Below, in pieces: positions 1 to 64,000 of a stretch of 64,000 bases of DNA. Numbering within the stretch: the stretch's first letter is position 1; each line of letters starts with the position of its first letter. The stretch lies in the NCBI GenBank assembly GCA_004193555.1, contig RPGP01000040.1, positions 65,127-129,126 on the forward strand, in the 5' to 3' direction. The translations under genes were made by a program, and so were the position numbers. Source of the DNA: Desulfobacteraceae bacterium Eth-SRB1 (GTDB lineage Bacteria > Desulfobacterota > Desulfobacteria > Desulfobacterales > ETH-SRB1). The notes below the pieces were generated by a model that saw only the letters and a list, made by a program, of their open reading frames with translations, was not told the DNA's origin and made no database searches.

Positions 1-261
1 TAATAGTTGACGCCCCAGATACCCGTGACAGATATAAGGATGTTTGCCCGTACAACCCAGCTTTGGAGTATTTGTAAGGAAAATGCCGATGTCATGGAGC
101 ATGGCGGCATTCCTGATAAAGTCAAGATCAGGATTTAGATTGGACACATTTTTGGCCGCGTCAAGAGCCTTTTTTGCAACATCTTCACCGTGCGTTACGA
201 GAATTTCATACCCCCTGGAACCGTGCTTATAATATTCACTGATAATATCAACAGGATTCAT
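1..261 (-). CDS. HD-domain phosphohydrolase, N-terminal 87 codons (3' end runs off the window)
   Basis: Absent from the ORF track because it is open at position 1. ATG at 261-259. Reads MNPVDIISEYYKHGSRGYEILVTHGEDVAKKAL...AAMLHDIGIF...HPYICHGYLGRQLL with no stop to the window edge. Confidence 0.5.
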   Translation of the reverse strand, partial: MNPVDIISEYYKHGSRGYEILVTHGEDVAKKALDAAKNVSNLNPDLDFIRNAAMLHDIGIFLTNTPKLGCTGKHPYICHGYLGRQLL

Positions 262-382
262 AACAATATAATAAAGATTATAAAAAAAGTTGCAAGCGAT
301 TATTTGAAGCAGACCTTTTCAAATTTAATTACCTGTCCGCTCCGTAGCAAATATGAGTTTGTGAATTTCTGATTATTAATCC

Positions 383-411
383 TTGACAGTTTTTATGGAA
401 GGACTTATATA
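383..411 (+). promoter_or_regulatory. Sigma70-like promoter upstream of arsR
   Basis: TTGACA (383-388), 17-nt spacer, TATATA (406-411). Confidence 0.4.
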
Positions 412-442
412 TTACCAATAAGGCATATATTAGGAGATGTCA

Positions 443-784
443 ATGAAATCTTTTATCAAGGTTATGAAGGCGCTTTCAGATCCGAATCGAGTCAAAATCG
501 TAAAGATGTTGCAACATAAAAGCATGTGCGTCTGTGAGATGAGAGCGGTTTTGGGAATATCCCAGCCCAACGTATCCAAGCATTTGAAAGTATTGGAAGA
601 GGCGGGTTTCGTCAATTATCGTAAAGACGGCTTATGGGTAAACTATTATCTTTCAGATGGAACAAACAGCCCATATGTGGCAAGTATCTTAGGGAATCTC
701 AAGCACTGGCTGGAAGATGATCCGGGAATTTCCTCTCTGGTTGGGAAAATCCCTTTTTTAAATCGTGAAGAGTTGTGCGGGTGA
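443..784 (+). CDS. ArsR/SmtB-family metalloregulator (winged HTH)
   Basis: ORF 437..784. The second ATG (443) has AGGAG 6 nt upstream. Motifs: ALSDPNRVKIVKML, CVCE cysteine pair, SQPNVSKHLKVLEEAGFV. Confidence 0.85.
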   Translation: MKSFIKVMKALSDPNRVKIVKMLQHKSMCVCEMRAVLGISQPNVSKHLKVLEEAGFVNYRKDGLWVNYYLSDGTNSPYVASILGNLKHWLEDDPGISSLVGKIPFLNREELCG

Positions 785-867
785 TATTTCTTTTGTTTCA
801 CTATATAACAACATACGCATACGGTTATTGATGAGAAAATAAATACAACTGTGAACGGGTATATACA

Positions 868-2040
868 ATGAAAGAACGCACAAAATTAATATGGATAATT
901 TTGATTTTTGGGGCAATTTACTACATTCCGTGGAACCATGGCATCATTCGCCAATCCGGCCTTGAAGCTTTTATGATGCTTCAGGAATATGCCAGGGAAC
1001 ATGTTCTTGCATGCTTGATACCGGCTTTTTTTATCGCAGGCGCTATTGCGGTATTCGTTTCTCAGGCTTCGGTTCTTAAATACTTTGGTTCCCAGGCAAA
1101 CAAAATTCTGTCTTATTCTGTTGCCTCTATTTCCGGAACAGTTCTGGCGGTTTGCTCGTGTACGGTTTTGCCGCTGTTTGCAGGTATCTATTCACGGGGC
1201 GCTGGAATCGGCCCTGCAACAGCCTTTCTTTATTCCGGCCCTGCCATAAATGTGCTGGCAATTACCCTGACGGCTAAAATACTTGGCTGGCAGATGGGTC
1301 TGGCACGGGCTATTGGAGCGGTAGTTTTTGCGATTATCACAGGCTTGCTCATGGCTTTGATTTTTCGTAAGGATGATGCAGCGCGAACCCAAGGGCAAAT
1401 CTATTTGCCGGATGCAGAAGGCCGGCAACGAACACTGCTGCAGGATACACTCTATATCCTTACTATGGTGCTGATCCTGATATTTGCGGCCTTTGCACGG
1501 CCTGCCGAAGGCTCAACAGGCCTGTGGCCTGCAATATTTGCAGCCAAATGGTATATCACCGTTGCCCTCTTGATTGCAGTGGTCTGGATGTTGAAAGCAT
1601 GGTTTACTCGAAATGAATGCAAAAGCTGGATTGAATCGACTTGGGGATTTATGAAACAAATTTTTCCACTTCTTGCGGGTGGAGTTCTTGTAGCCGGTTT
1701 TATGTTAGGCCGTCCCGGTCATTCCGCGCTTATCCCTGAACATTATATTCAGACACTCCTTGGCGGCAACTCCATTTGGGCAAATTTATTTGCTTCGGTT
1801 GCCGGAGCGCTGATGTATTTTGCTACTCTTACCGAAGTTCCGATCCTCCAGGGACTTCTCGGAGCAGGTATGGGCAAGGGGCCTGCTCTGGCTTTGCTGC
1901 TGGCTGGTCCTGCCTTATCATTGCCGAACATGCTGGTAATCGGAAGCGTGATGGGCGTAAAAAAGACGGCTGTTTTCTGCTCAATTATCATAATTTTATC
2001 GACCATTGCTGGAATGTTCTACGGCACGATTGCAGGATAA
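868..2040 (+). CDS. DUF318/ArsP-like polytopic permease
   Basis: 390-aa multi-TM protein with a CSCTVLP motif. Lies between ArsR and a CxxC thioredoxin-fold gene, a common trio. Confidence 0.75.
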   Translation: MKERTKLIWIILIFGAIYYIPWNHGIIRQSGLEAFMMLQEYAREHVLACLIPAFFIAGAIAVFVSQASVLKYFGSQANKILSYSVASISGTVLAVCSCTVLPLFAGIYSRGAGIGPATAFLYSGPAINVLAITLTAKILGWQMGLARAIGAVVFAIITGLLMALIFRKDDAARTQGQIYLPDAEGRQRTLLQDTLYILTMVLILIFAAFARPAEGSTGLWPAIFAAKWYITVALLIAVVWMLKAWFTRNECKSWIESTWGFMKQIFPLLAGGVLVAGFMLGRPGHSALIPEHYIQTLLGGNSIWANLFASVAGALMYFATLTEVPILQGLLGAGMGKGPALALLLAGPALSLPNMLVIGSVMGVKKTAVFCSIIIILSTIAGMFYGTIAG

Positions 2041-2057
2041 AGGAAGTCAAAAAATAA

Positions 2058-2235
2058 GGATTCAAGGGGTCAAGGATTCGAGTAAAATACTTAAGAATAA
2101 CAAAAAGATTCCCCAAATAAGAAAGATACGATCTGACATCGCAAACAAGGATGGTAGCAATCTCTGTTCATAGTGAAGAAGGATATGGAAGAAAAACAAC
2201 CACTTGAATCCTTGAACCCTCGAATCCTCGAATCC
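2058..2235. repeat. Palindromic element with word-repeat arms inside the permease-thioredoxin gap
   Basis: GGATTCAAGGGGTCAAGGATTCGAG (2058-2082) versus CTTGAATCCTTGAACCCTCGAATCCTCGAATCC (2203-2235). Confidence 0.8.
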
Positions 2236-2293
2236 TTTGCATCAACAAATCGGAAGAAGAACCACAAACAATCTCGTAAAGGAGAAATTAAAT

Positions 2294-2527
2294 ATGATAA
2301 TTAAGGTATTAGGTCCGGGTTGTCCTAAATGTCAGGAGACTGAACAAATCGTCAGGCAAGTAGTTGCCGACTCCGGCGTGGATGCTTCGGTTGAAAAGGT
2401 GACCGATATCATGGAGATTGCCGGATATGGGGTCTTCGGAACGCCGGCCGTAGTGGTTGACGATCAGGTCAAGAGCGTCGGTAAAATTCCCGGCAAAGAT
2501 GAAATCAAGATCTGGATCAAACACTAA
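2294..2527 (+). CDS. Thioredoxin-fold protein, redox-active disulfide protein 2 family
   Basis: ATG 2294 preceded by AAGGAG. MIIKVLGPGCPKCQ... with a CPKC redox motif, 77 aa. The ORF-track start (TTG 2237) lies inside a repeat and is unlikely. Confidence 0.8.
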   Translation: MIIKVLGPGCPKCQETEQIVRQVVADSGVDASVEKVTDIMEIAGYGVFGTPAVVVDDQVKSVGKIPGKDEIKIWIKH

Positions 2528-2536
2528 AATTATTTT

Positions 2537-3139
2537 ATGGACAGGAAGCAATCATACGAAAACATGTCGGACGAGCAACTGGTACAGGTTTCGCTGGAAA
2601 ACCAGGATTGTTTCTATTACTTGATGAAAAAATATGAACCCAGGATACTGCGTTATATTAAGCGGCTGACAAATATCAGCCAGGATGAATCAGCAGATAT
2701 ACTTCAGGAAATATTTATCAAGGTATATCGCAACCTCAACGGCTTCAATCAGAAGTTGAAATTTTCAAGCTGGATTTATCGTATTGCTCATAATGAAATT
2801 ATTAATCAATACCATAAGAGAAAATCATATTCAGCAATGATCAATTTGAATATTAAAGATGATGATGTTAATAATATGGCCGAGCTTGTTTGCGATACAT
2901 TCGATGTTCAGGATGACTATATATTTAGAGAGAATACCGAAAAGGTAAGGGAGGCGCTCAAAGACCTTCCGGATAAATACCGCGAGATACTTATACTTCG
3001 CTTTCTTGAAGATAAAAGCTATGATGAAATCAGTCATATATTGCGCAAGCCCGCCGGTACTGTCGCAACCCTGATCAACCGCGCAAAATCAAAATTCAGG
3101 GAAATAGCGAAACATCATCAACTTGAAAGCCTGATATAA
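2537..3139 (+). CDS. ECF-type sigma-70 family RNA polymerase sigma factor
   Basis: Region 2 (FIKVYRNLNGF..WIYRIAHNEIINQY) and region 4 HTH (YDEISHILRKPAGTVATLINRAKSKF). Confidence 0.85.
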   Translation: MDRKQSYENMSDEQLVQVSLENQDCFYYLMKKYEPRILRYIKRLTNISQDESADILQEIFIKVYRNLNGFNQKLKFSSWIYRIAHNEIINQYHKRKSYSAMINLNIKDDDVNNMAELVCDTFDVQDDYIFRENTEKVREALKDLPDKYREILILRFLEDKSYDEISHILRKPAGTVATLINRAKSKFREIAKHHQLESLI

Positions 3140-3143
3140 AACT

Positions 3144-3884
3144 ATGAAAGACATAAGCAAAAATATCTTACAAAAAATCAAGGAAGATAAGGTGCGTCCA
3201 TATTCAAAAGGCCGTTTTCTGCTTAAGCGTTCTGTAATATGGACGGTATTCGGCATATCAATCCTGCTCGGAAGCGTTGCCAGCGCTATTGCAATATTTC
3301 AGTTAAAATACGCTGAATGGGATTTGTATCAACACCTCAGCCATAGACCGTTAGAGTTTGCGCTCCTGGTAATTCCATTTTTCTGGCTGATTTTTTTGCT
3401 GGGATTTGCAGGATTTGCCTATTATTACTTTCGGCGCACAGAGCAGGGATACCGTTATCGCACATTATGGGTAATCTCGGGAAGTATTGCTCTTTCAATT
3501 ATCTGTGGCGGGATTTTGTATGCAACCGGGTTGTCGGAAAGGCTGGAAACAGTATTTCAACATAATGTGCCATTTTATAGAGAACTGCAGGAACGGAAAC
3601 AAAGGGTATGGATGTCACCCGGGCAGGGGCTGCTTGCCGGAAAGATTGTCAAAATAATTTCTAAGCAAAAAATACAGATTGAAGATTTACAGAAGAATGT
3701 CTGGGTTGTTGATATAGGCGATACTATCTGGAAAGGCCGGCTTAGACCTGCAAAAAATCTAAAAATAAAGATCCTTGGAAATATGAAAGGAGAAAGTCAA
3801 TTTGTCGCAGATGAAATTCGGCCATTGCAGGGGCGAAAAGGTCGAGGCAGAATGCGGCATTTAAGGCATAAAAATAAAAAGTGA
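3144..3884 (+). CDS. Membrane protein, putative sigma-factor partner (anti-sigma-like by position only)
   Basis: Starts 5 nt after the sigma gene. Short cytoplasmic N-terminus (ILQKIKEDKVRPYSKGRFLLKR), about 4 TM helices and a basic soluble C-terminal domain. No recognisable zinc anti-sigma motif. Confidence 0.55.
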   Translation: MKDISKNILQKIKEDKVRPYSKGRFLLKRSVIWTVFGISILLGSVASAIAIFQLKYAEWDLYQHLSHRPLEFALLVIPFFWLIFLLGFAGFAYYYFRRTEQGYRYRTLWVISGSIALSIICGGILYATGLSERLETVFQHNVPFYRELQERKQRVWMSPGQGLLAGKIVKIISKQKIQIEDLQKNVWVVDIGDTIWKGRLRPAKNLKIKILGNMKGESQFVADEIRPLQGRKGRGRMRHLRHKNKK

Positions 3885-3957
3885 AAGAAAAATTGTCTTC
3901 CGATTGTATTAGTAAGTGAAAGCTTGATAAACACTCTAATCCAATAAGGAGGAAAAA

Positions 3958-4323
3958 ATGAAAAGTATATTTAAATTAGCAGTTTTGAGTCTATGTTTAC
4001 TGACGGCGGTTTCATTTGCATACGCCGGCAGCGGCAAAGACGTTAAAGATGGTAGTGGTCCAAAAAACACAGTTGCCCAGAGAGGGCCTAATTATGTGGA
4101 TCAAAATGGCGATGGAATTTGTGATAATACTGGCGCCAGGGTTGATAGACTGGGCTACAGGCGCGGCAAAGGCTACGGCGCCGGTAAACAGGCCAGAGGT
4201 AAAGGCTTACGCAGAGGTCTCAGGGATGGAAAGGGTTCCATTAACAGGGCAAAGCCTAACTATGTAGATGCAGACGGCGACGGGGTTTGTGATAATTTTC
4301 AAACTAAAGCGCGCTCAAAGTAA
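3958..4323 (+). CDS. Small secreted protein with duplicated PNYVDxxGDGxCDN motif
   Basis: GGAGG RBS. Signal peptide MKSIFKLAVLSLCLLTAVSFAYA. Two copies of NYVD(Q/A)(N/D)GDG(I/V)CDN flank a Gly/Arg/Lys-rich linker. Confidence 0.65.
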   Translation: MKSIFKLAVLSLCLLTAVSFAYAGSGKDVKDGSGPKNTVAQRGPNYVDQNGDGICDNTGARVDRLGYRRGKGYGAGKQARGKGLRRGLRDGKGSINRAKPNYVDADGDGVCDNFQTKARSK

Positions 4324-4380
4324 AGATATATAAAAGAAGCAGCCCTGTTACGATTTGTGGCAGGGCTGGTTTACAAAAAA

Positions 4381-4679
4381 ATGAACGTCCAACATCGAAC
4401 GTCCAACGTCGAACGTCGAACGTCGAATAATGATGTCGCTTCGCTTTTCAAATTATTTTAAAATCGAATAAAAAAACAAACATCCAATACCGAACATATT
4501 AAAAGATGAACGTCCAACATCGAACCACGCCTTGGCGTGGATGAAATCGCTGGGTTTATGCTGAGTAACCGAAGTGCTCCGCCAGTTTACAAATTGGCAG
4601 AATACCTTATTCAAAATTCGATGTTGGACGTTCGATGTTCGATGTTCATCTCTTTTCTCGTTCGATGTTCATCTTTTTT
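4381..4679. repeat. TTCGATG/TTGGACG-word element, two inverted copies around a 190-bp core
   Basis: ATGAACGTCCAACATCGAACGTCCAACGTCGAACGTCGAACGTCGAA (4381-4427) versus TTCGATGTTGGACGTTCGATGTTCGATGTTCAT (4617-4649). Extra partial copies at 4505-4525 and 4659-4679. Confidence 0.9.
4545..4579. repeat. 35-nt conserved block, copy 1
   Basis: AATCGCTGGGTTTATGCTGAGTAACCGAAGTGCTC. 33 of 35 positions identical to 26744-26778. Confidence 0.85.
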
Positions 4680-4683
4680 CAGT

Positions 4684-5773
4684 CTATGAAAGAAGCACTC
4701 TCTCAATAAAAGGATCAATCCCTCCATCCAGAACATTGTTTACATTGCCAACCTCAAGGTTTATCCTGTGATCCTTGACCATTTGATAAGGATGCAGGAC
4801 ATACGATCTGATCTGGCTGCCAAAGCCGATTTCATTTTTGCTGTCATGTATTTCTTGTAATTTTTCATCCTGCCTCTGCTTTTCAACCTGGTAAAGCCGG
4901 GATTTAAGCACCTTCATCGCCATTTCTTTGTTTCTGTGCTGGGATTTTTCCTGCTGGCACTGCACAACTATCTTGCTGGGAAGGTGAGTAATGCGGATAG
5001 CGCTGCTTGTTTTGTTAACATGTTGTCCTCCGGCTCCGCTGGCCCTGAAAACATCAATGCGCAGATCTTTATCATCAATTTCGACAACTATTTCTTTGTC
5101 CAGCTCAGGATAGACAAAAACGGAAGCAAAGGAAGTATGCCGCTTGCCGCTTGCATTAAAAGGTGAGATTCTTATCAGGCGGTGCACGCCTTTTTCAGTC
5201 TTTAAGTACCCGTAAGCATATTCTCCGCTTGCCGTGAAAGTAACACTTTTAATTCCCGCTTCATCGCCGGGCTGGAAATCGATTATTTTGACCTGATAGC
5301 CTTTGCGGTCGCTCCATCTTGTGTACATTCTAAAGAGCATTTCTGCCCAGTCCTGGGCTTCTGTGCCGCCTGCACCGGCATTTATGGAAATAATCGCATT
5401 GTTTTGATCATCCACGCCGTCAAGCATAAGGTCAAGTGAAAATTCATGTATTCTTTTATCAATGGCCTGAATCTGACCGGCTGCCTCTTCGATTGTATCG
5501 GCGTCTGATTCTTCCAGGGCAAGGTCGAGAAGTATTTTACTTTCTTCTAAATCATTATAGATATCTTTCCAGATTTTAATTTTTCCGGAAATTAAACTAC
5601 GTTCTTTTAATATATCCCTCGTTTCTTCAGGTTTGTCCCAGAATCCTTTTTTTGCGATTAATTGTTCGATTTCCTTTAATCTTTTTTCTTTTCCGGCAAG
5701 GTCAAAGACAACCTTTCAATTGTTCTAATTTCAGGAAAAGTTCATTAATGGTCTGATTAAGTTCTATAGACAT
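4684..5773 (-). CDS. prfB: Peptide chain release factor 2 (programmed +1 frameshift)
   Basis: Frame 0: ATG 5773, MSIELNQTINELFLKLEQLKGCL, then CTT TGA C at 5707-5701. The +1 frame continues DLAGKEKRLKEIE...MLDGVDDQNN into ORF 4684..5427, which carries AGGTEAQDW and the SPF and GGQ (GAGGQHVNK) motifs. Confidence 0.95.
5701..5709 (-). other. prfB +1 frameshift site (CTT TGA C)
   Basis: Minus strand reads GTCTTTGAC, with AAAGG a few nt upstream as a weak SD-like stimulator. Joining the two frames reconstitutes a full-length RF2. Confidence 0.9.
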
Positions 5774-5787
5774 ATTATTACCTCCAT

Positions 5788-6007
5788 GTTCAGGGGTTCA
5801 GGGTTCAGTATAATTTTAAGTTTTGAATTTTGAATGAAGGAAAAATCGTTTTTATACCAAATTGAGGAGCAAAGCGACATCATCATTCAAAATTCGATGT
5901 TGGACGTTCGATGTTCGACGTTCATCTTTTCAATGGTTCAATGGTTCAATGGTTCAAGGGTTCAGGAATTGAGGGTATCCTATTGATTTTAATCCCTTAA
6001 TCCCTTA
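5788..6007. repeat. Mosaic of word repeats between prfB and lnt
   Basis: (GGTTCAG)3 at 5788-5808. TTTTGAATTTTGAATGAAGG (5821-5840) pairing with TCATTCAAAATTCG (5883-5896). TTCGATG/TTGGACG words at 5893-5925. (CAATGGTT)4 at 5931-5966. TTAATCCC x2 at 5989-6007. Confidence 0.9.
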
Positions 6008-7576
6008 TTTTATGTTATAATTATATTTTAACACAAAACAAACAATAGTTGCAACCATACAAATTATGGCAAACATATCTCCAAAACGGGTATATAGAGT
6101 TGTAATTTGAATTACAGGCACGCAGCGGGTCATTGTTGCTTCGACAAAAAGATCGGTTTTCCCAAGAATCCTGCCCGACGGGTCAATAAATCCGCTTATA
6201 CCGGTATTGGCGGATCTGATTAAAGAGCGTTTGTTTTCTACTGCCCTGAATATTGCCATGGAAAAATGCTGGTAGGGGGCAGCGGTTTTGCCAAACCAGG
6301 CATCATTTGTGATATTTATCAGTAATGCCGCATCGTTTTTTACCATGTCTCTGGAAAGACAGGGGAATATTATTTCATAACAGATCTGCAAGCCTAATTT
6401 GTAATCAGACCAGGTTATGGTTTTTCCCCTGGCGCCGGGTTTAAAATCGCCCACCCCTTCCACAAATTTGCCGATAAAGGGCAGCCAGTTATTAAAAGGA
6501 ACATATTCTCCGAAAGGAACAAGATGCACCTTGTCATATTTGCCGCGCACCTTTCCATCCCGCGTTATCAGATATGCGCTGTTGTAATATTCAACAGACT
6601 CTTTTTTATGGACAAAGGAAGGGCTGCCTATCAGAAAATCCGAGCCTGCATCTTTAATTCCCTTTTGAACTATATTTGACAGCATGATATTATTGAGAAA
6701 ATAAAAAGGTGTGGCGGTTTCAGGCCATATTATAAGGTCAGGATTATCTTTTTTTGATAGAAGAGAAAGCTCAATATATTTATTTACGGATTTAGTTTGA
6801 AATGCAGGGTCCCATTTTATTGACTGGTCTATATTACCTTGCACAATTGCGGCCTTTATAGATGGGGCGGCATATATCAGCTTGTCAACTGATTGAATAC
6901 TCCATTTTCCATAAAACCAGACAAGAATAAATGTCAGAGCAAAAACAGATATTGCGGCTGCTGCAAGCCTTTTTGTTACAGCCTTTTTTTGCCGGCGCGT
7001 ATCGATTATGCTAAGGAATATTAGGTAAATTGCCGAATTTGACAGAACAATTAAAAAGGAAACACCATAAACACCGAATATATCTGCAATCTGAATCAGG
7101 TGTAAATTTTTATATTGGGAATATCCGATTAGTTCCCAGGGAAATCCAAAGAAAAAAAGTGTGCGCGTATATTCAAATGATACCCATATGGCAGGCGTTA
7201 GAATAAGGGACATGCCGGGTTTTGAGCAGAGCTTTGACAGCGCGGCTGAAAAGCCTGCCATATAGACAGCAAGGAAGGAGGACAAAAGGATAAGTATGAT
7301 CACGCACAGTAAAAAAGGAAGGTGACCGTATGTTTTCATGGTATATGGGAGCCAGTATAATAGACTAATGTAATGGGAGAGCCCTGTTAAAAACCCCAGG
7401 AAAAAACTTTTTTGTATGGGAAGATTTCTTAAGGAGATAAGCAGTGGAACAAGGGCAAACCACGCAAACCAGGAGATGCCGACCTTTGGAAAGGATCCTG
7501 TGAGCAGCAGACCGCTTAGAACAGCTAAGATAATTTTCAGCCTGTCGTTCTTGTCATAATATTGTATAAGTGTCAT
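6005..7576 (-). CDS. lnt: Apolipoprotein N-acyltransferase
   Basis: 523 aa. N-terminal polytopic membrane domain plus C-terminal CN-hydrolase domain (IIWPETA, LQICYEIIFP, NITNDAWFG). Confidence 0.9.
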   Translation of the reverse strand: MTLIQYYDKNDRLKIILAVLSGLLLTGSFPKVGISWFAWFALVPLLISLRNLPIQKSFFLGFLTGLSHYISLLYWLPYTMKTYGHLPFLLCVIILILLSSFLAVYMAGFSAALSKLCSKPGMSLILTPAIWVSFEYTRTLFFFGFPWELIGYSQYKNLHLIQIADIFGVYGVSFLIVLSNSAIYLIFLSIIDTRRQKKAVTKRLAAAAISVFALTFILVWFYGKWSIQSVDKLIYAAPSIKAAIVQGNIDQSIKWDPAFQTKSVNKYIELSLLSKKDNPDLIIWPETATPFYFLNNIMLSNIVQKGIKDAGSDFLIGSPSFVHKKESVEYYNSAYLITRDGKVRGKYDKVHLVPFGEYVPFNNWLPFIGKFVEGVGDFKPGARGKTITWSDYKLGLQICYEIIFPCLSRDMVKNDAALLINITNDAWFGKTAAPYQHFSMAIFRAVENKRSLIRSANTGISGFIDPSGRILGKTDLFVEATMTRCVPVIQITTLYTRFGDMFAIICMVATIVCFVLKYNYNIK

Positions 7577-7649
7577 AAGGTGTTAAGTGTTAGGTGTTAG
7601 GTGTCAGGTATTTTATCTTAACACCTGATGAATTCGAGTTTTTTACGAA
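7577..7649. repeat. GGTGTTA-word array plus TAAAAAGT-type terminus, abutting the lnt start
   Basis: AAGGTGTTAAGTGTTAGGTGTTAGGTGTCAGGT ... CTTAACACCTGATGAATTCGAGTTTTTTACGAA. Confidence 0.85.
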
Positions 7650-7685
7650 TTTTTTAAAGATACAACATTCAGGAATAATTATCAA

Positions 7686-8939
7686 ATGATAGCAGAAATA
7701 ATAATTACCGGAGATGAAATCTGTTCCGGCGTTGTTGTTGACAGCAACTCGTCACATATTGCACAGAGGCTGGAAGCAGAAGGGATACAGGTTGTCAGGC
7801 ACAATTCTGTTTGTGATGATATTGATACTATTGTTTCCATGCTGAAAGAAACAGGGCGCCGCGCTGATATTGCAGTGGTAACAGGCGGGCTTGGTCCCAC
7901 GACTGATGATCTTACAGCAGAGGCGGCTGCTAAGGCGGCAGGTGTTGGACTGGTTGTCAGCGACATAGCCCAATCCAGCATTGAGGTTTTTTCCAAGACC
8001 CGAAACCGCTCCATGACCGACATTGACAGGAAACAGGCCATGCTGCCTGAGGGCGCTGAGTGTCTCTGCAACCCTGTTGGAACAGCGCCGGGTTTTCAGT
8101 TAAAAATCGGCAGGTGTAATTTTTTCTTTTTGCCGGGCGTTCCTTTTGAAATGCGCAGGATGTTTGCAGACTCTGTATTGCCCCGGGTTGAGAGCCTTTG
8201 TGGTAATGAAAGAGAATTTTCTTTTATCAGAAATATCTCAATATTCGGGCTGACAGAGGTGGATATAAACCATCGGCTTGCTGCTTTAACAGAAAAATTT
8301 CCTGGGATTAAACCGGGATTTCGAGCAATTTTTCCGGAGATTCATGTGAAGCTTTACGCGCGAGGGAAAGATAAAAATATATGCAATGAGCTTTTGATAA
8401 AGGCTTCTGAATGGGTTTTGAGCAAGATCGGGGATAATGTATTTTCTGTTGACGGCGAATCCATGGAAGCTGTGGTGGGAGGTCTTCTTCGACGTAAAAA
8501 GGCGAGTTTAGCGGTTGCGGAAAGCTGTACCGGCGGCCTTTTATCACATTGGATTACAAACGTAGCCGGAAGCTCGGACTATTTTTTATTTTCAGGCGTT
8601 ACATATTCAAACGATGCAAAAATAAAGGTGTTGGGTGTATTGCCAGAAACACTGAAACGATACGGAGCAGTGCATGAAGAGACCGCAAAAGAGATGGCGG
8701 AAGGCGCGCGGCGTGTTTCCGGAGCAGCTTATGGCCTTGCGACAACCGGTATCGCAGGGCCGGGTGGGGGAACAGATGAAAAACCTGTTGGAACAGTATG
8801 TATAGGGCTTGCCACACCTGATGCTGTAAAAGGGTATAAATTTAATCTTACATCCGGCAACAGGTCAATGAACAAGAAGATATTTGCCATGAAAGCGCTT
8901 GATCTGTTGAAGATGGAGCTTTGTAACTCAGGTAGATAG
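7686..8939 (+). CDS. cinA: CinA-family competence/damage-inducible protein (MoCF domain + nicotinamide-nucleotide amidase domain)
   Basis: N-terminal EIIITGDEI..VVTGGLGPTTDDLT and C-terminal AVAESCTGGLL..GIAGPGGG. Confidence 0.9.
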   Translation: MIAEIIITGDEICSGVVVDSNSSHIAQRLEAEGIQVVRHNSVCDDIDTIVSMLKETGRRADIAVVTGGLGPTTDDLTAEAAAKAAGVGLVVSDIAQSSIEVFSKTRNRSMTDIDRKQAMLPEGAECLCNPVGTAPGFQLKIGRCNFFFLPGVPFEMRRMFADSVLPRVESLCGNEREFSFIRNISIFGLTEVDINHRLAALTEKFPGIKPGFRAIFPEIHVKLYARGKDKNICNELLIKASEWVLSKIGDNVFSVDGESMEAVVGGLLRRKKASLAVAESCTGGLLSHWITNVAGSSDYFLFSGVTYSNDAKIKVLGVLPETLKRYGAVHEETAKEMAEGARRVSGAAYGLATTGIAGPGGGTDEKPVGTVCIGLATPDAVKGYKFNLTSGNRSMNKKIFAMKALDLLKMELCNSGR

Positions 8940-9031
8940 GCTAAAGGCTGAAGACTGTTAGCAAAAGCGGAAATACGGCGCATTTTGCCTGTGATCTCCG
9001 TGGTAAATTTTTTGTATAATGAAGGTTGATA

Positions 9032-10429
9032 ATGAAAATGAAAAAAGGTGAATTGCTGGAACTTAGAATTACTGATATGGCGTATGGCGGCAAGGGGGTT
9101 GCGCGGGTAGACGGTTTTGCTGTTTTTGTTGACAGGGCAATGCCTTTAGACCTTGTAAGCGTCAGGATAATCAAGAAGAAAAAAAGCTATGCCGAAGCCC
9201 GTGTGATCGAAATAATTGAACCATCACCATTCAGAATAGATTCCGCCTGTATGTACAGCGGATATTGTGGCGGGTGTAAATGGCAGTTTTTAGCTTATGA
9301 AAAACAGCTTGAGTACAAACAGCAGCATGTTGTTGATTCGATTGAACACATAGGGCTTATAAGCGGGATCACGGTTCATCCGGTCATTCCTTCCAGTCTG
9401 ATTTTCGGATACAGGAACAAGATGGAATTTTCCTGCTCAGACAGAAGATGGCTTTTGCCTGATGAGATGGGGAAAGAAGATGTTGATACAGGTTTTGCCA
9501 TCGGCCTTCATGCTCCGGGGACTTTTTACAAAGTCCTTGATACCAGAAAATGTCTGCTCCAGCCGGAAATAGGGAATTATATACTCGACGATGTCAGAAG
9601 TTTTATAAAGAATTCCGATATGCCTGTTTACGGGCTTCGCAGCCATACAGGATTCTGGCGTTTTCTTATGCTGAGACATTCTGTTGCTTATGATCAGTGG
9701 ATGGTAAACATCATAACCGCTGCAGAAAAACCGGCAAAAGTCCAGCCTCTGGCCGATCTTTTGATAAGCAGATATCCGGAAATAGTCTCCGTGATAAATA
9801 ATATTAATACGCGAAAGGCCGGTATTGCCGTCGGAGAATATGAGATACTTCTTGCCGGCGATCCCTGCATAAAGGATAAGATCGGTCATGTTGAGTTTGA
9901 AATATCGGCAAACTCTTTTTTTCAGACAAACACCCGGAGCGCGGAGCAGCTTTACCGTACAGTAAAAGATTATGCCGGTCTTACAGGCAGCGAGACCGTT
10001 GTAGATCTTTATAGCGGGACAGGGGCGATAGCTATTTATCTTGCAGATTCCGCCGGAGAAATAACAGGCATAGAAATGGTTGAAAGCGCCGTGGTTGATG
10101 CCGAAAATAACTGCCGTAAAAACGGCATTTCAAATTGCAGCTTTATTACCGGTGATATAAAGGAATGTTTTTCACAAATTACTTCACGACCGGATGTCAT
10201 GATAATAGATCCGCCCAGGATGGGTATGCATAAGGATGTAGTAAAGCAGGTAATTGAAATGGCTCCGGGAAAAATAGTATATGTATCCTGCAACCCTGCC
10301 ACCATGGCAAGGGATCTCGGCCTTATGAAAGACAGTTACAAACTGCTGGAGATACAGCCTGTTGATATGTTTCCACACACATATCATATTGAGTCTGTGG
10401 CAAAATTATATAAAATCGCGACAAAATGA
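9032..10429 (+). CDS. rlmD: 23S rRNA (uracil-C5)-methyltransferase, RlmD/RumA family
   Basis: TRAM domain at the N-terminus. Fe-S cysteine cluster CMYSGYCGGCKWQ. SAM methyltransferase motifs DLYSGTGAIAI, DPPRMG, YVSCNP. ATG 9032 has GAAGG 6 nt upstream. Confidence 0.85.
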   Translation: MKMKKGELLELRITDMAYGGKGVARVDGFAVFVDRAMPLDLVSVRIIKKKKSYAEARVIEIIEPSPFRIDSACMYSGYCGGCKWQFLAYEKQLEYKQQHVVDSIEHIGLISGITVHPVIPSSLIFGYRNKMEFSCSDRRWLLPDEMGKEDVDTGFAIGLHAPGTFYKVLDTRKCLLQPEIGNYILDDVRSFIKNSDMPVYGLRSHTGFWRFLMLRHSVAYDQWMVNIITAAEKPAKVQPLADLLISRYPEIVSVINNINTRKAGIAVGEYEILLAGDPCIKDKIGHVEFEISANSFFQTNTRSAEQLYRTVKDYAGLTGSETVVDLYSGTGAIAIYLADSAGEITGIEMVESAVVDAENNCRKNGISNCSFITGDIKECFSQITSRPDVMIIDPPRMGMHKDVVKQVIEMAPGKIVYVSCNPATMARDLGLMKDSYKLLEIQPVDMFPHTYHIESVAKLYKIATK

Positions 10430-10491
10430 AGGATGCCCAACTGTTAATTGAGTTTTTTGCTTAATTGAGGTATCAGTTTGATGTTTTAATC

Positions 10492-10628
10492 TTGATAAAT
10501 CCGTAAAAAGTCAAACACACCCCTTAATCGTCATTCCGGCGAAAGCCGGAATCCAGTTTTTTCAAGTAGTTGCAGATCATCTGGACTCCGGTTTTCACCG
10601 GAGTGACGACTTTTTACGAGTTCATCAA
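10492..10628 (+). repeat. TAAAAAGT-hairpin element with a 105-bp insert carrying two 8-bp stem/tetraloop hairpins
   Basis: Termini CCGTAAAAAGTC / GACTTTTTACGAGTTCATCAA. Internal ATTCCGGC-GAAA-GCCGGAAT (10533-10552) and ACTCCGGT-TTTC-ACCGGAGT (10585-10604). Confidence 0.9.
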
Positions 10629-10670
10629 TTTTGAGTATCCTGTTAAGCTGTCAAAAAAAAGGTGCTTGTT

Positions 10671-11093
10671 ATGATTATTGAAATGAGGCCCATAGGTTTT
10701 GTATATCACGATCATGAAAAGGTCCCCCGACACTGGTCTGTTTCCGATGTTGAAGGAACGCTGGTAATCGATGAGGAATATATAGGGGGGCTCAAAGACA
10801 TCAAAGCAGGCCGGCGCATTGTCGTAATTTTCTATTTTCATAAGAGTCCTGAGTTTGTTTCGCGATATCTCAGGCAAAGCCCACCCCACAGAAATGGAAT
10901 TATGGGTGTTTTCAGCACATGCTCGCCAAAGAGACCAAATCCCATCGGGATGTCGGTTCTGGAGGTTCTTGACATTAAGGGTAATGTAATTCGTGTCAAG
11001 GGGATAGACATGTTAAATGGAACCCCTGTCCTTGATATAAAACCACATATTATTGATAAACATACCTGTCCAAGTTTTAAGGACGAAGTGTAA
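10671..11093 (+). CDS. trmO: tRNA m6t6A37 methyltransferase TrmO/TsaA family
   Basis: MIIEMRPIGFVYH...GVFSTCSPKRPNPIGMSVLEVL...NGTPVLDIKP. The start is uncertain (GTG 10662, ATG 10671 or ATG 10683). Confidence 0.8.
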   Translation: MIIEMRPIGFVYHDHEKVPRHWSVSDVEGTLVIDEEYIGGLKDIKAGRRIVVIFYFHKSPEFVSRYLRQSPPHRNGIMGVFSTCSPKRPNPIGMSVLEVLDIKGNVIRVKGIDMLNGTPVLDIKPHIIDKHTCPSFKDEV

Positions 11094-11100
11094 TCAGAAG

Positions 11101-11139
11101 CCGTTCACGGCTTGAAACTTGAAATTGGAAAGTAGAAAT
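11101..11139 (+). repeat. 39-nt unit CCGTTCACGGCTTGAAACTTGAAATTGGAAAGTAGAAAT, copy 1
   Basis: Identical to 56746-56784. 38 of 39 positions match the reverse complement of 31766-31804. The 29-nt core recurs at 55680-55708. Confidence 0.9.
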
Positions 11140-11159
11140 TTGGTAGAAAAAGAAATGGG

Positions 11160-11298
11160 ATCAAGTCTACGTTTGACCCATGAGCAATCTATTTTCTCTT
11201 ATTTCAATAGGGCTTCTGATTTTTTATCTTTATTCTTAAGCTTCTATGCCCACTTGAATCTTGACTAATTAACAACAAGGGTCAAACGTAGACTTGAT
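11160..11298. repeat. Perfect 20-bp inverted repeat with 99-bp loop
   Basis: ATCAAGTCTACGTTTGACCC (11160-11179) / GGGTCAAACGTAGACTTGAT (11279-11298). Confidence 0.9.
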
Positions 11299-11360
11299 AA
11301 TCATATAAAGGGCTTAGTGTTGAGCTGGAGCAAAATCATCGCCAAGTGCTTTACTTTGTA

Positions 11361-11536
11361 GGTGCACGAGGCATACTCGTCAAGCGTGACATTTTCCTAC
11401 GGAACGCTTCGCTAAATGTCACTACAGCCTGACGAGTTTAAAATGAAATGACACCTCCCTAACCCTTAGCAAAAGGTGCTAAGGGTACCAGTACGTAAGT
11501 ACGTAACATTAATTTTATGGTTTTAGGAGGTGTCAT
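11361..11536 (+). ncRNA. Structured IS110 leader (candidate regulatory or bridge-RNA-like region)
   Basis: Stem/internal-loop/stem: ACTCGTCA-AGC-GTGACATTT (11375-11394) pairs with AAATGTCAC-TACAGCC-TGACGAGT (11414-11437). Hairpin CCCTTAGC/GCTAAGGG (11463-11485). Transcription not shown. Confidence 0.25.
11448..11536 (+). promoter_or_regulatory. Anti-SD pairing that can sequester the transposase RBS
   Basis: ATGACACCTCC (11448-11458) is the perfect reverse complement of GGAGGTGTCAT (11526-11536). The latter is the SD plus the bases abutting ATG 11537. Confidence 0.4.
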
Positions 11537-12445
11537 ATGGAAACATACGCTGGAATCGATTTACATTCAAGTAATAATTACATCGGTATTATCAATGAGC
11601 AAAATCAGAGACTTTATGGGAAACGGATACCAAACGAACTGGACAGAGTTTTGATGGCGCTGGAACCGTTTAAGGATACACTGAAAGGTGTAGTCGTAGA
11701 ATCAACATACAACTGGTACTGGCTGGTAGACGGTTTGCAGGAGCATGGATACAAATTGCATTTAGCTAATCCGGCAGCGATTAAGCAATACGAAGGTCTG
11801 AAACATACAGATGACAAATGGGACGCGTTCTGGCTGGCCCACTTGAAGCGTTTGGATATTTTGCCCGAAGGTTATATATATCCAAAAGAGGAACGTCCTG
11901 TAAGGGATTTGCTGCGCAGAAGGCTTTTGTTTGTTCAGCACAGCACATCCCACATTTTAAGTCTTCAAAGCATGATAACAAGGAATATTGGATTAAAGAT
12001 GTCCGGCAATGCGATAAAGAAGCTTAAAGAAGAAGAAGTTGAAGGAATGTTTGATTCTTCCAATCTGGTCTTTATGGCCCAAAATAATACAGCGACCATT
12101 CAGTTTTTAAAGAAAATAGTTAAGGATATTGAAAAACAAGTAAAATCCCAGGTAAAGCTTAGAAAAGAATTTAAGATGCTGCTGACGATCACGGGGATTG
12201 GGAATATTTTAGGACTTACCATAATGCTGGAAGTAGGAGACATAAACCGTTTTGCTGAAGTTGGAAACTATTCTTCATATTGCCGGTGTGTGAAAAGCGA
12301 GAGACTTTCTAATGGCAAGAAAAAAGGAGAGAACAACAAAAAGAACGGAAATAAATATTTATCCTGGGCATATGTAGAAGCAGCGAACTTTGCGATCAGG
12401 CATAGTGTAAAAGCACATAGTTTTTATCAACGTAAAAAAGCCTAA
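11537..12445 (+). CDS. IS110-family DEDD transposase, interrupted by an in-frame TAA (reading frame continues to 12553)
   Basis: AGIDLHS, VESTYNWYW and HTDDKWDA (DEDD N-domain). C-terminal LLTITGIGNILG...SERLSNGKKKG..KNGNKYLSWAY. After TAA 12443-12445 the same frame reads RNGIVAIKALANKICRASYYIMRDCVPFNEEMLFR*, the conserved family C-terminus. Confidence 0.85.
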   Translation: METYAGIDLHSSNNYIGIINEQNQRLYGKRIPNELDRVLMALEPFKDTLKGVVVESTYNWYWLVDGLQEHGYKLHLANPAAIKQYEGLKHTDDKWDAFWLAHLKRLDILPEGYIYPKEERPVRDLLRRRLLFVQHSTSHILSLQSMITRNIGLKMSGNAIKKLKEEEVEGMFDSSNLVFMAQNNTATIQFLKKIVKDIEKQVKSQVKLRKEFKMLLTITGIGNILGLTIMLEVGDINRFAEVGNYSSYCRCVKSERLSNGKKKGENNKKNGNKYLSWAYVEAANFAIRHSVKAHSFYQRKKA

Positions 12446-12803
12446 AGAAACGGTATAGTTGCAATTAAAGCATTAGCCAATAAGATTTGCAGGGCATCCT
12501 ATTACATCATGCGTGATTGTGTGCCCTTTAATGAAGAGATGCTTTTTCGTTAATCAGTTTGGGTGCGGCAGTGAACCGGTAATGGGCCGTGCTTTAAGCA
12601 TTGCGCTTAAAATACAATTGCCTTGAACCTGATGGGTGACTGGTGCGGATCAGCTTGGGCTGACTGCTAACCTATGAAAAGAAATAAACGGGTGCGAAAA
12701 AAGGTGATAAAGCGAGGCTGTGCTGTGGCGAAAGTAAGAGGACAAGCAAAAAAGGATGTATTTTTTTTAAGGGAGAGGTGTTTTTTTTCTTGACAGGCCC
12801 TTT

Positions 12804-12826
12804 AATGGGTGACCCCATTTTTTTTT
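12804..12826 (+). terminator. Intrinsic-terminator-like hairpin plus T-run at the IS right side
   Basis: AATGGG-TGAC-CCCATT followed by T8 (12818-12826). Confidence 0.45.
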
Positions 12827-12836
12827 ACCAGCGACT

Positions 12837-13480
12837 TGTTATACGATTTCATTGAATGACTATTACAATTAGGTGTTGCTGCATTTCTTTACTACCCTCA
12901 TTCCACATACCATCCCATGCAACCTGAACAGTAAGAGTATTGGACTCTGCCGAATCAGAGACCGCTTTGAATCTCATACGAATTGGTTCGTTTGGTGGGA
13001 AAGTGGGATCTAAATTATTTGGGCACCAGTATAGCTGGAGAGCAAAACGTTTTGCATCCTCAACAACGAAACCGAAAGTCGACATTTCATCAGGTCCGAT
13101 TGTTGTATATGCGGGAGTGATGTTTGGCCATTTCCATGTAACGTGAACTGGGCCACTGAAAACGATAGGCCTCCAGTTTCCATCTGGGCCTTGCTTGATA
13201 ATCTCTATAAGAAGTACTCTGACATTCTTTGCAGGAGACGACTGTCGTTCGTTTATAACATCAAGACTATAGTATCTTGCTTTTTTCCCATCGCCTCGGG
13301 TGGTAAATGATCCTTGAGGATCGGCGAGAGATATTTTTAGCTTCGGTTTAGTCCACCACTGGCGTATACGTTCGCCCCATAAGGCAACTATTACTGCCAT
13401 AAAAGTTACGGAAGATCCAAGGATTCCAACAAGTAAACTATACTTTTCATAATCAGTCATAATTTATCTCTCGTATAACA
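12837..13480. repeat. Perfect 10-bp inverted repeat bracketing the orphan ORF
   Basis: TGTTATACGA (12837-12846) and TCGTATAACA (13471-13480). On the minus strand these read GTTATAC upstream of the ORF and GTATAAC downstream, resembling integron core and inverse-core sites. Confidence 0.7.
12849..13460 (-). CDS. Orphan membrane-anchored protein, function unknown (cassette-like ORF)
   Basis: 203 aa. One N-terminal TM helix (LLVGILGSSVTFMAVIVALW) then a beta-rich domain. Flanked by a perfect 10-bp inverted repeat and AT-rich DNA. No family recognised. Confidence 0.6.
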   Translation of the reverse strand: MTDYEKYSLLVGILGSSVTFMAVIVALWGERIRQWWTKPKLKISLADPQGSFTTRGDGKKARYYSLDVINERQSSPAKNVRVLLIEIIKQGPDGNWRPIVFSGPVHVTWKWPNITPAYTTIGPDEMSTFGFVVEDAKRFALQLYWCPNNLDPTFPPNEPIRMRFKAVSDSAESNTLTVQVAWDGMWNEGSKEMQQHLIVIVIQ

Positions 13481-13490
13481 TAGATTAAAC

Positions 13491-13642
13491 GGCCTAATAG
13501 CCGTAGTTAATTACGGCTATTCGCCGCTACAAAGTTAAAGAATATAAACAATACAGCGTGTTAGTATTCATCTTTGTTTTATATTGAAATGTGAAATACG
13601 GCTAAACAGCCGCCTATTTCTAATACGCGGCTGTTTTGCCGT
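13491..13642. repeat. Two imperfect hairpins sharing an ACGGCTA core (attI/attC-like region)
   Basis: GGCCTAATAGCCGTA/TACGGCTATTCGCC (13491-13525, one bulged base). ACGGCTAAACAGCCGC/GCGGCTGTTTTGCCGT (13598-13642, one mismatch). Confidence 0.55.
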
Positions 13643-13854
13643 CTATCACTTTTTTTATAATTTATCTAACATTATGATATTACAATAAATACAATACGCT
13701 CAAGGTGTATATTGAGATTGAAAATGCGCATAAAAGTATAAAAAAGTGTTGCATTAAATATTTTGTATGTTAATTAAAAACAACATGACAGATGTTTCAT
13801 AAATAGAACTGAAATAATTTCCCATATTACTAATAGGTTGTCAATTATTTAAAG

Positions 13855-14013
13855 TTGATGGCGTCGTAAAAAGTCTCACTTCGGTGAAAACCGTTGTCCA
13901 GAAAATATGTAAACATTTTATATAACTGGATAGCGCAAAATGCTTCACTACGTGCCCGGCTTTCGCCGGAATGACGGAAAGGGGAATTTTCCGACTTTTT
14001 ACAAGTTCATCAA
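13855..14013 (-). repeat. TAAAAAGT-hairpin element, inverted and diverged homolog of 10492-10628
   Basis: TTGATGGCGTCGTAAAAAGTC...CCCGGCTTTCGCCGGAATGACG...CCGACTTTTTACAAGTTCATCAA. Sits immediately upstream of the intI remnant. Confidence 0.85.
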
Positions 14014-14044
14014 AGTTTATTGATAGTGATAAAAGGAACCAAAG

Positions 14045-14401
14045 ATGAAACTATTAGATCAGGTACGTAACGTTATAAGAAAAAAGCATTATTCAATCCG
14101 TACAGAACAGGCATATACAGATTGGATCAAAAGATTTATACTGTTCCATGGAAAAAAACACCCCAAAGATATGGGGGAGAGTGAGATTTCAAAGTATATA
14201 TCATACCTTGCCGTAAAGAGAAATGTTGCTGCGAGCACCCAGAATCAGGCCCTCAATGCCATTGTTTTTCTTTATAAACAGGTATTGAATAGAGAACTGG
14301 GTGACTTCGGGAGTATGGAAAGGGCCAAAAGATCTAAAGGCGGCATGGGAGTTAAAAGTCCACTGGATATGGTCGAGCAGGGGGAATTAAGAGGAAGATA
14401 A
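14045..14401 (+). pseudogene. Integron-integrase (IntI-like) remnant with internal deletion
   Basis: N-terminal SAM-like domain (HYSIRTEQAYTDWIKRFILFHGKKHP...STQNQALNAIVFLYKQVL...RAKRSK) is joined directly to the extreme C-terminal motif GGMGVKSPLD. The entire catalytic domain is missing. Confidence 0.7.
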
Positions 14402-14403
14402 TC

Positions 14404-15054
14404 ATGAAATTTGATATATTTATCAGGCGTGTTTTTGAAGCCCTTAAAATATCGTCTCAGAACAGGCTTGCAATACTCCTTGGGATCAACAGGGCCGGAA
14501 TTACGCAGGCCAAAAAGAAGGGAACTGTTCCTGACAGGTGGATCCTGGACCTTTACAGGAAATATGGCATAAACCCTGACTGGATTGAGACCGGCAAGGG
14601 AAAAATGTTTATCGCGGAAAGGAATGGCAGCGTTGTTGTTCCTGAATATAAGAGCGCCCCCCATGTAAAAGCCAGGCTTTGCGCTGGTGACGGATCTTTT
14701 GAAGTTGATGAAAATATCAGTGATTACTGGATGTTCAGGGCCGACTGGCTCAAGCGTAAAGGATCGCCTTCACATATGATCCTTATCGATATCTATGGAA
14801 ACAGCATGGAGCCTGCGCTAAAAGATGGAGATACAGTCCTGATTGATACATCCGGAAAGGATATACTGGCAGGATCAATATATGCCGTGGGTATTGACGA
14901 TACAATCATGGTTAAAAGAATAGAGAAGCATCCGGGCAAACTGGTTCTTATGAGCGACAATAAAGATTATGAACCCGTTTATTTGAGTCAGTATGAGATG
15001 AACAGCGTTCGCATCATCGGAAAAGTTGTATGGATATCGAGAGATGTGAGATAA
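14404..15054 (+). CDS. Phage CI/LexA-like repressor (HTH + S24 peptidase)
   Basis: N-terminal CI-type HTH (QNRLAILLGINRAGITQAKKKGTVPDRW). C-terminal S24 domain with GNSMEP (Ser) and VKRIEK (Lys). Starts 2 nt after the intI remnant stop. Confidence 0.8.
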   Translation: MKFDIFIRRVFEALKISSQNRLAILLGINRAGITQAKKKGTVPDRWILDLYRKYGINPDWIETGKGKMFIAERNGSVVVPEYKSAPHVKARLCAGDGSFEVDENISDYWMFRADWLKRKGSPSHMILIDIYGNSMEPALKDGDTVLIDTSGKDILAGSIYAVGIDDTIMVKRIEKHPGKLVLMSDNKDYEPVYLSQYEMNSVRIIGKVVWISRDVR

Positions 15055-15057
15055 TCT

Positions 15058-15438
15058 GACAACGGTTTGTGAAGGTGCTGAAACTCTCTGTACAGGAGGC
15101 GAAATGGAAGGAACATCAATACTTTTGGTTCCTTGAGCACGTTGGCGCCTTTAGGATATATTGGATTTAATATAAAAGCCTGGGAGAGCAGCTTGACAAA
15201 TAATTCCGCCTTATATTTCGTAATTCCAAGATTTTTTGAAATCGATGAGAAGTTGATTCCATCGACCTCTGATTTTCCGATAAAGAACATCGTCTTCTCG
15301 ATGTTTTCAATATCCTCAAATCTGAGATTTGAAACCATCGGTATATCCTTGCGAATGACCTTCTGGCAGACGTTTTTCAGAAGCGGAATAAATACTGTGG
15401 GCAGAATTACATTTTGGCAAATAATTAATGAAATGACG
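15058..15438 (-). pseudogene. Internal fragment of a DUF4143 AAA+ ATPase
   Basis: Frame open without a start codon: ...LLKNVCQKVIRKDIPMVSNLRFEDIENIEKTMFFIG..INFSSISKNLGITKYKAELFVKLL. It parallels the middle of the intact paralog at 62885..64000. Both the AAA N-domain and the C-terminus are missing. Confidence 0.6.
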
Positions 15439-15439
15439 T

Positions 15440-16273
15440 TTATTTTTGTCTGCGGGCAAGGGATGACAGGCTGTTTTCCATGTATTTTAGTGAGGCTTGC
15501 AAGTTGTCGTATGAAAATACTTCTATTATTGCTGTTCCGGCAAATGTTTTCAATATTTCCATGATATCTGATATTTTATTGTCTGTCAATTTATCAAGCG
15601 ATAAATGATCGAGGTTATCTTCAACTCCGTGAATATGTATGATCGATGTTCTGTCATGGTATTTATTAAAAGTCTCGATAATATCTCTATTCATCAGAAT
15701 AAGGTGGCCTGTATCAATACATACTGACAGGTTTAAAGAAGATACAATCTCTTCTGCCCATTCAAAAGGATACATCAGATTTTCAATCGCTATTGATCTG
15801 CTTTCTATTCCGGTTGAAAGCAACAGTTCCATGCTCTCATAAATACGTTCCTGCCATTTTTTTACAATATCTTTATCGCTGGAACCCTCATCATACGCCT
15901 CATCATACGAAAAATGGAGAGTAAAGATGGACGGGGCAAGAGGAAGGGTAAGATCGACGACCTGTTTAATAGTATCAATCGCGCTACGCCGGATTGTTGG
16001 ATTTTTATCTCCGAGATAAATATCAAGAGGCAGATGAATATCGTATGTAATATCAAATTCCTTTGCAAGCATGGAGAGTTCTTTTATCTCGTGCTTTGAA
16101 GGAAGGTTGTCCTGAGCGCTTTCAAACAATAGAAGTTCGATTTCATCGAGATAGGGGCCAAGCATTTTAACATTAGGGATATAATGATCAGGATATATAA
16201 ACGACGTGGTTCCCAGCCTGAACGGATATAAACCTTTGTATGATTTAGAGAGAGATGGATACATATTGTTCAA
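15440..16273 (-). CDS. Xylose-isomerase-like TIM-barrel protein, CbiR-like (cobamide remodelling) by context
   Basis: 277 aa with sugar-phosphate isomerase/AP-endonuclease-2 type motifs (IELLLFE, IENL, IDTGH, IHIHG). Last gene of the btuFCD-cobS operon, 18 nt after cobS. Confidence 0.5.
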   Translation of the reverse strand: MNNMYPSLSKSYKGLYPFRLGTTSFIYPDHYIPNVKMLGPYLDEIELLLFESAQDNLPSKHEIKELSMLAKEFDITYDIHLPLDIYLGDKNPTIRRSAIDTIKQVVDLTLPLAPSIFTLHFSYDEAYDEGSSDKDIVKKWQERIYESMELLLSTGIESRSIAIENLMYPFEWAEEIVSSLNLSVCIDTGHLILMNRDIIETFNKYHDRTSIIHIHGVEDNLDHLSLDKLTDNKISDIMEILKTFAGTAIIEVFSYDNLQASLKYMENSLSSLARRQK

Positions 16274-16291
16274 AGTTGATTGGCCAAATAG

Positions 16292-17023
16292 TTATGAAAA
16301 GGAGATGGTTATCGAAACCATTAAAAAAAGCATTGATTCAATAACTTCGGTCATCGCTCCTAACATGTCGCCTGTAATGCACGCGATCCTTTTTTTGTAA
16401 TAAAGCAGGATAACCGCTGTTATGATGATGAAACTCAGGTTTAACAGGACTCCTCTCCATCCTAAAAAAAAGGAAAGGGCCACAGGTATCAGCAATCCCC
16501 AAAATGCGCTGATTTTTAATGGAGCGCTAAAAAGATCATGGCCGGTTCCGCCTTCAGGCCTGCCGTACTTAAGAAACTTTATGCCGAATAAAATACTTCC
16601 CCTTGCGTAAGCAGGAATAATAACAAGCAACAGGCTCCTGTGAACATCCAGACTCGCGATGCCTCCCCATTTGATCGCCAATATACAAATAACGGCTACA
16701 AGCCCCATCACGCCGATTCTGCTGTCCTTCATGATGACAAGAGCATCTTCTCTGGGCCTGTGCCCGAGAAGGCCGTCTGCTGTGTCTGCCAGACCGTCGA
16801 GATGAAATGCGCCGGTAATGATTGCAAGAAATATCACATCAAGCGCTGAAGCAACAGGCTTTGACCATAATTGCAGGACTGCGATGTCAAAGGCTGAAAC
16901 AAGCAAGCCGATGATAATACCCACAACCGGGAAAAACTGTATCATCCCTTTGGGCTCAAACGCTCCCGGCTTTCCAGCAGGCAGGATCGTTATAAATTGT
17001 ATTGCCGATATAAAGTTAGTCAT
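16292..17023 (-). CDS. cobS: Adenosylcobinamide-GDP ribazoletransferase (cobalamin synthase)
   Basis: MTNFISAIQFITILPAG..., polytopic, HLDGLADTADG motif. The internal ATG (17023) removes the overlap with the upstream gene. Confidence 0.85.
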   Translation of the reverse strand: MTNFISAIQFITILPAGKPGAFEPKGMIQFFPVVGIIIGLLVSAFDIAVLQLWSKPVASALDVIFLAIITGAFHLDGLADTADGLLGHRPREDALVIMKDSRIGVMGLVAVICILAIKWGGIASLDVHRSLLLVIIPAYARGSILFGIKFLKYGRPEGGTGHDLFSAPLKISAFWGLLIPVALSFFLGWRGVLLNLSFIIITAVILLYYKKRIACITGDMLGAMTEVIESMLFLMVSITISFS

Positions 17024-17816
17024 GTCTGTTGTACTTTCGCGGAACCAGAGTAACGCGCGGGAACCCGCCAATAGGGCTTTGATCCACTAACAGCGTGCAA
17101 TTATAAACCTGTTCCAGCGCCTGAAAAGTCAGCACACTGTCTGGCTGACCCAGCTCAACAATTTCTCCGGCTTTGAGCAGGAGAAGTCGATCCGAATACA
17201 TTGCCGCAAGATTTACATCGTGTGATACCACAATAACGGTAAATCCTATTTCTTCTTTCAGCTTTTCCATCAAATCCATTACTTTTACCTGGTGCGCAAG
17301 ATCCAGTGAAGCGGTCGGTTCATCAAGAAGTATGATTTTCGGTTCCTGGCATATAGCCCTGGCGATAAAAACACGCTGGCGCTCGCCTCCGCTCAACCGG
17401 TCTAATGGTCTATGCGCAAGATGTTCAACCCCGGTAAGGGTCATTGCATTTTGGGCAATTTCCAGATCCTTTTCCTGCTCAAATCCAAGCGTACTTAGAT
17501 GAGGAGAACGCCCCATCAGAACAAGCTCTGTGACAGTAAACGGAAAATCAATCAGCGTCATCTGCGGAACAAGGGCAATTGTTTTTGCCAGATCCTTTCG
17601 GGTATAGTTTTTTAAAGGGCAATCAAATATTTTCAGTTTGCCCTGTTTTGGCTTCAAAAGTCCCGCAATTATTTTCATCAAGGTTGTCTTGCCTGACCCG
17701 TTTGGGCCGATTATGATAAAAAATTCGCCTTCAGAAATCGAAAAACAAATGTTTTTCAAAACCTCATTGTCGGTGTATGAAAAACTTAAATTTTTTATCT
17801 CAACCGCTTTTTTCAT
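17016..17816 (-). CDS. ABC transporter ATP-binding protein (BtuD/FepC type)
   Basis: Walker A GPNGSGKTT, signature LSGGERQR, Walker B ILLDEPT. Confidence 0.9.
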   Translation of the reverse strand: MKKAVEIKNLSFSYTDNEVLKNICFSISEGEFFIIIGPNGSGKTTLMKIIAGLLKPKQGKLKIFDCPLKNYTRKDLAKTIALVPQMTLIDFPFTVTELVLMGRSPHLSTLGFEQEKDLEIAQNAMTLTGVEHLAHRPLDRLSGGERQRVFIARAICQEPKIILLDEPTASLDLAHQVKVMDLMEKLKEEIGFTVIVVSHDVNLAAMYSDRLLLLKAGEIVELGQPDSVLTFQALEQVYNCTLLVDQSPIGGFPRVTLVPRKYNRHD

Positions 17817-18823
17817 CGCTTTGATCTTTTTAAAAGATAAATAAACAACGGCGCTCCGATCATGGCTGTTATCACACCGGCAGGCATCTCCCCATGTTGA
17901 GGAAGAGTCCTTGCCAGCAGATCACATATAACCATATACGCCCCGCCGCCCAGAATGCAGGCCGGAACAAGGACACGATGATCAGGGCCGAGGATAAGCC
18001 GCAAAAGATGCGGCATAACCAGGCCGACAAAACCTATCAGACCGCAATGACATACGGTTGAGCTAACCATAAATGATGTTGTTACAAGAAGGATCGTGGT
18101 TACTCTCTTTATGTTTACGCCCATGGTCTGGGCCATTTCATTCCCCATGAGGAGAAGATTCATAGAGTGTGAATACCGGAAAAGAATTATAAAACATGGC
18201 AAAAGTGTTGCCGCGAGTATTCCGACTTGACCGATATCACTCATGGAAAGATCTCCCATGAGCCAGAAAATAATATTATGAAGCCTGGAATCCTGCGTCA
18301 TGGAAACAAGAAACATTATGATAGCGCCGCAGAATGCATTTACCATTACACCGGAAAGAAGCAGTGTATTTTTTTTAAGAACAGATTGTCCTGATGACAT
18401 TATAAGAAGCAAAAGCAGCGTGGCAATACTTCCAAGAAAGGCGGTAAAGCTGACTCCGGGAAAACGGGACAACCCTGCTAATATGCCGATAATGGCGCCA
18501 ATAGCAGAGCCGCCTGAAATACCAAGAATATACGGTTCTGCAAGCGGGTTTCGAAGAAGCGCCTGAAAAACAAGACCTCCGAGGGAAAGGGTTGCTCCGA
18601 CCAGGGCTGCGAGAAGTACACGGGGGAAACGAATTTGCCAGACAATAGTACCCAGCATCGAGCCTGTCTCTCCTTCTCCGAACAGAGATTGCAATATCGC
18701 CCTTACCCCGCTTCCTGTCGACCCCATGGAAATTCCAACAAGCATGGTCATTAAAAGGAGAAGTAAAAACAGGGAAGAAACCCACGCGATACGTTTCAGG
18801 ACAAATGGAGTTTTAAGATTCAC
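17813..18823 (-). CDS. FecCD/BtuC-family ABC permease
   Basis: 336-aa, roughly 10-TM protein typical of cobalamin/siderophore permeases. 4-nt overlaps with both neighbours. Confidence 0.9.
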   Translation of the reverse strand: MNLKTPFVLKRIAWVSSLFLLLLLMTMLVGISMGSTGSGVRAILQSLFGEGETGSMLGTIVWQIRFPRVLLAALVGATLSLGGLVFQALLRNPLAEPYILGISGGSAIGAIIGILAGLSRFPGVSFTAFLGSIATLLLLLIMSSGQSVLKKNTLLLSGVMVNAFCGAIIMFLVSMTQDSRLHNIIFWLMGDLSMSDIGQVGILAATLLPCFIILFRYSHSMNLLLMGNEMAQTMGVNIKRVTTILLVTTSFMVSSTVCHCGLIGFVGLVMPHLLRLILGPDHRVLVPACILGGGAYMVICDLLARTLPQHGEMPAGVITAMIGAPLFIYLLKRSKR

Positions 18824-19740
18824 TGTTCGTCCTTAAACAGTTCCGGCTCAAACAGTTCCGGATGTATCAGCCTGACAAGAAGTTCAAGGCCGTCTAAAAG
18901 GCGGGAAGTGGGACGGTCAAAAAGGCTTGAATCCACCAGAAAAATTCGCTGGTTTCGAATAGCGGGAATGTCTGTCCAGCAGCTCCACTCCTTTTTCACA
19001 CGCTCAACCACTTCGCCCCTTGCCATGGAACTGATGATAAAAACCTCAGGAGAAAGGGCCAGAACCTGCTCCCGGCTAAACCTTGGATATGAAGTAGATC
19101 CTTGCGCGAGATTCTCCCCTCCGGCTAACAAAATAAGTTCATGAATAAATGTATTCGACCCTGTTGAAACAATGGGAAAAATCCCGACCTGATAAAAAAC
19201 CCGCGGCCTGTTTGGGGCTTTTGCCACCAGAAACCTCACCCGCTGAATCCGGAAACGCATGTTTTGCACCAGGCTTTTCGCCTTGTTGCCGGCATTCAGG
19301 AGAGCGCCGATCTCAACAACTGTTTTCATAACAGAATCAAGACACCTGGGATCCACTACATATACAGGTATTTGAAGAGACTCCAGCCTTTCAACAACCG
19401 TCCTTGGGTTGCCATCCTTTGTAGCGAGACAAAGATCCGGTTTTAATGCAATTATCCTTTCCAGATCGAGCTGCACGTATGAACCAACTCTTGGAAGCTT
19501 TGCAGCCTCAGGAGGAAAATCGCTGAACCTCGTTACACCCGCCAAACGGTGTTCCTGCCCCAGTTCATAGATGATTTCCGTGATACTCGGCGCAAGAGAT
19601 ACAATCCGCTGAGGATTATCAGACAGGGTAACGGATCGTCCCAGTTGATCTGTAGTCTTTCTAACAACAGATTGCGCATCGGCAGAAAAGGAAAGAAATA
19701 TGACTGCCGGCAAAATAATTGCCAGCCACTTGTATTTCAT
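18820..19740 (-). CDS. Periplasmic substrate-binding protein (BtuF/FhuD fold)
   Basis: Signal peptide MKYKWLAIILPAVIFLSFSADA from ATG 19740. Class-8 binding-protein body (IVSLAPSITEI...DLERIIALKPDL). Confidence 0.85.
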   Translation of the reverse strand: MKYKWLAIILPAVIFLSFSADAQSVVRKTTDQLGRSVTLSDNPQRIVSLAPSITEIIYELGQEHRLAGVTRFSDFPPEAAKLPRVGSYVQLDLERIIALKPDLCLATKDGNPRTVVERLESLQIPVYVVDPRCLDSVMKTVVEIGALLNAGNKAKSLVQNMRFRIQRVRFLVAKAPNRPRVFYQVGIFPIVSTGSNTFIHELILLAGGENLAQGSTSYPRFSREQVLALSPEVFIISSMARGEVVERVKKEWSCWTDIPAIRNQRIFLVDSSLFDRPTSRLLDGLELLVRLIHPELFEPELFKDEQ

Positions 19741-19780
19741 AATTATCTCATAACAGTTCACAGGTTGCATTTATGCCATA

Positions 19781-19812
19781 TTCGATATTGGACGTTCGAT
19801 GTTCATTTTTTT
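19781..19812 (+). repeat. TTCGATG/TTGGACG-word element (short copy)
   Basis: TTCGATATTGGACGTTCGATGTTCATTTTTTT, between the lipoprotein gene and btuF. Confidence 0.85.
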
Positions 19813-19829
19813 CACCGGGCAAAAACAAC

Positions 19830-20042
19830 TTAGCGCTTATGCACCTCTATACCCCACCATCCCTGTTCCTGTGTTTTTTTGCATGATTCATCCGATGGGT
19901 TTTTATATCCATAATAACTGAACTTGAAATGATCCCAATTTTTATACATTGTGTCATGCTCCCATAATTCAGATTCTTTTGCCAATGTCCCGCAACCTGA
20001 AAGAAACAGACCAACTAACAGCAATAAAAGCATCTTCTTCAT
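19830..20042 (-). CDS. Small lipoprotein, unknown function
   Basis: ATG 20042 with AGGAGG upstream. Lipobox MKKMLLLLLVGLFLSGC. 70 aa, Trp/Tyr-rich. Confidence 0.6.
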   Translation of the reverse strand: MKKMLLLLLVGLFLSGCGTLAKESELWEHDTMYKNWDHFKFSYYGYKNPSDESCKKTQEQGWWGIEVHKR

Positions 20043-20097
20043 AACGTCATAGCCTCCTGTTTTGCATTTAACCAATTAATACAATTAGAGCCAATCT

Positions 20098-20134
20098 CAA
20101 AACGCCCCCTTTTGTCCAATCTCTGCGTCAGCTC
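20098..20134 (-). promoter_or_regulatory. Conserved 37-nt leader motif, copy 1 (upstream of lipoprotein gene)
   Basis: Minus strand GAGCTGACGCAGAGATTGGACAAAAGGGGGCGTTTTG. 34 of 37 positions match copy 2. Confidence 0.5.
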
Positions 20135-20261
20135 TACTGAAAACATTGCCGGGAGTTTATTAAAATAAATATCCATAGACACCTCATGAAATTTTATATA
20201 GAATAATTAGTATTAAATCTATAGTTGCTTTACTGTTTTGTCAAATAATAGTAACGGCTTC

Positions 20262-20279
20262 GTAAAAAGCGCTTTTTAC
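20262..20279. repeat. TAAAAAGT hairpin, minimal perfect palindrome
   Basis: GTAAAAAGC|GCTTTTTAC. Confidence 0.8.
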
Positions 20280-20306
20280 AAAACCAATAAATGTTGAGTG
20301 ATCAAA

Positions 20307-21563
20307 ATGCCTGATGTTAACCATAAATTCTTATCTCTACTGCTGTTATTAAGTCTTATGCTTTCCTGGCAAACAAAAAATTTACATGCTGAAAAATTTT
20401 GTGGTAACGACAGTCACCAGGCCAGACACTCCACCAGCAAAGCGTTTCTCAACCTGCAGAACAATATCGGACATGACGATGCTGTGTTGGTTACAGACCA
20501 TCAAGGCAGAATAATATTCTCCAAAAATGCTGAAAAACCGCTGATCCCTGCTTCTATTCTAAAAATACTGACGTCTCTTGTGGCGTTACATTATCTCGGC
20601 CCTGATTACAGATTCACAACTGAATTCTATATGGATGCAAAGACAAATCTTAAAATAAAGGGCTATGGTGATCCGCTTTTGACATCAGAAAGTTTATCGG
20701 AAATATCTAAAGCTATAAGCCATTCTATCGGTGGACTAAAAATCAACGATCTTGTTTTAGATAACTCATATTTCATAAAAAAGATAATAGTTCCCGGAAA
20801 AACAGAATCATTGGAGCCATATGATGCGCCAAATGGAGCCCTGTGTGTCAATTTCAACACTGTTTATTTCAAACGGATTAAAGACGGCTCCTTTATCAGC
20901 GCCGAATCCCAGACACCTCTTTTGCCGATGGCTTTAAAAAGTATTAAACAGGCCGGTCTCGACAAAGGAAGAATAGTGTTTACTCATGCTGAAAACAAAA
21001 TGACACTTTATGCCGGGCATCTTTTTCATTTTTTTTTAGACAAGGAAGGAATTAAAATAAAAGGAAGGATAAGAACTGGAAAGATTCGGAAAGACAAACT
21101 AATTTATCGCTATACTTCACGATTTACTTTAAAACAAATAATATCAAAACTACTTGAGCATTCAAATAATTTTATGGCGAACCAGATCCTCATTGCAACC
21201 GGAGCAAAGGTTTTCGGTCATCCCGGAACGCTGGACAAAGGCGTCCTCGCAGCCTTAACCTACGCAAAGAACGTGCTTAATATAGACAACATCCGCTTTG
21301 TTGAAGGCTCGGGGATATCCAGAGAAAACAGGATATCCGTTAACAACCTGTATAAAATCATAGAAGAATTCGAGCCATATCGCAATATAATGCGTCATTC
21401 AAACAGTGAATATTTCAAGACAGGAACATTAAGGGGCATAAATACAAGGACAGGCTATATCGAAAATAAAAAAGGGGAATTATATCGTTTTGTAGTAATT
21501 CTAAACTCGCCGGGCAAATCAATGCAAAATATCATGAAGAATGTTCGCGGGATTGTTGATTAA
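20307..21563 (+). CDS. dacB: D-alanyl-D-alanine carboxypeptidase/endopeptidase (PBP4, S13 family)
   Basis: SxxK (ASILK), SxN (HSNN) and KTG (FKTGTL) motifs. N-terminal signal peptide. Confidence 0.8.
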   Translation: MPDVNHKFLSLLLLLSLMLSWQTKNLHAEKFCGNDSHQARHSTSKAFLNLQNNIGHDDAVLVTDHQGRIIFSKNAEKPLIPASILKILTSLVALHYLGPDYRFTTEFYMDAKTNLKIKGYGDPLLTSESLSEISKAISHSIGGLKINDLVLDNSYFIKKIIVPGKTESLEPYDAPNGALCVNFNTVYFKRIKDGSFISAESQTPLLPMALKSIKQAGLDKGRIVFTHAENKMTLYAGHLFHFFLDKEGIKIKGRIRTGKIRKDKLIYRYTSRFTLKQIISKLLEHSNNFMANQILIATGAKVFGHPGTLDKGVLAALTYAKNVLNIDNIRFVEGSGISRENRISVNNLYKIIEEFEPYRNIMRHSNSEYFKTGTLRGINTRTGYIENKKGELYRFVVILNSPGKSMQNIMKNVRGIVD

Positions 21564-21585
21564 AAACGTGCGGTTGCCCTAACAC

Positions 21586-22362
21586 TTAACACTTTTTACT
21601 TGTAATAAAGGCATAGGCATTATGGTTGTGGATCGACTCAAAGTTTTCAGCGCTTACAGAAAACCAGGTAACATTTTCGTCTTTTTTCAGCTTTTCAGCA
21701 ACATCCCGAACAATGTCCTCAACAAACTTAGGGTTTGAAAACCCATGTTCAGTTACATACTTCTCATCAACACGTTTTAATACAGAATATACTTCACATG
21801 ATGCAGACTTTTCCACCAGATCGATCATATCTTCTATCCATATAAATTTCTTGAATCTTGTGCTGAGCCTGACCTCCCCTCGCTGGTTATGTGCGCCTTC
21901 TTTGCTGATTTCCTTGGAGCAGGGACATACAGAAGAAACAGGAACTATCACTTCCGATATCAGGTCGAGTCTGCCGTCAGGACCGCTCGATCCGATGATC
22001 CTGCACGTATAGTCCATGAGTCCGGGAGAATCACTTACAGGAGCGTTTTTTTCGATAAAGTAAGGAAAAGTAATCTCAATATGCGCTGAAGCCGCATTTA
22101 AATGCTCCTTCATCTGCTCAAGAATATCTGCAATTTTTTTTAAAGAAACTTCAGGTCGAAACAAATGGAGCAGTTCAACAAAACGGCTCATGTGCGTGCC
22201 TTTGTATCTCTCAGGCAAATCAACATACATGTTTATTGAAGCGATAGTATGCTGAAAACCGTTCTTCCGGTCAAGAACAGTAATGGGATATCGAAGATCT
22301 TTTATTCCCACCTTGTCAACAGGTATATTGCGAAAATCGCGTTTGTTTTGGATATCTTTCAT
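21586..22362 (-). CDS. folE2: GTP cyclohydrolase FolE2/MptA family
   Basis: 258 aa. YKGTHMSRF and VCPCSKEIS..GAHNQR motifs. Confidence 0.85.
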   Translation of the reverse strand: MKDIQNKRDFRNIPVDKVGIKDLRYPITVLDRKNGFQHTIASINMYVDLPERYKGTHMSRFVELLHLFRPEVSLKKIADILEQMKEHLNAASAHIEITFPYFIEKNAPVSDSPGLMDYTCRIIGSSGPDGRLDLISEVIVPVSSVCPCSKEISKEGAHNQRGEVRLSTRFKKFIWIEDMIDLVEKSASCEVYSVLKRVDEKYVTEHGFSNPKFVEDIVRDVAEKLKKDENVTWFSVSAENFESIHNHNAYAFITSKKC

Positions 22363-22364
22363 TT

Positions 22365-22393
22365 AGGTGTTAGGTGTTAGGTGTTAGGTGTTG
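22365..22393. repeat. (GGTGTTA)4 array forming the whole ttcA-folE2 intergenic spacer
   Basis: AGGTGTTAGGTGTTAGGTGTTAGGTGTTG. The minus-strand mRNA reads (ACACCUA)4 directly before the folE2 AUG. Confidence 0.9.
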
Positions 22394-22395
22394 CT

Positions 22396-23127
22396 CTACT
22401 TCAATAAATAGTCTGTATTCACATTGCTCATAGCTCTGAAAATATTTCCTTTTATCTTTTTATTGCTGCTGTATAGCTGCCCTAAAAGATTTTTTATTTC
22501 TTCTCGTTTCGATACTTTTGCCGAAGGGCATGGATTGACAAAGGCTGGAAATCTCTTTTCACCGGCAAAACGGCTTATGATATTCTCATCCGCAAATGCA
22601 AGGGGTCTTATTACTGTGAGCTTTCCCTGGAAAAAAGACTGGGAGGGAACCATAGTGCTAATCTCACCTGCATAACACATATTCAAAAACAGTGTCTCAA
22701 TGATGTCATCTTTGTTATGCCCCAGCGCCAGTTTGTTGCATCCAAGTCCATCCGCTATTTCAAAAAGCCGCTTTCTGCGCAATCTGGAACATAAAAAACA
22801 GGGATTTTCACGATTTTCTGAGCTATGCGATATAATCCCATAATCTGTATGCTCGACAATTAGTTTAAACCTGTTTTGAGTGCAATAGGTTTTAAGTGGT
22901 TCAGTGAATCCCATCTCAAACCCGGGATCAATGTAAATAGCAAACAGTTCATAATTTATTGGAACACGAGATTGACGCTCCTTTAAAATCCACATCAGCG
23001 CAAGGCTGTCTTTCCCTCCTGAAAGCCCCACTGCTATGCGATCCTTGTCAGATATCATCTCATACCGGTGCATGGCTTTGCCTACAGCCCTGTTTAATGT
23101 TTTATATACATAGTTCTGCTTTGCCAA
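22396..23127 (-). CDS. ttcA: tRNA 2-thiocytidine biosynthesis protein TtcA
   Basis: PP-loop SGGKDS. CxxC pairs (NPCFLCSRLRR; NPCPSA). TTG start. Confidence 0.85.
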   Translation of the reverse strand: MAKQNYVYKTLNRAVGKAMHRYEMISDKDRIAVGLSGGKDSLALMWILKERQSRVPINYELFAIYIDPGFEMGFTEPLKTYCTQNRFKLIVEHTDYGIISHSSENRENPCFLCSRLRRKRLFEIADGLGCNKLALGHNKDDIIETLFLNMCYAGEISTMVPSQSFFQGKLTVIRPLAFADENIISRFAGEKRFPAFVNPCPSAKVSKREEIKNLLGQLYSSNKKIKGNIFRAMSNVNTDYLLK

Positions 23128-23136
23128 AAAATTAAA

Positions 23137-23385
23137 CTAATCCTTCTCTTCCTTCTCTTCCTTCTCTTCCTTCTCTTGTTTCTCTTGTTTCTCTTGTTTT
23201 CTTTGTAAAACTATTTTGCCTGCTGCAATTTCCCGCAAAGTAACAACAATATCTTCATTTTTGGGCGAGCTCACAAGATACTCGGAACCGTCACGGATCT
23301 GTCTCACACGTTTTGCAGCCATGTTGCATAATAAGAAACGGTTTGGCGCTTTTTCCAGACAATCTTCTATCGTAATGCGTGCCAC
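23137..23385 (-). CDS. rpoZ: DNA-directed RNA polymerase omega subunit with repetitive acidic/basic tail
   Basis: GTG 23385 with GGAGG 7 nt upstream. ARITIEDCLEKAPNRFLLCNMAAKRVRQI... The C-terminal QEKQEKQEKEEKEEKEEKD is encoded by a 9-nt tandem repeat. The longer ORF-track N-terminus runs into a repeat element. Confidence 0.85.
   Translation of the reverse strand: MARITIEDCLEKAPNRFLLCNMAAKRVRQIRDGSEYLVSSPKNEDIVVTLREIAAGKIVLQRKQEKQEKQEKEEKEEKEEKD
23141..23205 (-). repeat. 9-nt tandem repeat inside the rpoZ 3' end
   Basis: (CCTTCTCTT)4 then (GTTTCTCTT)3 on the plus strand, encoding the (EEK)n(QEK)n tail. Confidence 0.9.
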
Positions 23386-23410
23386 AGTAAAACCTCCATT
23401 TGAAAAGTTA

Positions 23411-23574
23411 TAAGTGCCTAAAATGCCTAAAGTTGTGGTACGCCTTCGGAGTGCTGATTGATAGCTCAAAAATAGAAAGGGTTTGCTCACCTGTGCATTG
23501 ATGACTTATATAAAACAGGCAGAATACCTTAACTTTAGACACTTTAATATACTTTAGCTCATTTTAGGCACTTA
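23411..23574 (+). repeat. GCCTAAAGT-family palindromic element, copy 1 (greA-rpoZ gap)
   Basis: TAAGTGCCTAAAATGCCTAAAGTTGTGGTACGCCTTCGG ... CCTTAACTTTAGACACTTTAATATACTTTAGCTCATTTTAGGCACTTA. Confidence 0.9.
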
Positions 23575-23602
23575 TGTTCGCACCGAAGGTGCGCTAATTT
23601 GA

Positions 23603-24070
23603 TTACAATATCTCCACCAGCTCGTAAAACCTTTTTCCACCAGGAGTCTGAAGCTTGATTTCATCTCCAGGTTTTTTCCCCACAATCGCTCTGCCAAGTG
23701 GTGAGGACACCGATATTCGCCCCTCCTCGACACATGATTCATCAGATCCTACAAGCTGATATTTTACATTCTCTTCATTGTCTATATTTTCAAGCAGAAC
23801 CGTACATCCAAATACAACATAATCCCTGGGAAGTGTATCAGGATCGATGATATCGGCATTGGCAAGCTTATACCCTAATTCACCTATCCGGCCCTCAATA
23901 AATCCCTGCCTGTCCTTTGCCGCCTCAAACTCTGCATTTTCGCTAAGATCTCCATGGGCGCGAGCTTCTTCAATGGCCTTTATATTTTGAGGCCGCTCAA
24001 CCTGTTGGAGATGTTCAAGCTCTTTTTTCAGCCTGTCGTAACCATCTCTTGTAATAGGTATTCTCTCCAT
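23603..24070 (-). CDS. greA: Transcription elongation factor GreA
   Basis: 155 aa. Coiled-coil N-domain (LKKELEHL..ARAHGDLSENAEF) plus C-terminal FKBP-like domain. Confidence 0.95.
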   Translation of the reverse strand: MERIPITRDGYDRLKKELEHLQQVERPQNIKAIEEARAHGDLSENAEFEAAKDRQGFIEGRIGELGYKLANADIIDPDTLPRDYVVFGCTVLLENIDNEENVKYQLVGSDESCVEEGRISVSSPLGRAIVGKKPGDEIKLQTPGGKRFYELVEIL

Positions 24071-24133
24071 TTAAACTCTACTTTCAATCTCTAATAATAT
24101 TTCAGGAAGACGCAAAATTCCTCAATTTTTCCA

Positions 24134-25156
24134 TTACAAATATTTCTCTGCCAGAATTTCCGCTATCTGAACAGTATTAGTTGCAGCTCCCTTTCTGATG
24201 TTGTCAGCTACAACCCACATGTTTATACCGTTTGGAATCGACTCATCATCCCTGATACGACCAACAAATGTCAGATCCTGGCCCGCCGCATCAATAGCAA
24301 GAGGATAAATATTCTTTTTTGGATCATCAACAACTTTAATGCCCGGCTCATTTTCAAGAAGAGACTTAACTTCATCTGCTGAGATATGCTCTCTGGTTTC
24401 AATATTAATCGACTCCGAATGACTGAAATAGACCGGAACACGAACCGTTGTGGCTGTTATTCCCATTGTATAATCTTCCATAATTTTTTTTGTTTCGTCT
24501 ACCATCTTCATCTCTTCTTTTGTATAACCGTTATCCAGAAACACGTCTATATGCGGAAGGCAGTTAAAGGCTATTCTGTGAGGATAGACATTTATCTTAT
24601 AATCAACGAAATTAATCATGGCCCTGGTCTGATCAAAAAGCTCATCGATTGCTTTTTTCCCTGTACCGGAAACCGCCTGATAGGTTGAAACCACTACCCT
24701 TTTTATCCCGCATTTTTTGTGAATAGGATTAAGAGGAACAACCATCTGAATGGTTGAGCAATTCGGATTTGCAATAATCCCCTTGTTTGTATACTGCGCC
24801 ACGGCATGAGGATTCACTTCCGGAACAACCAGCGGAACCTCTGAATCCATCCGCCATGCGCTTGAATTGTCAACAACAACGCACCCGTCTTTTGCCGCAA
24901 AAGGAGCAAACTTTTTACTTGTATCCCCGCCTGCTGAAAAAAGGGCAATATCTACATCTTTGAAAGAATTTTCGGTTAATTCTTCAACCTCCACTAAATC
25001 CCCTCTAAAACGGAGCCTGCGTCCTGCAGATCGGCTTGACGCCAGAAATTTAACTGACTTTACCGGAAAATTTCTCTCCTCAAGACATGTTATCATTTGA
25101 TTCCCGACAGCGCCTGTAGCGCCTGCTACAGCAACATTAAATTTCTTCCCTGACAT
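24134..25156 (-). CDS. asd: Aspartate-semialdehyde dehydrogenase
   Basis: GATGAVG Rossmann motif and active-site NCSTI. Confidence 0.95.
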   Translation of the reverse strand: MSGKKFNVAVAGATGAVGNQMITCLEERNFPVKSVKFLASSRSAGRRLRFRGDLVEVEELTENSFKDVDIALFSAGGDTSKKFAPFAAKDGCVVVDNSSAWRMDSEVPLVVPEVNPHAVAQYTNKGIIANPNCSTIQMVVPLNPIHKKCGIKRVVVSTYQAVSGTGKKAIDELFDQTRAMINFVDYKINVYPHRIAFNCLPHIDVFLDNGYTKEEMKMVDETKKIMEDYTMGITATTVRVPVYFSHSESINIETREHISADEVKSLLENEPGIKVVDDPKKNIYPLAIDAAGQDLTFVGRIRDDESIPNGINMWVVADNIRKGAATNTVQIAEILAEKYL

Positions 25157-25233
25157 AAAACCCCCCTTAAAAATACAACATTGAATTTTTGTAATATTTT
25201 AGCTTTTTGAAAAATATTCGCTACGGCCCTCAA

Positions 25234-25432
25234 GCATCAGCGGTTTAAGGTTTTTTCAGGAAGGAGATATCTTTATCATCTTGCACAGCCTTCCCTTAGT
25301 GACTCAATATTTATGATTTATATCACAAAAAGTTTATCATTTCCCCCGAAAGTAGCCAAATCATAAATATTGGGACACATTCCCGAGCATTGTTGATATC
25401 GACTGGATGAAAAAACCTTAAACCGCTGATGC
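25234..25432. repeat. Nested perfect palindromes (25-bp outer, 15-bp inner arms)
   Basis: GCATCAGCGGTTTAAGGTTTTTTCA (25234-25258) / TGAAAAAACCTTAAACCGCTGATGC (25408-25432). Inner CAATATTTATGATTT (25305-25319) / AAATCATAAATATTG (25358-25372). Confidence 0.9.
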
Positions 25433-25487
25433 GGAAAAGTCATAACAAATTTTAAAACAACTAAAATGTTATCAAAATTTAACTATA

Positions 25488-25615
25488 GATGGCTAAGTAA
25501 AAAGTTTCATATACAAGGCGTAGTGATTTTTCAGGATCGAAGGCATACATATAGTATGTTGAGAGTCTGAAAAATCACTGCAACGCAGTAGATGGGACTT
25601 TTTACGACGCCATCA
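25488..25615. repeat. TAAAAAGT-hairpin element with a different 90-bp insert, overlapping the leuB stop
   Basis: GATGGCTAAGTAAAAAGT ... GTGATTTTTCAG/CTGAAAAATCAC ... GACTTTTTACGACGCCATCA. The leuB TGA is the reverse complement of 25613-25615. Confidence 0.85.
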
Positions 25616-26686
25616 AAATTGTTCTGTCTCGATATACCCTTTTATTAAATCACCAACCTCTTTTGTCGTATATCCCATCCTTCCTGCCCCAACATCTTTC
25701 AGGTCATCACGCAGGACCTTTGCCACGCCCTTCTCTATCAATGCTGCGGCTTTGTTTTCACCGATTGTTTCCAACATAATCTGAGCCGCAAAAACGGCTG
25801 CAATAGGATTAATTACCTGTTTGCCGGTATACTTGGGAGCAGATCCGCCAATTGGTTCAAACATCGAAACACCGCCGGGATTAATGTTGCCTCCCGCAGC
25901 AATTCCCATGCCACCCTGTATCATTGCGGCCAGATCGGTTATTATATCTCCGAACATATTGTCTGTAACAATAACATCGAACCATTCCGGATTTTTTATC
26001 ATCCACATACAAACAGCATCGACGTGAGCATAATCTGTTTTAATGTCCGGGTACTCTTTTGCAACTTCATTAAAAGTGCGTTCCCACAGATCAAATGCAA
26101 AGGTCAACACATTGGTCTTTCCGCAAAGGGTCAACTTTTTGGCCTGGTTGCGCTTTCTGCAATATTCAAATGCATACCTGATACACCTTTCCACACCTTT
26201 ACGTGTATTTATCGATTCCTGTATCGCAACCTCATCAGGAGTCCCGCGCTTTAAGCATCCACCAGCGCCCACATAAAGGCCTTCTGTATTTTCACGTATT
26301 ACCACAAAGTCAATATCTTCAGGCAACTTGTTCTTTAAAGGTGTATTTACACCCACATATAATTTAACCGGCCTTAAATTAATATACTGATCAAAGTGAA
26401 ACCTGAGTTTTAAAAGGATGCCTTTTTCTAAAATGCCGGGCTTTACATCAGGATGGCCTATGGCGCCTAAGTATATCGCATCTGACAGGGCAAGCGACTC
26501 AAGCACTTTATCAGGCAGGATTTCTCCGGTTGCCCGGTAATGCTCGCCTCCTAAATTATAATGAGCAAAATTGATAACAAAACCGCACTTGTCCGCAACT
26601 GTTTCAAGAATCTTAATGCCTTCCGATATAACCTCAGGGCCTGTTCCATCACCTGGAATTACCGCAATAGAATATTCTTTTGTCAT
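25613..26686 (-). CDS. leuB: 3-isopropylmalate dehydrogenase
   Basis: 357 aa. [26 protein letters not shown] motifs. Confidence 0.9.
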
Positions 26687-26743
26687 GATAATACAAAACC
26701 TCTTTGGATTGATGATTTATAATTGTTGGTTTATAATTTATGG

Positions 26744-26778
26744 AATCGCTGAGTTTATGCTGAGGAACCGAAGTGCTC
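26744..26778. repeat. 35-nt conserved block, copy 2
   Basis: AATCGCTGAGTTTATGCTGAGGAACCGAAGTGCTC, followed by T7. Confidence 0.85.
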
Positions 26779-26844
26779 TATTTTTTTCAACGCGCAACGC
26801 AAGCGCTTCCGCCGCGTGTCGACAATCATAAATCCTTGCTCCGA

Positions 26845-26868
26845 CTACTCCCTACTGCCTACTACTCT
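26845..26868. repeat. CTACTGC-word patch
   Basis: CTACTCCCTACTGCCTACTACTCTC, related to the 40429-40528 array. Confidence 0.6.
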
Positions 26869-26939
26869 CGCCTCTGAATTGGGCAGGCACATAGGCCAGC
26901 CCCTACTCTGGCCTATGACCTCTGATTTTCACTTCCTGA

Positions 26940-27725
26940 TTAAACTGTGTCCGACTTGTGTCTCTCTGTTTCGCTGGATTCGGCTTTTTCTTGTTTTATA
27001 ATCTTATGCAGCCGTATGGTGATGAATGGGCCTGAAATAACATAGGTGAGACCTAAAAGAAACAGGGTTATAGACGGCTGGGCGGCAATAAAGATCATTA
27101 TCAGAATTGTGGTGACAGCAACATTGAAATTGATTTTTTGAAAAGGCTCGGAACTCTTTTTAAAACTTTTATATCTTATAGTACTGACCATTAAAAAGGC
27201 AAGGATATAAAGCATTAAAAGAATTACCACAGGATTTACACTCTCCGCGATATTCAACCTGTGACAGAATAAAACAGTTGTCGCCGCCATGCCGGCTCCG
27301 GCCGGTATGGGAAGACCAACAAAATAATCACTGCTGACACTTCCTGCCTTTGTATTGAAACGCGCCAGGCGAAGGGCTCCGCATGTCATAAAAAGGAATG
27401 CTGCAAGCCAGCCAATTCTCCCCAGGGGTCTGAGAGTCCATAAATACACCATTAATCCGGGGGCAAGGCCAAAAGATATAAGATCTGCAAGAGAATCGTA
27501 CTCCAAACCGAATTTGCTTGATGTTTTGGTAGCCCTGGCGATCTTGCCATCTAACGTATCAAAGACAGCTGCAATTATTATAGCTATGGCCGCAGCAACA
27601 TATTTGCCGTCTATGGAAGCTATAATTGCATAAAAACCGCAAAAAATATTAAGAGATGTAAATATATTCGGCAAAATAAATATTCCGCGCTTAAGACTCT
27701 TTTTTTCAAATCTTTTACTTTTCAT
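26940..27725 (-). CDS. pssA: CDP-diacylglycerol--serine O-phosphatidyltransferase
   Basis: CDP-alcohol phosphatidyltransferase motif DTLDGKIAR-x8-G-x3-DSLAD. Polytopic. Confidence 0.9.
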   Translation of the reverse strand: MKSKRFEKKSLKRGIFILPNIFTSLNIFCGFYAIIASIDGKYVAAAIAIIIAAVFDTLDGKIARATKTSSKFGLEYDSLADLISFGLAPGLMVYLWTLRPLGRIGWLAAFLFMTCGALRLARFNTKAGSVSSDYFVGLPIPAGAGMAATTVLFCHRLNIAESVNPVVILLMLYILAFLMVSTIRYKSFKKSSEPFQKINFNVAVTTILIMIFIAAQPSITLFLLGLTYVISGPFITIRLHKIIKQEKAESSETERHKSDTV

Positions 27726-28393
27726 ATTAGATATCCCAAAATTGTTGTCCCTGCCTTTACAGTGTCGTTAATATTCACATTGAGTTTTGTATCGGCAGGC
27801 AAATATATATCCAGGCGTGAGCCAAAGCATATCATTCCAAAACGCTGCCCACGTACCGGCTTATCACCTTCATTAATATTGCAGATAATACGCCTGGCGA
27901 TTAGACCCGCTATCTGCACAACACATATTTTTTCTCCCTTTTCCGTCTCAATAAAAACCGCATTTCGTTCATTATCCACCGAAGCCTTATTTAAATCCGC
28001 GGGAAAAAACTTACCCGGATAATAACTGATCTTTTTTACTTCGCCTTCATGCGGGATGCGATTTACATGAACATTAAAAATCGACATGAAGACACTTATC
28101 TTCAGGCATGTGCCCTCATAATAAGGATTTTTGTCCACAGTGCCCGCGCCAACGACCTTGCCGTCGGCCGGTGACACAACAGCGCCGTCCGCATTGGGAA
28201 CGACCCTGTCCGGATCTCGAAAAAAATAGCACATAAAAAATGTAACCGCAAGCCCTGCAATAGTTAGAACAGTTAATCCTAAAAGAGCAAATATCAGGGT
28301 TGTAAAGGCTGAAATAAATATAAAAGCATAACCTGGCTTTGCCACAGGATATGCCGTTTGAGCCGATTGTTCCGGCCAGAAAAATTTGTTCAT
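27722..28393 (-). CDS. psd: Phosphatidylserine decarboxylase proenzyme (short form)
   Basis: FGSRL self-cleavage motif. 4-nt overlap with pssA. Confidence 0.9.
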   Translation of the reverse strand: MNKFFWPEQSAQTAYPVAKPGYAFIFISAFTTLIFALLGLTVLTIAGLAVTFFMCYFFRDPDRVVPNADGAVVSPADGKVVGAGTVDKNPYYEGTCLKISVFMSIFNVHVNRIPHEGEVKKISYYPGKFFPADLNKASVDNERNAVFIETEKGEKICVVQIAGLIARRIICNINEGDKPVRGQRFGMICFGSRLDIYLPADTKLNVNINDTVKAGTTILGYLI

Positions 28394-28544
28394 AAAGTTA
28401 TTCCCAAAAAAAATATTTCTAAAAACCTGAATAGTGTCTGAACGAAAACCTTTTTTTTTCGTTCAGTCGTTTAGATCCTAAATAAATATTTATATCATCA
28501 TTTATATAAACTATCAAATTAAAAAAGGGTGGTTTAATTTTTCC

Positions 28545-29240
28545 TTATAATTCCGGCTGATTAGAAAGTTCCGCATAAGATTTTCTGATATACCGTGGCA
28601 CAAACATGCCGATATCATCGAAATCATTTTTTTCAAATCTATCCATGCTGATGCAGGCAACGGTTGAAGCACGGATAATATTTTGACAGGGCAAAGCAAA
28701 ATACGCCTTATCACCCATAATGTCTGTAATAATTTTTTTATAAATTAAAGCTCCATCTCCAGCAAATATGCACGGCTCATTAATATCACAGACTGCCCGG
28801 GCAGGCGGAAGGACATCTTCATCAATCTCCTTTTTCAATATCCCGTGGTCAACCCTGTAACGAGAACAATAGACTTCCCCTCTACGCGCATCTAAAAAAG
28901 GACAGATTAGATATGGCGAAAATAAATTCTGCCTTGCAAGAGCATCAAGGCTTGACACACCTATAACCGGTTTGCGGTTGGCCAAAGCAAGCCCTTTTAT
29001 TATGCTTATTCCTATTCGCAAACCTGTAAAACTTCCAGGCCCTCTTGTAACGGCGAATCCGTCAAGATCAGAGAGAGTAATGCCGGATAAACCAATTGCT
29101 GTATTGATCATCTCCATCAGGTGTTTTGAATGCGTTTCTTTACTGGATATATTCAGCTCGGCAAGCAACGATTCTTTGTCAACAATGGCAACGCTACAGC
29201 TTTTTGTAGCCGTATCAACAGCAAGTATTTTCATGTTCAA
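28545..29240 (-). CDS. tsaB: tRNA t6A37 complex dimerisation subunit TsaB
   Basis: MKILAVDTATKSCSVAI...GPGSFTGLRIG. Confidence 0.9.
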   Translation of the reverse strand: MNMKILAVDTATKSCSVAIVDKESLLAELNISSKETHSKHLMEMINTAIGLSGITLSDLDGFAVTRGPGSFTGLRIGISIIKGLALANRKPVIGVSSLDALARQNLFSPYLICPFLDARRGEVYCSRYRVDHGILKKEIDEDVLPPARAVCDINEPCIFAGDGALIYKKIITDIMGDKAYFALPCQNIIRASTVACISMDRFEKNDFDDIGMFVPRYIRKSYAELSNQPEL

Positions 29241-29262
29241 ACTTTGTAAAAACTATTTATAA

Positions 29263-29305
29263 GGGTTCACAGTTCACGGTTCTCCGACTTCTGACTCCTG
29301 ACTTC
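29263..29305. repeat. Drifting heptamer array overlapping the lon 3' end
   Basis: GGGTTCA CAGTTCA CGGTTCT CCGACTT CTGACTC CTGACTT, in perfect 7-nt phase. Confidence 0.85.
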
Positions 29306-31679
29306 TTTCTTTTTCCATTGCAACTGTCAAGACTTCATCCATACGCTTTACAGGAATGAATTTGATTTTCCGTTTTATATTCCTGGGAATCTCTGTCAGG
29401 TCCTTTTTATTTTTCTCAGGGATGATTATTGTCCGGATTCCGGCCCTTAGAGCGCCCAGGGCTTTTTCCTTTAAACCACCAACAGGAAGAACCCTCCCCC
29501 TGAGGGTAATCTCACCTGTCATGGCGACATCTTTACAAATCGGCTTATTCGTCAAGACAGAAATAAGGGCTGTAGCCATTGCAATGCCTGCTGATGGGCC
29601 ATCCTTAGGAATTGCTCCCGCAGGAACATGTATATGAATGTCAGTATTTTCAAAGAAGTTATCTTCAACACCAAATGAACCAAGATTTGCCCTGGCATAA
29701 CTTACAGCCGCACGAGCAGACTCCTGCATAACATCACCTAACTGGCCTGTTATGATCAGCTCACCCTTGCCTTTAATAAAAGATGCCTCAACATACAAAA
29801 CTTCACCACCGGCCTGCGTCCAGGCAAGTCCTGTAGACAAACCAATCTGGCTTTCTTCCTGATCCATTTCAGGATAATATTTTGGGACGCCCATGTACTT
29901 TTGCAGATTGTTTCTTGTAATATGGAAAGGCCCTTTTTCTCCTTCAGCAATTTTACGGGCCACTTTGCGGCATATCCTTCCTATCTCCCGTTCAAGGTTT
30001 CTTAAACCCGCTTCAGATGTGTATTGATTTATTAACTGAAGCAATGTCCCATCACTGATGGTCGTGGTTTTCGATTTTAAACCATTCTCCTTGATCTGGC
30101 GTGGTAAAAGATAAGTTCGGGCAATAACCTTCTTTTCCTCCTCTGTATATCCGGAAAGTGTAATTACTTCCATCCTGTCTAACAGGGCCGACGGAATAGT
30201 ATCTGTCAAATTGGCCGTGAGTATAAACATAACCTTTGAAAGATCAAACGGCAGGTTTATATAGTGGTCGCTAAACTCAAAGTTTTGTTCCGGATCAAGG
30301 GCCTCCAGCAGGGCTGAAGAAGGATCACCGCGAAAATCGGACCCAAGCTTGTCAATTTCATCCATCATAAACACAGGATTGTTTGTGCCGCACTGTTTCA
30401 AGCCCTGTAATATTCGGCCGGGCAGAGCTCCGATATAGGTGCGTCTATGCCCCCTTATTTCTGCTTCATCTCGTATACCGCCCAAAGAAATACGGACAAA
30501 CTTGCGATTCATAGCGCTCGCAATAGACCTGCCGAGTGATGTCTTTCCCACGCCTGGAGGACCGACAAAACAAAGAATCGACCCTTTTGTCTTGGGGTTC
30601 AGCTTACGAACACTTAAATATTCCAGTATTCGATCCTTCACAATATTAAGATTATAATGATCCCTGTCTAATATTTTTTTTGCGCTCTTAATATTGATGG
30701 TTTCCTTTGTCATTTTACTCCACGGCAGATCCACAAGCCAATCCAGATATGTCCTCACAACCGAAGCTTCCGCAGAATCAGGATGCATCTGTTCCAGACG
30801 CTTCAACTGCTTTTGCCCCTCTTTATTTGCTTCCTTTGACATTTTAGCTCGTTTTATCCTGTTTTTATAATCTGCTATCTCCTGCGTTTTTTCATCCTGC
30901 TCGCCCAATTCCTTATGGATAGCCCTGACCTGTTCCCTGAGAAAGTAGTCGCGCTGGGTTTTGGATATTTCATCCCTGACATCGGACTGTATCTTTGCCT
31001 GTATCGATGAGAGCTCCACTTCACGACAAAGCATATCATTAACCTTTTTTAGTCGCTTTACAGGATCGACAGACTCAAGCAAGGCCTGGGATTCGTTGAG
31101 CTTCAGTTTAAGATTCGAAGCTACGAGATCGGCTAATTTGCCGGGATCGTTAATGTTTTCTAAAATACTGCCTACCTCTCCGGTCAATTCCCCCCGAAGA
31201 GCCAGAATTTTCTCGGAATACTCCCTCACACTCCGCATTATTGCCTCGATTTCAATATCGACCTTTTTAACAGGGTTTTCAAAAATAGTTTCAATCTTTA
31301 CAATGTAAAACGCTCTCTTCCGTACATATTTAAGTATTCTTGCCTTAACAATACCCTGCACAAGGGCCTTAACACTGCCATCAGGAAGCTTTAACATACG
31401 CAGAATCCTGCCTATGGTTCCGACTCTGTATATTTCATCAGCCCCGGGATTTTCAAGGCCTGAATCCTTTTGGGTGGCTAACATTATATAGCTGTCCTTT
31501 GTTACAGCCGCTTCCACTGCGCGAACAGATTTTTCACGTCCGACAAAAAGCGGAAGAAGCATGTCGGTAAAAATCACAACATCCCGCACAGGCATTAAGG
31601 GAAGAATACTTGGGATATCAGTATTATTCTCATTTTTTTCAATAATGCTAATCAGGTCATTTTTATCAGTTTCCGCCAT
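29274..31679 (-). CDS. lon: ATP-dependent Lon protease
   Basis: 801 aa. LON N-domain, AAA+ GPPGVGKTS and protease PKDGPSAG. The last 11 codons are encoded by heptamer repeats. Confidence 0.97.
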   Translation of the reverse strand: MAETDKNDLISIIEKNENNTDIPSILPLMPVRDVVIFTDMLLPLFVGREKSVRAVEAAVTKDSYIMLATQKDSGLENPGADEIYRVGTIGRILRMLKLPDGSVKALVQGIVKARILKYVRKRAFYIVKIETIFENPVKKVDIEIEAIMRSVREYSEKILALRGELTGEVGSILENINDPGKLADLVASNLKLKLNESQALLESVDPVKRLKKVNDMLCREVELSSIQAKIQSDVRDEISKTQRDYFLREQVRAIHKELGEQDEKTQEIADYKNRIKRAKMSKEANKEGQKQLKRLEQMHPDSAEASVVRTYLDWLVDLPWSKMTKETINIKSAKKILDRDHYNLNIVKDRILEYLSVRKLNPKTKGSILCFVGPPGVGKTSLGRSIASAMNRKFVRISLGGIRDEAEIRGHRRTYIGALPGRILQGLKQCGTNNPVFMMDEIDKLGSDFRGDPSSALLEALDPEQNFEFSDHYINLPFDLSKVMFILTANLTDTIPSALLDRMEVITLSGYTEEEKKVIARTYLLPRQIKENGLKSKTTTISDGTLLQLINQYTSEAGLRNLEREIGRICRKVARKIAEGEKGPFHITRNNLQKYMGVPKYYPEMDQEESQIGLSTGLAWTQAGGEVLYVEASFIKGKGELIITGQLGDVMQESARAAVSYARANLGSFGVEDNFFENTDIHIHVPAGAIPKDGPSAGIAMATALISVLTNKPICKDVAMTGEITLRGRVLPVGGLKEKALGALRAGIRTIIIPEKNKKDLTEIPRNIKRKIKFIPVKRMDEVLTVAMEKERSQESEVGEP

Positions 31680-31765
31680 TGTGTCTCCAGTTTTGTTCTT
31701 TTATAGTTTCAGTAGATTAAACATGTGTAAGCGTTCACTAAACGTTTTTTGTTCCACTCTCCCTA

Positions 31766-31804
31766 ATTTCTACTTTCCGATTTCAAGTTTCAAGCCGTGA
31801 ACGG
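31766..31804 (-). repeat. 39-nt unit, copy 2 (in the predicted lon 5' UTR)
   Basis: Reverse complement CCGTTCACGGCTTGAAACTTGAAATCGGAAAGTAGAAAT. Confidence 0.9.
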
Positions 31805-31817
31805 CTGCAAACATATT

Positions 31818-31871
31818 ATTATAAGGCTTAATTTGTCTTTGACAATATCACTATTGACAGTTTTGTCAAAG
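31818..31871 (-). promoter_or_regulatory. Sigma70-like promoter with overlapping palindrome upstream of lon
   Basis: Minus strand: TTGTCA (31845-31840), 16-nt spacer, TATAAT (31823-31818). A 9-bp inverted repeat CTTTGACAA/TTGTCAAAG (31837-31845 / 31863-31871) overlaps the -35. Confidence 0.35.
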
Positions 31872-31972
31872 CCCATTTGCCAACCCGCTGTCTTAATTAT
31901 TCATAATGATTCGCAAAAGTATGTTTTTATCAGCTTATCAGGCTTGATTTTTATATTAAACACATCTATATT

Positions 31973-32124
31973 TGATGAATTTATAAAAAGTTGAATTCAT
32001 CAAGTGTTAGGTGTTAGGTGTTAAGATAAAACATTTAATTGTCATATCAAGCTCTTAACACTTAACACCTAACACTTAACACGTTTCGTAAAAAGTGGTT
32101 TTTCGACTTTTTACGAGACCATCA
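31973..32124. repeat. Composite: TAAAAAGT-type palindrome + GGTGTTA-word palindrome + TAAAAAGT hairpin
   Basis: TGATGAATTTATAAAAAGTTGAATTCATCA. GTGTTAGGTGTTAGGTGTTAAG...CTTAACACTTAACACCTAACACTTAACAC. CGTAAAAAGTGGTTTTTCGACTTTTTACGAGACCATCA. Confidence 0.9.
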
Positions 32125-32153
32125 TCTTGATTTAACAGATAATTTGAAATTTT

Positions 32154-32933
32154 ATGTTTAATCACTTCATTGAAATAATAATTTTTATATTCGGCATGTG
32201 TGCAGGAAGCTTTGCTAATGTATGTATATACAGGCTGCCTCTTTCAAAATCAATTATTGACCCTCCGCGTTCATTCTGTCCAAATTGCAAAGCAATGATT
32301 CGATTCTATGACAACATTCCTGTTTTAAGCTATCTATGGCTTAAGGCGCGATGCCGCAATTGCAGCCAGCCGATACCTTTTCGATATCCACTGGTTGAAA
32401 TAATTTGCGGCTCTTTTGCTCTTGGCGCTTTTCTCAAGTTCGGGTTTTCATTTGAATGCCTGATTTACTTTGTCTTTATTACATCTCTGATTATAATAAC
32501 CTTTATTGATATTTATCACCAGATAATACCTGATGTTATCACACTTCCCGGCATACCGATCAGCTTCCTTGCATCCTTTGTACTGCCATCACTAACTTAC
32601 AAGGACTCCCTGCTGGGTCTGCTGGCCGGAGGCGGGAGTCTCCTGATCATTGGATGGATATATTATCTGATTAAAAAGGTTGAAGGAATGGGGGGGGGCG
32701 ATATCAAACTTCTGGCCATGATCGGAGCAATATTAGGATGGAAAGGAGTTCTCTCTACTGTTTTTATCGCATCTGTTACCGGCACATTGGTGGGAATTAT
32801 CATCATGATGCGCACACAAAAGGATATGAAAGTGCCTGTTCCTTTTGGACCGTTTCTATCAACAGGCGCCATTATATATATCTTTTTCGGCCAGGATCTA
32901 ATAACCTGGTATTTTGGTCTGCTCAGAATATAG
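32154..32933 (+). CDS. pilD: Prepilin peptidase (A24 family)
   Basis: N-terminal Cys-rich DiS-P-DiS region (CPNC..CRNC) and a polytopic A24 domain with GGGDIKLLAMIG. Confidence 0.9.
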   Translation: MFNHFIEIIIFIFGMCAGSFANVCIYRLPLSKSIIDPPRSFCPNCKAMIRFYDNIPVLSYLWLKARCRNCSQPIPFRYPLVEIICGSFALGAFLKFGFSFECLIYFVFITSLIIITFIDIYHQIIPDVITLPGIPISFLASFVLPSLTYKDSLLGLLAGGGSLLIIGWIYYLIKKVEGMGGGDIKLLAMIGAILGWKGVLSTVFIASVTGTLVGIIIMMRTQKDMKVPVPFGPFLSTGAIIYIFFGQDLITWYFGLLRI

Positions 32934-33104
32934 CAACCAGCAGGATTTTCAAACAATTTAACTAATGCCTGAACAAAAAATCCGGTTTTTGGCAGGCGCC
33001 ACTCCAAATTATAGTAAAACCTTTACTTAACAGCTTTTCTCTGTTATTTCTTTTTTTTGGTTTGCCAGAAGATATATGGTGAGGGTAATTCGTAGGAGAC
33101 AGAC

Positions 33105-34334
33105 ATGAATAAAAAGTATAAATTCTTCATTGTTGGCGACGACAGGATTTTTATCAAGACGCTGGTCAAGTTTCTTAAGGCAGAAGGCCAAACAGTTTTA
33201 TTCAACGAATCCAGCGTCGGGGCGCTGCCGGAAATTATCGAGCAGAAACCGGATTGTGTTCTTCTGGACATGATGATGCCCGAAATGGACGGCCTGGAAT
33301 TTTTAAAACAGCTTCGCAGCAAACCTGATCTGGATGCGACAAAAATAGTTATTATATCGGAGAAATCCTATAAATTCGACCGTAAACGCGCCTTTGAGTT
33401 TGGGGCCAACGGCTATATTACCAAACCGATCGATTCTCAAGAAATCGCCTCCCAGTTACAACGGATAATTCTGGACAGTATTGAACTTACATTCTGGGGC
33501 GTACACGGCACACTGCCTGTTCCTGGCAATACAACTGTAAAATATGGAGGAAACACATCCTGCGTCTCGCTTGAATTCTCAAAAGGCAACTTTTTCATAT
33601 TCGACTCAGGAACCGGTATAAAGGTACTCTCAGACCATCTGATGGCGGAAAAGCGGCAGTTCATGGAGGCAAAAATATTTATCTCACATCCGCACTGGGA
33701 TCATATCAACGCCCTGCCCTTTTTTGTTCCACTTTATATTCCCGGCAACGATTTTGAGATCTGCGGCCCGGCACAGGGCGATATCACAGTACACGACCTG
33801 ATCTCCCGGCAGATGGACGGAGTGTACTTTCCAATCAAAATAAAGGAATTCGGCGCAGGTGTCCATTTCCGTGATTTAAAGGAAGAAGAGTTTGATATTG
33901 ACGGTATTAAGATAAAAACAATGCTTCTGAATCATCCGGGCTACTGCTTAGGATACCGTGTTAAATACAAAGACAGGGTTGTCTGTTATATCACCGACAA
34001 TGAACTCTATCCGGAATCCAGCCAGTTTTATAACGAGCACTATCTGAACCGGCTTACAGAATTTGTAATGGATGCCGATGCCCTTATTACCGACTGCACA
34101 TACACCGATAAAGAATATGAAAGCAAAATAGGGTGGGGACATTCCTCAATCAGCCAAGTAGTGGGTCTGGCTCACAGGGCCGGTGTAAAAACGCTCTATC
34201 TGTTTCACCATGACCTCAATCAGGCAGATACTGACATCGATGCCAAGCTGGAAACAGCCCAAGCTCTGTTGAAAGAAAAGGGTTCCTCAACTATATGCAT
34301 TGCGCCAAAGGAAAAGGAACTTTTCAAGATATAA
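33105..34334 (+). CDS. Response-regulator receiver fused to a metallo-beta-lactamase-fold hydrolase
   Basis: REC domain (DCVLLDMMMPEMDG..KP), then an MBL motif SHPHWDH and downstream His/Asp ligands. Confidence 0.8.
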   Translation: MNKKYKFFIVGDDRIFIKTLVKFLKAEGQTVLFNESSVGALPEIIEQKPDCVLLDMMMPEMDGLEFLKQLRSKPDLDATKIVIISEKSYKFDRKRAFEFGANGYITKPIDSQEIASQLQRIILDSIELTFWGVHGTLPVPGNTTVKYGGNTSCVSLEFSKGNFFIFDSGTGIKVLSDHLMAEKRQFMEAKIFISHPHWDHINALPFFVPLYIPGNDFEICGPAQGDITVHDLISRQMDGVYFPIKIKEFGAGVHFRDLKEEEFDIDGIKIKTMLLNHPGYCLGYRVKYKDRVVCYITDNELYPESSQFYNEHYLNRLTEFVMDADALITDCTYTDKEYESKIGWGHSSISQVVGLAHRAGVKTLYLFHHDLNQADTDIDAKLETAQALLKEKGSSTICIAPKEKELFKI

Positions 34335-34410
34335 AAAAATACTTCTCCATCTTTTAACCACTTCCCTGAATGCAGTTCAGACAAAAAATTTTTAAGAACG
34401 CTTATGGGAG

Positions 34411-35295
34411 TCAGGTGGTAAGCCACGAATCAGAATACAAGACCTTGCCCATAAGAACACGTGTTGTCTTATAGTATTCCAGTTCAGCCTGTTCCAGGCA
34501 GTCAGGATCAGGTTCATCGCCATCCATGATGCTGTGAACTAATTTAACATATTCGGGTCTGTCCCCCCTGACAATCTTAAACAGTTCAGCGTCAAATCCA
34601 TCCATAATTGCCGAATAGATTCCATGCTTCATCAGCATTATCATAAAGGTGCGGTTAAGATAGTGGCGGAGATTGTTGGGGGCGCCATTAGAAACATTGG
34701 AAAGCCCGACAATCGATTTAGCTTCAGGCGCAATTTCCCGCAGCATACTCATAAATTCCAGAGCAGCCGTAACCTGATTAACATCAACACATATCGGAGT
34801 AATGATGGGATCAATCCAGATACTGGAAGCAGGAATCCCGGCTTCATTTGCCTGGTAAATAAAATCAACTGCCATAGCGGCCCGCTCATTGGCGTCCCTC
34901 GGCATACCGTCTTTACCCCACAAAAGCCCTATCACGTCAGCCTTATATTTCATGACCATCGGAAGCCCTTTTTCCAGACGCTCCGGCTGAAGTGAAACGG
35001 AATTTATCAATGATCTTCCTTTTTTATTTGCTGTTAATCCCGCTTCTATTGCATCCTGATTGGTTGTGTCAAGCGAAAGCGGAAGATCTGTAAACTTTCG
35101 AACAGTATTGACCAGCCATTCCATTATCCTGTCTCCATCCTTTCTGGCAGGCCCGATATTAAGATCAAGATAATCAGCGCCGTTCTCCGTGAGGGCCGCA
35201 GCCATTTTCTGAATAGGCGCAGGATTTTTCTCCTTTATGGCAGCGCCGGAGGTTTTCGACATGATATTAATATTTTCCGCAATACAGACTGTCAT
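34411..35295 (-). CDS. acsE: Methyltetrahydrofolate:corrinoid/iron-sulfur protein methyltransferase
   Basis: Pterin-binding TIM-barrel protein (ENINIMSK..GADYLDLNIGP). Last gene of the acs cluster. Confidence 0.85.
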   Translation of the reverse strand: MTVCIAENINIMSKTSGAAIKEKNPAPIQKMAAALTENGADYLDLNIGPARKDGDRIMEWLVNTVRKFTDLPLSLDTTNQDAIEAGLTANKKGRSLINSVSLQPERLEKGLPMVMKYKADVIGLLWGKDGMPRDANERAAMAVDFIYQANEAGIPASSIWIDPIITPICVDVNQVTAALEFMSMLREIAPEAKSIVGLSNVSNGAPNNLRHYLNRTFMIMLMKHGIYSAIMDGFDAELFKIVRGDRPEYVKLVHSIMDGDEPDPDCLEQAELEYYKTTRVLMGKVLYSDSWLTT

Positions 35296-35315
35296 AGGGA
35301 ACCTCCGGTTCGTTC

Positions 35316-35564
35316 AGTGCCTAAAGTATATTAAAGTGCCTAAAATGCCTAAAGTTAAGGAATGCGCCTTCGGCACTGCTGATTTTAAGTTTTACCATAC
35401 AAGTTAGCCACTTGAAACCTAACGTACAAGCGTGTCATGTCTGTGTATTGTGCCGACAAAAAGGAGTTTGTAAAGCTCGGTAGCATTGAGGTTGTCAATT
35501 AGCTCGCCGAAGGCGTACCACAACTTTAGGCATTTTAGGCACTTTAGCTCACTTTAGGCACTTA
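35316..35564 (-). repeat. GCCTAAAGT-family palindromic element, copy 2 (acsC-acsE gap, inverted)
   Basis: Both termini match copy 3 in reverse orientation. The terminal TAAGTGCC supplies the acsC stop codon (35564-35562). Confidence 0.9.
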
Positions 35565-36911
35565 TTGTTGACTCAATTGCTTCAAATACGCCGGCAGATG
35601 GCTTGCCTCTCTCGGTCCGACAAGGACCTTCCAGCCCGGAAGTTCCTCTTCAAGTTCTCCGCTTATGGATGACAGATAACCGGGAATCACAAGTTTGCGA
35701 TGCTTGATCCTGTCCTCAATGCCGGATTTCTTTATAAAAACGCCTATTGTATCAGCGCCGAATTTTCCTGCTGCCCAGGCGGTCAGAACCGAAAGCCCTT
35801 CAGTGTCTTTAATCAACAGATAAACAGGAACCCGGCTCGAATCAATTTCACCTGAGACAATAAAATAGGTCAAAGAAAAATTCCCGGTAATAATCACAGG
35901 CGAATTTTCATCTACAGCGCCGATCTCATAGATCTTTTCCTCTACGGTCATAGGCCTCTGCGGATCAGTAAATATATTCATGCTTGCAAGAAGAAGCGGA
36001 AATATACTGTGGCCTTCTATCCCGGACAGAACGATAATGCTGCCGTATTTTGTCATCATCTGACAGGCAATCATAGCCTCTTTCATGGGATCATCGGTCA
36101 TCTCGCACGGAAAAACTATTGTGGGAAATCCAAAAGGCTTAAACCTTTTCATCAAAGCGGATCTTCTGATAATAATCTGATCCTCCAGAACCTTTCCGGC
36201 AGTCCTGGCTCCTGAATCAAGGACAAGGTCCTTCAGCCCCATACCGACTAATCTTTCAGCAAAACCAGCCAGCTCCTCCAGGTTATTACCTTTAACCGCC
36301 AGGGGGCATGAAAACTCAAGGGCAAGATTGCCTAATGTCTCCAGATTATTGCCGGTAGCGGCATATATAAGCGGCTTCCTGCCCGAACATGCTCTAACTG
36401 TGCGCGAAAGCGCCTCTGTATCCTCATTCATCAGCACAAACCCTGCATCGGTCTCCCTGCATACTTTTGCAGCCAATGCCTCAAACCTTGAACTCTCCCC
36501 GGAATCTCCTTTGATCGCTATAAGTTCCGGCCTCATGACAACTCCGACACGTTCATAAACCGCATTGTTAAACCTGGTCAACCTGTCGGAAACCGTTTCT
36601 TCATCCATCTTATCCGAAAGAAAAAGCGTAAACACCGGAGGGTTTTCAAAACGTTTCTCATGCCGGAACATGAATGCTTCCCCTCCTATCTTAACTGCCC
36701 TTTCACCTGCACCTATAATCACTGTTCTCACAGGAGGGGCTGAAGCCTCCCCGATCTCTTCCTTAACCTCTTCTGAAATATCAGGACACGCTTCAATCTC
36801 TGCCTGGCCTGTTGCCAGTTTCATTGCAAACGCCAGGCATGTAGGAACCCCGCACTTGCCACAATTCGTTTTTGGCAGTTTTTTAAATATCTCTATTCCG
36901 GAAAGCCCCAT
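35562..36911 (-). CDS. acsC: Corrinoid iron-sulfur protein large subunit (AcsC/CdhE)
   Basis: N-terminal 4Fe-4S motif CGKCGVPTCLAFAMKL. 449 aa. Confidence 0.9.
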   Translation of the reverse strand: MGLSGIEIFKKLPKTNCGKCGVPTCLAFAMKLATGQAEIEACPDISEEVKEEIGEASAPPVRTVIIGAGERAVKIGGEAFMFRHEKRFENPPVFTLFLSDKMDEETVSDRLTRFNNAVYERVGVVMRPELIAIKGDSGESSRFEALAAKVCRETDAGFVLMNEDTEALSRTVRACSGRKPLIYAATGNNLETLGNLALEFSCPLAVKGNNLEELAGFAERLVGMGLKDLVLDSGARTAGKVLEDQIIIRRSALMKRFKPFGFPTIVFPCEMTDDPMKEAMIACQMMTKYGSIIVLSGIEGHSIFPLLLASMNIFTDPQRPMTVEEKIYEIGAVDENSPVIITGNFSLTYFIVSGEIDSSRVPVYLLIKDTEGLSVLTAWAAGKFGADTIGVFIKKSGIEDRIKHRKLVIPGYLSSISGELEEELPGWKVLVGPREASHLPAYLKQLSQQ

Positions 36912-36983
36912 AAGTATTCTTCTCCTGTAGCAATTTTAAGGTGACATTTAAAGTTACAAGTTAGTGCACCTTCAGTGCAGACA

Positions 36984-37223
36984 TAAGTGCCTAAAATGAG
37001 CTAAAGTGCCTAAAATGCCTAAAGTTGTGGTACGCCTTCGGCGTGCTATATATTTTCAGTGCTTGCTTATAAGTTCAGACCCGCCGTGCTCGCGCCTGTC
37101 GCTGCAGGTAGAAACACAGTAAGCAAAGTAGTATGGTGAAAAAAATTAAAATTGGTAGCGCCAAAGAAGCATTCCTTAACTTTAGGCACTTTAATATACT
37201 TTAGTTCACTTTAGGCACTTTAA
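36984..37223 (+). repeat. GCCTAAAGT-family palindromic element, copy 3 (acsB-acsC gap)
   Basis: TAAGTGCCTAAAATGAGCTAAAGTGCCTAAAATGCCTAAAGTTGTGGTACGCCTTCGGCG ... GCATTCCTTAACTTTAGGCACTTTAATATACTTTAGTTCACTTTAGGCACTTTAA. Confidence 0.9.
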
Positions 37224-37227
37224 TTTT

Positions 37228-39432
37228 CTATAGCAACGGATCCATGGTAAGCGCAGGATGCCCCTTTTCCTGAAGAAACGGAAGTATTTCTTCTTCGGTA
37301 ATTCCTACTGTTTCATCGGCTATCATATCAAAAAAACCTGGAATCCCGATATCTTCGCATACCGGCTTCACCCGCTCTGCTATCTCCTCTTTCAACATCT
37401 TTGGAAGCCATACAACCCGCTTTAGCCCCCCTTCGGCTTTGAGAAATTTCCTGCTGCTTATATAATGCTTGCTTATTCCAAGAAAACCGGGAGTCTGGTT
37501 CCCGCCGCCAACCAAACCTGCCAGGGTTGTAAATTTCATTCCAGACGGGGTCATCCCCATAAAATCCCTGTTTACCACCATAACACCATTACACATGGGA
37601 AGAATTGTCGTCACGCACTCAAAACATCCGCACGCTGTCATTGGAAATTCCATCAGACTATAAGCATTTACCGTCTCTATCTTTTGACGGGAAGCCTTTG
37701 ACACAAAACCATTAATTTCCTTCCACTGGCCTTTTACAGGGTCTAAACATTCTCCCCTGTCTATGGGCTGATTGGGTCCGGTTGGATTAATTTCATTGGA
37801 GACCTTGCAATCCAGCCAGTTGTAAGCTCCGCACATCCCTGTACGTTCAGGAGTTACTATGCAGACATGACTTGGAGCAAAAGACTGACAAAGCGTACAT
37901 GAATAATAGATCTCTTCAGTCTCATCGGTCATCCCTTCAATACGTTCATCCCTCTGTTTATACACAGTTGTTGCCAGTTTAATCAGCTCTTTGACTTTAG
38001 CCTCATCTGTATAGATTTTTACCTGCACTTTATCTATTATATTCTCAAACTCCTGATGGTATTTTGCATGAATCATCCTGCCGATATGTTTTAATAAAAA
38101 GCCTTTTTCAGCCGCTTTTTTACCTATCCTGAGCCACATGATATTTCTCTGGCCTATATGCATTACTCCCTGAATATAATTAATCAAATGATGGATCTGA
38201 CGCTCCAGGATCGGTTCAAAGTCAGGCTGCATCTGACGGCCGGCCACCTCAATCAACAAGCCGAACGGAAGTTTATCCCCTTCCTTCACCTGATCCAGAT
38301 CCTTACCGATTATCTCTATCTTTCCATCCTCTACTTCGGACATATCTTTTGAAACCGTCAACTCAACAGCAAGTGTTCTCCCTCCGCCGCACTCAAAGAA
38401 AAGATCTTCCTTGCGAATACGCTCCCCTTCAAATGCCGGTCCATAAGACATGGGGATATCAATCTTACTTACCTTTATTTTCAATCCCCTGACATCGATA
38501 GCCTTCTGGACTATCTGATCATGAGGAATGTTACCGACAACCAGTTCATAATTACATATTCCCGCAGAAACCAGCCCGGGAACCGGTGTGTCGGCTATAA
38601 CCGGAACCCCCCAGTTAATGGCGCCGGCCGCATTGGCAACCCATTCATCCGTAACAGCGCCCAATGCTATTATAAAAGCAAACACTCCCCCTCTACTAAA
38701 AGAAAGGTTTCCGTTAAAATCTCCCGGCTTAATCCCGCCAAAAGACATAGCCGCGCGAGTTACAAACCCGACCGCAAATACCGCTGCCGTATAGCCTGGG
38801 CCGAAAGAAACCAGCCTTGTGGGCCACCCGATCTGAACACCGGCTTCCACAAGCTGCTCCGACATTGTCTTCCCGTCATGACCCGCACACATTAATACAT
38901 ACAGGTTTTTTTCCTGAAGCTCTGTCGCGATCTTTACCGCAATCCCGGTAGTAGGAGCTGCGCCTAATATAATGGCAAAGCCGGGGGCGCTGCCGTCAAC
39001 AAACTCCACCCCGCGCTTTCGCATAATAATATCATCGGCAGCTCCAAGCCAGATATTGTCAATCAGCGTATCCTCTGTTTTTGTATAATAATCCGGCTTT
39101 TCAAGATATTTTATCGCCTCAAGAATCTCTTCTGCGAAAAGGGTGATCATGCCTGCTTCGAGCGCCGGGTCCATATAAGGGAGCCAAAGCTCATCGTCAA
39201 CCAGGGGAGGAAGAAGCGCTTTGCATTTATTCAGAACCTCACGAGCATTGCCAAGCATTTCCACGGGAATCCCAAGCATTGCATAGATAACCGGAAGATA
39301 ATAAGTTGTATTGGGAAACCCGATATTCTGATTCGGGCCCCACTTTTCCAGCGCATCATTACATTTTACTTCTGCCATACCCACGATCTTGTGGGCGCCT
39401 CGAATAGCTGCTGAACAAATAATCTTTGACAC
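37228..39432 (-). CDS. acsB: CO-methylating acetyl-CoA synthase (AcsB/CdhC)
   Basis: 734 aa. A-cluster ligand motifs CTLCQSFAPSHVCIVTPERTGMCGA and ACGCFEC. Confidence 0.95.
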   Translation of the reverse strand: MSKIICSAAIRGAHKIVGMAEVKCNDALEKWGPNQNIGFPNTTYYLPVIYAMLGIPVEMLGNAREVLNKCKALLPPLVDDELWLPYMDPALEAGMITLFAEEILEAIKYLEKPDYYTKTEDTLIDNIWLGAADDIIMRKRGVEFVDGSAPGFAIILGAAPTTGIAVKIATELQEKNLYVLMCAGHDGKTMSEQLVEAGVQIGWPTRLVSFGPGYTAAVFAVGFVTRAAMSFGGIKPGDFNGNLSFSRGGVFAFIIALGAVTDEWVANAAGAINWGVPVIADTPVPGLVSAGICNYELVVGNIPHDQIVQKAIDVRGLKIKVSKIDIPMSYGPAFEGERIRKEDLFFECGGGRTLAVELTVSKDMSEVEDGKIEIIGKDLDQVKEGDKLPFGLLIEVAGRQMQPDFEPILERQIHHLINYIQGVMHIGQRNIMWLRIGKKAAEKGFLLKHIGRMIHAKYHQEFENIIDKVQVKIYTDEAKVKELIKLATTVYKQRDERIEGMTDETEEIYYSCTLCQSFAPSHVCIVTPERTGMCGAYNWLDCKVSNEINPTGPNQPIDRGECLDPVKGQWKEINGFVSKASRQKIETVNAYSLMEFPMTACGCFECVTTILPMCNGVMVVNRDFMGMTPSGMKFTTLAGLVGGGNQTPGFLGISKHYISSRKFLKAEGGLKRVVWLPKMLKEEIAERVKPVCEDIGIPGFFDMIADETVGITEEEILPFLQEKGHPALTMDPLL

Positions 39433-39435
39433 GGT

Positions 39436-40392
39436 TTACCCCTCTCTTCTATTCATTAATTCCTCAATTGATTCTTTCACCAATGCAATCGCCTCGGGAT
39501 GTCTCATTATCAAAACATCAGCTCCTGCCATAAGCAGACACTGGGCCGTCAATGCTTCAAACAAAATACCCCTCTTCTTCTGATTACCCAGCAGGGGCGC
39601 CTCTTCCTCGCTCAATTTTACCTCTTTTGTCTTCCATACATCTTTTGCAAGATCGAGAATTATCGGGAACTGAAGTCTTTCATCTTCCTGGGTAAGCGCT
39701 GCCATCCTTATCCGTTCCATCACACTATATGTATATTCAAGCCCGTAGCCTATAACGCCTATTGACGGATCAATAATAAGCTTATCATCAGAAACATTTA
39801 AATTCCCCAGGAGGATATTAAGCTGTTTTGCCAGATTTATATCAATGGGTGTGGAAGCGACAACAGTATGATTATACGCAATCGCTGTTGCCCCAATCGC
39901 ACGATAGTTACCCTCCGCTACAGGGCCGATTATCAGGTTTCTCCCATCACATATTTCGCAAACACTCCTTAATACCTCGGCATCCTTATCAACATCTCCA
40001 CACCCCCAGACAATCAGCGGGACATCCGTTTCATCCGATACTTTTTTTGCAATAGCCGCCGCCTTATCAGCCGGTATATTCTCGGCGTTTGGGTCGGTGC
40101 TCGCCATCTGCAGCGCAATCATTTCGGCCCCATACACATCAATGCATTTTCCGGCCCATGCCACTGGATCGTGAATAACGTCGGCAAAAGGCTCTATTGC
40201 CGCTTCCGGCCAATCTTCAGGCACGCTGTCATACACCTCCATGGCTATTTTCGGTGGATGCGGCATCGTTCCTTCAAATAGATGAAAGGGATAACATGAC
40301 TCACCGCCAACAGTTATGTTATTCCCCTCCTGTCCTAACAAAATTTCTTTTATCTTTCCTGTATAAGCAAGCTTTGGAATCTCTATTGTCAA
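39436..40392 (-). CDS. acsD: Corrinoid iron-sulfur protein small subunit (AcsD/CdhD)
   Basis: 318 aa. TTG start with AGGGGG 6 nt upstream. 3 nt upstream of acsB. Confidence 0.85.
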
Positions 40393-40428
40393 TTCATACC
40401 CCCTTGTTATGATTGATGATTACTCCGG

Positions 40429-40551
40429 CTACTGCTTACTGCTTACTGCCTACTGCCTACTGCCTACCGCTTACTGCCTACTGCCTACCGCCTACTGCTC
40501 ACTGCTCACCGCTTACTGCTCACTGCTCTCTGACCTCCGACTTCCGACCTC
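40429..40551. repeat. (CTACTGC)14 perfectly phased heptamer array plus GACCTCCGACTTCCGACC words, overlapping the folD 3' end
   Basis: 14 consecutive 7-nt units (YYACYGC variants) at 40429-40526, then TGACCTCCGACTTCCGACCTC at 40531-40551. Confidence 0.95.
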
Positions 40552-41425
40552 TGTTTAAGAAGGCTGCTTCCACCGTATTTTTCATAAGCATGACAATCGT
40601 CATCGGGCCGACGCCGCCGGGCACAGGTGTTATTGCAGCGGCCTTTTCTTTTACACTGTCAAAGTCCACATCTCCGGACAGGATAGACTTCCCTTCAGGG
40701 GTCTTGCCGACCCTGTTTACTCCCACATCAATAACCACCACACCTTCTTTTACCATATCACCGGAAATCGTTTTTGGCCGGCCAATGGCCGCAATCAGTA
40801 TATCTGCCCGTTTTGTGTGAAATTCCAGATTCTTTGTTCTTGTATGACATATAGTAACCGTTGCATTTCCACCGGGTCTTTTTTGAAGCATCAGGTTAAG
40901 GATCGGCTTTCCAACGATATTGCTTCTTCCCACAATCACTACTTCCGCTCCTTCTGTTTGTATATTGGAACGGAGTAAAAGTTCCAGAATCCCATGAGGT
41001 GTACATGGAATAAAACATCTTTTACCTAACATCATCTTCCCAACATTTACAGGATGGAAACCATCCACATCCTTATCAGGATCAATAGCGCAAATAACGC
41101 TGTATTCGTCGATATGTTCAGGAAGCGGAAGTTGCACCAATACTCCGTGAATCTGTGGATCTTTGTTCAATTTATCGATTATCGACAGAAGGTCTTTCTC
41201 CGAAGTTTCTGCCGGCAAATCAACCCTTTTAGAATAGATGCCTAAATTCCTGCACGATTTTTCCTTCTGTCCGACATATATACCGGAAGCCGGATCGTCA
41301 CCCACAAGAATTGTGGCCAACCCCGGGATTACTCCATGTTTTTCCTTTAATCCGGCTATCTCTTTTTGCAGATCTTCCCGTATCTGTCCGGCGATTTGGG
41401 TTCCGCTGATAATCTTCGCAGGCAT
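40520..41425 (-). CDS. folD: Bifunctional methylene-THF dehydrogenase/methenyl-THF cyclohydrolase
   Basis: Typical FolD ([38 protein letters not shown]). The last 9 codons and the stop lie in repeat DNA. Confidence 0.95.
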
Positions 41426-41439
41426 TATTGTAATCTCCC

Positions 41440-43203
41440 TTAAAACAACCCTTTTACTTTTCCGGTCTCCACATCCACATCAATCCGCCTGTATGCAGGA
41501 TCAGAAGCGGTGCCGGGCATAAGCTTAATCTCTCCCGCAACAGGCACAATAAAGCCCGCCCCATGATAGGTCAAAACATCTCTTACCGGAAGAGTCCAGC
41601 CTCGCGGCACACCTTTTCTGTCTGGATCATGAGAAAGGCTTAGATGTGTTTTAACCATACATACTCCCAGTTTCGACAATTCAGAGTCCTGTTCGATCGT
41701 CTTTGCCTTTGCCTCGGCCATGGGAGTATATGTTACGCCGTCCGCACCATACACCTCTCTCGCAATTAACTCGATCCGATCACGCAAAGGGGTTTCCAGA
41801 TCATAAAGAAAGTGGAATCTGTTTTCCTCTTCACATGCATCAATAACCGCTTCGGCAAATTCCAGCGCTCCGTCTCCGCCCTTTAGCCAATGATCAGCAA
41901 CGGCTACGCGGGCGCCGGCGGCCTCTGCCATCCTGCAAACAGCTTTTATCTCATCCCTGGTGTCTGTGTGAAAAGAATTAATACAGACTACAGGATTTAT
42001 CCCTGCCTTTTTGACGCACTTAATGTGATGAGCCAGGTTCTCACATCCCTTTTCCACCCAGTCAACATGTTCTTTTAGATAAGCCGGATCCATCGGCTTG
42101 CCCGGAGGAAATGAAGGCCCGCCGCCATGGCATTTAAGCGCCCTGATTGTCGCTACTATCACCGCACAGTTAGGTTTTAATCCGCTAAATCGACATTTCA
42201 GGTTCCAGAATTTTTCAAAACCTATATCAGCGCCAAATCCGCTTTCCGTAACATGATAATCTGCAAGTTTCAACCCAACACTGTCCGCAATAATAGATGA
42301 CTGGCCTATGGCAATATTTGCAAATGGCCCTGCATGCACAAAAACCGGCTGTCCTTCCAGAGTCTGGATTAGATTTGGATTAATGGCATCCGCCATCCAT
42401 GCTGTCATGGCGCCGTCAACCTCAAGATCTGCCGTTGTAACAGGATCACCCTTCCTGTTGCAGGCAACCACTATTTTCCCCATCCGCTCACGCATGTCCT
42501 TCAGACTTGTTGAAACCGCTAATATCGCCATTATCTCAGAGCTGCCGGCAATATTAAATTTAGACTGCATGGGAAAACCATCCATCTTCCCCCCAAGGCC
42601 GATAATGATATTTCGCAACGACTGAGCGCAAAAATCGATAACCCACCCCATTTCTATGTTTTTGGGGTTAATATCAAGCCGTTTTAGGCTCTTATCGGCG
42701 AGAACCTCATCAGAATAGTTGTTTTCATGCTGCATCCTGGCAGTTAAGGCCACCATGGCAAGGTTATGCGCATTCATGATTGCATATGTATCACCCGTAA
42801 GGCCAAATGAAAACGGCGTCAGGGGAATACACTGTGCAAGCCCTCCACCCGCAGCGCTTCCCTTTATATTCATTGTCGGGCCACCGGAAGGCTGGCGTAT
42901 AGCGCCAACAACCTTTTTCCCAAGCCTGCCCAGCCCTTGTACTAATCCAATAACTGTAGTGCTTTTCCCTTCTCCAAGCGGCGTGGGCGTGATAGCCGTA
43001 ACATCAATATATTTAGCGTCATCTCTCTTTTTAAGCCGCTTTAAAACCTTTGCAAAATCAATCTTTGCCACATAATTTCCATAGGGAAGTAGTTCCTCTC
43101 TATCCAGCCCAAGCTCCTCGCTCAATTGATAAACCGTTTTCATTTCTCTTTCAGCATAGCCTGCGATTTCCCAATCCTTATGCTTTCTCGGATCAACGAA
43201 CAT
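41440..43203 (-). CDS. fhs: Formate--tetrahydrofolate ligase
   Basis: 587 aa. [12 protein letters not shown]-loop. Confidence 0.97.
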
Positions 43204-43258
43204 AACTTTTCCCTTTCATATAAAACATAACCGACGGCTGCCTAAAAAAACAAATCTA

Positions 43259-43336
43259 CCACAGAGCACACAGAGAGCGCAGAGATAACTGTTTAAAATT
43301 ACAAGATTTATTCTGAATTCTCTGTGTGCTCTGTGG
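43259..43336. repeat. Perfect 18-bp inverted repeat upstream of fhs
   Basis: CCACAGAGCACACAGAGA (43259-43276) / TCTCTGTGTGCTCTGTGG (43319-43336), followed by a half TAAAAAGT terminus (GACTTTTTACAAAATTATCA). Confidence 0.9.
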
Positions 43337-43463
43337 TGACAAACCGACTTTTTACAAAATTATCATTTATTAATTTGGATTCCATCATGCGGGTTAGGCT
43401 CTAACGGCTCGAAAAAATAAGTATTTGATTCGATATGTTGGAGGGTTTTGATGAAAAAGTTGA

Positions 43464-44099
43464 TTAAAGAAAAATCGATGCATTTTTCTGCATTATTTCA
43501 AAGTCTTTCTCAGTCAGACCAGCGCCGCAAACAATCAATTTAGCCCTGTTTATATCTATCAGATCGCCTGGAGCATGTGTATCTGTGTTAATTACAAGCT
43601 TAGCACCGATTTTTAGAGCAAGCTTTCCAACATGTCCGTTTGTCAGCGAATGCCCTTTACGAGCCGATATCTCCAAAAAAATCCCTCTTTCCTTTGCTTT
43701 TAAAACTTCCTCTTCAGTAATAAGGCCGGGATGCGCCAAAATATCGATATCTGCTTCCAGAGCAGCGCTATTGGTGCCTGGAGCAACCGGTTCGGCAATT
43801 GTTTCGCCGTGAACGATAATAATCTTTGCGCCAAGAGAACGTGCTTTTTTAGCGCTTTCCGCAATCAACGAAGGAGGAACGTGTGTGATCTCAATACCGG
43901 GGACAACCTTTATGTTGACAACTCTGTTTAATGCCTCTGTCAGCGCAACAATTCTGGGAATAATAAAATCGATATTTGATGAATCTCCATGATCTGTAAT
44001 TCCAATTCCCTTTAATCCGGCAAATTCAGCGCGTCTCACCAACTCAGATGGAATCAAGACTCCATCACTAAAAATCGAATGCGTATGAAGATCAATCAT
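43464..44099 (-). CDS. PHP-domain metal-dependent phosphoesterase
   Basis: MIDLHTHSIFSDG...ITDHGD...DTHAPGD. ATG 44099 has AAGGAG upstream. Confidence 0.75.
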   Translation of the reverse strand: MIDLHTHSIFSDGVLIPSELVRRAEFAGLKGIGITDHGDSSNIDFIIPRIVALTEALNRVVNIKVVPGIEITHVPPSLIAESAKKARSLGAKIIIVHGETIAEPVAPGTNSAALEADIDILAHPGLITEEEVLKAKERGIFLEISARKGHSLTNGHVGKLALKIGAKLVINTDTHAPGDLIDINRAKLIVCGAGLTEKDFEIMQKNASIFL

Positions 44100-44160
44100 G
44101 GCTCGTTGCTCCTTGCTCATTGCTTTCAGCTTTGAGCTTTTCTATACTTTATATTTTCTC

Positions 44161-44226
44161 TTAACACTTAACACCTAACACCTGACACCTGACACTTAAC
44201 ACCTGACACTTAACACCTAACACCTC
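44161..44226. repeat. (YTRACAC)9 heptamer array (GGTGTTA family)
   Basis: TTAACAC TTAACAC CTAACAC CTGACAC CTGACAC TTAACAC CTGACAC TTAACAC CTAACAC, between the nuclease and PHP genes. Confidence 0.95.
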
Positions 44227-44228
44227 AT

Positions 44229-44726
44229 TTACACCTTATATTTGCCAAAATCATCAGGAGATAATTTGTCAAGATATTCCGCCCACTTTTCCCCTTCTTT
44301 ACTTTTGTCCAGAACCTCAACATGGCCGTCCGACTCATTTGATTTTTCAATAACACTGTCATCAACATAAATCGGGGCCTGAAAGCGGAGAGCAATGGCG
44401 ATCGCATCGCTTGGCCGGGCATCCATACTGAAATCTTTTTCCTCGGAAGTAAAAAATATCCTGGCATAAAATGTGTTATCCCTTAAATCGCACACTTCAA
44501 TTTTCGACACAGCAATATTTTGCATATCAACAAAATTCTTAAAAAGATCGTGAGTCATGGGACGCTCGTATTTAATATTTTGAATGGTTGAAGCTATGGA
44601 GGTGGCTTCCAGCAATCCGATCCATATTGGAATAGACTTTCCACCCACATCCGATTTCAAGATGATAATCGGCGTGTTTGACGTAGGGTCTATGGTCAGG
44701 CCTGCTATGCTTACTTTATGCAGCAT
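44229..44726 (-). CDS. Bifunctional nuclease family protein (DUF151)
   Basis: 165 aa. ...IPIWIGLLEA..I......RPMTHDL... typical of the DUF151 DNase/RNase family. Confidence 0.7.
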   Translation of the reverse strand: MLHKVSIAGLTIDPTSNTPIIILKSDVGGKSIPIWIGLLEATSIASTIQNIKYERPMTHDLFKNFVDMQNIAVSKIEVCDLRDNTFYARIFFTSEEKDFSMDARPSDAIAIALRFQAPIYVDDSVIEKSNESDGHVEVLDKSKEGEKWAEYLDKLSPDDFGKYKV

Positions 44727-44753
44727 AACTTTTTTCTCCTTTCAAATTAAACA

Positions 44754-44904
44754 TTGATGGCTTCGTAAGTCGAAAAACCACTTTTTACGAACAGTGTTAA
44801 GTGTCAGGTGTTAAGATCTTGATATGACAGTTAAATGTTTTATCTTAACACCTAACACTTAGCGCCTGACACCTGATGAATTTGACCTTTTACGAGTTCA
44901 TCAA
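44754..44904. repeat. Composite element, inverted homolog of 31973-32124, overlapping the miaB 3' end
   Basis: TTGATGGCTTCGTAAGTCGAAAAACCACTTTTTACGAAC + GTGTTAAGTGTCAGGTGTTAAGATCTTGATATGACAGTTAAATGTTTTATCTTAACACCTAACAC... + CTGATGAATTTGACCTTTTACGAGTTCATCAA. Confidence 0.9.
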
Positions 44905-46288
44905 ATATTGGTTCAACCTCAATAGGTCTGCCCATGAGAGAATGGGATAATGCTTTTTCAACTTTTATATTAACCATCCTGCCTGTAAAAATATCATCAC
45001 AGGCAATACAATCATCACTCCGGCTAAAGTTTATTATCTTGTTGGTTGAAGTCCTTCCTGTCCACTGGATATGCCGGGGTTCTATTTGCGCATCCTTCCC
45101 GCTCTGCTTTTTGCTTTTGCCTTCAACAAGTGTCAATTCGGTTGATCCGACCAGAGATTCATTCCTTTTTTTTGTAAAACGTTCCTGCAGGTCAAGCAAT
45201 TCCATCAACCTGTCTTTCTTTTCCCGCTCTGAAATCTTATGAGAAAAACCGGATGCCGGAGCATTTGGACGGTCAGAATACTTAAAGGCAAACAGACCGT
45301 CAAATTCAACTGTTTTAATCAAATCGAGGGTTTGTTTAAAATCATCCTCTGTTTCTCCGGGAAAACCCACAATAAAATCGGATGTAACAGCAATATCAGG
45401 ACAAATATTACGCAATTTGTTAATTTTTTCAAGGTAAAGTTCTCTCGTATATTTCCGGTTCATCCTTTTTAACACACTGTTCGATCCTGATTGAACAGGA
45501 AGGTGAATATGGTGACACAACTTTTCAAGCATATAAAAAGCATAAATCAGATCATCTGAAAGATCCTTTGGGTGTGAAGTAGTAAACCTGATTCTTACAA
45601 GCCCTTCGATTCCATTTACAAGTGACAGAAGTTCGGCAAACGAGCACAACCCCTCCTTTCTGCCATAGCTGTTTACATTCTGGCCTAAAAGGGTAACTTC
45701 TTTTACACCACAATTAACAAGCTCGCGGATTTCATTAACTATTTTTTCAGGCTCTCTGCTCGCTTCCCTGCCCCGCACATAGGGAACAACACAGTAGGTG
45801 CAAAAATTATCGCATCCCTGCATTATAGTCACAAAGCTTGAAACCTTCCGGTGATCTTCCGTATCAATGACAAATGCTGATTCGTCGATTCCATCTATCA
45901 TTTCAGTATCGACAATACGGCATTTTTTTGTCTCTATCCGTTTAATATGCCCCGGCAAACGGCAGATAGCATGTGTTCCAAAAACAAGATCAAGAAACGG
46001 AACCCGCTGCAGCATCTTCGAGCCTTCCTGCTGCGCCACGCATCCGCCGACCCCTAAAATCAGATCAGGTTTTTTAATCTTCAGTCGTGAAAGACGCCCC
46101 AAAAAACTGAAGACCTTTTGCTCTGCTTTTTCTCTGATTGCGCACGTATTAACAATAATTAGACCGGCCTTTTCCAGAGATGAAGTAATTTTATATCCAA
46201 GGGGTTTTAATGACGTTACGATCTGTTCAGAGTCATAAACATTCATCTGGCATCCGATCGTGTTTATATATAAATATTTTATCTTCAT
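44852..46288 (-). CDS. miaB: tRNA-i6A37 methylthiotransferase MiaB
   Basis: MKIKYLYINTIGCQMN, radical-SAM CDNFCTYCVVP and a TRAM domain. The ORF-track GTG 46309 lies in a repeat arm. The last 18 codons are repeat-encoded. Confidence 0.9.
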   Translation of the reverse strand: MKIKYLYINTIGCQMNVYDSEQIVTSLKPLGYKITSSLEKAGLIIVNTCAIREKAEQKVFSFLGRLSRLKIKKPDLILGVGGCVAQQEGSKMLQRVPFLDLVFGTHAICRLPGHIKRIETKKCRIVDTEMIDGIDESAFVIDTEDHRKVSSFVTIMQGCDNFCTYCVVPYVRGREASREPEKIVNEIRELVNCGVKEVTLLGQNVNSYGRKEGLCSFAELLSLVNGIEGLVRIRFTTSHPKDLSDDLIYAFYMLEKLCHHIHLPVQSGSNSVLKRMNRKYTRELYLEKINKLRNICPDIAVTSDFIVGFPGETEDDFKQTLDLIKTVEFDGLFAFKYSDRPNAPASGFSHKISEREKKDRLMELLDLQERFTKKRNESLVGSTELTLVEGKSKKQSGKDAQIEPRHIQWTGRTSTNKIINFSRSDDCIACDDIFTGRMVNIKVEKALSHSLMGRPIEVEPIFDELVKGQIHQVSGAKC

Positions 46289-46303
46289 TCTTATAACAAG
46301 TTC

Positions 46304-46410
46304 AGCCACAAAGACACTAAGGCACCAAGATTATAACTGAACTTAGCGCCCTTCGGGCGGGCTTAAAAGATGAAAAAATTCACCTGTTGTGCCTTTGTGT
46401 CTTTGTGGCT
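46304..46410. repeat. Imperfect 24-bp inverted repeat with GC hairpin in the loop
   Basis: AGCCACAAAGACACTAAGGCACCAA / TTGTGCCTTTGTGTCTTTGTGGCT. The loop holds CGCC-CTTCG-GGCG. Confidence 0.85.
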
Positions 46411-46416
46411 ATACTA

Positions 46417-46845
46417 TCACTCCTTTTTCTGCGCCTTGCCGTGAATTGAAACCGTTTTTATATCCTGCATTTCTATCCTGCAATTCCCGAATGAAGATAC
46501 ACCGTAACAGGGTTTTTTCCCGTCCACTACAAGCTCAATGACCTTCCCGTCCTTTAAATGCAGCCTTGCCTTAATATTCTCATCATGCAACAGAAAAAAA
46601 ACAGATTTTAGCCTGTCATAATCAACAGACACTTCGGTCTTTCCAAAATTGCCTATAAACCAGGTCATGCCGTCACAGGAAAATTCTTCAAGGTCAATTG
46701 ACACGTCGGATTGGTCCACAAGGGTTACGGAATAATTTTGCTCGGGCTCCGGAATATTTACAACATCATCTCCTTCCATATTACCCATTCCAAGGGTAAA
46801 GAAACATATCATAAGAACCAGTCCACAATAGAATCCGTTTTTCAT
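46417..46845 (-). CDS. Secreted/membrane-anchored protein, unknown function
   Basis: 142 aa. Hydrophobic N-terminus MKNGFYCGLVLMICFFTLG. No recognised family. Preceded by the conserved 37-nt leader motif. Confidence 0.55.
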   Translation of the reverse strand: MKNGFYCGLVLMICFFTLGMGNMEGDDVVNIPEPEQNYSVTLVDQSDVSIDLEEFSCDGMTWFIGNFGKTEVSVDYDRLKSVFFLLHDENIKARLHLKDGKVIELVVDGKKPCYGVSSFGNCRIEMQDIKTVSIHGKAQKKE

Positions 46846-46867
46846 TATTCCCCCTTTGAAATCTTTG

Positions 46868-46905
46868 CAAAACGCCCCCTTTTGCCCAATCTCGGTGTCA
46901 GGCTC
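46868..46905 (-). promoter_or_regulatory. Conserved 37-nt leader motif, copy 2 (upstream of secreted-protein gene)
   Basis: Minus strand GAGCCTGACACCGAGATTGGGCAAAAGGGGGCGTTTTG, ending 22 nt before ATG 46845. Confidence 0.5.
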
Positions 46906-46988
46906 AAATTTTAATCCTCGAAATATTCAATATATTCCTCTGGTTAAAATTTTCGCCTTCCTTGAGCTTGAACAAAATGGAGCATTTT

Positions 46989-47261
46989 TCAAAGGTCTCC
47001 CTTTTGTATTTTACCAGTCTCTAACGGCTCGATCATAATATTTTCTTTAAGATCCTGGATGATTAGCATGACATCCTCCTCGCACCCCTGTGCAATGTGG
47101 AGCCTGACAAAACCAGCTTGAGGATCGATTGTCGTCATCACTGCAATACCGTCATAAGCCTCAAAAATATATCTTAAAAAGCAAATTTCTCTGCGGTCAA
47201 CACGAAAATATTTCTGTATTGTTTGCAAGGTAAATCCAATGCGGGTTGGGTTAACACACAA
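46989..47261 (-). CDS. DUF4911-like small protein
   Basis: RVDRREICFLRYIFEAYDGIAVMTTID..FVRLHI pattern. TTG start, uncertain. Confidence 0.55.
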   Translation of the reverse strand: MCVNPTRIGFTLQTIQKYFRVDRREICFLRYIFEAYDGIAVMTTIDPQAGFVRLHIAQGCEEDVMLIIQDLKENIMIEPLETGKIQKGDL

Positions 47262-47384
47262 TTGTCATTATAATAAAGATTAATTATCATTATATTAATT
47301 AATTTATCAATAAAAAAGTCCGCTTAAAGATCCAGGAAAAATAGTTTTCATTAAACCATCATATCGGATATACAATGCCTCAGT

Positions 47385-49175
47385 ATGAAAAAACACTGGC
47401 AAATCTTACAGCCCGATACCCATTCGGTTGAAAAAATATCAAAGAGTTTACAATGCTCTCCTGTCATGGCTAATATCCTGGTAAACCGTAAAATTTCATC
47501 TCCGGATGATGCCGGCGCCTTCCTTAACCCCCTGCTTAAGAATATGCGCCCGCCATTTTCCATAAAGGATATGGATGCCGCAGTAAATCGCATCTATTCT
47601 GCCTTATTAAATCATGAAAAAATCCTGATATTCGGCGATTACGATGTTGATGGAATCACCGCAACAACAATACTCTACGAGTTTTTACATTATGCCGGAG
47701 CAGATGCTTCATACTATATTCCCCACAGGATAAAAGAGGGATACGGCCTGCATACAAAACATATAACAGATTATGCAATACCAAACAGAATAAACCTGAT
47801 AATCACCGTTGACTGCGGTTCAAGCAGCAATAATGCTGTAAAAGAGGCGCAACGTGCCGGAATCGATATAATAATAACGGATCACCACGAAATATCCGGC
47901 AAACCGCCCGACGCCGTTGCCGTATTAAACCCAAAGCGTCATGACTGTACATCCGGTTTTGACGATCTTGCCGGTGTCGGGGTGGCATTCTTCCTTCTGA
48001 TCTGCCTCCGAAAACATTTGCGCGATAATAATTTCTGGCGCCGGAAAACAGAACCTAATCTGAAAAATTATTGCGATCTTGTAGCTCTTGGAACCGTAGC
48101 CGACATGGTTCCTCTTGTCGATGAAAACCGCATGTTGGTAAAAACAGGGCTTGAAGTAATAAATTCAGGCAATCAATTTGGCATAAGGGGCGGCATAAAA
48201 GCTTTAATAGAATCCAGTGGAATAAAAAATAATTTTGTGGATACAGAGGATGTTGCCTTCAGGCTGGCGCCCAGATTAAATGCCGCAGGCAGGATCGACC
48301 ATGCCTTAACCGCTGTTGAGCTTCTGACAACAAATAACCTTGAGACTGCAAAACAACTTGCCCGGTCACTTAATAATATGAACTTTAAAAGACATGACAT
48401 TGAACAAAAAATCATGGAGGATATTTTTGAATATTTAAAAAACAATCAACATCTGCTTAAAAACAGTTCACTAATCTTAGCAGACTTCGCCCTGATGGCT
48501 GCGACGACTGAATCAGATAATGAACCGGGCGACAGGTGGCATGAAGGAGTTCTTGGTATAGTTGCATCAAGAATTGTGAATAAATATTTTCGTCCTGTTG
48601 TTCTTATTGCCGTAAAAAACGGCATTGGAAAAGGGTCGGCCAGGAGCATACCGGGATTCAATATCTATAAAGGGCTTGAGTCATGCTCTGACCATCTTGA
48701 AGCATTCGGCGGCCATTCAATGGCCGCAGGCCTGAAAATAAAAGCCGAACATATGGATATGTTTCGAGAAAACTTTGAAAACGCTGTTAAACAGATGACC
48801 TCGCCGGCTAATTTCGCGCAGAAAATCAGCATAGATTATGAGCTCAGTTTTGACGACATTTCCGATGCCCTGATCAACGAACTTGAAACCTTAAAGCCTT
48901 TTGGAACAGGCAACCATGAACCGGTTTTCATGGCCAAAAATATCAAGGTAATAGACTCCGGAATTGTTGGAAAAAATCACAGGCGAATGGTTTTAAAACA
49001 GTCCGCCGCTGGCGGAACAGGCAAAACAATCAATGCCATTCATTTCAATGTCGATACAGGAAAAAACCTGCGGGATAACTTTGATCAAATGGCATTCAGA
49101 CTGCGCTGGAATCACTGGAACGGAAAAAAAACAGCTCAAATTGTTATCGAGGATCTTGCTGGAACCAGAGACTGA
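47385..49175 (+). CDS. recJ: Single-stranded-DNA-specific exonuclease RecJ
   Basis: DHH motifs (GDYDVDGITA, TVDCG, ITDHH) and a DHHA1 domain (GGHSMAAG). Confidence 0.95.
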   Translation: MKKHWQILQPDTHSVEKISKSLQCSPVMANILVNRKISSPDDAGAFLNPLLKNMRPPFSIKDMDAAVNRIYSALLNHEKILIFGDYDVDGITATTILYEFLHYAGADASYYIPHRIKEGYGLHTKHITDYAIPNRINLIITVDCGSSSNNAVKEAQRAGIDIIITDHHEISGKPPDAVAVLNPKRHDCTSGFDDLAGVGVAFFLLICLRKHLRDNNFWRRKTEPNLKNYCDLVALGTVADMVPLVDENRMLVKTGLEVINSGNQFGIRGGIKALIESSGIKNNFVDTEDVAFRLAPRLNAAGRIDHALTAVELLTTNNLETAKQLARSLNNMNFKRHDIEQKIMEDIFEYLKNNQHLLKNSSLILADFALMAATTESDNEPGDRWHEGVLGIVASRIVNKYFRPVVLIAVKNGIGKGSARSIPGFNIYKGLESCSDHLEAFGGHSMAAGLKIKAEHMDMFRENFENAVKQMTSPANFAQKISIDYELSFDDISDALINELETLKPFGTGNHEPVFMAKNIKVIDSGIVGKNHRRMVLKQSAAGGTGKTINAIHFNVDTGKNLRDNFDQMAFRLRWNHWNGKKTAQIVIEDLAGTRD

Positions 49176-51765
49176 TGTCTTCCAGAAATTTCTTCTTGTA
49201 ATAAGCTGTTTTTGCGGCGTTGCCCATTATCATATCCAGTTGCCTTGTATGCATTGTAAGATAACCAATTGCTTTAAGACGTTTTAATATGGAAAATTGA
49301 TCATATGCCGCAATAGCTGCATTCATATAATCTTCATATATTTCAACCTGAAAATCATATTTGACCAGGATGTCTTCTATAAGCTTCATCCTGCGGAATT
49401 TTCTGTTATGATCTGCAGCGCCACCCTTAAAATAAAATTTTATGTAATTCTCTCCGGGTTTGTCGCTGACAAAGGTCTGCACAACCGAATAATGATAGCC
49501 GAACCGGCAGCTGAGATTGCAAAAGTTTTTTGAAATAATAGCGCAGTCGTTTTGCGCATAACTGGACTTGCTTGATGCGCACAGATCACGATTCATAGTA
49601 GATTCAACCATGATGGAAAGAAACCCCTTGGTATCTACTGAAGGCGGGCCGTCCCATTCTACCTCGGTCATTCCCTCCCAGAGGGCCATCATCGGAACTG
49701 ATGCTATATTTTCAAGTTTTACAGTATCTTTTCCCATTGATCCTTTTAAGCCATCGCCCAGGTCAACGATCCACCACTGCGCTGGAACATCATTTATAAT
49801 CAGTCTTTTCCCTGCCTTGATTCCTTTGCTGTTTCTGCCGGAATCAAACATTTCTTTTACAGCCTTTTCGTGGCAGAACCGGGTGACGTCGTGATATGTA
49901 TGGCAGCCATCAGGCGTAAAATTATCGCCTTTTGGATCAATGAGATTCAGCGGGGTGATATGCTTTAGCGTTCTTTTAAGCGTTATATAAACAGGGCTCC
50001 CTTTAATTCTGCTGATGCCCCCTGCAGGCGACTCTCTTAATAATGCTTCGGCCTTTCCTTCATAGACTTTTCGCGCATAGGTATCAACTGTGATTATTGT
50101 TCCATTTTTAATTTTGTCGGTAGCTGCAAGCGTATCAAAAAGCGCCGGGATGCCGAATTCTCTTGTAACTGTGGCTAAATGACCGGCAATTCCCCCGCGG
50201 TCGGTTACCACCGCAACAGCCTTGTTCAGTATTGTGGCCCACTGAGGCAAAGAGTTTTTTGTCACCAAAACAGCGCCCGCAGGAAATTTGTAAATTTCTT
50301 CGGCAGAGTTCACAATAAATGCAGGCCCGCAGGCCACACCCGGGCTTGCCGCAACTCCTCCATTTAGTATCATACGATTATTAACTTTTATAGCTGATGT
50401 ATCTTTAAATTCATTATCTTCTTTTCTTAACTGTTTCAGTGGACGGCTCTGGAGTATCCTGATCAGGCCGTCCTTTTCTATAGCCCATTCGATGTCTTGA
50501 GGAGTTTTAAAATGATTTTCAAGGATAACTGCCTGTTTTGCCAGAAACTGCGCCTGTGCATCCGTGATGGCCGGCGCATATTTCTCCTGCTCAGGCAATT
50601 CGCTGATGTGCAGTTCTTTGTTGGAGAAAATTAAAATTCCCTGATCTTTGGCATGAATCTCTTTTTTAAGGATTTGAACAGGTTGTTCCCTGGAGACTGC
50701 AAATACGTCGGGTGATATGCTTCCCTCAACCACTGATTTTCCTAATCCAAAAACCGCATTTATGAATATCTGATTGTTGTGAATGTCACCGGGATCTTTC
50801 GAATACATAACGCCGCTGGAGACAGCTTCAACCATGGCCATGCAACCGACGCACATCATAACATCTTCATCGCTAAAACCCTTGTTAAAACGGTATGTAA
50901 TGGCCTGAAGGGAATACTTGCCGGCAAGAATTTTTTTATAAGAGTGAATCAGTGTTTTAAAGCTGACATTCAGTTCTGTGTGATATTGACCTGCAAAAGA
51001 GGATTCCCGGCTGTCTTCACCTAAGGCGCTGCTGCGCATTGATACTTTGACGTTTTTTTCTGTTTTTTCTTCCAGGGTTCTGTATTCATCAAATATTGCC
51101 GCTTCAAGTTCCGGAGGAACCGGTGATTGCATGATAAGCTCTTGTATATTTGAGCTGGCCATTCCCAGCATTTTTATATCTTCAATATCAACAGATTGAA
51201 GCTGCTGGTTGATTTTTTTTTGAAGGTCGCCGTGATTCAGAAACAAATGATACGCAGAGGCGGTAATAACAAAACCTTGCGGAACGTTAAGGTCTGTCAG
51301 GTTCATAATTTCGCCCAGATTAGCCATTTTACTGCCGGTATGGTCTGCGCTGTCTTTATTTATCTCTTCGATTGACAGTACCGGTTTACCCTCAATCGAC
51401 TTTTCTCTTTCTTCCAGTGTTTGATTTATTTTATATTGAATATCAGCTAAAGCATAATAGAGCTTTTCATAACGACAGCCTGAAATCTCGTTTATTTTTT
51501 CAATTAGTTGATATATATTTACTGAAATGGATGTGCAGTGTGCACGAATGAATTCCATACCGAATTTATGGTCTCCGCGAAGCGCCAGTTCCATCTCTGA
51601 CATGATCTCAAGTATTGCACTGTTTATGCTTAGAAAACTTTTAAAGTTCCAGTACTTGGTTTTGAAACGGGAACGGCTGGCATCATCTGACAATTCTTCA
51701 GGATTAGGGCTTTCCTGGTTTTTTACGCAAAATATTTTTTTTATTGCCTGCCTTAATCCAAACAT
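49144..51765 (-). CDS. Atypical PEP-utilising enzyme (ATP-grasp PPDK_N-like + phosphohistidine swivel + novel C-terminal domain)
   Basis: Swivel-domain motif TDRGGIAGHLATVTREFGIPA in mid-protein, followed by about 300 aa unlike the PpsA/PPDK TIM barrel. Start reassigned to ATG 51765 (GGAG 5 nt upstream) because the ORF-track ATG 51837 overlaps a sigma54-type promoter. Confidence 0.7.
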   Translation of the reverse strand: MFGLRQAIKKIFCVKNQESPNPEELSDDASRSRFKTKYWNFKSFLSINSAILEIMSEMELALRGDHKFGMEFIRAHCTSISVNIYQLIEKINEISGCRYEKLYYALADIQYKINQTLEEREKSIEGKPVLSIEEINKDSADHTGSKMANLGEIMNLTDLNVPQGFVITASAYHLFLNHGDLQKKINQQLQSVDIEDIKMLGMASSNIQELIMQSPVPPELEAAIFDEYRTLEEKTEKNVKVSMRSSALGEDSRESSFAGQYHTELNVSFKTLIHSYKKILAGKYSLQAITYRFNKGFSDEDVMMCVGCMAMVEAVSSGVMYSKDPGDIHNNQIFINAVFGLGKSVVEGSISPDVFAVSREQPVQILKKEIHAKDQGILIFSNKELHISELPEQEKYAPAITDAQAQFLAKQAVILENHFKTPQDIEWAIEKDGLIRILQSRPLKQLRKEDNEFKDTSAIKVNNRMILNGGVAASPGVACGPAFIVNSAEEIYKFPAGAVLVTKNSLPQWATILNKAVAVVTDRGGIAGHLATVTREFGIPALFDTLAATDKIKNGTIITVDTYARKVYEGKAEALLRESPAGGISRIKGSPVYITLKRTLKHITPLNLIDPKGDNFTPDGCHTYHDVTRFCHEKAVKEMFDSGRNSKGIKAGKRLIINDVPAQWWIVDLGDGLKGSMGKDTVKLENIASVPMMALWEGMTEVEWDGPPSVDTKGFLSIMVESTMNRDLCASSKSSYAQNDCAIISKNFCNLSCRFGYHYSVVQTFVSDKPGENYIKFYFKGGAADHNRKFRRMKLIEDILVKYDFQVEIYEDYMNAAIAAYDQFSILKRLKAIGYLTMHTRQLDMIMGNAAKTAYYKKKFLEDISLWFQQDPR

Positions 51766-51820
51766 AATTACTCCGAATTTCAGTTCATTAATCTTGAGCA
51801 TAGATATTGCATAAATTACA

Positions 51821-51836
51821 GTCAAGAAACGTGCCA
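51821..51836 (-). promoter_or_regulatory. Sigma54-type -24/-12 promoter candidate for the PEP-utilising enzyme gene
   Basis: Minus strand reads TGGCACGTTTCTTGAC. This matches TGGCACG-N4-TTGC except that the C of the -12 GC is an A. Confidence 0.5.
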
Positions 51837-51900
51837 TATCAAAATATCCATAAATTGATGATAGTTATATTTATACGGCAGGCGGGCAGGTCCAAGGATG

Positions 51901-51986
51901 TTTCAAAACGAAACATCCTTGTGCGAATTATAATCTTAATTGCCGGATGAGTACGTGTTCTCGTGGTAAAATTTCAATATGAAACA
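51901..51986. promoter_or_regulatory. Two copies of the TTTCA-N3-(T/C)GAAACA palindrome (candidate activator sites)
   Basis: TTTCAAAACGAAACA (51901-51915, centre of a 12-bp perfect palindrome 51893-51921). TTTCAATATGAAACA (51972-51986, left arm of a 13-bp perfect palindrome 51969-52006). They lie 65-150 bp upstream of the minus-strand promoter. Confidence 0.5.
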
Positions 51987-52036
51987 CCAGTTCCATATTG
52001 AAATTTAACAGGTGGTTGGGTTTGCAATCTGCAATG

Positions 52037-52378
52037 GAATTATTTACTCAAGTTTCGCACCCTTTAATTTATCCAAAGCGTTAGACGGTAAGGGCTAAAA
52101 ATAAATTTTAAAGCGAAATATACTGCCTGTGGTTTTTACAACGGCGCCAATCAATAACTATAAGATTGATGCCTGACACTTTATTAAATTCAATAAGTTA
52201 TATCTCCTTTGCGCCTGTCTGCGTGCGGTTACGCACAGGCAGGCCTGATCATAATCTATGTTGCACTTAGATGTTGTTTACAAAATATAAGCAAATGATT
52301 TCGCTGTAAAAATGTTATTTTCAACCCTTACCGTCTTGATATTGATAGAAATCAAGGGTGCGAAACTTGAATTATTTA
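52037..52378. repeat. Pair of inverted ~82-nt modules flanking a 177-bp spacer
   Basis: 52037-52119 versus the reverse complement of 52297-52378. Shared blocks: TCAAGTTTCGCACCCTT, GACGGTAAGGG, AAAATAA, AGCGAAAT. The spacer carries the hairpin TGCGT-GCGGTT-ACGCA. Confidence 0.7.
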
Positions 52379-52404
52379 TTTTTAATTGACAGTATCATTA
52401 TAAT

Positions 52405-52452
52405 TTGATGAATTCGTAAAAAGTGGTTTTCCCACTTTTTACGAGTGCATTA
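52405..52452. repeat. TAAAAAGT-hairpin element (minimal form)
   Basis: TTGATGAATTCGTAAAAAGTGG-TTTTC-CCACTTTTTACGAGTGCATTA. Confidence 0.8.
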
Positions 52453-52497
52453 TAATTTGATTAGCCTTTTTTATAAATTTATAATCAGGAGTGGACA

Positions 52498-52926
52498 ATG
52501 AAGCACAAGATATTACTTGTTGATGATGAAGAAATAATGCTCAAGTACCTTTCAAAATTCTTGATAAAAAAGGATTTTGATATCAGCACGGCAATAAGCG
52601 GCAATGAAGCCCTGGAAATAATCAAGGAACAGGATTTTATTGTGGTGCTGCTGGATGTGTTAATGCCGGGGATGGATGGGATAGAAACCCTCAGAGAAAT
52701 AAAGAAAATCAAACCCTTGACAGAAGTAATAATGCTTACCGGCCATGCCTCGGTTCAGGTCGCTATGCAGGGTATGAAATTGGGGGCCTTTGACTATCTT
52801 ATGAAACCTTTTGATCAGGACAAACTCCTTGAAAAATTGCAAATGGCATGTGAGAAAAGAATATTTAACGAGAAAGGTATAGATTTTGTCAACATACCGG
52901 AAATGACGCCCAAAAAACCGGTATAA
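52498..52926 (+). CDS. Single-domain response regulator (CheY-like)
   Basis: ILLVDDEE...VLLDVLMPGMDG...LTGH...KP. AGGAG RBS. Confidence 0.9.
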   Translation: MKHKILLVDDEEIMLKYLSKFLIKKDFDISTAISGNEALEIIKEQDFIVVLLDVLMPGMDGIETLREIKKIKPLTEVIMLTGHASVQVAMQGMKLGAFDYLMKPFDQDKLLEKLQMACEKRIFNEKGIDFVNIPEMTPKKPV

Positions 52927-52990
52927 TATATCCCGCCGTCTTTTATTTACCCTATATTTACCTTTCAAATGCTTTTGTTTCTGATTACAA

Positions 52991-53103
52991 TTTCAAAATG
53001 AAACATAGTTGCAAAATGAAACACAAGCCCGGATATCTGCCCAAATTAGACTTCAACACAAAAAAATATCAACGATGCCTTTTATGCGTTTCACATTGAA
53101 ACA
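52991..53103. promoter_or_regulatory. Three copies of the TT(T/G)CA-N3-TGAAACA palindrome (candidate activator sites)
   Basis: TTTCAAAATGAAACA (52991-53005), TTGCAAAATGAAACA (53009-53023), TTTCACATTGAAACA (53089-53103). They lie 63-175 bp upstream of the plus-strand promoter. Confidence 0.5.
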
Positions 53104-53165
53104 ATGTCAGGCCTCTTCTTTGAGCTGAAAAATGTAACCATTTATATTCATTAGATAAATTTATC

Positions 53166-53181
53166 TGGCATGTTTTTTGAG
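53166..53181 (+). promoter_or_regulatory. Sigma54-type -24/-12 promoter candidate for the usp-like/SLC13 operon
   Basis: TGGCATGTTTTTTGAG. GG and TTG are correctly spaced. It shows the same A-for-C deviation at -12 as the divergent promoter. Confidence 0.45.
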
Positions 53182-53320
53182 TATAGTTTTAATATGTTTG
53201 TATTTAATGGCATTGATAATAAGAGACAGTGGCAGCCAACCCGACAATTTATATGAAAAGTCAGGTTTTTGGGTGGGTGGCAGGACTTTTCGTTCAGACA
53301 CTAATTAGGGATATGATCAA

Positions 53321-53758
53321 TTGAACAAAATACTTATACCTTTAGATAAATTTTCTGACATATCACTTAATGCGGCTCGCTATGCTATTGAATTCGCCAG
53401 GAGAAGCGGCTCTAAACCTATTTTTCTTTTTTTATCCGGAGATGATGATGAAACCAGGAAAGATCGTCTCACGGCATCAGGATCTCAATCATCTGAAAAA
53501 GAGAAAAAAATAAGAAAAAAAATAGAGTTGCTTATAGACCGGAGTACTATGGAAGGAATCAACATTGAGCAGTATGAGGGTCGTGGTGAATACATTGAAA
53601 AGGTCTGTGAATTCGTGCGAAATTTGAGCATAGCCGAAATCGTGATTGCAGTCCCTGATAAAAAGGATGAGGATTACAAAAAAATAAAGAAAAATATATC
53701 TTTGCTGGTTCAGATGACATCGTGCCGGGTATTGACCGTAAAGGAAAAAGAAAATTAA
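53321..53758 (+). CDS. Universal-stress-protein-like protein
   Basis: TTG start. MNKILIPLDKFSDISLNAARYAIEFARRSG..., a USP-like alpha/beta fold with a charged low-complexity insert. Confidence 0.6.
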   Translation: MNKILIPLDKFSDISLNAARYAIEFARRSGSKPIFLFLSGDDDETRKDRLTASGSQSSEKEKKIRKKIELLIDRSTMEGINIEQYEGRGEYIEKVCEFVRNLSIAEIVIAVPDKKDEDYKKIKKNISLLVQMTSCRVLTVKEKEN

Positions 53759-53785
53759 ATGTAATAACAAGGAGATTGACTATTT

Positions 53786-55603
53786 ATGGAATCTAATGTG
53801 TTAACAACAGAAATGATTTTAGTTATGTTTATGATCGGAGTGGCGGTATTCCTTTTTATCGTTGAATGGATTCGAGTTGATATGGTGGCTATACTTATGA
53901 CCGTTACCCTTCCTTTGCTTCATCTCGTTACGCCTAAAGAGGCATTCTCCGGTTTTAGCAGCAATGCCGTAATTTCCATCATTGCAGTTATTATCATAGG
54001 CGCCGGCCTTGACAAAACCGGCCTTATAAACAGGCTGGTTAAGCCTGTTATGAAAATAGCCGGCAATAGCTCATCGCGTGTTATTCTGGGAATGGGCGCC
54101 ACTGTAGCTGTAATTTCAAGTTTTATGCAGAACATCGGGGCTGCGGCTCTTTTCCTGCCGGCTATCAGGCGCGTCAGCAAAGCAACAAATATATCGCTGT
54201 CCCGGATGCTGATGCCTGTTGGTTTTTGTGCAATTTTAGGGGGCACTATCACCCTGGTTGGATGCAGTCCATTAATTCTTCTCAACGATTTACTTGCTCC
54301 GTTTAACCTTGAGCCATTCAACCTTTTTGATGTTACACCTATCGGTCTGGCGCTGGTAGGAACAGGAATCGCATTTTTCATTCTCTTTGGCCGCTTTGTG
54401 CTGCCAAAAGGAGAAGCCGGCGGCAGCGATTCTTCTGATGGATCTATCCCGGAATTATCAAGTTCTTATGAACGTATTGGAGATCCTTTTGAATTAAAAG
54501 TGCCCGGCGATTTCACCGAGTTCAGGGATCCTTTGACAACGAGAGATATACGGGAAAAATATCTGGTAAATGTGGTTGGAATCGTTGGCAGAGATGGTTT
54601 TAAGATGCTTTCCGCTGCTCCGGACATGGAGATAAGATCTAACAACGATATAGTAGTCTACGGGCTGCGGAAAAATGTAGAGAAAATGGCCAAAGAACTT
54701 GGAATGCAGATTAAAGACTCGCTGGATTTATTTCAAAATGAAATGTCTGAGGCCATATCCGGAACCATTGAGGCTGTTGTTGCGCCGCGTTCTGAATTAA
54801 TTGGCAAAACCTTGAGAAAAGCGCACTTCTGGGAACAGTTTCAGGTAAACCCGCTGGCAATTTACCGCTCAGACAAAGCTTTTTATTCCGGACTGTCGGA
54901 TTTTGAATTGCGATCAGGTGATTCAATACTGCTTCATGGCACCTGGGAGAGGTTTAATATTTTACAGGAAAGACACAATTTTATTTTTACAACTCCGGTA
55001 AGTGAAGTTCTTAAGCCGCAAAAAGCTCTAATATCCGGTTTCTGGCTAACAGTAGCTCTTGTAATGATAATTATATTCAAAATCCAGTTATCAGTAGCTC
55101 TTATGACCGGGGCCTTTGGAATGGTTGTTTGCCGGGTGCTGACTATAGATGAAGCATACAAGTCTGTTGACTGGCGGACGATTTTCCTCCTGGCCGGACT
55201 TATTCCATTGGGAATTGCAACTGAGAAAACCGGAGCTGCAGCGTGGATTGCTTATACTATTCTTAATTTAATAGGAGACGTTTCTCCTGTTGTGCTTTTC
55301 ACGGCCATAGCGGTGCTTTCCACATTCTTTACTCTCGTTATTTCGAACGTGGGCGCTACAGTGCTTCTTGTGCCGCTTGTAGTGAATATGGCCATGGCAG
55401 CAGGGGCAGATCCGAGGATGGCCGCCCTTGTGGTAGGCCTGGCGACTTCTAACTCGTTTATGCTGCCGACACATCAGGTTAATGCGCTTTATATGGGCCC
55501 GGGCAGATATAGAAGTGTAGATTTTATGAAAGCCGGCGGGTTTATGACTGTATTATTTATAGTAGTGCTGATCGGGATGCTTTATGTGTTTTATGGCATT
55601 TAA
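53786..55603 (+). CDS. SLC13/DASS-family permease with two central TrkA-C domains
   Basis: 605 aa. Two polytopic halves separated by a roughly 200-aa soluble region with duplicated TrkA-C-like segments. Confidence 0.85.
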   Translation: MESNVLTTEMILVMFMIGVAVFLFIVEWIRVDMVAILMTVTLPLLHLVTPKEAFSGFSSNAVISIIAVIIIGAGLDKTGLINRLVKPVMKIAGNSSSRVILGMGATVAVISSFMQNIGAAALFLPAIRRVSKATNISLSRMLMPVGFCAILGGTITLVGCSPLILLNDLLAPFNLEPFNLFDVTPIGLALVGTGIAFFILFGRFVLPKGEAGGSDSSDGSIPELSSSYERIGDPFELKVPGDFTEFRDPLTTRDIREKYLVNVVGIVGRDGFKMLSAAPDMEIRSNNDIVVYGLRKNVEKMAKELGMQIKDSLDLFQNEMSEAISGTIEAVVAPRSELIGKTLRKAHFWEQFQVNPLAIYRSDKAFYSGLSDFELRSGDSILLHGTWERFNILQERHNFIFTTPVSEVLKPQKALISGFWLTVALVMIIIFKIQLSVALMTGAFGMVVCRVLTIDEAYKSVDWRTIFLLAGLIPLGIATEKTGAAAWIAYTILNLIGDVSPVVLFTAIAVLSTFFTLVISNVGATVLLVPLVVNMAMAAGADPRMAALVVGLATSNSFMLPTHQVNALYMGPGRYRSVDFMKAGGFMTVLFIVVLIGMLYVFYGI

Positions 55604-55620
55604 TCAGGATATAAACGTTT

Positions 55621-55808
55621 ACAGTTCACGGTTAAAATGCTTCAGGTGTTACATAGCTCGTAACCCCGCCGTGGCGGGGCTTGAAACTTGAAATTGGAAA
55701 GTAGAAATTGGGAAAAACAGTACAAAAACATGAAGGCCAAATTTCCAATTTCTAATTTCAATGTTCCGTGAACGCTTAGTATAGTTCATTGAAAAAAGTG
55801 TGAACTGT
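55621..55808. repeat. Nested palindromic element containing the 29-nt CTTGAAA-word core (39-nt unit, copy 3)
   Basis: Outer ACAGTTCAC/GTGAACTGT (55621-55629 / 55800-55808). Core CTTGAAACTTGAAATTGGAAAGTAGAAAT (55680-55708) faces the partly complementary CCAAATTTCCAATTTCTAATTTCAATG (55737-55763). Confidence 0.85.
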
Positions 55809-55847
55809 AAGCTGACAACCGTTTTTAACATTTTAAGGAGGGCAAAA

Positions 55848-56681
55848 GTGTCCATTATAACTATTACCGCAGGTTCTTACAGCAATGGAAAGCAAATAGC
55901 CAAAAGCGCTGCCAAAAGATTGAAGTACGAGTATGCAGATAGCGAAATTATTTTATCATTGGTTTCCAAAGAATTCGGTGTTTCTGAATCGAAGCTTGCT
56001 CGAACTCTTAAAGATATACCTTCAAGCATCGGCATGTTTTCTCAGGCTAAACAGCAACATATAATATATATAGATACTGTGTTCACAGAATATATGTTGA
56101 AAAATAATATTGTATATTATGGAGCCATCGGGCTTCCGTTTATCCAGAAAATATCTCATGTGTTCAAAGTTCAAATTATTGCTGCGTTAGAAGACAGAAT
56201 TAAGAACAAAGCAAAGCTGGATGGCGAATCTCAAGAGAAAGCACGTAAAACAGTTGTCAAGGAAGATAATCAGCAAAAAAAATGGGCTGCGGCCGTTTAC
56301 GATATAGACCTTACAGATCCGAACTTATATGATCTAATAATAAATATCGGACATATACAGGATGATGATGTGGAAAATGCTCTGCAAACTATTATTAGTA
56401 CCGTAGAACACAAGAAATTTCAACCGATGACATATTCCTTAAGGTGTGTGAAAAATGTTGCGATGTCATGTCGTGTTAGGGCAACTCTGGCGGATATAGA
56501 TCCAAAAATACAGGTAAAATCCGATAAAGGAACTGTTTATATATATACCAAAGCAATAAAGAAAAAGGCACAGGATAAGGGATTAGAAATGAAACAAAAG
56601 GTAATGAGAATTGAAGGGGTCAAGCACGTTGAAGTTTATGTAGATAATGATTTATTTTCGACAGTTGCCCATGGGCAATAG
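55848..56681 (+). CDS. Cytidylate-kinase-like family protein with degenerate P-loop and BON-like C-terminus
   Basis: GTG 55848 with AGGAGG upstream. ITITAGSYSNGKQ replaces a canonical GxxxxGK[ST]. C-terminal ...MRIEGVKHVEVYVDNDLF. Confidence 0.6.
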   Translation: MSIITITAGSYSNGKQIAKSAAKRLKYEYADSEIILSLVSKEFGVSESKLARTLKDIPSSIGMFSQAKQQHIIYIDTVFTEYMLKNNIVYYGAIGLPFIQKISHVFKVQIIAALEDRIKNKAKLDGESQEKARKTVVKEDNQQKKWAAAVYDIDLTDPNLYDLIINIGHIQDDDVENALQTIISTVEHKKFQPMTYSLRCVKNVAMSCRVRATLADIDPKIQVKSDKGTVYIYTKAIKKKAQDKGLEMKQKVMRIEGVKHVEVYVDNDLFSTVAHGQ

Positions 56682-56745
56682 TCCTGTTTTGGATAATTTT
56701 ATTGGCAAGTTAAAAGATATCAGCATATTAAATAGATTAAGGTAA

Positions 56746-56784
56746 CCGTTCACGGCTTGAAACTTGAAATTGGAAAGTAGAAAT
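56746..56784 (+). repeat. 39-nt unit, copy 4 (44 nt upstream of the response-regulator ATG)
   Basis: CCGTTCACGGCTTGAAACTTGAAATTGGAAAGTAGAAAT, identical to copy 1. Confidence 0.9.
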
Positions 56785-56827
56785 ATAGGGAGAAGGGCGC
56801 TAATTTAATATCTATGAGGAGGTAAAA

Positions 56828-57214
56828 ATGAAAGAAAAATTAGACATCCTGTTGCTGGATGATGAAGCTATAGTTGGAAACAGGTTGAAGCCTGTTCTGG
56901 AGAAAGTTGGTTGCGATGTTGAACTGTTTGAAGATCCCAAAAAAGCTCTTAACAGGATTCGCGAAAAAAAGTTTGATATAGTTATTACAGATATAATGAT
57001 GCCGGATGTTAACGGTATACAGATACTGGAAGAGGCGCGAGAAAAATCAGATATTACAAAAGTAATTATTATTACAGGCTATGCAACAGTAGCTATGGCT
57101 CGTGAAGCTATGGACAAAGGCGCTTTTGATATGATTGCCAAGCCATTCACTCCTGATGATCTTCGCTCTGTAATAGCAAAAGCAGCTGATTCACTTGGCT
57201 ATAAAAAATTATAG
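56828..57214 (+). CDS. Single-domain response regulator
   Basis: ILLLDDEA...VITDIMMPDVNG...ITGY...KPF. GGAGG RBS. Confidence 0.9.
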   Translation: MKEKLDILLLDDEAIVGNRLKPVLEKVGCDVELFEDPKKALNRIREKKFDIVITDIMMPDVNGIQILEEAREKSDITKVIIITGYATVAMAREAMDKGAFDMIAKPFTPDDLRSVIAKAADSLGYKKL

Positions 57215-57322
57215 CAAAAGCATAAAAATTGCTGGAATGAAAAAATCTATTGCTTGATATTTCAAGACTATCGTGAAATATAATAAATTTCAGGTAATAT
57301 AAAAATCGGTTAGATACATGTT

Positions 57323-58855
57323 ATGACAAATCCTCTTGAATCTAAATCCAGCTTTATACGCAATTCAAAAAAACCTGCTCTCGATACCGAGGAGCGGGAC
57401 CTGCTTGCACGGCCACGTTTTAGTCTTCGGCTACATATGCTGCTGGTGTTTATTCTTTTCTCCTTTCTGTCGATGGCTATTATTATTGGTTCCGTTATAG
57501 CCATAAACCGCATACAAAAGAAGCTGAACTTCGTTCAAAGCTCTGAAAGATATCTTTTTGATATTGCGCAAGCCAGGAGGTGGGAAAAAAACTATTTTTT
57601 GTATGATACAAATCTCGAAGATGCGGTTCAGAGCGCCGGTAATGCGAAAAGTCTTTTATCCCAAAGCCTGGAAAAGGTCATAACTGTTTTATCAGCAGAA
57701 GAGACAGCAACTGTACTTAAGCACCTTGATCAATACATTGGCCTTCTGCAAGAGTTAACAATGTTAGAAAAAAATAACATTAAGAATGCTGATAAAAAAA
57801 GCGAGATCGAAACTTCTTTGAGACAACACGGCGCTGAGATGGTTAAAGTAGCGGCTGCTCTGGTTACTAAAGAGCAAAATTCCATAAATGCTATGCTTCA
57901 CCTTATTCAGAGGATTCCTATTTACTGTCTCGCATTTGCTCTGTTATTAACATTTTTTGCGTCACGTTTTCTTTCACACAGATTGATAAAGCCACTTAAT
58001 CTCCTCATTGAAAGCACTCAAAGAATAGCAAAGGGAGATTTTTCTCCGGTCCCGCCACTTTGTAAATACCGTGGTGAATTTTCAGCAGTAGAGATGGCTA
58101 TCAATCAAATGTGTAACGAGCTGAAATCGCGTGAAGTTGCTATGGTTGAATCCCACAAGCTTAGAGCAATCGGAACTTTAACAGCCGGTGTGGCGCACGA
58201 ATTGAACAATCCGCTAAACAATATAATGCTCACAGCACATGCCATGCTTGAAGATCATAATGACCTGTCTGAAGATGAGCTGCTTGAAATGATAAACGAT
58301 CTCATTAACGAAGCAGACAGGTCGCGAAGTATAGTTCGTAATCTGCTGGATTTTGCAAGAGAAAGCGAGTCTGTCTCCGAACCTCTTGATCTGGAAGCGC
58401 TGGTTAGCGAAACAATTAAATTAACGCTGAATCAGGCTAAGGTATCCGGAGCAAAAATAGAAACTCAAATTCAGCCCGACCTTCCTCGTATACGCGGGGA
58501 TAAACAGCAATTGAAGCAGGTTTTTTTAAACCTGATCCTTAATGCCCTGGATGCTGTCGAAAAAAATGGAATTGTTAAAATAAATGTTAAAAAAGCCGAT
58601 AGTCCTGGATTTTTGGCTGTTCAGGTAGAAGACAATGGCTGCGGAATACCCGCTCATATTTTGCCTAATATATTTGATCCGTTTTTCACTACAAAAGGGC
58701 CGGGAAAGGGCACTGGACTGGGTCTTTCTGTTTCCCATGGCATCATTACAATGCATGGTGGACAGATCAGTATTGAAACTGAAAAAGGAAAATATACAAA
58801 GTTTACGGTAACTCTCCCTTTTAGAACTGTTCCTGCGGTTTTCAACAAAACCTAA
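57323..58855 (+). CDS. Sensor histidine kinase (TM-HAMP-HisKA-HATPase)
   Basis: H-box GVAHELNNPLN. N, G1 and G2 boxes (LNLILNALDA, DNGCGI, GTGLGLS). Confidence 0.9.
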   Translation: MTNPLESKSSFIRNSKKPALDTEERDLLARPRFSLRLHMLLVFILFSFLSMAIIIGSVIAINRIQKKLNFVQSSERYLFDIAQARRWEKNYFLYDTNLEDAVQSAGNAKSLLSQSLEKVITVLSAEETATVLKHLDQYIGLLQELTMLEKNNIKNADKKSEIETSLRQHGAEMVKVAAALVTKEQNSINAMLHLIQRIPIYCLAFALLLTFFASRFLSHRLIKPLNLLIESTQRIAKGDFSPVPPLCKYRGEFSAVEMAINQMCNELKSREVAMVESHKLRAIGTLTAGVAHELNNPLNNIMLTAHAMLEDHNDLSEDELLEMINDLINEADRSRSIVRNLLDFARESESVSEPLDLEALVSETIKLTLNQAKVSGAKIETQIQPDLPRIRGDKQQLKQVFLNLILNALDAVEKNGIVKINVKKADSPGFLAVQVEDNGCGIPAHILPNIFDPFFTTKGPGKGTGLGLSVSHGIITMHGGQISIETEKGKYTKFTVTLPFRTVPAVFNKT

Positions 58856-58888
58856 GGTAATATAACCTAAATTACTATTGGAGGAAAT

Positions 58889-60271
58889 TTGTCGTTGAAA
58901 AAGGACGATGAAAATACATTGATACGTATTGCGGTTATTGATGACGAGCCTTTGGTTCTGCGAAATTTGCAGAGAAAAATAAGTAAAAGCGGCTACCGGG
59001 TTGAAACATTTCAAAATCCTCAAAAAGCCATCGATCGAATGAAAATAGCGCCATTCGATGTTATTCTAACCGATTTACACATGCCTGAAATGGATGGCAT
59101 GCAAGTTTTAGCGAAAATCAGAGAAAATTATCCTAAAACAGAGGTTATAATTATTACCGGCTATGCATCCATAAACAGCGCCGTTGAAGCGGTAAAACAA
59201 GGCGCTTTTTACTACATTGAAAAGCCCTTTACCCCTGAACAGGTTATGCTGATATTAAACCGCGCGATTGAGAAGCTGCGTTTGGCCGGCGAAAATAAAA
59301 GGCTTAAGGAGGATCTTTTCAGAAAAGATAATGTGCGACAAATCATTGGTATAAGTTCTCCTATCCGTGAATTAATTAAAATGATTCAAAAAGTATCCAG
59401 GATAAACTGTAATGTTCTTATTCAAGGAGAAAGCGGGACAGGTAAGGAACTGACAGCAAAGGCAATACATTTCGGGGGGCCGAGAAAAGACAAACCTTAT
59501 ATCAGTTTTAATTGCGGCAGTTTTACAGAGGAGTTGATAGCCAATGAACTTTTTGGCCATGAAAAAGGAGCTTTTACCGGCGCAGAAAGTGTGAAGGTGG
59601 GTTTGTTGGAAGCAGCACAGGGAGGGACTGTCTTTCTTGATGAAATAGGGGAAATGCCCCTTTCCATGCAGGTTAAGTTGCTCAGGGTAATCCAGGAAAA
59701 GAAACTGATCAGAGTAGGGGGATCTGACCCTGTTGATCTGGATATCAGAGTGATATCTGCCACAAATAAAGATCTGGAAAACGAAGTCAAGGCCGGAAGG
59801 TTTAGAGGAGATCTTTACTTCCGTCTTAAAGTAGTCAAAATTCGTGTTCCTTCACTCAGGGAAAGAAAAGGAGACATGCTCCTTTTAACGAAATATTTTA
59901 TAGATAAATACAACAAGCTCTACAACAAAAAAATTAAGGGTTTTAGTAAACAGGCTCTAAATCTTTTGACAAAATATTCTTTTCCTGGGAATGTGCGAGA
60001 ACTTGAACACATTGTTTCAAGCGCCATTGCTCTGGGAGAAAAAACCTGGATTAATGAAAACGAACTTCCCGAGGATCTTGACCATCTAATAGTGGAGACA
60101 GTTGAAAACAGAGATTTGCTTCCTCTTTATGAAGAAGAGAAAGCCCATATTATCAGGGTGCTTGAAGCTACTAATTATAACAAAATTAGAGCTTCAAAAA
60201 TACTTGATATCCCAAGAACAACCTTGTGGAGAAAGATAAAAAAATACGGCATCATGGAATCTTTGGGATGA
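58889..60271 (+). CDS. Sigma54-dependent Fis-family response regulator (NtrC type)
   Basis: REC domain, AAA+ GESGTGKE, GAFTGA loop (HEKGAFTGA) and C-terminal Fis HTH (ASKILDIPRTTLWRKIKKYG). Confidence 0.95.
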   Translation: MSLKKDDENTLIRIAVIDDEPLVLRNLQRKISKSGYRVETFQNPQKAIDRMKIAPFDVILTDLHMPEMDGMQVLAKIRENYPKTEVIIITGYASINSAVEAVKQGAFYYIEKPFTPEQVMLILNRAIEKLRLAGENKRLKEDLFRKDNVRQIIGISSPIRELIKMIQKVSRINCNVLIQGESGTGKELTAKAIHFGGPRKDKPYISFNCGSFTEELIANELFGHEKGAFTGAESVKVGLLEAAQGGTVFLDEIGEMPLSMQVKLLRVIQEKKLIRVGGSDPVDLDIRVISATNKDLENEVKAGRFRGDLYFRLKVVKIRVPSLRERKGDMLLLTKYFIDKYNKLYNKKIKGFSKQALNLLTKYSFPGNVRELEHIVSSAIALGEKTWINENELPEDLDHLIVETVENRDLLPLYEEEKAHIIRVLEATNYNKIRASKILDIPRTTLWRKIKKYGIMESLG

Positions 60272-60302
60272 TGCGGTTTTTTAAAAGGAATGACCCCATT
60301 TC

Positions 60303-61525
60303 CTAAAACTGCGGCTCATACTCCGGCACGATCTCCTGCAATTTCGTCTTTATGCCTTTTGCATCCTGATTTTCGGCAAGGCGGCATGAAAAATTATCTG
60401 AGGTTTATAAGCTCCGATCGCCTTTTCAAGCTCATGTTTATCCTGAATGTCCGCCAGCAAAGGCACAACTGTTACATTGCTGAAACTCTGTTTAAGCTCC
60501 AGTTCGATTTCATACAATGGGCTTTCTGCTATCTCGTAAAGCACAACCAGTTCCGGTCGAAACCGGCAGATCTGCCTGCAGAGTTCGGAACCGATAGAAC
60601 CGCCCGCGCCGGTTATCATGACACGCCGCCTCTTGATGTGTGAGCCTATCTCTTCTTCGTCCAGCACGACTGCTTCCCGTCCCAGCAGGTCTCTGTAGGC
60701 CACCTCTCGGATCGCATTTATTGTCACCCTGCCGTCAATCAGCTCTCCCATGCCGGGCATGGTCTTAAATGTAATGCCGCTTTCCTTGCAATGAGTCACA
60801 ATGGTTCGCATTTGCTTTGATGTGGCTGACGAAATCGCTATAAGGATTTCATCAACCCTTGCCTGCCTTGCAACCGCTTTGATATCTTTTATGCAGCCAA
60901 GCACTGGAATACCGTGGATCTTTTTCCCAAGCTTTACCGGATTATCGTCAAGGAATCCGACCACATTATACTTAAGCCGCGCATTATCCCTTAATTCTCT
61001 GAATATTTTTTCTGCGCAGTCGCCGGCGCCGACAATAAGCAGCCTCTTTCTGCCCTGTACCTTTTTTACAAAGGGACTCAAAAGAATCTGTTTTACAACT
61101 TTCCAGAATTCATCATGGCCGAAGTATTCAAAATACAAGCGGACGCTCAGTCTGAATGCGGAAATAAAAAAAATCGTGAAACACCAGTCAATAACAAAAA
61201 CCGAACGGGCAAAGCCTTCGAACCTGGTTTTAAAAAGAATAACACTGATAATAAGGAGAGAGGCTATGGTTGATGCCTTGATGATATTTATCATATCGGC
61301 GATGCTTGTATAGCGCCACATGCCGCGATAAAGATCGAAGAAATAAAAACAGACAAACTTGGTTATCAATACAAAAGGCAATATCTTCTTAAAAGTCTGC
61401 AGCTCAATGCCGTCAATCATAAAATCAAATCGCACGAGGTAGGCGGCATACAAAGAGCCTGTTAAAAGAAGAATATCTATCGCCAGAATAATAAAGAAGT
61501 TTTTATAAAGCGGTTTGATTTTCAT
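60303..61525 (-). pseudogene. CapD/WbpM-type polysaccharide biosynthesis dehydratase with large internal deletion and frameshift
   Basis: Intact N-terminal TM region and first Rossmann motif (ITGAGGSIGSEL) up to ...IIFHAA, then a stop. A different frame just downstream reads ...LQEIVPEYEPQF*, resembling the family C-terminus. About 250 codons are missing. Confidence 0.6.
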
Positions 61526-61552
61526 GGTTTTTATTTACCGCAAAGCCACTTC

Positions 61553-61946
61553 CTCACGCAAAGGCGCAAAGGCGCTAAAAATATAATTTTGAGTTTTTAA
61601 TTTTGAATTTTGAATGAAGGAAAAAAGTCCGATTTTAATTGAAGCTCCCCGCCGCAAGCAGCGCGGAATGCGCTCACTATTCAGTTCAAATAGCCTAACA
61701 GCCTTCAGCCTAATAAGCTAATCCCTAAATTCTCAATCCTTAAATTCCTTCAACTCAAAATTCAAAATTATCTCTCCATTCCCAATTCCCTGTTTTTCAT
61801 TCGACGTTGGACGTTCGATGTTGGACGTTCATCTTTTCTATTCCCTCTGTTTTTTCCCTTCGACATTCTGCGGTTCATTATTCTGCGGTTCTGCGGTTTT
61901 CTGATCCTCTATCCTATTTTCTCTCCCCTTAGCGCCTTTGCGTGAG
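61553..61946. repeat. 394-bp composite bounded by GCAAAGGC-word inverted repeats
   Basis: CTCACGCAAAGGCGCAAAGGCGCTAA (61553-61578) / TTAGCGCCTTTGCGTGAG (61929-61946). The interior carries TTTTGAATTTTGAATGAAGG, TTCGACG/TTGGACG words (61798-61830), (TTCTGCGG)n and AATCCCT words. A third arm copy lies at 62749-62764. Confidence 0.9.
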
Positions 61947-61979
61947 CCAACTCTTAGCACTTAACACCTTACACTTCAA

Positions 61980-62744
61980 CTATATCTGCCCCCTAATCCA
62001 TGCCCAGGCCAAACCCAGGTATTCATAAAATACCCTCTCCATCTTGCGAAGACTATCGGCATTGGGAAAGAAAATATGCGGGCTGATCCCCTGGCTTTCT
62101 TTAATTAGATAATCTGTAGGAGCCGGTATCGGCTTCATGCCCAGTTTTTGGAAAAGAGCTATCGAACGTGGCATATGCGAAGCAGATGTTACTAATATGA
62201 ACCTTTCATCTCCAACTATTTTATGGATTAACCGTGCCTGATCCTTAGTGTCTTTTGAAAGCTCCTCTAAAACAATCCTGTTATCCCCTACCCTCATAAT
62301 CTTAGCCACGTCCGCCATTACCACGGCATTAGATACCGGATCATACACCCCGCTGCCTGATAATATTAACTTGCTTGCCGGAAGTTTTTTGTGAATTCTA
62401 ACCCCTTCCAGCAAGCGGGAAAGAGAGGAATTCCCTATCTGGCCGGTTACAGGTAACTTTGGGTCTGAATTATGGCCGCCACCCAGAACAACCACCCATT
62501 TAACATCGGAAAATGTCTGCAGCTCAACAAGAGGAGGATATTTATATTCCAGGGGTTTCAAACAAATATCCGCTATACTCCCGTAGCTGAATAGAGCCAG
62601 CAAAACAACGCCTGCAAAGACAAGCATCTTCCCGGTCTTTTGCCTGCGGGTAAACCACAGCAGGAAAACCCCAGCTATCAATATTTCAAGAATAATCGAT
62701 AAAGGAAACAATAACGGCGCTACTATTTTCTTAAATAAAAACAT
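61980..62744 (-). CDS. DUF218/YdcF(ElyC)-family protein
   Basis: N-terminal TM helices, then VVVLGGG...SG...VTSA.HM.R pattern. ATG 62744 preferred over GTG 62753, which lies in a repeat arm. Confidence 0.75.
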   Translation of the reverse strand: MFLFKKIVAPLLFPLSIILEILIAGVFLLWFTRRQKTGKMLVFAGVVLLALFSYGSIADICLKPLEYKYPPLVELQTFSDVKWVVVLGGGHNSDPKLPVTGQIGNSSLSRLLEGVRIHKKLPASKLILSGSGVYDPVSNAVVMADVAKIMRVGDNRIVLEELSKDTKDQARLIHKIVGDERFILVTSASHMPRSIALFQKLGMKPIPAPTDYLIKESQGISPHIFFPNADSLRKMERVFYEYLGLAWAWIRGQI

Positions 62745-62884
62745 TTCACTCACGCAAAGGCGCCAAGAGACCTTTAAAAAATGCTTCCGCCAGAGTGCTA
62801 AGGTCTCACACGGAGGAATACATTGAGTATTTCGAGGATTGACCCATTTTATTAAGAACGGGTGAGCCTGACCCCCGTTTTTTG

Positions 62885-64000
62885 TTAAAAATAGCGGGCC
62901 GGAATCTGCATAATATTATCGGCCAGGAATTCAATTTTGTCTGAGTTATTCACCAATATCCCTAAAGGAGCATCAGTATCCTTTAAAAAGTTCTTCAATG
63001 CCGTCAGCATACCTTTTTTAATTTTATGACCCAGTTTGATCTCAATTGGAATAACGCCAAAAGGAGCATCTATAATAAGATCTATTTCTGATTTATCCCT
63101 GGTTCTATAAAAACAAAAATCGATTCCCGCGGTTAAGGTACACTGAAACCCTCTTATAATTTCCTCTGCAACAAAAGATTCAAACGAAAAACCGGCCACA
63201 GGGTGAATCAGCAAATTATCAAGACTATTAATTTTTAAAAGGTGGTGCAGTATCCCCTGATCACGGAAAAAACCTTTGGGCATCTTCTGCACCTTCTTTA
63301 ATTTATTTTTCTCATAACTTCTCAGATTGCGCCATATAAATGTATTGTGAATTATCTCCAGATACCCTTTTGAAGTAACGGAACTGACTTCCAGGGCCCT
63401 GGCTATGTCTGACTGATTAATAATTTTGCCGGAGTGAAAGGACAGAGCCTGGATGAAAAGACGAAAATTATGAGGGTTGATTCCGGGGAAAAGGCGTTGA
63501 ATATCTCTCCTGATGTAATCCGAAAAATATTCATCCATCCACAGACCGTAAAACTCCGGAGCATCACGGCCTTTTATCCTGGGCTCCGGGTAACCGCCTA
63601 ACTGCCAATGGTCGTATATCTGCCTGACATCCAACTCTGACTTTAGATTTGAAATCCGGTCTGAATCCGGTTTATCCTGAGAAAGCAGGGAATAAATTTG
63701 AGGAAGAGGTTTGTCATAAAACTCCGCTGCCTTAAAGGGCCAGAGTTCAACAGTCGCAATTCGCCCGGCCATACTTTCGGACAACCCTTTGACTATATCG
63801 GGAGAACTTGATCCTGTGAGCAGAAACCTGCCGACTGCTTCTCTGTCCCGATCGATGACACCTCTTAATACTTTGAATAATTCCGGGTATTGCTGGGCCT
63901 CATCAATAATTGTTTTTTCACTTTGCCTGCCAAAAAACCCTAATGGATCGCTCGTTATCAGTTGATAGTCATCCGGTCGTTCCAGATCATAGTATTTCCA
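62885..64000 (-). CDS. DUF4143 AAA+ ATPase (5' end beyond window)
   Basis: The frame is open to position 64000: ...IIDEAQQYPELFKVLRGVIDRD..RFLLTGSSSPDIVKGLSESMAGRIATVELWPF... The TTG at 63784 in the ORF track is internal. Confidence 0.8.
   Translation of the reverse strand, partial: WKYYDLERPDDYQLITSDPLGFFGRQSEKTIIDEAQQYPELFKVLRGVIDRDREAVGRFLLTGSSSPDIVKGLSESMAGRIATVELWPFKAAEFYDKPLPQIYSLLSQDKPDSDRISNLKSELDVRQIYDHWQLGGYPEPRIKGRDAPEFYGLWMDEYFSDYIRRDIQRLFPGINPHNFRLFIQALSFHSGKIINQSDIARALEVSSVTSKGYLEIIHNTFIWRNLRSYEKNKLKKVQKMPKGFFRDQGILHHLLKINSLDNLLIHPVAGFSFESFVAEEIIRGFQCTLTAGIDFCFYRTRDKSEIDLIIDAPFGVIPIEIKLGHKIKKGMLTALKNFLKDTDAPLGILVNNSDKIEFLADNIMQIPARYF

Follow-up and report, generated by a model that had tools for sequence, protein, structure and literature searches.

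The spaces between genes in a 64,000-nt stretch of the Eth-SRB1 genome (hereafter the window) carry short repeated words and hairpins, and the question is what these elements are and where they came from. The host is a Desulfobacteraceae MAG, a deltaproteobacterial sulfate reducer and no cyanobacterium. A first reading of the letters, the sequence-only reading, aptly likened the repeats to cyanobacterial STRR heptamers and REP/BIME mosaics, and its view of them as modular, nested and present in two orientations was correct.

Tandem arrays were sought with TRF in the whole window and in the concatenated intergenic DNA (10.2 kb), the latter compared with 30 dinucleotide shuffles. TRF returned 64 rows across the window, 32 of them with a period of 7, 14 or 21. 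The intergenic DNA held 43 arrays, including 26 of the period-7 family, versus shuffle means (n = 30) of 2.5 and 0.33, respectively; this is a ~80-fold enrichment of period-7 arrays. These arrays covered 6.2% of intergenic bases versus 0.24% of coding bases, and RGTGTYA dimers were observed 21 times versus 0.01 expected. The proposed exact 7-nt phase over up to 14 units was borne out at 40430-40527 (14.0 copies, 0% indels). Among gaps of at least 30 nt (n = 42), with classes counted by hand and hence approximate, about 26 contained some member of the repeat repertoire; about 12 had hairpins with word-repeat arms, in about 9 there were just direct arrays or single arms, and in about 6 there were palindromes lacking word repeats. 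The repeats are real, but the initial figure of at least 25 gaps with word-armed hairpins was an overcount. Two candidate intergenic elements were rejected as coding: a period-9 array (23141-23206) is an in-frame repeat at the 3' end of rpoZ, and 5428-5790 is prfB upstream of its frameshift. We conclude that small dispersed repeats of several families, non-coding and able to form hairpins, populate Eth-SRB1 intergenic DNA.

Eight inverted pairs with arms made of word runs were located in the window. At 2057-2237, GGATTCAAGG / CTTGAATCC word arms (2057-2083 and 2202-2237; inverted pair 2057-2083/2202-2228) form a hairpin whose right arm adjoins the start of a thioredoxin-like ORF. The composite 'GAACGTC' element (4375-4680) has GAACRTC / TTSGAYG heptamer arms (4375-4420/4610-4655), an additional inner arm (4486-4525) and conserved ends, AAAAGATGAAC...GTTCATCTTTT; a solo end of this family (TTGGACGTTCGATGTTCATTTTT) lies at 19784-19812 on the forward strand. 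The same family contains a very short 'ILPIYKLAE'-like stretch. The composite at 31972-32124 comprises a mini-palindrome, a GGTGTTA hairpin (32002-32082; arms 32002-32026/32053-32077) and a second mini-palindrome, and its reverse complement recurs at 44757-44903. A GCCTAAAGT-armed hairpin with inner CTTCGG/CCGAAG hairpins (35316-35563; arms 35316-35365/35513-35562) occupies the acsC-acsE spacer of the Wood-Ljungdahl operon; a second occupies the acsB-acsC spacer (36985-37222), and a single arm of this family accompanies a GCACCGAAGGTGC hairpin at 23532-23596. Upstream of fhs (43258-43365), a CACAGAG-word hairpin (43258-43337; arms 43258/43319) is followed by half a CGTAAAAAGT terminus, and a CACAAAG-word hairpin (46299-46415; arms 46304/46389) has an inner GCGCCCTTCGGGCGGGC. 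The nested composite at 61553-61979 has outer arms of GCAAAGGC and inner arms of AATTTTG (inverted pair 61583/61755); it also contains arrays of TTCGACG/TTGGACG and of TTCTGCGG, and a run of TAACACY is terminal. The letters show the nesting reported at 31973-32124, 44754-44904, 55621-55808 and 61553-61946, and the elements do occur in both orientations and within an operon, as had been claimed.

Other words form direct arrays. The (YTACYGC)x14 array in the folD/cdhD spacer (40425-40551, forward strand) has no inverted partner, and (TAACACY)x9 lies at 44162-44225, also on the forward strand. Reading along the sense strand of reverse-strand features, (TAACACC)x4.6 immediately precedes the lnt ATG, together with a partial palindrome (7577-7660), and (TAACACC)x4.3 occupies the entire spacer to the folE2 ATG (22363-22395). 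Adjoining the prfB start (5785-5971) is a GGTTCAG direct array that relative L015 has in unsplit form; in the window a nested AATTTTG/TTCGATG element (5808-5928) divides it, and a TTCAATGG x4.5 array comes next. The element at 10492-10628 has TTGATRAAnnCGTAAAAAGTC inverted termini surrounding a head-to-head dimer of CGTC-1-type REP hairpins (10529-10557 and 10581-10609), within which the 8-bp stem with a GAAA loop described at 10533-10552 was confirmed. The REP dimer is reversed in internal orientation in a second CGTAAAAAGT-termini element (13855-14013). Another such element (25488-25614), common to L002, L015 and L016, follows large palindromes without word repeats (25181-25482, in 25181-25614). 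A ~330-nt inverted-repeat element with TCAAGTTTCGCACCCTT termini, which has two copies in L015, lies with a mini-palindrome (52397-52461) at 52044-52461.

Comparison with relatives revealed dispersal and turnover. Modules recur at non-orthologous sites in L001, L002, L004, L015 and L016 (the acsC-acsE hairpin has such a copy in L015), and some of them have identical word-variant orders, as in the 32-nt stretch of 5899-5930 found in L015. A 33-nt arm of the CACAAAG hairpin also occurs in L001; in L016 the same type replaces another element. Orthologous spacers differ by the presence or absence of whole elements: where the window has 196 nt (55604-55799), the spacers of L001, L003 and L009 measure 12-50 nt. 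L001, L005 and L006 carry a GGCTGAA-armed hairpin that the window lacks; its core is conserved and its number of arm units varies. Relatives whose Lnt belongs to the 90%-identity cluster of the window protein show replacement or nesting of elements, modules nest in one another, and their lengths differ by complete 7-nt units. We saw no target-site duplication, and no transposase is recognisable in the parent cassette described below, so it is from their distribution that we call the elements mobile.

Family F5 can be traced to its source. Its palindromic copy (55660-55782, forward strand; arms 55688/55737; outer 9-nt inverted repeat at 55621 and 55800) runs from a hairpin through NTNGAAA heptamers, the centre ACAGTACAAAAACATGA and ATTTCNA heptamers to GTTCCGTGAACGCTTA. 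Half copies lie at 11099-11140 (forward strand; a left end with AGCCGTTCACGGCT, then CTTGAAA/TTGGAAA/GTAGAAA heptamers), 31757-31806 (reverse strand) and 56746-56790 (forward strand); L001, L003 and L009 lack the last of these in their orthologous spacers. The F5 centre matched at least 120 metagenome stretches, from which at least 113 distinct copies were recovered; their inverted termini are conserved, and arm lengths are quantised by 7 nt. Full-length copies encode a 117-aa ORF (PF05635, E 7e-21; TIGR02436, E 6.7e-21) whose product is a four-helix-bundle protein (23S rRNA IVS protein, 'S23p', Avd-like), and a graded deletion series connects short copies with full-length ones. The parent cassette is ~500 nt long and consists of a word array, a Shine-Dalgarno sequence, the ORF and an inverse word array; in predicted folds the arms pair around the ORF. 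The centre ACAGTACAAAAACATGA corresponds to the final codons and stop of the lost ORF. F5 is an internal-deletion derivative of this cassette, and the only window family tied to it directly, through one palindromic and three half copies. A search with a profile of the cassette proteins found no ORF remnant in the window or in L001-L016, and the window holds no intact four-helix-bundle gene. By analogy with F5, we infer that the remaining word families of the window (GGTGTTA, GAACGTC, GCCTAAAGT, CTACTGC, CACAGAG, CACAAAG, GCAAAGGC and TTCTGCGG) share a cassette origin.

Four-helix-bundle genes are linked with inverted word arrays across phyla. F5-type arms (GAAATTN / NAATTTC) are kept by homologues of 72-95% identity in MAGs of four other phyla, labelled Bacteroidales, Saprospiraceae, Marinimicrobia and Verrucomicrobiota, although multicopy repeats on MAG contigs mean that such labels may reflect mis-binning. 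Other subfamilies use other words, GGTTCAG/CTGAACC (L035, L161-170) or GTTAGCC/GCTAACC (L057), and in L100 a deletion derivative is nested within a GTTCACG hairpin. Among cyanobacterial plasmid homologues, 11/16 had inverted word arrays on both sides and 14/16 had arrays on one side or both; for comparison, 50 kb of a Nostoc plasmid showed a background of 6 period-7 arrays per 59 genes. The stop codon often belongs to the first downstream word.

These elements fall among known kinds: IVS, STRR, REP and MITE. The proposal that their combination is undescribed is untenable as worded, because STRR heptamers form intergenic hairpins in filamentous cyanobacteria (PMC2670836), Xanthomonas carries GGGAATC heptamer arrays in convergent inverted pairs (PMC4692102), the Coxiella 23S IVS has tandem heptamers inside its terminal stem (PMC4990558), and the GAAA-tetraloop hairpins of the window match CGTC-1, a catalogued REP class (PMC3733652). 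The Coxiella IVS is a precedent for the cassette: it has a 28-bp terminal stem and 2-3 tandem heptamers ahead of its S23p ORF, with a copy number that varies between strains, and RNase III cleavage in the stem is proven (PMC4990558).

We consider it probable, though well short of certain, that the word-armed families, at least one and by inference most, arose from an IVS-type mini-cassette by internal deletion, slippage or recombination between words, and nesting. This mini-cassette would have been mobile and of the same type as 23S rRNA intervening sequences, with a 7-nt word run, a ribosome-binding site, a four-helix-bundle ORF of ~117-135 aa and an inverse word run. Because the downstream arm is the inverse of the upstream words, a long stem would form around the ORF. 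Loss of the ORF by internal deletion would leave MITE-like arm-core-arm palindromes, and additional loss would leave solo arms, visible as direct arrays. Arm length would shift in 7-nt steps, and insertion of elements into one another would create mosaics. The CGTC-1-type REP hairpins and CGTAAAAAGT-termini elements are further families, distinct from these and also nested in that space. Where elements are transcribed in operons, RNase III probably cuts their long perfect stems, as it does in the Coxiella IVS, and such cleavage would either release the element or cut the transcript in two.

Could the arrays instead be ordinary microsatellite-like STRRs, formed by independent slippage at each locus, with hairpins arising by chance or local inverted duplication and no mobile parent? 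Whole-unit variation in arm lengths and orthologous arrays, between-word deletions that distinguish population samples, the direct-only arrays (40425-40551, 44162-44225, 22363-22395) and a full CACAGAG hairpin in L015 versus a single arm in the window fit such slippage. However, unique cores, termini and word-variant orders recur from genome to genome and at sites that are not orthologous, and a specific ORF accompanies the arms across phyla. The recurrence of modules at non-orthologous sites, and the common termini of at least 113 F5 copies, largely refute slippage as the sole explanation, which we judge very unlikely. It is hardly credible that word arrays are pre-existing landing pads, preferred by four-helix-bundle cassettes and other small elements: inverted arms cannot result from insertion into a direct array, words are constant within one protein subfamily across phyla, and the first downstream word often includes the stop codon. 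Nevertheless, a Pseudanabaena four-helix-bundle gene is flanked by direct, not inverted, arrays whose words are nearly the same, which would fit insertion into an existing array; the split GGTTCAG array is intact in L015, and an F5 arm in L026 is interrupted by a CGTAAAAAGT-termini element.

Movement of REP/REPIN-type repeats by a RAYT (an IS200/IS605-like tyrosine transposase) acting on single-stranded hairpins, with the four-helix-bundle ORF as cargo or coincidence, is in our estimation quite unlikely. It would account for the small hairpin and GTAG/GTAAG start of the F5 termini, the head-to-head dimer at 10529-10609 that fits the CGTC-1 definition, the lack of target duplication that IS200/IS605-type transposition predicts, and half copies alongside doublets, as REP singlets coexist with REPINs (PMC3116915). 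Yet neither a RAYT nor a Y1 transposase turned up in a scan of 57 ORFs, a REP-like terminal hairpin is lacking in the versions from Bacteroidales, Marinimicrobia, Saprospiraceae and Verrucomicrobiota, which have word arrays only, and no dedicated transposase of CGTC REPs is known (PMC3733652). We also regard it as rather unlikely that the elements are host-selected RNA elements (stabilisers, processing sites, insulators, or translation control through a heptamer-reading protein), kept for function and not selfish. Their location inside the highly conserved Wood-Ljungdahl operon and next to start codons favours such a role, as do the (UAACACC)n runs immediately 5' of the lnt and folE2 AUGs without a Shine-Dalgarno sequence, the lnt array being kept in position in L015 (2 units) and L016 (3 units). 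Comparable proposals exist for TAACTGA repeats (PMC4679880) and Nostoc heptamers (bioRxiv 10.1101/2022.06.06.494920). In 21/27 co-oriented gaps the fold of the sense strand is more stable than that of the antisense strand, but base composition may by itself account for this bias. Arm mismatches on the sense strand show no strand-specific RNA signature (G.T 12 versus A.C 13), terminator-like sites are not enriched (14 versus 17.6 expected), and nothing matched Rfam. The RNA-level role first suggested draws no support from strand asymmetry, and is plausible through the IVS/RNase III precedent (PMC4990558). Occurrence in both orientations, wholesale replacement between relatives whose Lnt falls in one 90%-identity cluster, and absence from orthologous spacers of relatives retaining the same genes also argue against host selection. 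Descent from an IVS-type mini-cassette is the reading we prefer, and such an origin may explain the source of heptamer repeats of this kind in many bacteria.

The window has a G+C content of about 41%, and its gene content is housekeeping, including a minus-strand Wood-Ljungdahl operon that comprises acsE (34411-35295), acsC (35562-36911), acsB (37228-39432), cdhD (39436-40392), folD (40520-41425) and fhs (41440-43203). Eth-SRB1 is a sulfate-reducing bacterium out of an ethane-oxidising enrichment. The closest relatives of its 897-aa PEP-utilising enzyme (49144-51837, minus strand) were found in Desulfobacterales MAGs, at 91% (Ca. Desulfaltia bathyphila) or 75-82% (Eth-SRB1-like and seep SRB genomes). 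Nine of ten window proteins were identical to Eth-SRB1 proteins encoded on a 1.33-Mb contig (RZB29638-RZB29685). These matches rule out the heterocystous cyanobacterial source that base composition and heptamer repeats might suggest.

Tandem repeats with a 7-nt unit, hereafter words, are concentrated between these genes. TRF returned 64 rows for the window, half of which (32) had a period of 7, 14 or 21. Concatenated intergenic DNA held 43 arrays, 26 of them of the period-7 family; the corresponding means over 30 dinucleotide shuffles were 2.5 and 0.33. Period-7 repeats covered 6.2% of intergenic bases versus 0.24% of coding bases, and RGTGTYA dimers were observed 21 times against an expectation of 0.01. 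About ten word families are present, the major ones including GGTGTTA, GAACGTC, GCCTAAAGT and CTACTGC. The sequence-only reading had described a 7-nt phase exact over up to 14 units, which agrees with the longest array (40430-40527; 14.0 units and 0 indels by TRF), and inverted pairs with word-repeat arms were present at the positions it gave. Many gaps fold far more stably than their shuffles (z of -5 to -12). Its figure of at least 25 hairpin-bearing gaps holds for the repeat repertoire as a whole, which is carried by about 26 of the 42 gaps of at least 30 nt, but not for word-armed hairpins, which occur in about 12 only; the remaining repeat-bearing gaps have direct arrays or single arms (about 9) or word-free palindromes (about 6).

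The repeat-bearing range is also not wholly intergenic, since two stretches are coding: a 9-nt repeat at the end of rpoZ and a segment of prfB, upstream of its frameshift, at 5428-5790. The former is an in-frame tandem repeat (TCCTTCTCT x6; 23141-23206, minus strand) that encodes the C-terminal tail of RpoZ, a 117-residue protein with its RNA_pol_Rpb6 domain at residues 43-93, and it is unrelated to the intergenic elements. The RF-2-like gene at 4684-5790 (minus strand), with PCRF and RF-1 domains, extends upstream beyond the listed 247-aa ORF, and these additional ~360 nt show nucleotide-level conservation in two relative loci, L015 and L016. This gene looks like prfB with a programmed +1 frameshift; 5428-5790 is therefore coding. 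Elsewhere in the window, a ~25-30-nt motif, ctttgcaaaacgcccccttttgcccaatctc (20085-20125 and 46860-46926), lies upstream of two small minus-strand ORFs and recurs in the relative locus L002 (5-29 and 7520-7548); it is not a word repeat. The gene-poor stretch 12446-15054 contains a near-perfect 32-nt hairpin (13587-13653), a phage-integrase fragment with the N-terminal SAM-like domain only (14045-14401) and a CI/LexA-like S24 peptidase repressor (14404-15054), and is possibly the remnant of an integrated element.

We compared the window with related loci to assess the dispersal of the elements. Exact stretches of 16-58 nt recur at non-orthologous sites in five relative loci (L001, L002, L004, L015 and L016) and in Desulfonatronovibrio contigs, and the order of word variants is preserved among the copies at non-orthologous sites. 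Aligning orthologous spacers, a check proposed with the sequence-only reading, revealed whole-element differences between relatives. The spacer at 55604-55799 is 196 nt long in the window versus 12-50 nt in L001, L003 and L009, and its ortholog in L006 holds a different array. The 27-nt spacer at 53759-53785 is enlarged in L001, L005 and L006 by a GGCTGAA-armed hairpin, in which a ~110-nt core is conserved and the number of arm units varies. The Lnt proteins of L015 and L016 fall within the same 90%-identity cluster as the window Lnt; the GGTGTTA array before lnt keeps its position in all three loci, with 4.6 units in the window, 2 in L015 and 3 in L016. Between prfB and lnt, L015 has a pure GTTCACR array, the window an L015-type array split by a nested element, and L016 an unrelated CACAAAG hairpin. 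The elements are multicopy and occupy different sites in the several genomes that share them; gain, loss, replacement and nesting all occur, and their lengths change in 7-nt steps.

The origin of one family, F5, could be traced. Its unit, AGCCGTTCACGGCT followed by CTTGAAA CTTGAAA TTGGAAA GTAGAAA, occurs at 11099, 56746, 31806 (reverse complement) and 55676, and in the copy at 55660-55782 it makes up one side of a palindrome. A search of metagenome contigs for the palindrome centre yielded at least 120 stretches, representing at least 113 distinct copies. All copies found have the inverted termini GTAGCCGTTCACGGCT... and ...GTTCCGTGAACGCTTAC, and their arms fall into length classes 7 nt apart (left, 22, 29 or 36 nt upward; right, 13, 20 or 27), with 34 of 51 left arms and 44 of 51 right arms in a single residue class. 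The longest copies carry GGGAGAG-ATG and a 117-codon ORF between the arms. This ORF ends in ...AACAGTACAAAAGCATGA; the centre used in the search is therefore the end of a gene. Its product matches PF05635, the "23S rRNA-intervening sequence protein" (E 7e-21), and TIGR02436, the "four helix bundle protein"; the PF05635 family resembles the DGR accessory protein Avd (PMC10053308). Graded internal deletions bridge the full cassette and the ORF-less palindromes, and this series, together with the gene-end centre, identifies the window copy as a MITE-like derivative of a heptamer-armed gene cassette. F5 is a decayed four-helix-bundle cassette, of whose ORF only the last codons are left in the window copies. 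In the predicted fold, the window F5 arms pair, and the arms around full cassettes pair as a terminal stem enclosing the ORF. A profile search of the window and L001-L016 for four-helix-bundle remnants gave no significant match, and regex scanning of 1.2 Mb of loci for full-length cassettes armed with other window words returned only short ORF-less pairs.

The association of this gene with inverted word arrays extends well beyond the window. Homologues of the F5 protein at 72-95% identity occur in MAGs labelled Bacteroidales, Saprospiraceae, Marinimicrobia, Verrucomicrobiota, Planctomycetes and Thermodesulfobacteriota, and all four homologue loci that were fetched have GAAATTN repeats upstream and NAATTTC repeats downstream of the gene. 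Other cassettes use other words: GGTTCAG/CTGAACC arms in L035 and in the metagenome locus L161-L170 (GGTTCAG is also found at 5788-5808 in the window), and GTTAGCC/GCTAACC arms in L057; L100 holds a deletion derivative of the L057 type, nested within a GTTCACG hairpin. A tblastn search of PLSDB with a four-helix-bundle query returned 27 plasmids, almost all cyanobacterial. Inverted word arrays enclosed 11 of the 16 genes inspected, as in Nostoc punctiforme ((TCAGGAG)n-ATG...(CTCCTGA)n), N. edaphicum (GGGAGTA/TACTCCC), Calothrix (GGGTGTA/TACACCC) and Anabaena 90 (ACAGGTG/CACCTGT); of the other five, one lay between direct arrays, two had one-sided or non-complementary arrays and two had none. 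The background in 50 kb of one Nostoc plasmid was six period-7 arrays per 59 genes. One subfamily query recovered 1,262 four-helix-bundle relatives and a second 6,242, many of them on short contigs, as is typical of repeats.

Several features of these genes bear separate mention. The L161-L170 series is the same DUF72, four-helix-bundle, dinB locus from ten metagenome samples; from the upstream gene to the four-helix-bundle ATG it shows at least six length variants that differ by deletions between GGTTCAG-like words, and the ORF and downstream arm are identical across variants. The four-helix-bundle stop codon often lies inside the first downstream word (for instance CTCCTGA and CCTGAAC; L137-L143, L155 and L161), and annotated lengths within one subfamily range from 126 to 154 aa, which suggests that array changes alter the C-terminus. 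Three of the 16 cyanobacterial genes (L148, L149 and L151) sit inside CRISPR-Cas loci: in the cas6/cas4 gap of Pseudanabaena galeata, beside cas4 in Anabaena sp. 90, and in the cas10/cmr2 to cmr3 gap of Picosynechococcus PCC 7003. At 90% identity or more, the four-helix-bundle protein clusters of P0039, P0157 and P0165 combine members labelled Patescibacteria, Marinimicrobia, Armatimonadota and Calditrichales with Desulfobacteraceae (including Eth-SRB2) and Ca. Desulfaltia, many of them truncated to 48-104 aa. Such mixed-phylum clusters result either from horizontal transfer in the very recent past or from contigs of multicopy repeats having been mis-binned.

Among described systems, the cassette matches in its architecture the S23p-encoding 23S rRNA intervening sequences (IVSs) of the Leptospira, Coxiella, Xanthomonas and Brucella type. 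In both, terminal inverted repeats pair into a long stem that encloses a PF05635 ORF, heptamers in tandem and of strain-variable copy number stand just upstream of that ORF, and the ORF is prone to decay or deletion. The Coxiella burnetii IVS is 428 nt long with a 28-bp terminal stem, and its S23p ORF, which is decaying, is preceded by 2-3 tandem GACAGAT heptamers whose number varies among strains; RNase III cuts the stem at the first repeat, and S23p IVSs are considered selfish elements (PMC4990558). Unlike IVSs, which occupy 23S helix 25 or 45, the elements here lie in spacers of protein-coding operons, and the window contains no rRNA. The window copies also differ in lacking the ORF, in having arms made almost wholly of word repeats, and in being multicopy and nested.

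The arrays themselves recall several heptamer systems. Mazel in 1990 reportedly described the cyanobacterial STRR words CCCCAGT, TTGGTCA and CAACAGT, from which the words found here, in a deltaproteobacterial sulfate reducer, differ. STRR repeats share with the window elements tandem heptanucleotides in several word families, an intergenic location and some paired hairpins between co-transcribed genes (PMC2670836). A further difference is that the arrays here can be tied to a gene cassette; the cyanobacterial plasmid data suggest that STRR may be tied to one likewise. In Xanthomonas, GGGAATC arrays form 70-75 convergent inverted pairs for which no mobile-element link was found (PMC4692102). 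TAACTGA repeats often immediately precede start codons that lack a canonical Shine-Dalgarno sequence in Beggiatoaceae, Cyanobacteria and Bacteroidetes, and their horizontal spread was suspected with no vehicle proposed (PMC4679880). These arrays resemble ours in being intergenic and in a patchy phylogenetic distribution that suggests horizontal spread, but those genomes were described as dominated by one word, whereas about ten occur in the window. Tandem TAACTGA was absent from the window, which has 8 singletons only; at lnt, folE2, prfB and a thioredoxin-like gene, it is other words that follow the positional rule of that repeat. Neither study of these arrays (PMC4679880 and PMC4692102) linked them to four-helix-bundle genes. 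Within our incomplete coverage of the literature, nothing connected heptamer repeats with Desulfobacterales, and heptamer arrays were linked to four-helix-bundle genes only for the Coxiella IVS.

We also considered whether the elements are REPs or MITEs. The GAAA-loop hairpin singled out by the sequence-only reading is real: it reads CGTC-ATTCCGGC-GAAA-GCCGGAAT-CCAG at 10529-10557 and has an inverted partner of the same layout at 10581-10609, with degenerate copies at 13876-13900 and 13955-13980. Its CGTC tag, 8-bp stem starting AT or AC, 4-nt loop, CCA(G) tail and head-to-head dimer fit the catalogued CGTC-1 REP class, which has the same tag, stem length, loop length, CCA tail and dimeric arrangement, includes Neisseria dRS3, and has not been reported from this lineage in the CGTC REP survey (PMC3733652). 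The likeness applies to that one module, of which there are two dimers in 64 kb and further examples in L002, L010 and L011; the word-armed elements are not REPs. The window dimers sit inside elements with TTGATGAAnnCGTAAAAAGT inverted termini, and the mosaic, nested arrangement of the modules is like that of BIMEs. Two inverted REPs forming a hairpin, the hallmark of a REPIN, were found in the CGTC dimers and in the F5 termini (GTAGCCGTTCACGG... and ...CCGTGAACGCTTAC), and there was no RAYT gene among the 57 window ORFs. Like MITEs, the window elements are short, non-coding, multicopy sequences with inverted termini, present in both orientations, polymorphic for presence and absence and, in family F5, derived by internal deletion from a longer element with an ORF. 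They differ in that the parent ORF encodes a PF05635 four-helix bundle rather than a transposase, that tandem word arrays, which vary in length, form the termini, and that no target-site duplication was found, inspection of F5 and CGTAAAAAGT-termini copies revealing no flanking direct repeats.

Two observations adjoin these modules. Translated, the REP module GTCATTCCGGCGAAAGCCGGAATCCAG (10529-10557 and relatives) reads VIPAKAGIQ, a peptide motif also seen in spurious "hypothetical proteins" from many genomes; ORFs may be called across REP repeats during automated annotation. Region 11094-12445 includes an IS110-family transposase gene (11537-12445; DEDD_Tnp_IS110 and Transposase_20 domains) preceded, directly after an F5 half copy, by a strongly structured non-coding stretch with an inverted repeat (11160-11182 and 11276-11298). 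The guide (bridge-type) RNA of the element could lie in this stretch, and small repeats may be targets of the transposase.

A selected function of the hairpins in host RNA would offer another explanation for their presence in operons. G.T and A.C mismatches in the arms were equally balanced (12 versus 13), intrinsic terminators were not enriched in the window, and Rfam gave no matches there at gathering thresholds; together these results argue against a host-selected, strand-specific RNA function. We discarded a bias between sense and antisense MFE (21 of 27) as an RNA signal, since strand composition can produce it. Reading the operon hairpins as intrinsic terminators was rejected, given the lack of enrichment and the lack of U-tracts after them. 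Arrays directly abut the start codons of lnt, folE2 and prfB, where no Shine-Dalgarno sequence is present, and this leaves room for effects on translation.

In the reading we prefer, the remaining window word families would have the same cassette origin as F5, and solo arrays would be remnants. Transcripts bearing long stems would be cut by RNase III, and this would allow an element to reside in operons or rRNA with little burden on the host. The cassette lacks a transposase ORF; it might move by RAYT-type transposition, by recombination of one array with another or by way of RNA. Derivation of the window word-armed families from IVS-type four-helix-bundle cassettes seems to us somewhat probable, a grade set by its basis in one window family plus a cross-phylum analogy. 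A wider proposal is that bacterial heptamer arrays (STRR, TAACTGA, GGGAATC and the window words) are largely arms or remnants of one cross-phylum class of IVS-like cassettes encoding an Avd-like protein, which would recognise its own array, with an RNase III-excisable stem permitting life in rRNA and operons; this we hold tentatively and think rather unlikely. The elements had been put forward as an undescribed class. Their parts belong to known kinds (IVS, STRR, REP and MITE), but the link uniting heptamer arrays with the cassette, and the occurrence in Desulfobacterales, may be new.

Many bacterial genomes have an excess of tandem heptamers, which were reported repeatedly, as STRR, TAACTGA and GGGAATC repeats, with neither origin nor mechanism given; genes for a stand-alone "four helix bundle protein" are likewise unexplained, though extremely common. 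Linking both suggests a model that can be tested, in which the word-repeat arms of a small selfish cassette pair into a stem that RNase III can cleave. Such a cassette would account for operon hairpins, fast strain turnover and 7-nt length polymorphism, and also for breaks in MAG assemblies and a patchy cross-phylum distribution. If the one-class reading is true, a class of repeats that has lacked an explanation of its source since 1990 would gain a common origin, and the very abundant stand-alone PF05635 genes a role. Word-armed elements break up metagenome assemblies and create spurious ORFs, and they likely influence how mRNA is processed in the sulfate reducers that live as syntrophic partners of alkane-oxidising archaea.

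What the first reader, a model, noticed from the sequence alone, without database searches (positions are those of the whole stretch)
11300..12830. IS110-family element with a long structured 5' region (possible guide/bridge-type RNA) and an RBS-sequestering helix
IS110-family recombinases are now known to use an element-encoded structured non-coding RNA, the bridge RNA, to specify target and donor DNA.

This element has about 235 nt of non-coding sequence upstream of the ORF. It contains a stem/internal-loop/stem (11375-11437), an 8-bp hairpin (11463-11485) and an 11-nt perfect pairing between 11448-11458 and the SD/start region (11526-11536).

About 280 nt lie downstream of the ORF, with repeated GGGTGCG/ATGGGTGAC motifs and a terminator-like hairpin (12804-12826).

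The internal loop I can see is small (3 x 7 nt), so assigning it as a bridge RNA is tentative. The anti-SD helix by itself suggests translational control of the transposase.
Basis: partly seen in the sequence, partly recalled or inferred. Interest (0 to 1): 0.6.

Follow-up and report, generated by a model that had tools for sequence, protein, structure and literature searches.

The report
Decayed IS1111-type insertion sequence copy
This is a dead copy of an RNA-guided jumping gene: its guide RNA lies after the transposase gene, not before it as first thought, and this copy has lost the target-reading part of that RNA and carries a premature stop codon, so it is an ordinary decayed mobile element.

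Summary
The element is real. It is an IS110-family insertion sequence of the IS1111 group, at window 11298-12812 (1515 bp). It sits in a terminator-like hairpin, GGGTCAA..TTGA|CCCC-T9, with TGA repeated at both junctions.

Eighty related loci fixed its ends and showed covarying subterminal inverted repeats. They also showed that the guide (bridge/seek) RNA lies 3' of the transposase gene. It has a target-binding internal loop whose two sides track the flanking target across elements (0 of 20,000 permutations reach the observed match). It also has a donor guide, GAUGGGUGA, that covaries with the right end.

The window copy is defective. Codon 303 is TAA, where relatives have Glu or Lys. A 190-nt deletion at 12586|12587 removes half of the target-binding loop and the next module. 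The family covariance model scores 16 bits here against 40-104 bits in relatives.

The anti-SD helix is kept in 42 of 42 relatives, with compensatory changes. The two-stem element at 11375-11437 covaries within a subclade. Neither carries guide-like matches, so the 5' bridge-RNA reading is not supported, while translational control is plausible.

This is a new, decayed member of a known kind.

The parts
11147..11182 (-). Intact paralogue of the target: terminator-like hairpin GGGTCAAACGTAGACTTGATCCC followed by a T-run. It lies 93 nt left of the disrupted copy, in inverted orientation.
   Evidence: Inverted repeats I1 and I5. Pattern search finds 2 hits against 0 expected. Terminator scan. Folds at -8.7 kcal/mol.
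11276..11297 (+). Left half of the disrupted target (not part of the IS). It ends in the core TGA (11295-11297).
   Evidence: In genomes with several copies, the flanks diverge upstream of YTGA (L036/37/38, L062/63/74). It matches the 3' guide AAGACTTGA of the closest intact relatives.
11298..12812 (+). The insertion sequence, 1515 bp, from TAATCATATAAAGGGC to GCCCTTTAATGGGTGA. The boundary is ambiguous by the 3-nt TGA repeat.
   Evidence: End motifs and flanks in 53 complete relatives. blastn homology limits. It is the only copy in the window.
11303..11313 (+). Left subterminal inverted repeat (ATATAAAGGGC).
   Evidence: Pairs with 12797-12806. Compensatory variants occur across relatives: AGAGGC/GCCTCT, AAGAGC/GCTCTT, AAGGTC/GACCTT, GTAGGC/GCCTAC.
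11375..11437 (+). Conserved two-stem leader element with a UNCG-type tetraloop. Function unknown; it is not a guide.
   Evidence: 22 predicted pairs, 6 of them with compensatory changes, in 21 relatives. It is absent from short-leader relatives. Its loops are invariant while targets vary.
11448..11458 (+). Anti-Shine-Dalgarno strand (AUGACACCUCC).
   Evidence: Pairs with 11526-11536. Conserved in 42 of 42 relatives with covariation.
11463..11503 (+). Two small hairpins enclosed by the anti-SD helix (11463-11485 and about 11491-11502).
   Evidence: MFE and centroid folds. Compensatory variants of the first hairpin occur in relatives: CCATAGC/GCTATGG, CCGTAGC/GCTACGG, TTATAGC/GCTATAA.
11526..11539 (+). 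Shine-Dalgarno region GGAGGUGUCAU followed by the start codon ATG (11537).
11537..12553 (+). IS110-family transposase gene, 338 codons, interrupted by TAA at codon 303 (12443-12445).
   Evidence: Relatives have GAA, GAG or AAA at this codon and encode an intact 338 aa. The lost tail aligns to the C-terminal helix of IS621.
12561..12586 (+). Remnant of the target-binding module: the 5' arm of the outer stem (GGGTGCGGCAG) and the right-target guide remnant (GGTAATGGG).
   Evidence: Alignment to L001, L003 and L004. The R1 model hit scores only 16.3 bits, with 31 interior positions missing.
12586..12587 (+). Junction of the 190-191-nt deletion, flanked by GGG(G) microhomology. It removed the inner hairpin and left-target guide of the target-binding loop, the whole second TBL-like module, and the 5' arm of the closing stem.
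12587..12653 (+). Retained 3' part of the donor-binding multiloop domain: hairpin 12589-12615, donor guide GAUGGGUGA at 12631-12639, and the closing-stem 3' arm GCGGAUCAG at 12645-12653.
   Evidence: The R2 model aligns only its positions from about 116 to 209 here, at 74.6 bits against about 218 bits in L001 and L004. The donor guide covaries with the right end in L006, L021, L044 and L077.
12790..12795 (+). TTGACA, a candidate -35 box of a junction promoter. GATAAT forms 15 nt downstream only when the right end joins the left end.
   Evidence: Read from the sequence. TTGAC is conserved in all relatives. Function is inferred.
12797..12806 (+). Right subterminal inverted repeat (GCCCTTTAAT).
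12813..12826 (+). Right half of the target (CCCCATTTTTTTTT).

Best explanation
Window 11298-12812 is one copy of an IS110-family insertion sequence of the IS1111 group. Its nearest named relative is ISGsu4-like, at 47% amino-acid identity.

How intact family members work:

- They carry their guide RNA 3' of the transposase gene.
- An ~80-nt module lies right after the stop codon. It is a 10-bp stem enclosing an internal loop. The 5' side of the loop (N6-GGGGU) is complementary to the top strand of the right half of the target. The 3' side (N6-UGA) equals the top strand of the left half plus the core.
- A downstream multiloop domain carries GAUGGGUGA, which equals the right tip of the element. 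This is the donor guide.
- Recombination at a TGA core places the element inside the 3' arm of a terminator-like hairpin, ..AGACTTGA|CCCC-Tn.
- A TTGACA near the right tip would form a promoter with GATAAT only in the circular junction.
- The mRNA leader hides its Shine-Dalgarno sequence in an 11-bp helix, which probably keeps translation low.

The state of the window copy:

- It integrated at a site that matches the guides of its closest intact relatives, then decayed.
- A point mutation made codon 303 a stop.
- A 190-nt deletion removed half of the target-binding loop and the following module.
- It therefore cannot make a full transposase or choose a target. At most it could be moved by another copy.

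Shown here: the ends, the repeats, guide-target and guide-donor covariation, the deletion, the stop codon and the conserved leader helix.

Inferred: RNA expression, the junction promoter, translational repression and loss of activity.
For: - Family: Pfam and NCBIfam assign it to the IS110 family. It is homologous to the IS621 and ISCro4 transposase structures.
- Ends and target: 53 complete relatives give the ends and the target consensus, including identical elements with different flanks in one genome.
- Subterminal repeats: they carry compensatory variants.
- Gene and non-coding ends: relatives have a 338-aa ORF, a right end of 362-834 nt and a left end of 78-350 nt.
- Target-binding module: 10-bp outer stem, 9 pairs with compensatory changes.
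- Guide-target tracking: the left guide matches 165 of 216 positions against 108.6 +/- 6.5 by permutation. The right guide matches 135 of 252 against 108.9 +/- 5.8. Neither value was reached in 20,000 permutations.
- Donor guide: it covaries with the right tip (ATGGATGA in L006, L021 and L044; ATGGGTGC in L077).
- Multiloop domain: 44 predicted pairs, 21 with compensatory changes.
- Damage in the window: TAA where relatives have GAA, GAG or AAA, and a 190-191-nt deletion. Model R1 scores 16.3 bits against 40-104 bits in relatives that were not used to build it. Model R2 scores 74.6 bits against about 218. The remnant right end folds no better than shuffles (z = -0.08).
- Insertion site: the window's site (TAGACTTGA|CCCCATTT) matches the guides of L003 and L004 (AAGACUUGA and GUAAUGGGGU) over 8 + 8 nt.
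- Leader helix: conserved in 42 of 42 relatives.
- Literature: right-end location, top-then-bottom order of target matches, and donor nucleotides in a multiloop are what is described for IS1111 elements (PMC11187229, PMC11208160).
Against: - No RNA data. Expression, processing and the 5' and 3' ends of the guide RNA are unknown.
- A guide for the right half of the donor (the left tip, TAATCAT) was not found.
- The role of the second TBL-like module is unclear. Its 3' side tracks the left target only weakly and its 5' side not at all.
- The C-terminal motif differs from the IS1111 consensus: S-N-G in place of S/T-G, and no Pro in the GL-P position.
- The proposed -10 box (GATAAT) lies only 15 nt from the -35 box in this subclade.
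- Loss of activity of the 302-aa product is inferred, not tested.
- Rfam holds nothing that matches, so no curated bridge-RNA model could be applied.
Confidence: 0.85

Rival explanations
1. One reading: the structured 5' region (11375-11437 and neighbours) is the bridge/guide RNA, as in IS110-group elements such as IS621.
For: - The region is long (239 nt) and strongly structured (z = -4.9).
- The two-stem element is conserved, with 6 covarying pairs.
- Siddiquee et al. note that some IS have long non-coding regions at both ends (PMC11187229).
Against: - Its unpaired nucleotides are almost invariant across elements whose targets differ.
- No recurrent match of 7 nt or more to target or donor at a fixed left-end position.
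- Many relatives lack the element altogether, with leaders of 78-150 nt, yet they insert at the same kind of site.
- Guide-target covariation is found in the right end instead.
Confidence: 0.04
2. The copy is not dead but non-autonomous. Its tips, subterminal repeats and donor guide are intact, so an intact copy elsewhere in the genome could supply transposase and target-binding RNA in trans and move it.
For: - Both tips and repeats are intact, and the donor guide and its hairpin are retained.
- TBL-only and full bridge RNAs can act as separate molecules in IS110-family systems (bioRxiv 10.1101/2025.10.25.684509).
- ISPpu9 mobilises a MITE-like partner in trans (PMC12288879).
Against: - The closing stem of the donor-binding domain has lost its 5' arm.
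- No other copy lies in the 64-kb window.
- An exact search for the 22-nt deletion junction in the metagenome collection found nothing, so there is no sign that this variant spreads.
Confidence: 0.2
3. The left-flank sequence GGGTCAAACGTAGACTTGA and its inverted partner at 11157-11179 are the terminal inverted repeats of a small MITE-like element (about 145 bp). The IS targets those repeats, as IS4321 and IS5075 target Tn21-family ends, rather than host terminators.
For: - The 36-nt inverted pair matches at 33 of 36 positions.
- Similar inverted pairs lie next to the IS in L002, L016 and L028 (17-nt spacing) and in L008.
- About 16 loci from different MAGs share a flank family, GRGTCAARNGNAGAYTTGA, that extends beyond the guide length.
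- There is precedent for IS1111 elements that target transposon ends (Partridge and Hall 2003, cited in PMC11208160).
Against: - Many insertions have flanks that share only the guide-length match (for example L036-38, L055, L056).
- The unit is a hairpin plus T-run lying between convergent genes, which fits an intrinsic terminator or a REP-like repeat.
- The window holds only these two copies.
Confidence: 0.25

Closest known systems
IS1111-group insertion sequences with a 3' seekRNA/bridge RNA (ISEc11, ISKpn4, ISPa11; Siddiquee et al. 2024, PMC11187229; Durrant et al. 2024, PMC11208160)
   Same: - DEDD transposase of about 338 aa.
- Subterminal inverted repeats.
- The longer non-coding region lies downstream of tnp.
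- An ~80-nt RNA module carries a top-strand match 5' of a bottom-strand match, and the two matches overlap at the junction.
- Donor-binding nucleotides sit in a multiloop.
- The target is a specific palindromic site.
- A -35 box lies in the right end, for a junction promoter.
   Different: - Protein similarity to named elements is low; the best named match is ISGsu4-like at 47%.
- The C-terminal motif reads S-N-G.
- A second TBL-like loop sits inside the donor domain.
- Some relatives carry two tandem target-binding modules.
- The leader is long (up to 350 nt) and holds an anti-SD helix.
- The window copy has lost the target-binding loop and the end of the ORF.
IS621 bridge RNA system (IS110 group; Durrant 2024; Hiraizumi 2024, PMC11208158)
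   Same: - Homologous recombinase: phmmer E = 2e-7 to 8wt6, aligned through to the C-terminal helix.
- The logic of two-sided loop guides reading both strands around a short core.
   Different: - In IS621 the RNA is in the left end, downstream of the junction promoter. Here it is in the right end.
- The core is TGA, not CT.
- The order of strand matches is reversed.
- The donor loop is a multiloop, not a simple internal loop.
ISPpu9 5'-UTR (IS110 family, Pseudomonas putida; PMC12288879 and its ref. 26)
   Same: A long tnp leader folds into a structure that inhibits translation of the transposase mRNA.
   Different: ISPpu9 adds an antisense sRNA (Asr9) and a downstream sRNA (Ssr9). No such partners were looked for or found here. 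The sequences are unrelated.
IS10/IS50 'fold-back' inhibition of read-through transcripts (own knowledge)
   Same: An upstream segment pairs with the ribosome-binding site of the transposase mRNA.
   Different: In IS10 the element's own promoter starts inside the helix, so only outside transcripts are blocked. Here the anti-SD strand lies downstream of the predicted junction-promoter start, so all transcripts would carry it.

Membership tests
IS110 family (DEDD RNA-guided transposases) | N-terminal DEDD/RuvC-like domain plus C-terminal Transposase_20 domain | tested here: met
   PF01548 at 6e-12 and PF02371 at 8e-14. NF033542 scores 169 bits against a cut-off of 140. Aligns to IS621 8wt6.
IS110 family (DEDD RNA-guided transposases) | Intact transposase reading frame | tested here: not met
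   TAA at codon 303 (12443-12445). Nine close relatives have GAA, GAG or AAA there, and 338-aa ORFs.
IS110 family (DEDD RNA-guided transposases) | Site-specific insertion, with no terminal inverted repeats and only a short core repeated at both junctions | tested here: met
   TGA at 11295-11297 and 12810-12812. A target consensus is shared by about 50 insertions.
IS1111 group | Subterminal inverted repeats of 7-17 bp | tested here: met
   TAAAGGGC at 11306-11313 pairs with GCCCTTTA at 12797-12804. At least 6 compensatory variants occur among relatives.
IS1111 group | The longer non-coding region lies downstream of tnp | tested here: met
   In relatives the right end is 362-834 nt and the left end 78-350 nt. 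In the window the right end is cut to 259 nt by the deletion, against 239 nt for the left end.
IS1111 group | Right-end RNA carrying a top-strand target match 5' of a bottom-strand match (seekRNA / target-binding loop) | tested here: not met
   Relatives meet this. In the window copy only the 5' guide remnant GGUAAUGGG survives. Model R1 scores 16.3 bits against 40-104.
IS1111 group | C-terminal GL-P----S(t)G motif (PMC11187229) | tested here: inconclusive
   The sequence reads ..SYCRCVKSERLSNGKKKG.. An S-N-G lies near the Ser that aligns with IS621 S241. No Pro is present at the expected place. No alignment with curated IS1111 proteins was made.
IS1111 group | Donor-binding nucleotides that match the element tips | tested here: inconclusive
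   The left-donor guide GAUGGGUGA is present (12631-12639) and covaries with the right tip in 4 relatives. No guide for the left tip was found.
   No recurrent left-end matches. The loops of 11375-11437 are invariant while targets vary. The element is absent from many relatives.
   An Rfam 15 E-value scan of 10900-13200 gave only chance miRNA-like hits on the flanking inverted repeat. The published IS110/IS1111 models were not available. Family-specific models R1 and R2 were built instead.
Junction promoter (Pjunc) of IS110/IS1111 circles | A -35 box in the right end and a -10 box in the left end that form a promoter only in the circle | not testable with these tools
   TTGACA at 12790-12795, then 15 nt, then GATAAT spanning 12811-12812 and 11298-11301. 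TTGAC is conserved in all relatives. No circle or transcript data exist.

The most novel reading that the evidence does not exclude
The family to which this decayed copy belongs may use a modular guide region: one, or in some members two, tandem ~80-nt target-binding modules with different guide sequences, followed by a donor-binding multiloop that contains a third TBL-like loop.

In two genomes, identical two-module elements sit at sites whose left halves match one module or the other. In the first genome L062 and L074 differ from L063. In the second, L036 differs from L037 and L038. This would mean that one element naturally carries two target specificities through duplicated guide cassettes.

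Separately, the conserved UNCG-capped two-stem element in the leader, together with the universal anti-SD helix, could be a regulated translational switch rather than a constitutive brake.
Probability: 0.4. Interest if true: 0.55.

Novelty: new member of a known kind. Interest (0 to 1): 0.33.

Why it matters
For the window itself it matters little. It is a fossil copy of a known class of RNA-guided insertion sequence, and it should be annotated as a pseudogene with a truncated guide RNA.

It is useful as a cautionary case. In IS110-family elements with two long non-coding ends, the structured 5' end need not be the guide. The group (IS110 or IS1111) has to be settled first, and subterminal repeats settle it quickly.

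The set of relatives gathered here gives a well-defined clade of bridge/seek-RNA elements, mostly from Desulfobacterales MAGs. The clade offers:

- clear guide-target rules (an N6-UGA guide and an N6-GGGGU guide around a TGA core);
- natural variants with duplicated target modules;
- a conserved leader helix.

These could interest people who engineer bridge recombinases.

Tried and rejected
- **Rfam scan of 10900-13200 at E <= 10.** Only weak miRNA-precursor-like hits, caused by the 139-bp inverted repeat in the left flank. No bridge-RNA family matched.
- **Integron attC site.** I considered whether the flanking inverted repeat (11160-11182 / 11276-11298) is an attC site, because an integrase-like fragment lies at 14045. 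Rejected: the arm order is GTTTGAC...GTCAAAC, the reverse of R''...R', and the fragment is only a Phage_int_SAM_4 N-terminal piece next to a CI-like repressor.
- **Repeat arm as part of the IS.** I first took 11274-11297 to be inside the IS, because blastn homology with relatives starts there. Rejected after comparing identical elements at different sites. It is conserved target.
- **Guide for the left tip (TAATCAT).** Sought by exact 7-mers in both ends and by eye in alignment A2. CUGAUUCGC shares only UGAUU, does not covary with the TAATC/TATTC/TATAC variants, and is better explained as the 5' arm of a closing stem.
- **Second TBL-like module as an IS621-style handshake guide.** Rejected as a strict analogue. 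It has the same polarity as the left-target guide, and handshake guides are only 1-2 nt.
- **Right-end motif GGAGAGGUGU as a decoy for the anti-SD strand.** It does not covary with the GACACC/GGCACC variants.
- **Tail of the right end (12655-12812).** No conserved structure, only sequence motifs.
- **Exact search for the deletion junction in metagenome contigs.** No hits.
- **DNA search of plasmids.** Only short matches at 69-75% identity inside the gene.
Full report
**What is in the sequence.** The region holds an ORF at 11537-12445 (302 codons). Its frame continues past an in-frame TAA (12443-12445) to a second TAA at 12551-12553, giving 338 codons in all. With the stop masked, the protein carries the Pfam domains DEDD_Tnp_IS110 and Transposase_20. 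It passes the NCBIfam equivalog NF033542, 'IS110 family RNA-guided transposase', at 169 bits against a cut-off of 140. It aligns to the IS621 and ISCro4 transposase structures as far as their C-terminal helix. The best named match in annotated plasmids is 'ISGsu4 family', at 47% identity.

**Ends, core and target.** A scan of one genome per species returned 80 loci that encode relatives at 59-93% identity, mostly Desulfobacterales MAGs. blastn showed that homology runs from about 11274 to about 12826, and that every close relative has about 190 extra bases between window 12586 and 12587. Printing both junctions for all loci fixed the ends.

- Identical elements in one genome (L036/37/38 and L062/63/74) have flanks that diverge upstream of YTGA on the left and begin with CCCC or CACC on the right.
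- The element is therefore 11298-12812: TAATCATATAAAGGGC ... GCCCTTTAATGGGTGA.
- TGA is present at both junctions.
- The subterminal repeats (TAAAGGGC / GCCCTTTA) change in step across relatives: AGAGGC/GCCTCT, AAGAGC/GCTCTT, AAGGTC/GACCTT, GTAGGC/GCCTAC and others. Subterminal inverted repeats are the hallmark of the IS1111 group (PMC11208160, PMC11187229).
- The sequence I first took for the IS end (GGGTCAAACGTAGACTTGA, 11279-11297) is the left half of the target.
- Rejoined with 12813-12826, it gives GGGTCAAACGTAGACTTGACCCC plus T9, a hairpin of -10.2 kcal/mol followed by a U-run.
- An intact, inverted paralogue lies 93 nt to the left, at 11147-11182.
- The site lies between convergent genes: a TrmO-like gene ending at 11093 and an unknown ORF ending at 12849.

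**Where the guide RNA is.** The relatives have intact 338-aa genes, left ends of 78-350 nt and right ends of 362-834 nt. The right ends share a clear plan.

- *Module 1* starts just after the stop codon. It is a 10-bp stem, and 9 of its pairs show compensatory changes. The stem encloses CC/GG pairs, an internal loop and a small UGG..CCA hairpin.
- The 3' side of the loop reads N6-UGA, followed by UUGG. The 5' side reads N6-GGGGU.
- Across elements, the 3' side equals the top strand of the left target half including TGA. Examples of matched guide and target are AGACTTGA, AGGTTTGA, CAAGCCTGA, AGCTTTGA, AACTCTGA, AGGGCTGA and TGGTCTGA.
- The 5' side is the reverse complement of the right half. 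For example, UAGGUGGGU pairs with CCCACCTA in L058, and AUCGUGUGGU with CCACACGAC in L044.
- Shuffling which element goes with which flank never reached the observed agreement. The left guide matched 165 of 216 positions against 108.6 +/- 6.5. The right guide matched 135 of 252 against 108.9 +/- 5.8. Both were tested with 20,000 permutations over 36 distinct guide sets.
- The order, with the top-strand complement 5' of the bottom-strand complement, is the one reported for IS1111-family seekRNAs (PMC11187229).

**The donor side.**

- Downstream lies a domain with 44 predicted pairs, 21 of them with compensatory changes.
- It contains a second TBL-like loop. The 3' side of that loop tracks the left target only weakly (182 against 161.7 +/- 3.7), and its 5' side does not track the right target.
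- It also contains two covarying hairpins and, in the multiloop, the invariant stretch GAUGGGUGACUGGUGCGG.
- AUGGGUGA equals the right tip of the element and changes with it: ATGGATGA in L006, L021 and L044, and ATGGGTGC in L077.
- Donor-binding nucleotides in a multiloop are what Durrant et al. describe for many IS1111 orthologues.
- I did not find a guide for the left tip.

**State of the window copy.**

- Codon 303 is TAA, where nine close relatives have GAA, GAG or AAA. The 36 residues that are lost align with the conserved C-terminal helix of IS621.
- The right end lacks 190-191 nt between GGTAATGGG| and |CCGTGC, with GGG(G) microhomology at the two edges.
- The deletion removes the inner hairpin and left-target guide of module 1, the whole second module, and the 5' arm of the closing stem.
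- A covariance model of module 1 (R1) scores 40-104 bits on relatives that were not used to build it, but only 16.3 bits (E = 0.02) at 12554-12632, with 31 interior positions missing.
- The model of the downstream domain (R2) scores about 218 bits on L001 and L004 but 74.6 bits here, and only its 3' 45% is truly aligned.
- The remnant folds no better than shuffled sequence (z = -0.08).
- The insertion site still matches the guides of the closest intact relatives over 8 + 8 nt. The copy therefore arrived by the normal route and decayed afterwards.
- It is the only copy in the window. The deletion junction was not found in the metagenome collection.
- Two close relatives, L002 and L005, also have damaged right ends.

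**The 5' region.**

- The anti-SD pairing is the one leader feature shared by all 42 relatives aligned. It is kept through A-U to G-C changes in 12 of them and a U-A swap in one. In elements with 78-97-nt leaders, it sits right next to the left subterminal repeat.
- The hairpin it encloses also varies in a compensatory way.
- The two-stem element at 11375-11437 is confined to a subclade. It has 6 pairs with compensatory changes and a UNCG-type tetraloop, which argues for an RNA structure.
- The loops of that element are nearly invariant across elements with different targets, and no recurrent target or donor match lies in the left end. The 5' region is therefore a structured mRNA leader, not the guide.
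- An inhibitory tnp leader is documented for ISPpu9 (PMC12288879).
- That the helix lowers translation here is an inference.

**Promoter and terminator.** TTGACA (12790-12795) is conserved near the right tip in all relatives. Joined to the left tip, it is followed after 15 nt by GATAAT. This hybrid-promoter arrangement is known for IS621, ISEc11 and ISPpu10, but it is untested here.

**Verdict.** The assignment to the IS110 family and the idea of translational control are supported, and the 5' bridge-RNA idea is not. The element is a new but decayed member of the IS1111 group, whose guide RNA is 3' of the gene and is half deleted in this copy.

Noticed in passing
L062/L063/L074, L036/L037/L038, L044, L020, L026, L040, L007 (right ends): Some relatives carry two tandem copies of the ~80-nt target-binding module, with different guide sequences. 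In one genome, identical elements sit at sites whose left half matches module a (L062, L074: AGCTTTGA) or module b (L063: AGATGTGA). L036 differs from L037/38 in the same way. In L044 both target halves match module b.
   Followed up: partly
L038, L063, L061, L049, L079, L033, L066 (right tips): The right tip reads GGGCGA instead of GGGTGA. This includes single copies of otherwise identical elements (L038 against L036/37; L063 against L062/74), while the left junction keeps TGA. It suggests that the first base of TGA lies inside the exchanged core and that mismatched targets are tolerated.
   Followed up: no
L030, L031, L041, L042, L053, L069 (right junctions): The last 19 nt of the right end are tandemly duplicated (..GGGTGA|CCTTACCTTGAATGGGTGA|CCC). 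The duplicated piece starts right after CTTGA in the -35 region, which resembles the target CTTGA|CC.
   Followed up: no
window 12804-12826: Insertion rebuilds a hairpin plus T-run from the IS tip (AATGGG) and the right target half (CCCATT + T9). A terminator-like signal therefore remains at the right junction after the original hairpin is split.
   Followed up: partly
window 11109-11148, 55678-55717, 56754-56793: A 31-40-nt repeat, GGCTTGAAACTTGAAATTGGAAAGTAGAAAT, occurs three times, each just after a small GC-rich hairpin at the end of a gene. At 55678 it is followed by its own inverted copy. Its nature is unknown.
   Followed up: no
window 14045-15054: A 118-aa ORF holds only the N-terminal SAM-like domain of a phage or integron-type integrase (PF13495) and lacks the catalytic domain. 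It is followed directly by a CI-repressor/S24-peptidase gene. This looks like a remnant of an integrated element.
   Followed up: partly
window 4609-4667, 5885-5943, 61792-61850; 23412-23573, 35334-35563, 37004-37220: Two further families of short dispersed repeats: one of TTCGATGTTGGACGTTCGATG-type units and one of AAGTGCCTAAA / CTTTAGGCACTT units in paired blocks. Neither was examined.
   Followed up: no
L017, L002, L016, L028, L008 and window left flanks: The target hairpin often occurs as an inverted pair next to the IS, with spacing of 17 nt in three loci and 93-127 nt in two. In L004 it occurs as a direct tandem. The left-flank family GRGTCAARNGNAGAYTTGA is shared by about 16 MAGs over more bases than the guide covers. 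The natural target may therefore be a widespread REP- or MITE-like repeat.
   Followed up: partly
window 12182-12267 of the protein (NCBIfam hit): There is a weak sub-threshold similarity (21 bits, E = 2e-4) of the coiled-coil/Tnp region to the TIGR-Tas RNA-guided endonuclease model. This is in line with the published deep relationship of these families.
   Followed up: no

Follow-up and report, generated by a model that had tools for sequence, protein, structure and literature searches.

Which regulator controls the two outward-facing transcription units of a gene cluster from the Desulfobacteraceae bacterium Eth-SRB1, one encoding a PEP-synthase-like phosphotransferase and the other a USP-like protein, a DASS/SLC13 transporter and their neighbors, is the question raised by the 64,000-nucleotide stretch of contig RPGP01000040.1 analyzed here (the window). 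The sequence evidence points to two sigma-54-dependent promoters that would be switched on by one two-component system of the same cluster, a reading to which we assign a probability of about 0.8. What the DNA shows directly is the set of elements, how far they exceed chance, how they are spaced and how they are conserved along with the activator gene (Table 1). These features outline a predicted regulon, with an activator, the site it would bind, a pair of promoters and the target genes, for a lineage of uncultured Desulfobacterales (Ca. Desulfaltia with its relatives, among them partners of alkane-oxidizing archaea) in which almost no regulation is known.

Predicted promoter elements and the -12 base

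The sequence-only reading of this DNA had proposed two divergently oriented TGGCAYG-N4-TTGA elements, and both were recovered, with GG at -24/-25 (TGGCAC at 51836-51831 on the minus strand and TGGCAT at 53166-53171 on the plus strand), the correct GG-to-TTG spacing and, as also claimed, A in place of C at -12 (TTGAC and TTGAG). A pattern count for TGGCAYG-N4-TTGM returned three matches in 64 kb versus 0.22 expected, a frequency far beyond chance. The third match, at 25899 on the minus strand, falls within a dehydrogenase ORF where it encodes GGMGIAAGG, and was set aside as a chance occurrence rather than a promoter. The description of the two elements as a divergent pair was correct in that they face outward, but they are separated by 1.3 kb and served by separate sets of sites; given this gap, the separate site sets and the receiver gene and MITE-like insert between them, the two promoters have no common enhancer.

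Both elements are intergenic and correctly oriented, with predicted leaders of 45 nt (PEP) and 129 nt (USP operon). The predicted leader RNAs folded no better than shuffled sequence (z-scores of -0.5 and +0.2), and an Rfam scan of positions 51000-54000 gave no meaningful match (best E-value 0.34). The USP and PEP gene starts downstream of the promoters were both confirmed by conservation. The proposed reassignment of the PEP start to 51765 is upheld by relatives, in which MFGLRQAIKK and the GGAG ribosome-binding site are kept, and the start of the longer ORF at 51837 is not conserved among them; the 3' end of the PEP promoter (51821) accordingly lies 56 nt from this ATG, as had been stated.

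At -13/-12, sigma-54 promoters are expected to carry the GC of TTGCW; here TTG and the 10-bp spacing are kept and C is changed to A. The -12 C is conserved in 96% of bacterial sigma-54 promoters (PMC4551910), and its absence here counts against the sigma-54 reading. The idea that the -12 A is a local oddity did not survive comparison with relatives, where TTGA is present in 30 of the 31 orthologous promoters. PEP-type promoters read TGGYAYR-N4-TTGA at 15/15 orthologous loci, the USP-type element is kept at 16/16 (TTGA, n = 15; TTGC, n = 1), and TGGCA is kept in 31/31, with occasional TGGTA or CGGCA. In the paralogous promoters described below, C occupies -12 in only one of eight, and the tetramers TTGT, TTGG and TTGC also occur; these eight loci were selected by protein and are hence unbiased for the -12 base. 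The metagenome pattern scan itself demanded TTGA, so its matches could not be used for -12 usage, which was measured instead from the protein-selected sample. When the complete 64-kb window was scanned roughly for canonical sigma-54 promoters, no convincing intergenic TTGC promoter emerged, and there is consequently no within-genome control for this base.

Candidate activator sites upstream of both promoters

The palindrome TTKCA-N3-YGAAACA occurs exactly five times in the window (51901, 51972, 52991, 53009 and 53089) versus 0.05 expected, and none of 100 shuffles reached five, in agreement with the earlier claim that the motif is exclusive to this region of the window. Its symmetric core is GTTTCA-N3-TGAAAC. 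A sixth, degenerate copy (GTTCCATATTGAAAT), absent from the earlier list, was found at 51990-52004 as the partner of the 51972 copy, such that the former count of two sites for the PEP promoter and three for the USP operon becomes three for each. Because this copy completes the PEP distal pair, both promoters have the same layout, with a single site exactly 73 bp from the -24 G and the pair approximately 70-100 bp further upstream. Distances from the promoters to the starts of the sites are 63-175 bp, as first measured, and the three sites per promoter compare with the minimum of two inverted-repeat sites, some 80-200 bp upstream, that would be expected of a UAS. Across 270 kb comprising the window and the protein-selected loci, 32 palindromes with zero or one mismatch were counted in 5.4 kb of regulatory regions versus three in the other 265 kb, and two of these three are remnants of the same region.

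An AT-rich block separating the proximal site from the -24 element is conserved in Desulfaltia-like PEP and USP promoters. By eye, the block (AAATATAACTAT) is a poor, partial match to the IHF consensus (WATCAANNNNTTR), which is that of E. coli, and for this reason the block is proposed only as a candidate DNA-bending or IHF-like site.

Table 1. Coordinates of predicted regulatory elements and genes at the locus (positions in the window)
Feature	Position	Strand	Description
Target gene 1 (predicted), PEP-synthase-like phosphotransferase	49144..51765	-	PPDK_N ATP-grasp and mobile His domain
PEP promoter, sigma-54-type (predicted)	51821..51836	-	TGGCACGTTTCTTGAC (51836-51821), TGGCACG-N4-TTGAC; -24 G at 51834, -12 A at 51822, predicted start site ~51810
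AT-rich block, PEP promoter	51851..51873	-	AAATATAACTATCATCAATTTA; between proximal site and -24 element
PEP proximal site (predicted)	51893..51921		Core GTTTCAAAACGAAAC (51900-51914) in a perfect 12+12 nt inverted repeat; centre 73 bp from -24 G, ~-97 from predicted start site
PEP distal pair (predicted)	51971..52004		ATTTCAATATGAAAC (51971-51985) and GTTCCATATTGAAAT (51990-52004); centres 19 bp apart, ~-168 and -187
RR1, single-domain receiver	52498..52926	+	Between the two site sets; position kept in all syntenic loci
USP operon distal pair (predicted)	52990..53022		ATTTCAAAATGAAAC (52990-53004) and GTTGCAAAATGAAAC (53008-53022); centres 18 bp apart, ~-195 and -177
USP operon proximal site (predicted)	53088..53102		GTTTCACATTGAAAC, perfect core match; centre 73 bp from -24 G, ~-97
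AT-rich block, USP operon promoter	53128..53151	+	AAAAATGTAACCATTTATATTCAT; counterpart of 51851-51873
USP operon promoter, sigma-54-type (predicted)	53166..53181	+	TGGCATGTTTTTTGAG, TGGCATG-N4-TTGAG; -24 G at 53168, -12 A at 53180, predicted start site ~53192
Target operon 2 (predicted)	53321..57214	+	USP-like, DASS/SLC13, cytidylate-kinase-like (CK-like), RR2
USP-like	53321-53758	+	TTG start, conserved
DASS/SLC13-CitMHS transporter	53786-55603	+	TrkA_C domain present
CK-like protein	55800-56681	+	PF13189
RR2	56828-57214	+	Receiver
Histidine kinase (HK)	57323-58855	+	Two transmembrane segments, helical sensor, HAMP, HisKA, HATPase
NtrC-type activator (EBP)	58889-60271	+	REC, AAA+ with exact GAFTGA, HTH_8

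Predicted target genes and the local two-component system

Of the regulon first outlined for this locus, the PEP enzyme, the USP-like protein and the SLC13 transporter are retained; the CK-like gene, previously listed as a possible member, and RR2, previously omitted, also belong to it, because the conserved block is USP-SLC13-CK-like-RR2. The PEP-synthase-like enzyme ends in a C-terminal region of approximately 300 aa with no detectable relative: this domain gave no Pfam match and no PDB sequence match, and its AlphaFold model (pLDDT 78, pTM 0.69) had no Foldseek match in the PDB at E <= 0.001. The CK-like protein likewise has no PDB relative, and a CK-like::receiver fusion exists in relatives. 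RR1 has its own sigma-70-like promoters at 52429-52485 and no sigma-54 element upstream; together with RR2, it probably modulates phosphate flow or the CK-like protein. A MITE-like insert accompanies RR1 between the two promoters, and several such insertions were seen in and around the regulatory regions.

That an NtrC-type activator and a histidine kinase are encoded downstream was borne out both by their domains and by their conserved linkage to the targets. The activator is the only protein with GAFTGA in the window, and neither an RpoN box nor an rpoN gene was found in these 64 kb. Its scores against NCBIfam equivalogs all fall below the cut-offs (AtoC, the best, 414 bits against 714; NtrC, 395 against 559; ZraR also below), and by sequence it is a generic NtrC-family member with no named orthologue among NtrC, AtoC, ZraR, GlrR and others. 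As expected of a bEBP, it combines an AAA+ domain bearing GAFTGA with a C-terminal HTH, and is encoded near the sites and co-conserved with them. The kinase and activator genes (57323..60271) are thus the candidate cognate two-component system, and the palindromes were allotted to this activator by linkage only.

Conservation in relatives and a paralogous module

Approximately 20 Desulfobacterales contigs (Ca. Desulfaltia-like) retain the NtrC-type activator together with the gene set and the layout, as does Desulfonatronovibrio at protein identities of only 40-70%. The conserved set comprises the PEP-synthase-like gene on one side and RR1, USP, DASS/SLC13, CK-like and RR2 on the other, and the -24/-12 elements and palindromes precede both of these units with their spacing fixed, within flanks that have diverged or bear insertions. 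The proximal site lies 68-76 bp from the -24 G in 15/15 PEP-type and 13/16 USP-type promoters, the exceptions being three Desulfonatronovibrio-type USP promoters (L010, L011 and L031) in which it is approximately 85 bp away. Desulfaltia-like loci have a pair of sites further upstream; in the Desulfonatronovibrio type, the PEP promoter has a single distal site and the USP promoter has none. Identity of the activator ranges from 63 to 92% across Desulfobacterales and Desulfonatronovibrio with synteny to the targets kept, and in Desulfonatronovibrio the kinase-activator pair has switched sides relative to the PEP gene and is still linked to the targets. One further locus (L013) encodes a PEP homologue and a distant EBP (38% identity), and has no palindromic sites.

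The same site and architecture recur in a paralogous module in which a kinase-activator pair precedes genes for USP, a long CK-like protein, TauE and a receiver. In this module, the paralogous EBP (42-53% identity) is directly upstream of two site copies and a -24/-12 element, and at all eight protein-sampled loci its stop codon is separated from the sites by anything between under 100 bp and a few hundred bp. The EBP helix PRTTLWRK pairs with TGAAAC half-sites, and the variant DRVSLWRK with TGCAAC. An anion carrier (DASS, SulP or TSUP/TauE) is always present among the targets, in the paralogous modules and in the sister-genome versions, and these carrier families have been proposed to import sulfate in sulfate reducers. 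The regulon probably serves oxyanion uptake, possibly that of sulfate, and the transporter itself may carry an inorganic oxyanion such as sulfate, which is the likeliest candidate substrate.

Alternative explanations

The palindromes could be sigma-54 enhancer sites bound by an EBP encoded elsewhere, the local kinase and activator controlling something else. Desulfobacteria encode dozens of EBPs, up to approximately 50-70 (PMC12316311), HTH_8 has a fairly generic recognition helix (RTTLWRK), and our view is confined to 64 kb of the genome. However, the activator gene still adjoins the targets after the rearrangement in Desulfonatronovibrio, the paralogous EBP gene ends close to the sites at every sampled locus, and the HTH and half-site variants co-vary, all of which make an unlinked regulator unlikely. 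A second possibility is that TTGA(C/T) doubles as a sigma-70 -35 box, giving dual or sigma-70-only control with the palindromes as classical operators. TTGAC and TTGAT do resemble TTGACA, our scan flagged TTGACT-17-TATGCT at 51825-51797, and TATAAT or TATAGT follows the -12 element on its 3' side in many relatives. Nonetheless, TTGAYT and a -10 on its 3' side proved not to be conserved as a pair among relatives: the putative -10 varies (TATGCT, CGTGCT, CATGCT, TGTGCT) and the spacing ranges from 17 to 27. Furthermore, a sigma-70 promoter would not need the invariant TGGCA at fixed spacing, sites 97-195 bp upstream would be atypical for sigma-70 control, and the paralogous promoters, in reading TTGT, TTGG or TTGC too, indicate that the TTGAC box is dispensable; we therefore regard sigma-70 control as very unlikely.

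It is most improbable that the similarity reflects inherited, decaying sequence with no present function, or repeats spread by a mobile element. The MITE-like insertions in and around these regions would fit such an origin, but they lie between the elements and never inside them, extra copies elsewhere were not found, and the elements and their spacing survive at 40-70% protein identity amid flanking DNA that can no longer be aligned.

Proposed mechanism and comparison with known systems

In the regulation that we propose, the membrane histidine kinase would sense an external or envelope signal and phosphorylate the receiver domain of the NtrC-type activator, whose dimers would bind at all three GTTTCA-N3-TGAAAC copies preceding each promoter. 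The dimers would then form an active AAA+ ring that could reach the closed sigma-54 holoenzyme by DNA looping across the AT-rich stretch and open the promoter by ATP hydrolysis. We infer both this binding and the dependence on sigma-54. The outputs would be the PEP-synthase-like phosphotransferase on one side and the operon for USP, DASS/SLC13, the CK-like protein and RR2 on the other. Transcription of this operon may read through into the kinase and activator genes, which would result in positive autoregulation.

NtrB/NtrC with glnAp2 is the textbook case of a two-component system working through a sigma-54 enhancer: the AAA+ activator is phosphorylated on its REC domain by the kinase, adjacent dimer sites promote oligomerization, and NtrC acts from approximately 100-200 bp upstream via DNA looping. 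The Eth-SRB1 locus has the same kinase/REC-AAA+ activator design and adjacent candidate dimer sites, with upstream action by looping proposed here. It differs in the sequence of the sites, in their arrangement (one proximal and two distal, some 70-100 bp apart), in targets other than nitrogen genes and in equivalog scores below the cut-offs.

The system also resembles those of Desulfovibrionales, in which EBPs adjoin their sigma-54 targets, regulons comprise one to four operons and motifs are of the TGT-N11-ACA type (PMC4641369). In Desulfovibrio vulgaris Hildenborough, for example, DVU2956 controls DVU2957-2964 (transmembrane transport) and DVU0110/DVUA0057 control a TSUP permease operon (Kazakov et al. 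2015, PMC4641369; Rajeev et al. 2011, PMC3333781). Shared with these regulons are the co-localization of the EBP gene with its sigma-54 targets (predicted ones in Eth-SRB1), the small regulon of one to four operons, the palindromic TGT...ACA sites (TGTTTCA-N3-TGAAACA being TGT-N11-ACA) and targets that include anion transporters of proposed sulfate-carrier families. In contrast, the promoter consensus there is tGGcacg/tTGCt, with TTGA at -12 here, and the gene content differs, ours being PEP-synthase-like, USP, DASS and CK-like. Neither GTTTCA-N3-TGAAAC nor this gene set is mentioned in the text, figures aside, of Kazakov et al. 2015 (PMC4641369) or Rajeev et al. 2011 (PMC3333781).

This is a known kind of system, and judged from sequence, the conserved non-canonical -12 is the sole notable feature of an otherwise ordinary EBP/sigma-54 regulon. 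Promoters with a non-consensus -12 are discussed in relation to basal or bypass transcription by Schaefer et al. 2015 (PMC4551910), who cite the Gralla laboratory. As in those promoters, the -12 GC here lacks its C and the -24 GG and -13 G are kept; unlike those, which are scattered E. coli promoters, the change extends across a whole regulon family in two bacterial orders. Sigma-54 promoters are thought to be held silent by the -12 C, and its conserved absence from these promoters amounts to a natural experiment on that base.

As a doubtful extension, a widespread Desulfobacterota family of two-component EBPs might read GTTTCA-N3-TGAAAC and control USP/CK-like/anion-carrier (DASS, SulP, TauE) modules through a distinct subclass of sigma-54 promoters lacking the otherwise near-invariant -12 C, with altered basal or activated behavior. 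If so, these promoters would be, for example, leakier or more easily melted, and the family would supply a transcriptional connection that is still missing from the control of sulfate uptake. Because an anion carrier is always among the targets, the site and promoter model could be used to find and test control of sulfate uptake in genomes and metatranscriptomes.

Control of uptake by sensor kinases has been proposed for Desulfobacteraceae DASS/SulP clusters, which contain cache-domain kinases, WalR-type regulators and CBS proteins (Sci Adv 2025, PMC11887813). The combination of DASS with a cache kinase, a WalR-type regulator and a CBS protein was not found at our locus, where the transporter is of the DASS/CitMHS type, the kinase has HAMP only and no Cache match, the regulator is NtrC-type and acts, as proposed, with sigma-54, and USP and CK-like proteins stand in place of CBS proteins, none of which is encoded in the cluster. 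The two kinds of cluster nevertheless share DASS or SulP transporters grouped with kinases and receivers, and TetR with SulP, a TetR gene accompanying SulP at one of the loci analyzed here (L005).

Promoter elements and palindromic sites

Two sigma-54-type elements had been proposed from sequence alone, one ahead of the gene for a PEP-synthase-like enzyme (PEP gene) and one ahead of the operon of a USP-like protein (USP), and both were found as described (see table). They face apart with 1.33 kb between them and, with -24 defined as the second G of GG, their predicted start sites are ~51810 (-) and ~53192 (+). A pattern search of the 64-kb window for TGGCAYG-N4-TTGM gave three matches vs 0.22 expected; the third, at 25899, lies within a dehydrogenase reading frame and was set aside as a coding coincidence. 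This canonical-looking element (TGGCATGGGAATTGC, 25899-25913, minus strand) codes GGMGIAAGG. E. coli has intragenic sigma-54 sites, and the element may be one of this kind, with chance the likelier explanation.

The proposed restriction of five palindromes to the regulatory region was borne out: TTKCA-N3-YGAAACA occurs exactly five times in the window, all within 51901-53103, against a chance expectation of 0.05, and no shuffle reached five. A relaxed search added a sixth copy (GTTCCATATTGAAAT, 51990-52004), which together with the copy at 51972 forms a 20-nt inverted repeat. The symmetric core of the site is GTTTCA-N3-TGAAAC, and each promoter has three dyad sites, comprising a proximal site 73 bp from the -24 G (about -97) in both cases and a distal pair at -168 and -187 (19 bp centre to centre) for the PEP promoter or -177 and -195 (18 bp) for the USP promoter. 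Such a set of sites could accommodate three dimers, or a single AAA+ hexamer. An AT-rich block (AAATATAACTAT...) separates the proximal site from the -24 element at both promoters and in the Desulfaltia-like relatives. Exact TTTCA-N3-TGAAA cores also occur inside the coding regions of the SLC13 transporter (54731-54743) and the PEP gene (49341-49353), the latter kept as coding sequence in relatives; both lack the outer G and C that complete the site and are probably not functional.

Features of the promoter region and gene cluster (gene domains assigned by Pfam and NCBIfam)
Feature	Position	Strand	Remarks
PEP promoter, sigma-54-type	51836-51821	minus	TGGCACGTTTCTTGAC
USP promoter, sigma-54-type	53166-53181	plus	TGGCATGTTTTTTGAG
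PEP-synthase-like ATP-grasp and mobile His domain	49144-51765	minus	
MITE-like hairpin	52037-52378		~320 bp, 10-bp duplication; between promoters
38-bp hairpin (cgtaaaaagtgg/ccactttttacg)	52396-52461		between copies of a 14-bp direct repeat, CATTATAATTTGAT; immediately before RR1
Receiver RR1 gene	52498-52926		between promoters; own sigma-70-like promoters
USP	53321-53758		
DASS/CitMHS transporter with TrkA_C	53786-55603		
Cytidylate-kinase-like (CK-like), PF13189	55800-56681		
Receiver RR2	56828-57214		
HAMP histidine kinase (HK)	57323-58855		
NtrC-type activator (EBP)	58889-60271		

The EBP, which combines a REC domain with Sigma54_activat, where GAFTGA is exact, and with HTH_8, is the sole GAFTGA protein in the window and reached the cut-off of no named NCBIfam equivalog.

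Conservation in orthologous loci

A genome scan at the protein level, queried with the PEP-type enzyme, gathered 14 loci, most from Ca. Desulfaltia or Desulfobacteraceae MAGs (73-91% identity), with three from Desulfonatronovibrio (40%) and one from Desulfonauticus (39%). Desulfaltia-like loci keep the order PEP gene and, divergently, RR1-USP-SLC13-CK-like-RR2(-HK-EBP); Desulfonatronovibrio retains the same targets, with HK (52% identity) and EBP (63%) together on the opposite side of the PEP gene. Ahead of both transcription units, TGGYAYR-N4-TTGA, a proximal palindrome and distal sites are kept in these loci. The palindrome lies 71-76 bp away from the -24 G (~85 bp in Desulfonatronovibrio USP promoters), and the DNA between these elements diverges or has gained insertions. 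Across 270 kb (window plus loci), 32 sites with at most one mismatch fall in the 5.4 kb of these regulatory regions vs 3 elsewhere, two of these outliers being truncated remnants adjoining the PEP gene in rearranged genomes. No sites were found in Desulfonauticus, where a PEP homologue occurs with a distantly related EBP (38%). A metagenome scan for site plus promoter, whose pattern required TTGA, yielded further orthologous clusters (L031, L035, L048, L057, L058, L074, L110).

Phylogenetic footprinting and linkage thus support the earlier proposal, and predicted sigma-54 promoters with activator sites, a local two-component system as their putative regulator and a compact candidate regulon are well supported. 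The system is a further example of a familiar type, noteworthy because both promoters share a strict three-site layout, because this layout extends to a family of paralogous modules and because the lack of C at -12 is conserved.

A longer operon, with the PEP gene last, stands under the PEP-type promoter in sister genomes (L005, at 1886-12604, and also L008, L002 and L014); it runs TetR, SulP/STAS, CK-like::receiver fusion, dCache kinase, receiver, unknown, receiver, HisKA protein and PEP gene. In the closest relative, L008 (91%), all that is left immediately ahead of the PEP gene is a truncated remnant of a distal site.

Paralogous modules and the -12 base

The metagenome scan also revealed a paralogous module of HAMP kinase and EBP (42-53% identity), with two GTTTCA-N3-TGAAAC sites ~80 bp apart directly after the EBP, the proximal one again ~73 bp from GG, and then a -24/-12 element and an operon of USP, a long CK-like protein (~506 aa), TauE/SafE permease, receiver and further genes. 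Because the scan pattern forced TTGA, this family was resampled through long CK-like homologues, giving eight independent loci, all with GTTTCA-N3-TGAAAC sites. EBPs with the HTH helix PRTTLWRK (L018, L020, L023, L047, L067, L075, L077) adjoin TGAAAC half-sites and those with DRVSLWRK (L066, L096, L106, L126) adjoin TGCAAC half-sites, a pairing that may reflect protein-DNA covariation and lends modest weight to the EBP as reader of the site. Seven other metagenome loci (L036, L052, L055, L071, L084, L098, L131) have GTTTCA half-site arrays ending in a full GTTTCA-N3-TGAAAC, followed by a promoter TGGCAC-N5-TTGATATAAG and associated with the EBP helix SRATFWRKRKKYG; they may form another regulon family with a related site.

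The A-for-C change noted at -12 of both promoters is present and recurs in the relatives: among all alignable orthologous promoters, including some unmatched by the scan pattern itself, 30 of 31 have TTGA and one TTGC. The protein-sampled paralogous loci have TTGA (four of eight), TTGT (two), TTGG (one) or TTGC (one), so that here too a -12 C is exceptional. According to Schaefer et al. (PMC4551910), 96% of sigma-54 promoters in bacteria conserve this C, which helps restrain basal transcription. Its near-absence across the regulon family is therefore a real deviation, which may be regulon-specific or may reflect the RpoN of these lineages. A rough scan of the window for canonical sigma-54 elements gave no convincing intergenic TTGC promoter for comparison.

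Putative functions and known systems

The PEP-type enzyme aligns with PEP synthase (PDB 9dae and 2ols, residues ~23-508) solely across the nucleotide-binding and phospho-histidine domains. In place of the usual PEP/pyruvate TIM-barrel domain stands a C-terminal region of ~300 aa (49147-50043, minus strand) with 26 residues invariant among homologues and no match in Pfam, PDB sequences or Foldseek PDB at E <= 0.001 (AlphaFold model pLDDT 78). The enzyme is probably an ATP-dependent phosphotransferase. A structure search found no solved relative of the CK-like protein.

The general design matches that of EBP regulons reconstructed in Desulfovibrio (PMC4641369), where each regulon has 1-4 operons, EBP genes adjoin the sigma-54 targets, TSUP transporters are among those targets in several cases, the promoter consensus is tGGcacg/tTGCt and many motifs have TGT and ACA half-sites 9, 11 or 12 bp apart, the site in the window being TGT-N11-ACA. 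DASS, SulP and TSUP are candidate sulfate-carrier families in sulfate reducers (PMC5840216), and a role in regulating sulfate uptake has been proposed for Desulfobacteraceae clusters that pair DASS or SulP with two-component systems and with TetR (PMC11887813). Cache kinases, WalR-type regulators and CBS proteins belong to those clusters and are all missing from the one described here, and the likeness is a functional lead rather than evidence of membership.

Gene starts and insertions

The longest ORF of the PEP gene begins at an ATG overlapping the -24 element. Comparison with relatives shows that the reassigned start, ATG 51765, is the true one: MFGLRQAIKK after GGAG is conserved there and the 24 codons upstream are not, some relatives having a 230-bp insertion in that stretch (L001, L004 and L007, where it separates the ribosome-binding site of the PEP gene from the promoter). 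USP starts at a conserved TTG (53321).

The MITE-like element ends in long inverted repeats (52038-52069 and 52349-52380), is bounded on either side by a copy of the 10-bp direct repeat GAATTATTTA, and folds into a single long hairpin (z = -8.2). L006 and L001 lack it at the matching position, and no second copy was found in the window or comparison loci. The 38-bp hairpin, which L003 lacks, resembles a small insertion with target duplication. GC-rich hairpin inserts of a REP-like kind are found in relatives: besides the 230-bp insert of L001, L004 and L007, those of L009 (about 6120-6290 and 5130-5330) and L035 lie between distal and proximal sites and also in the USP leader, the regulatory elements themselves being spared.
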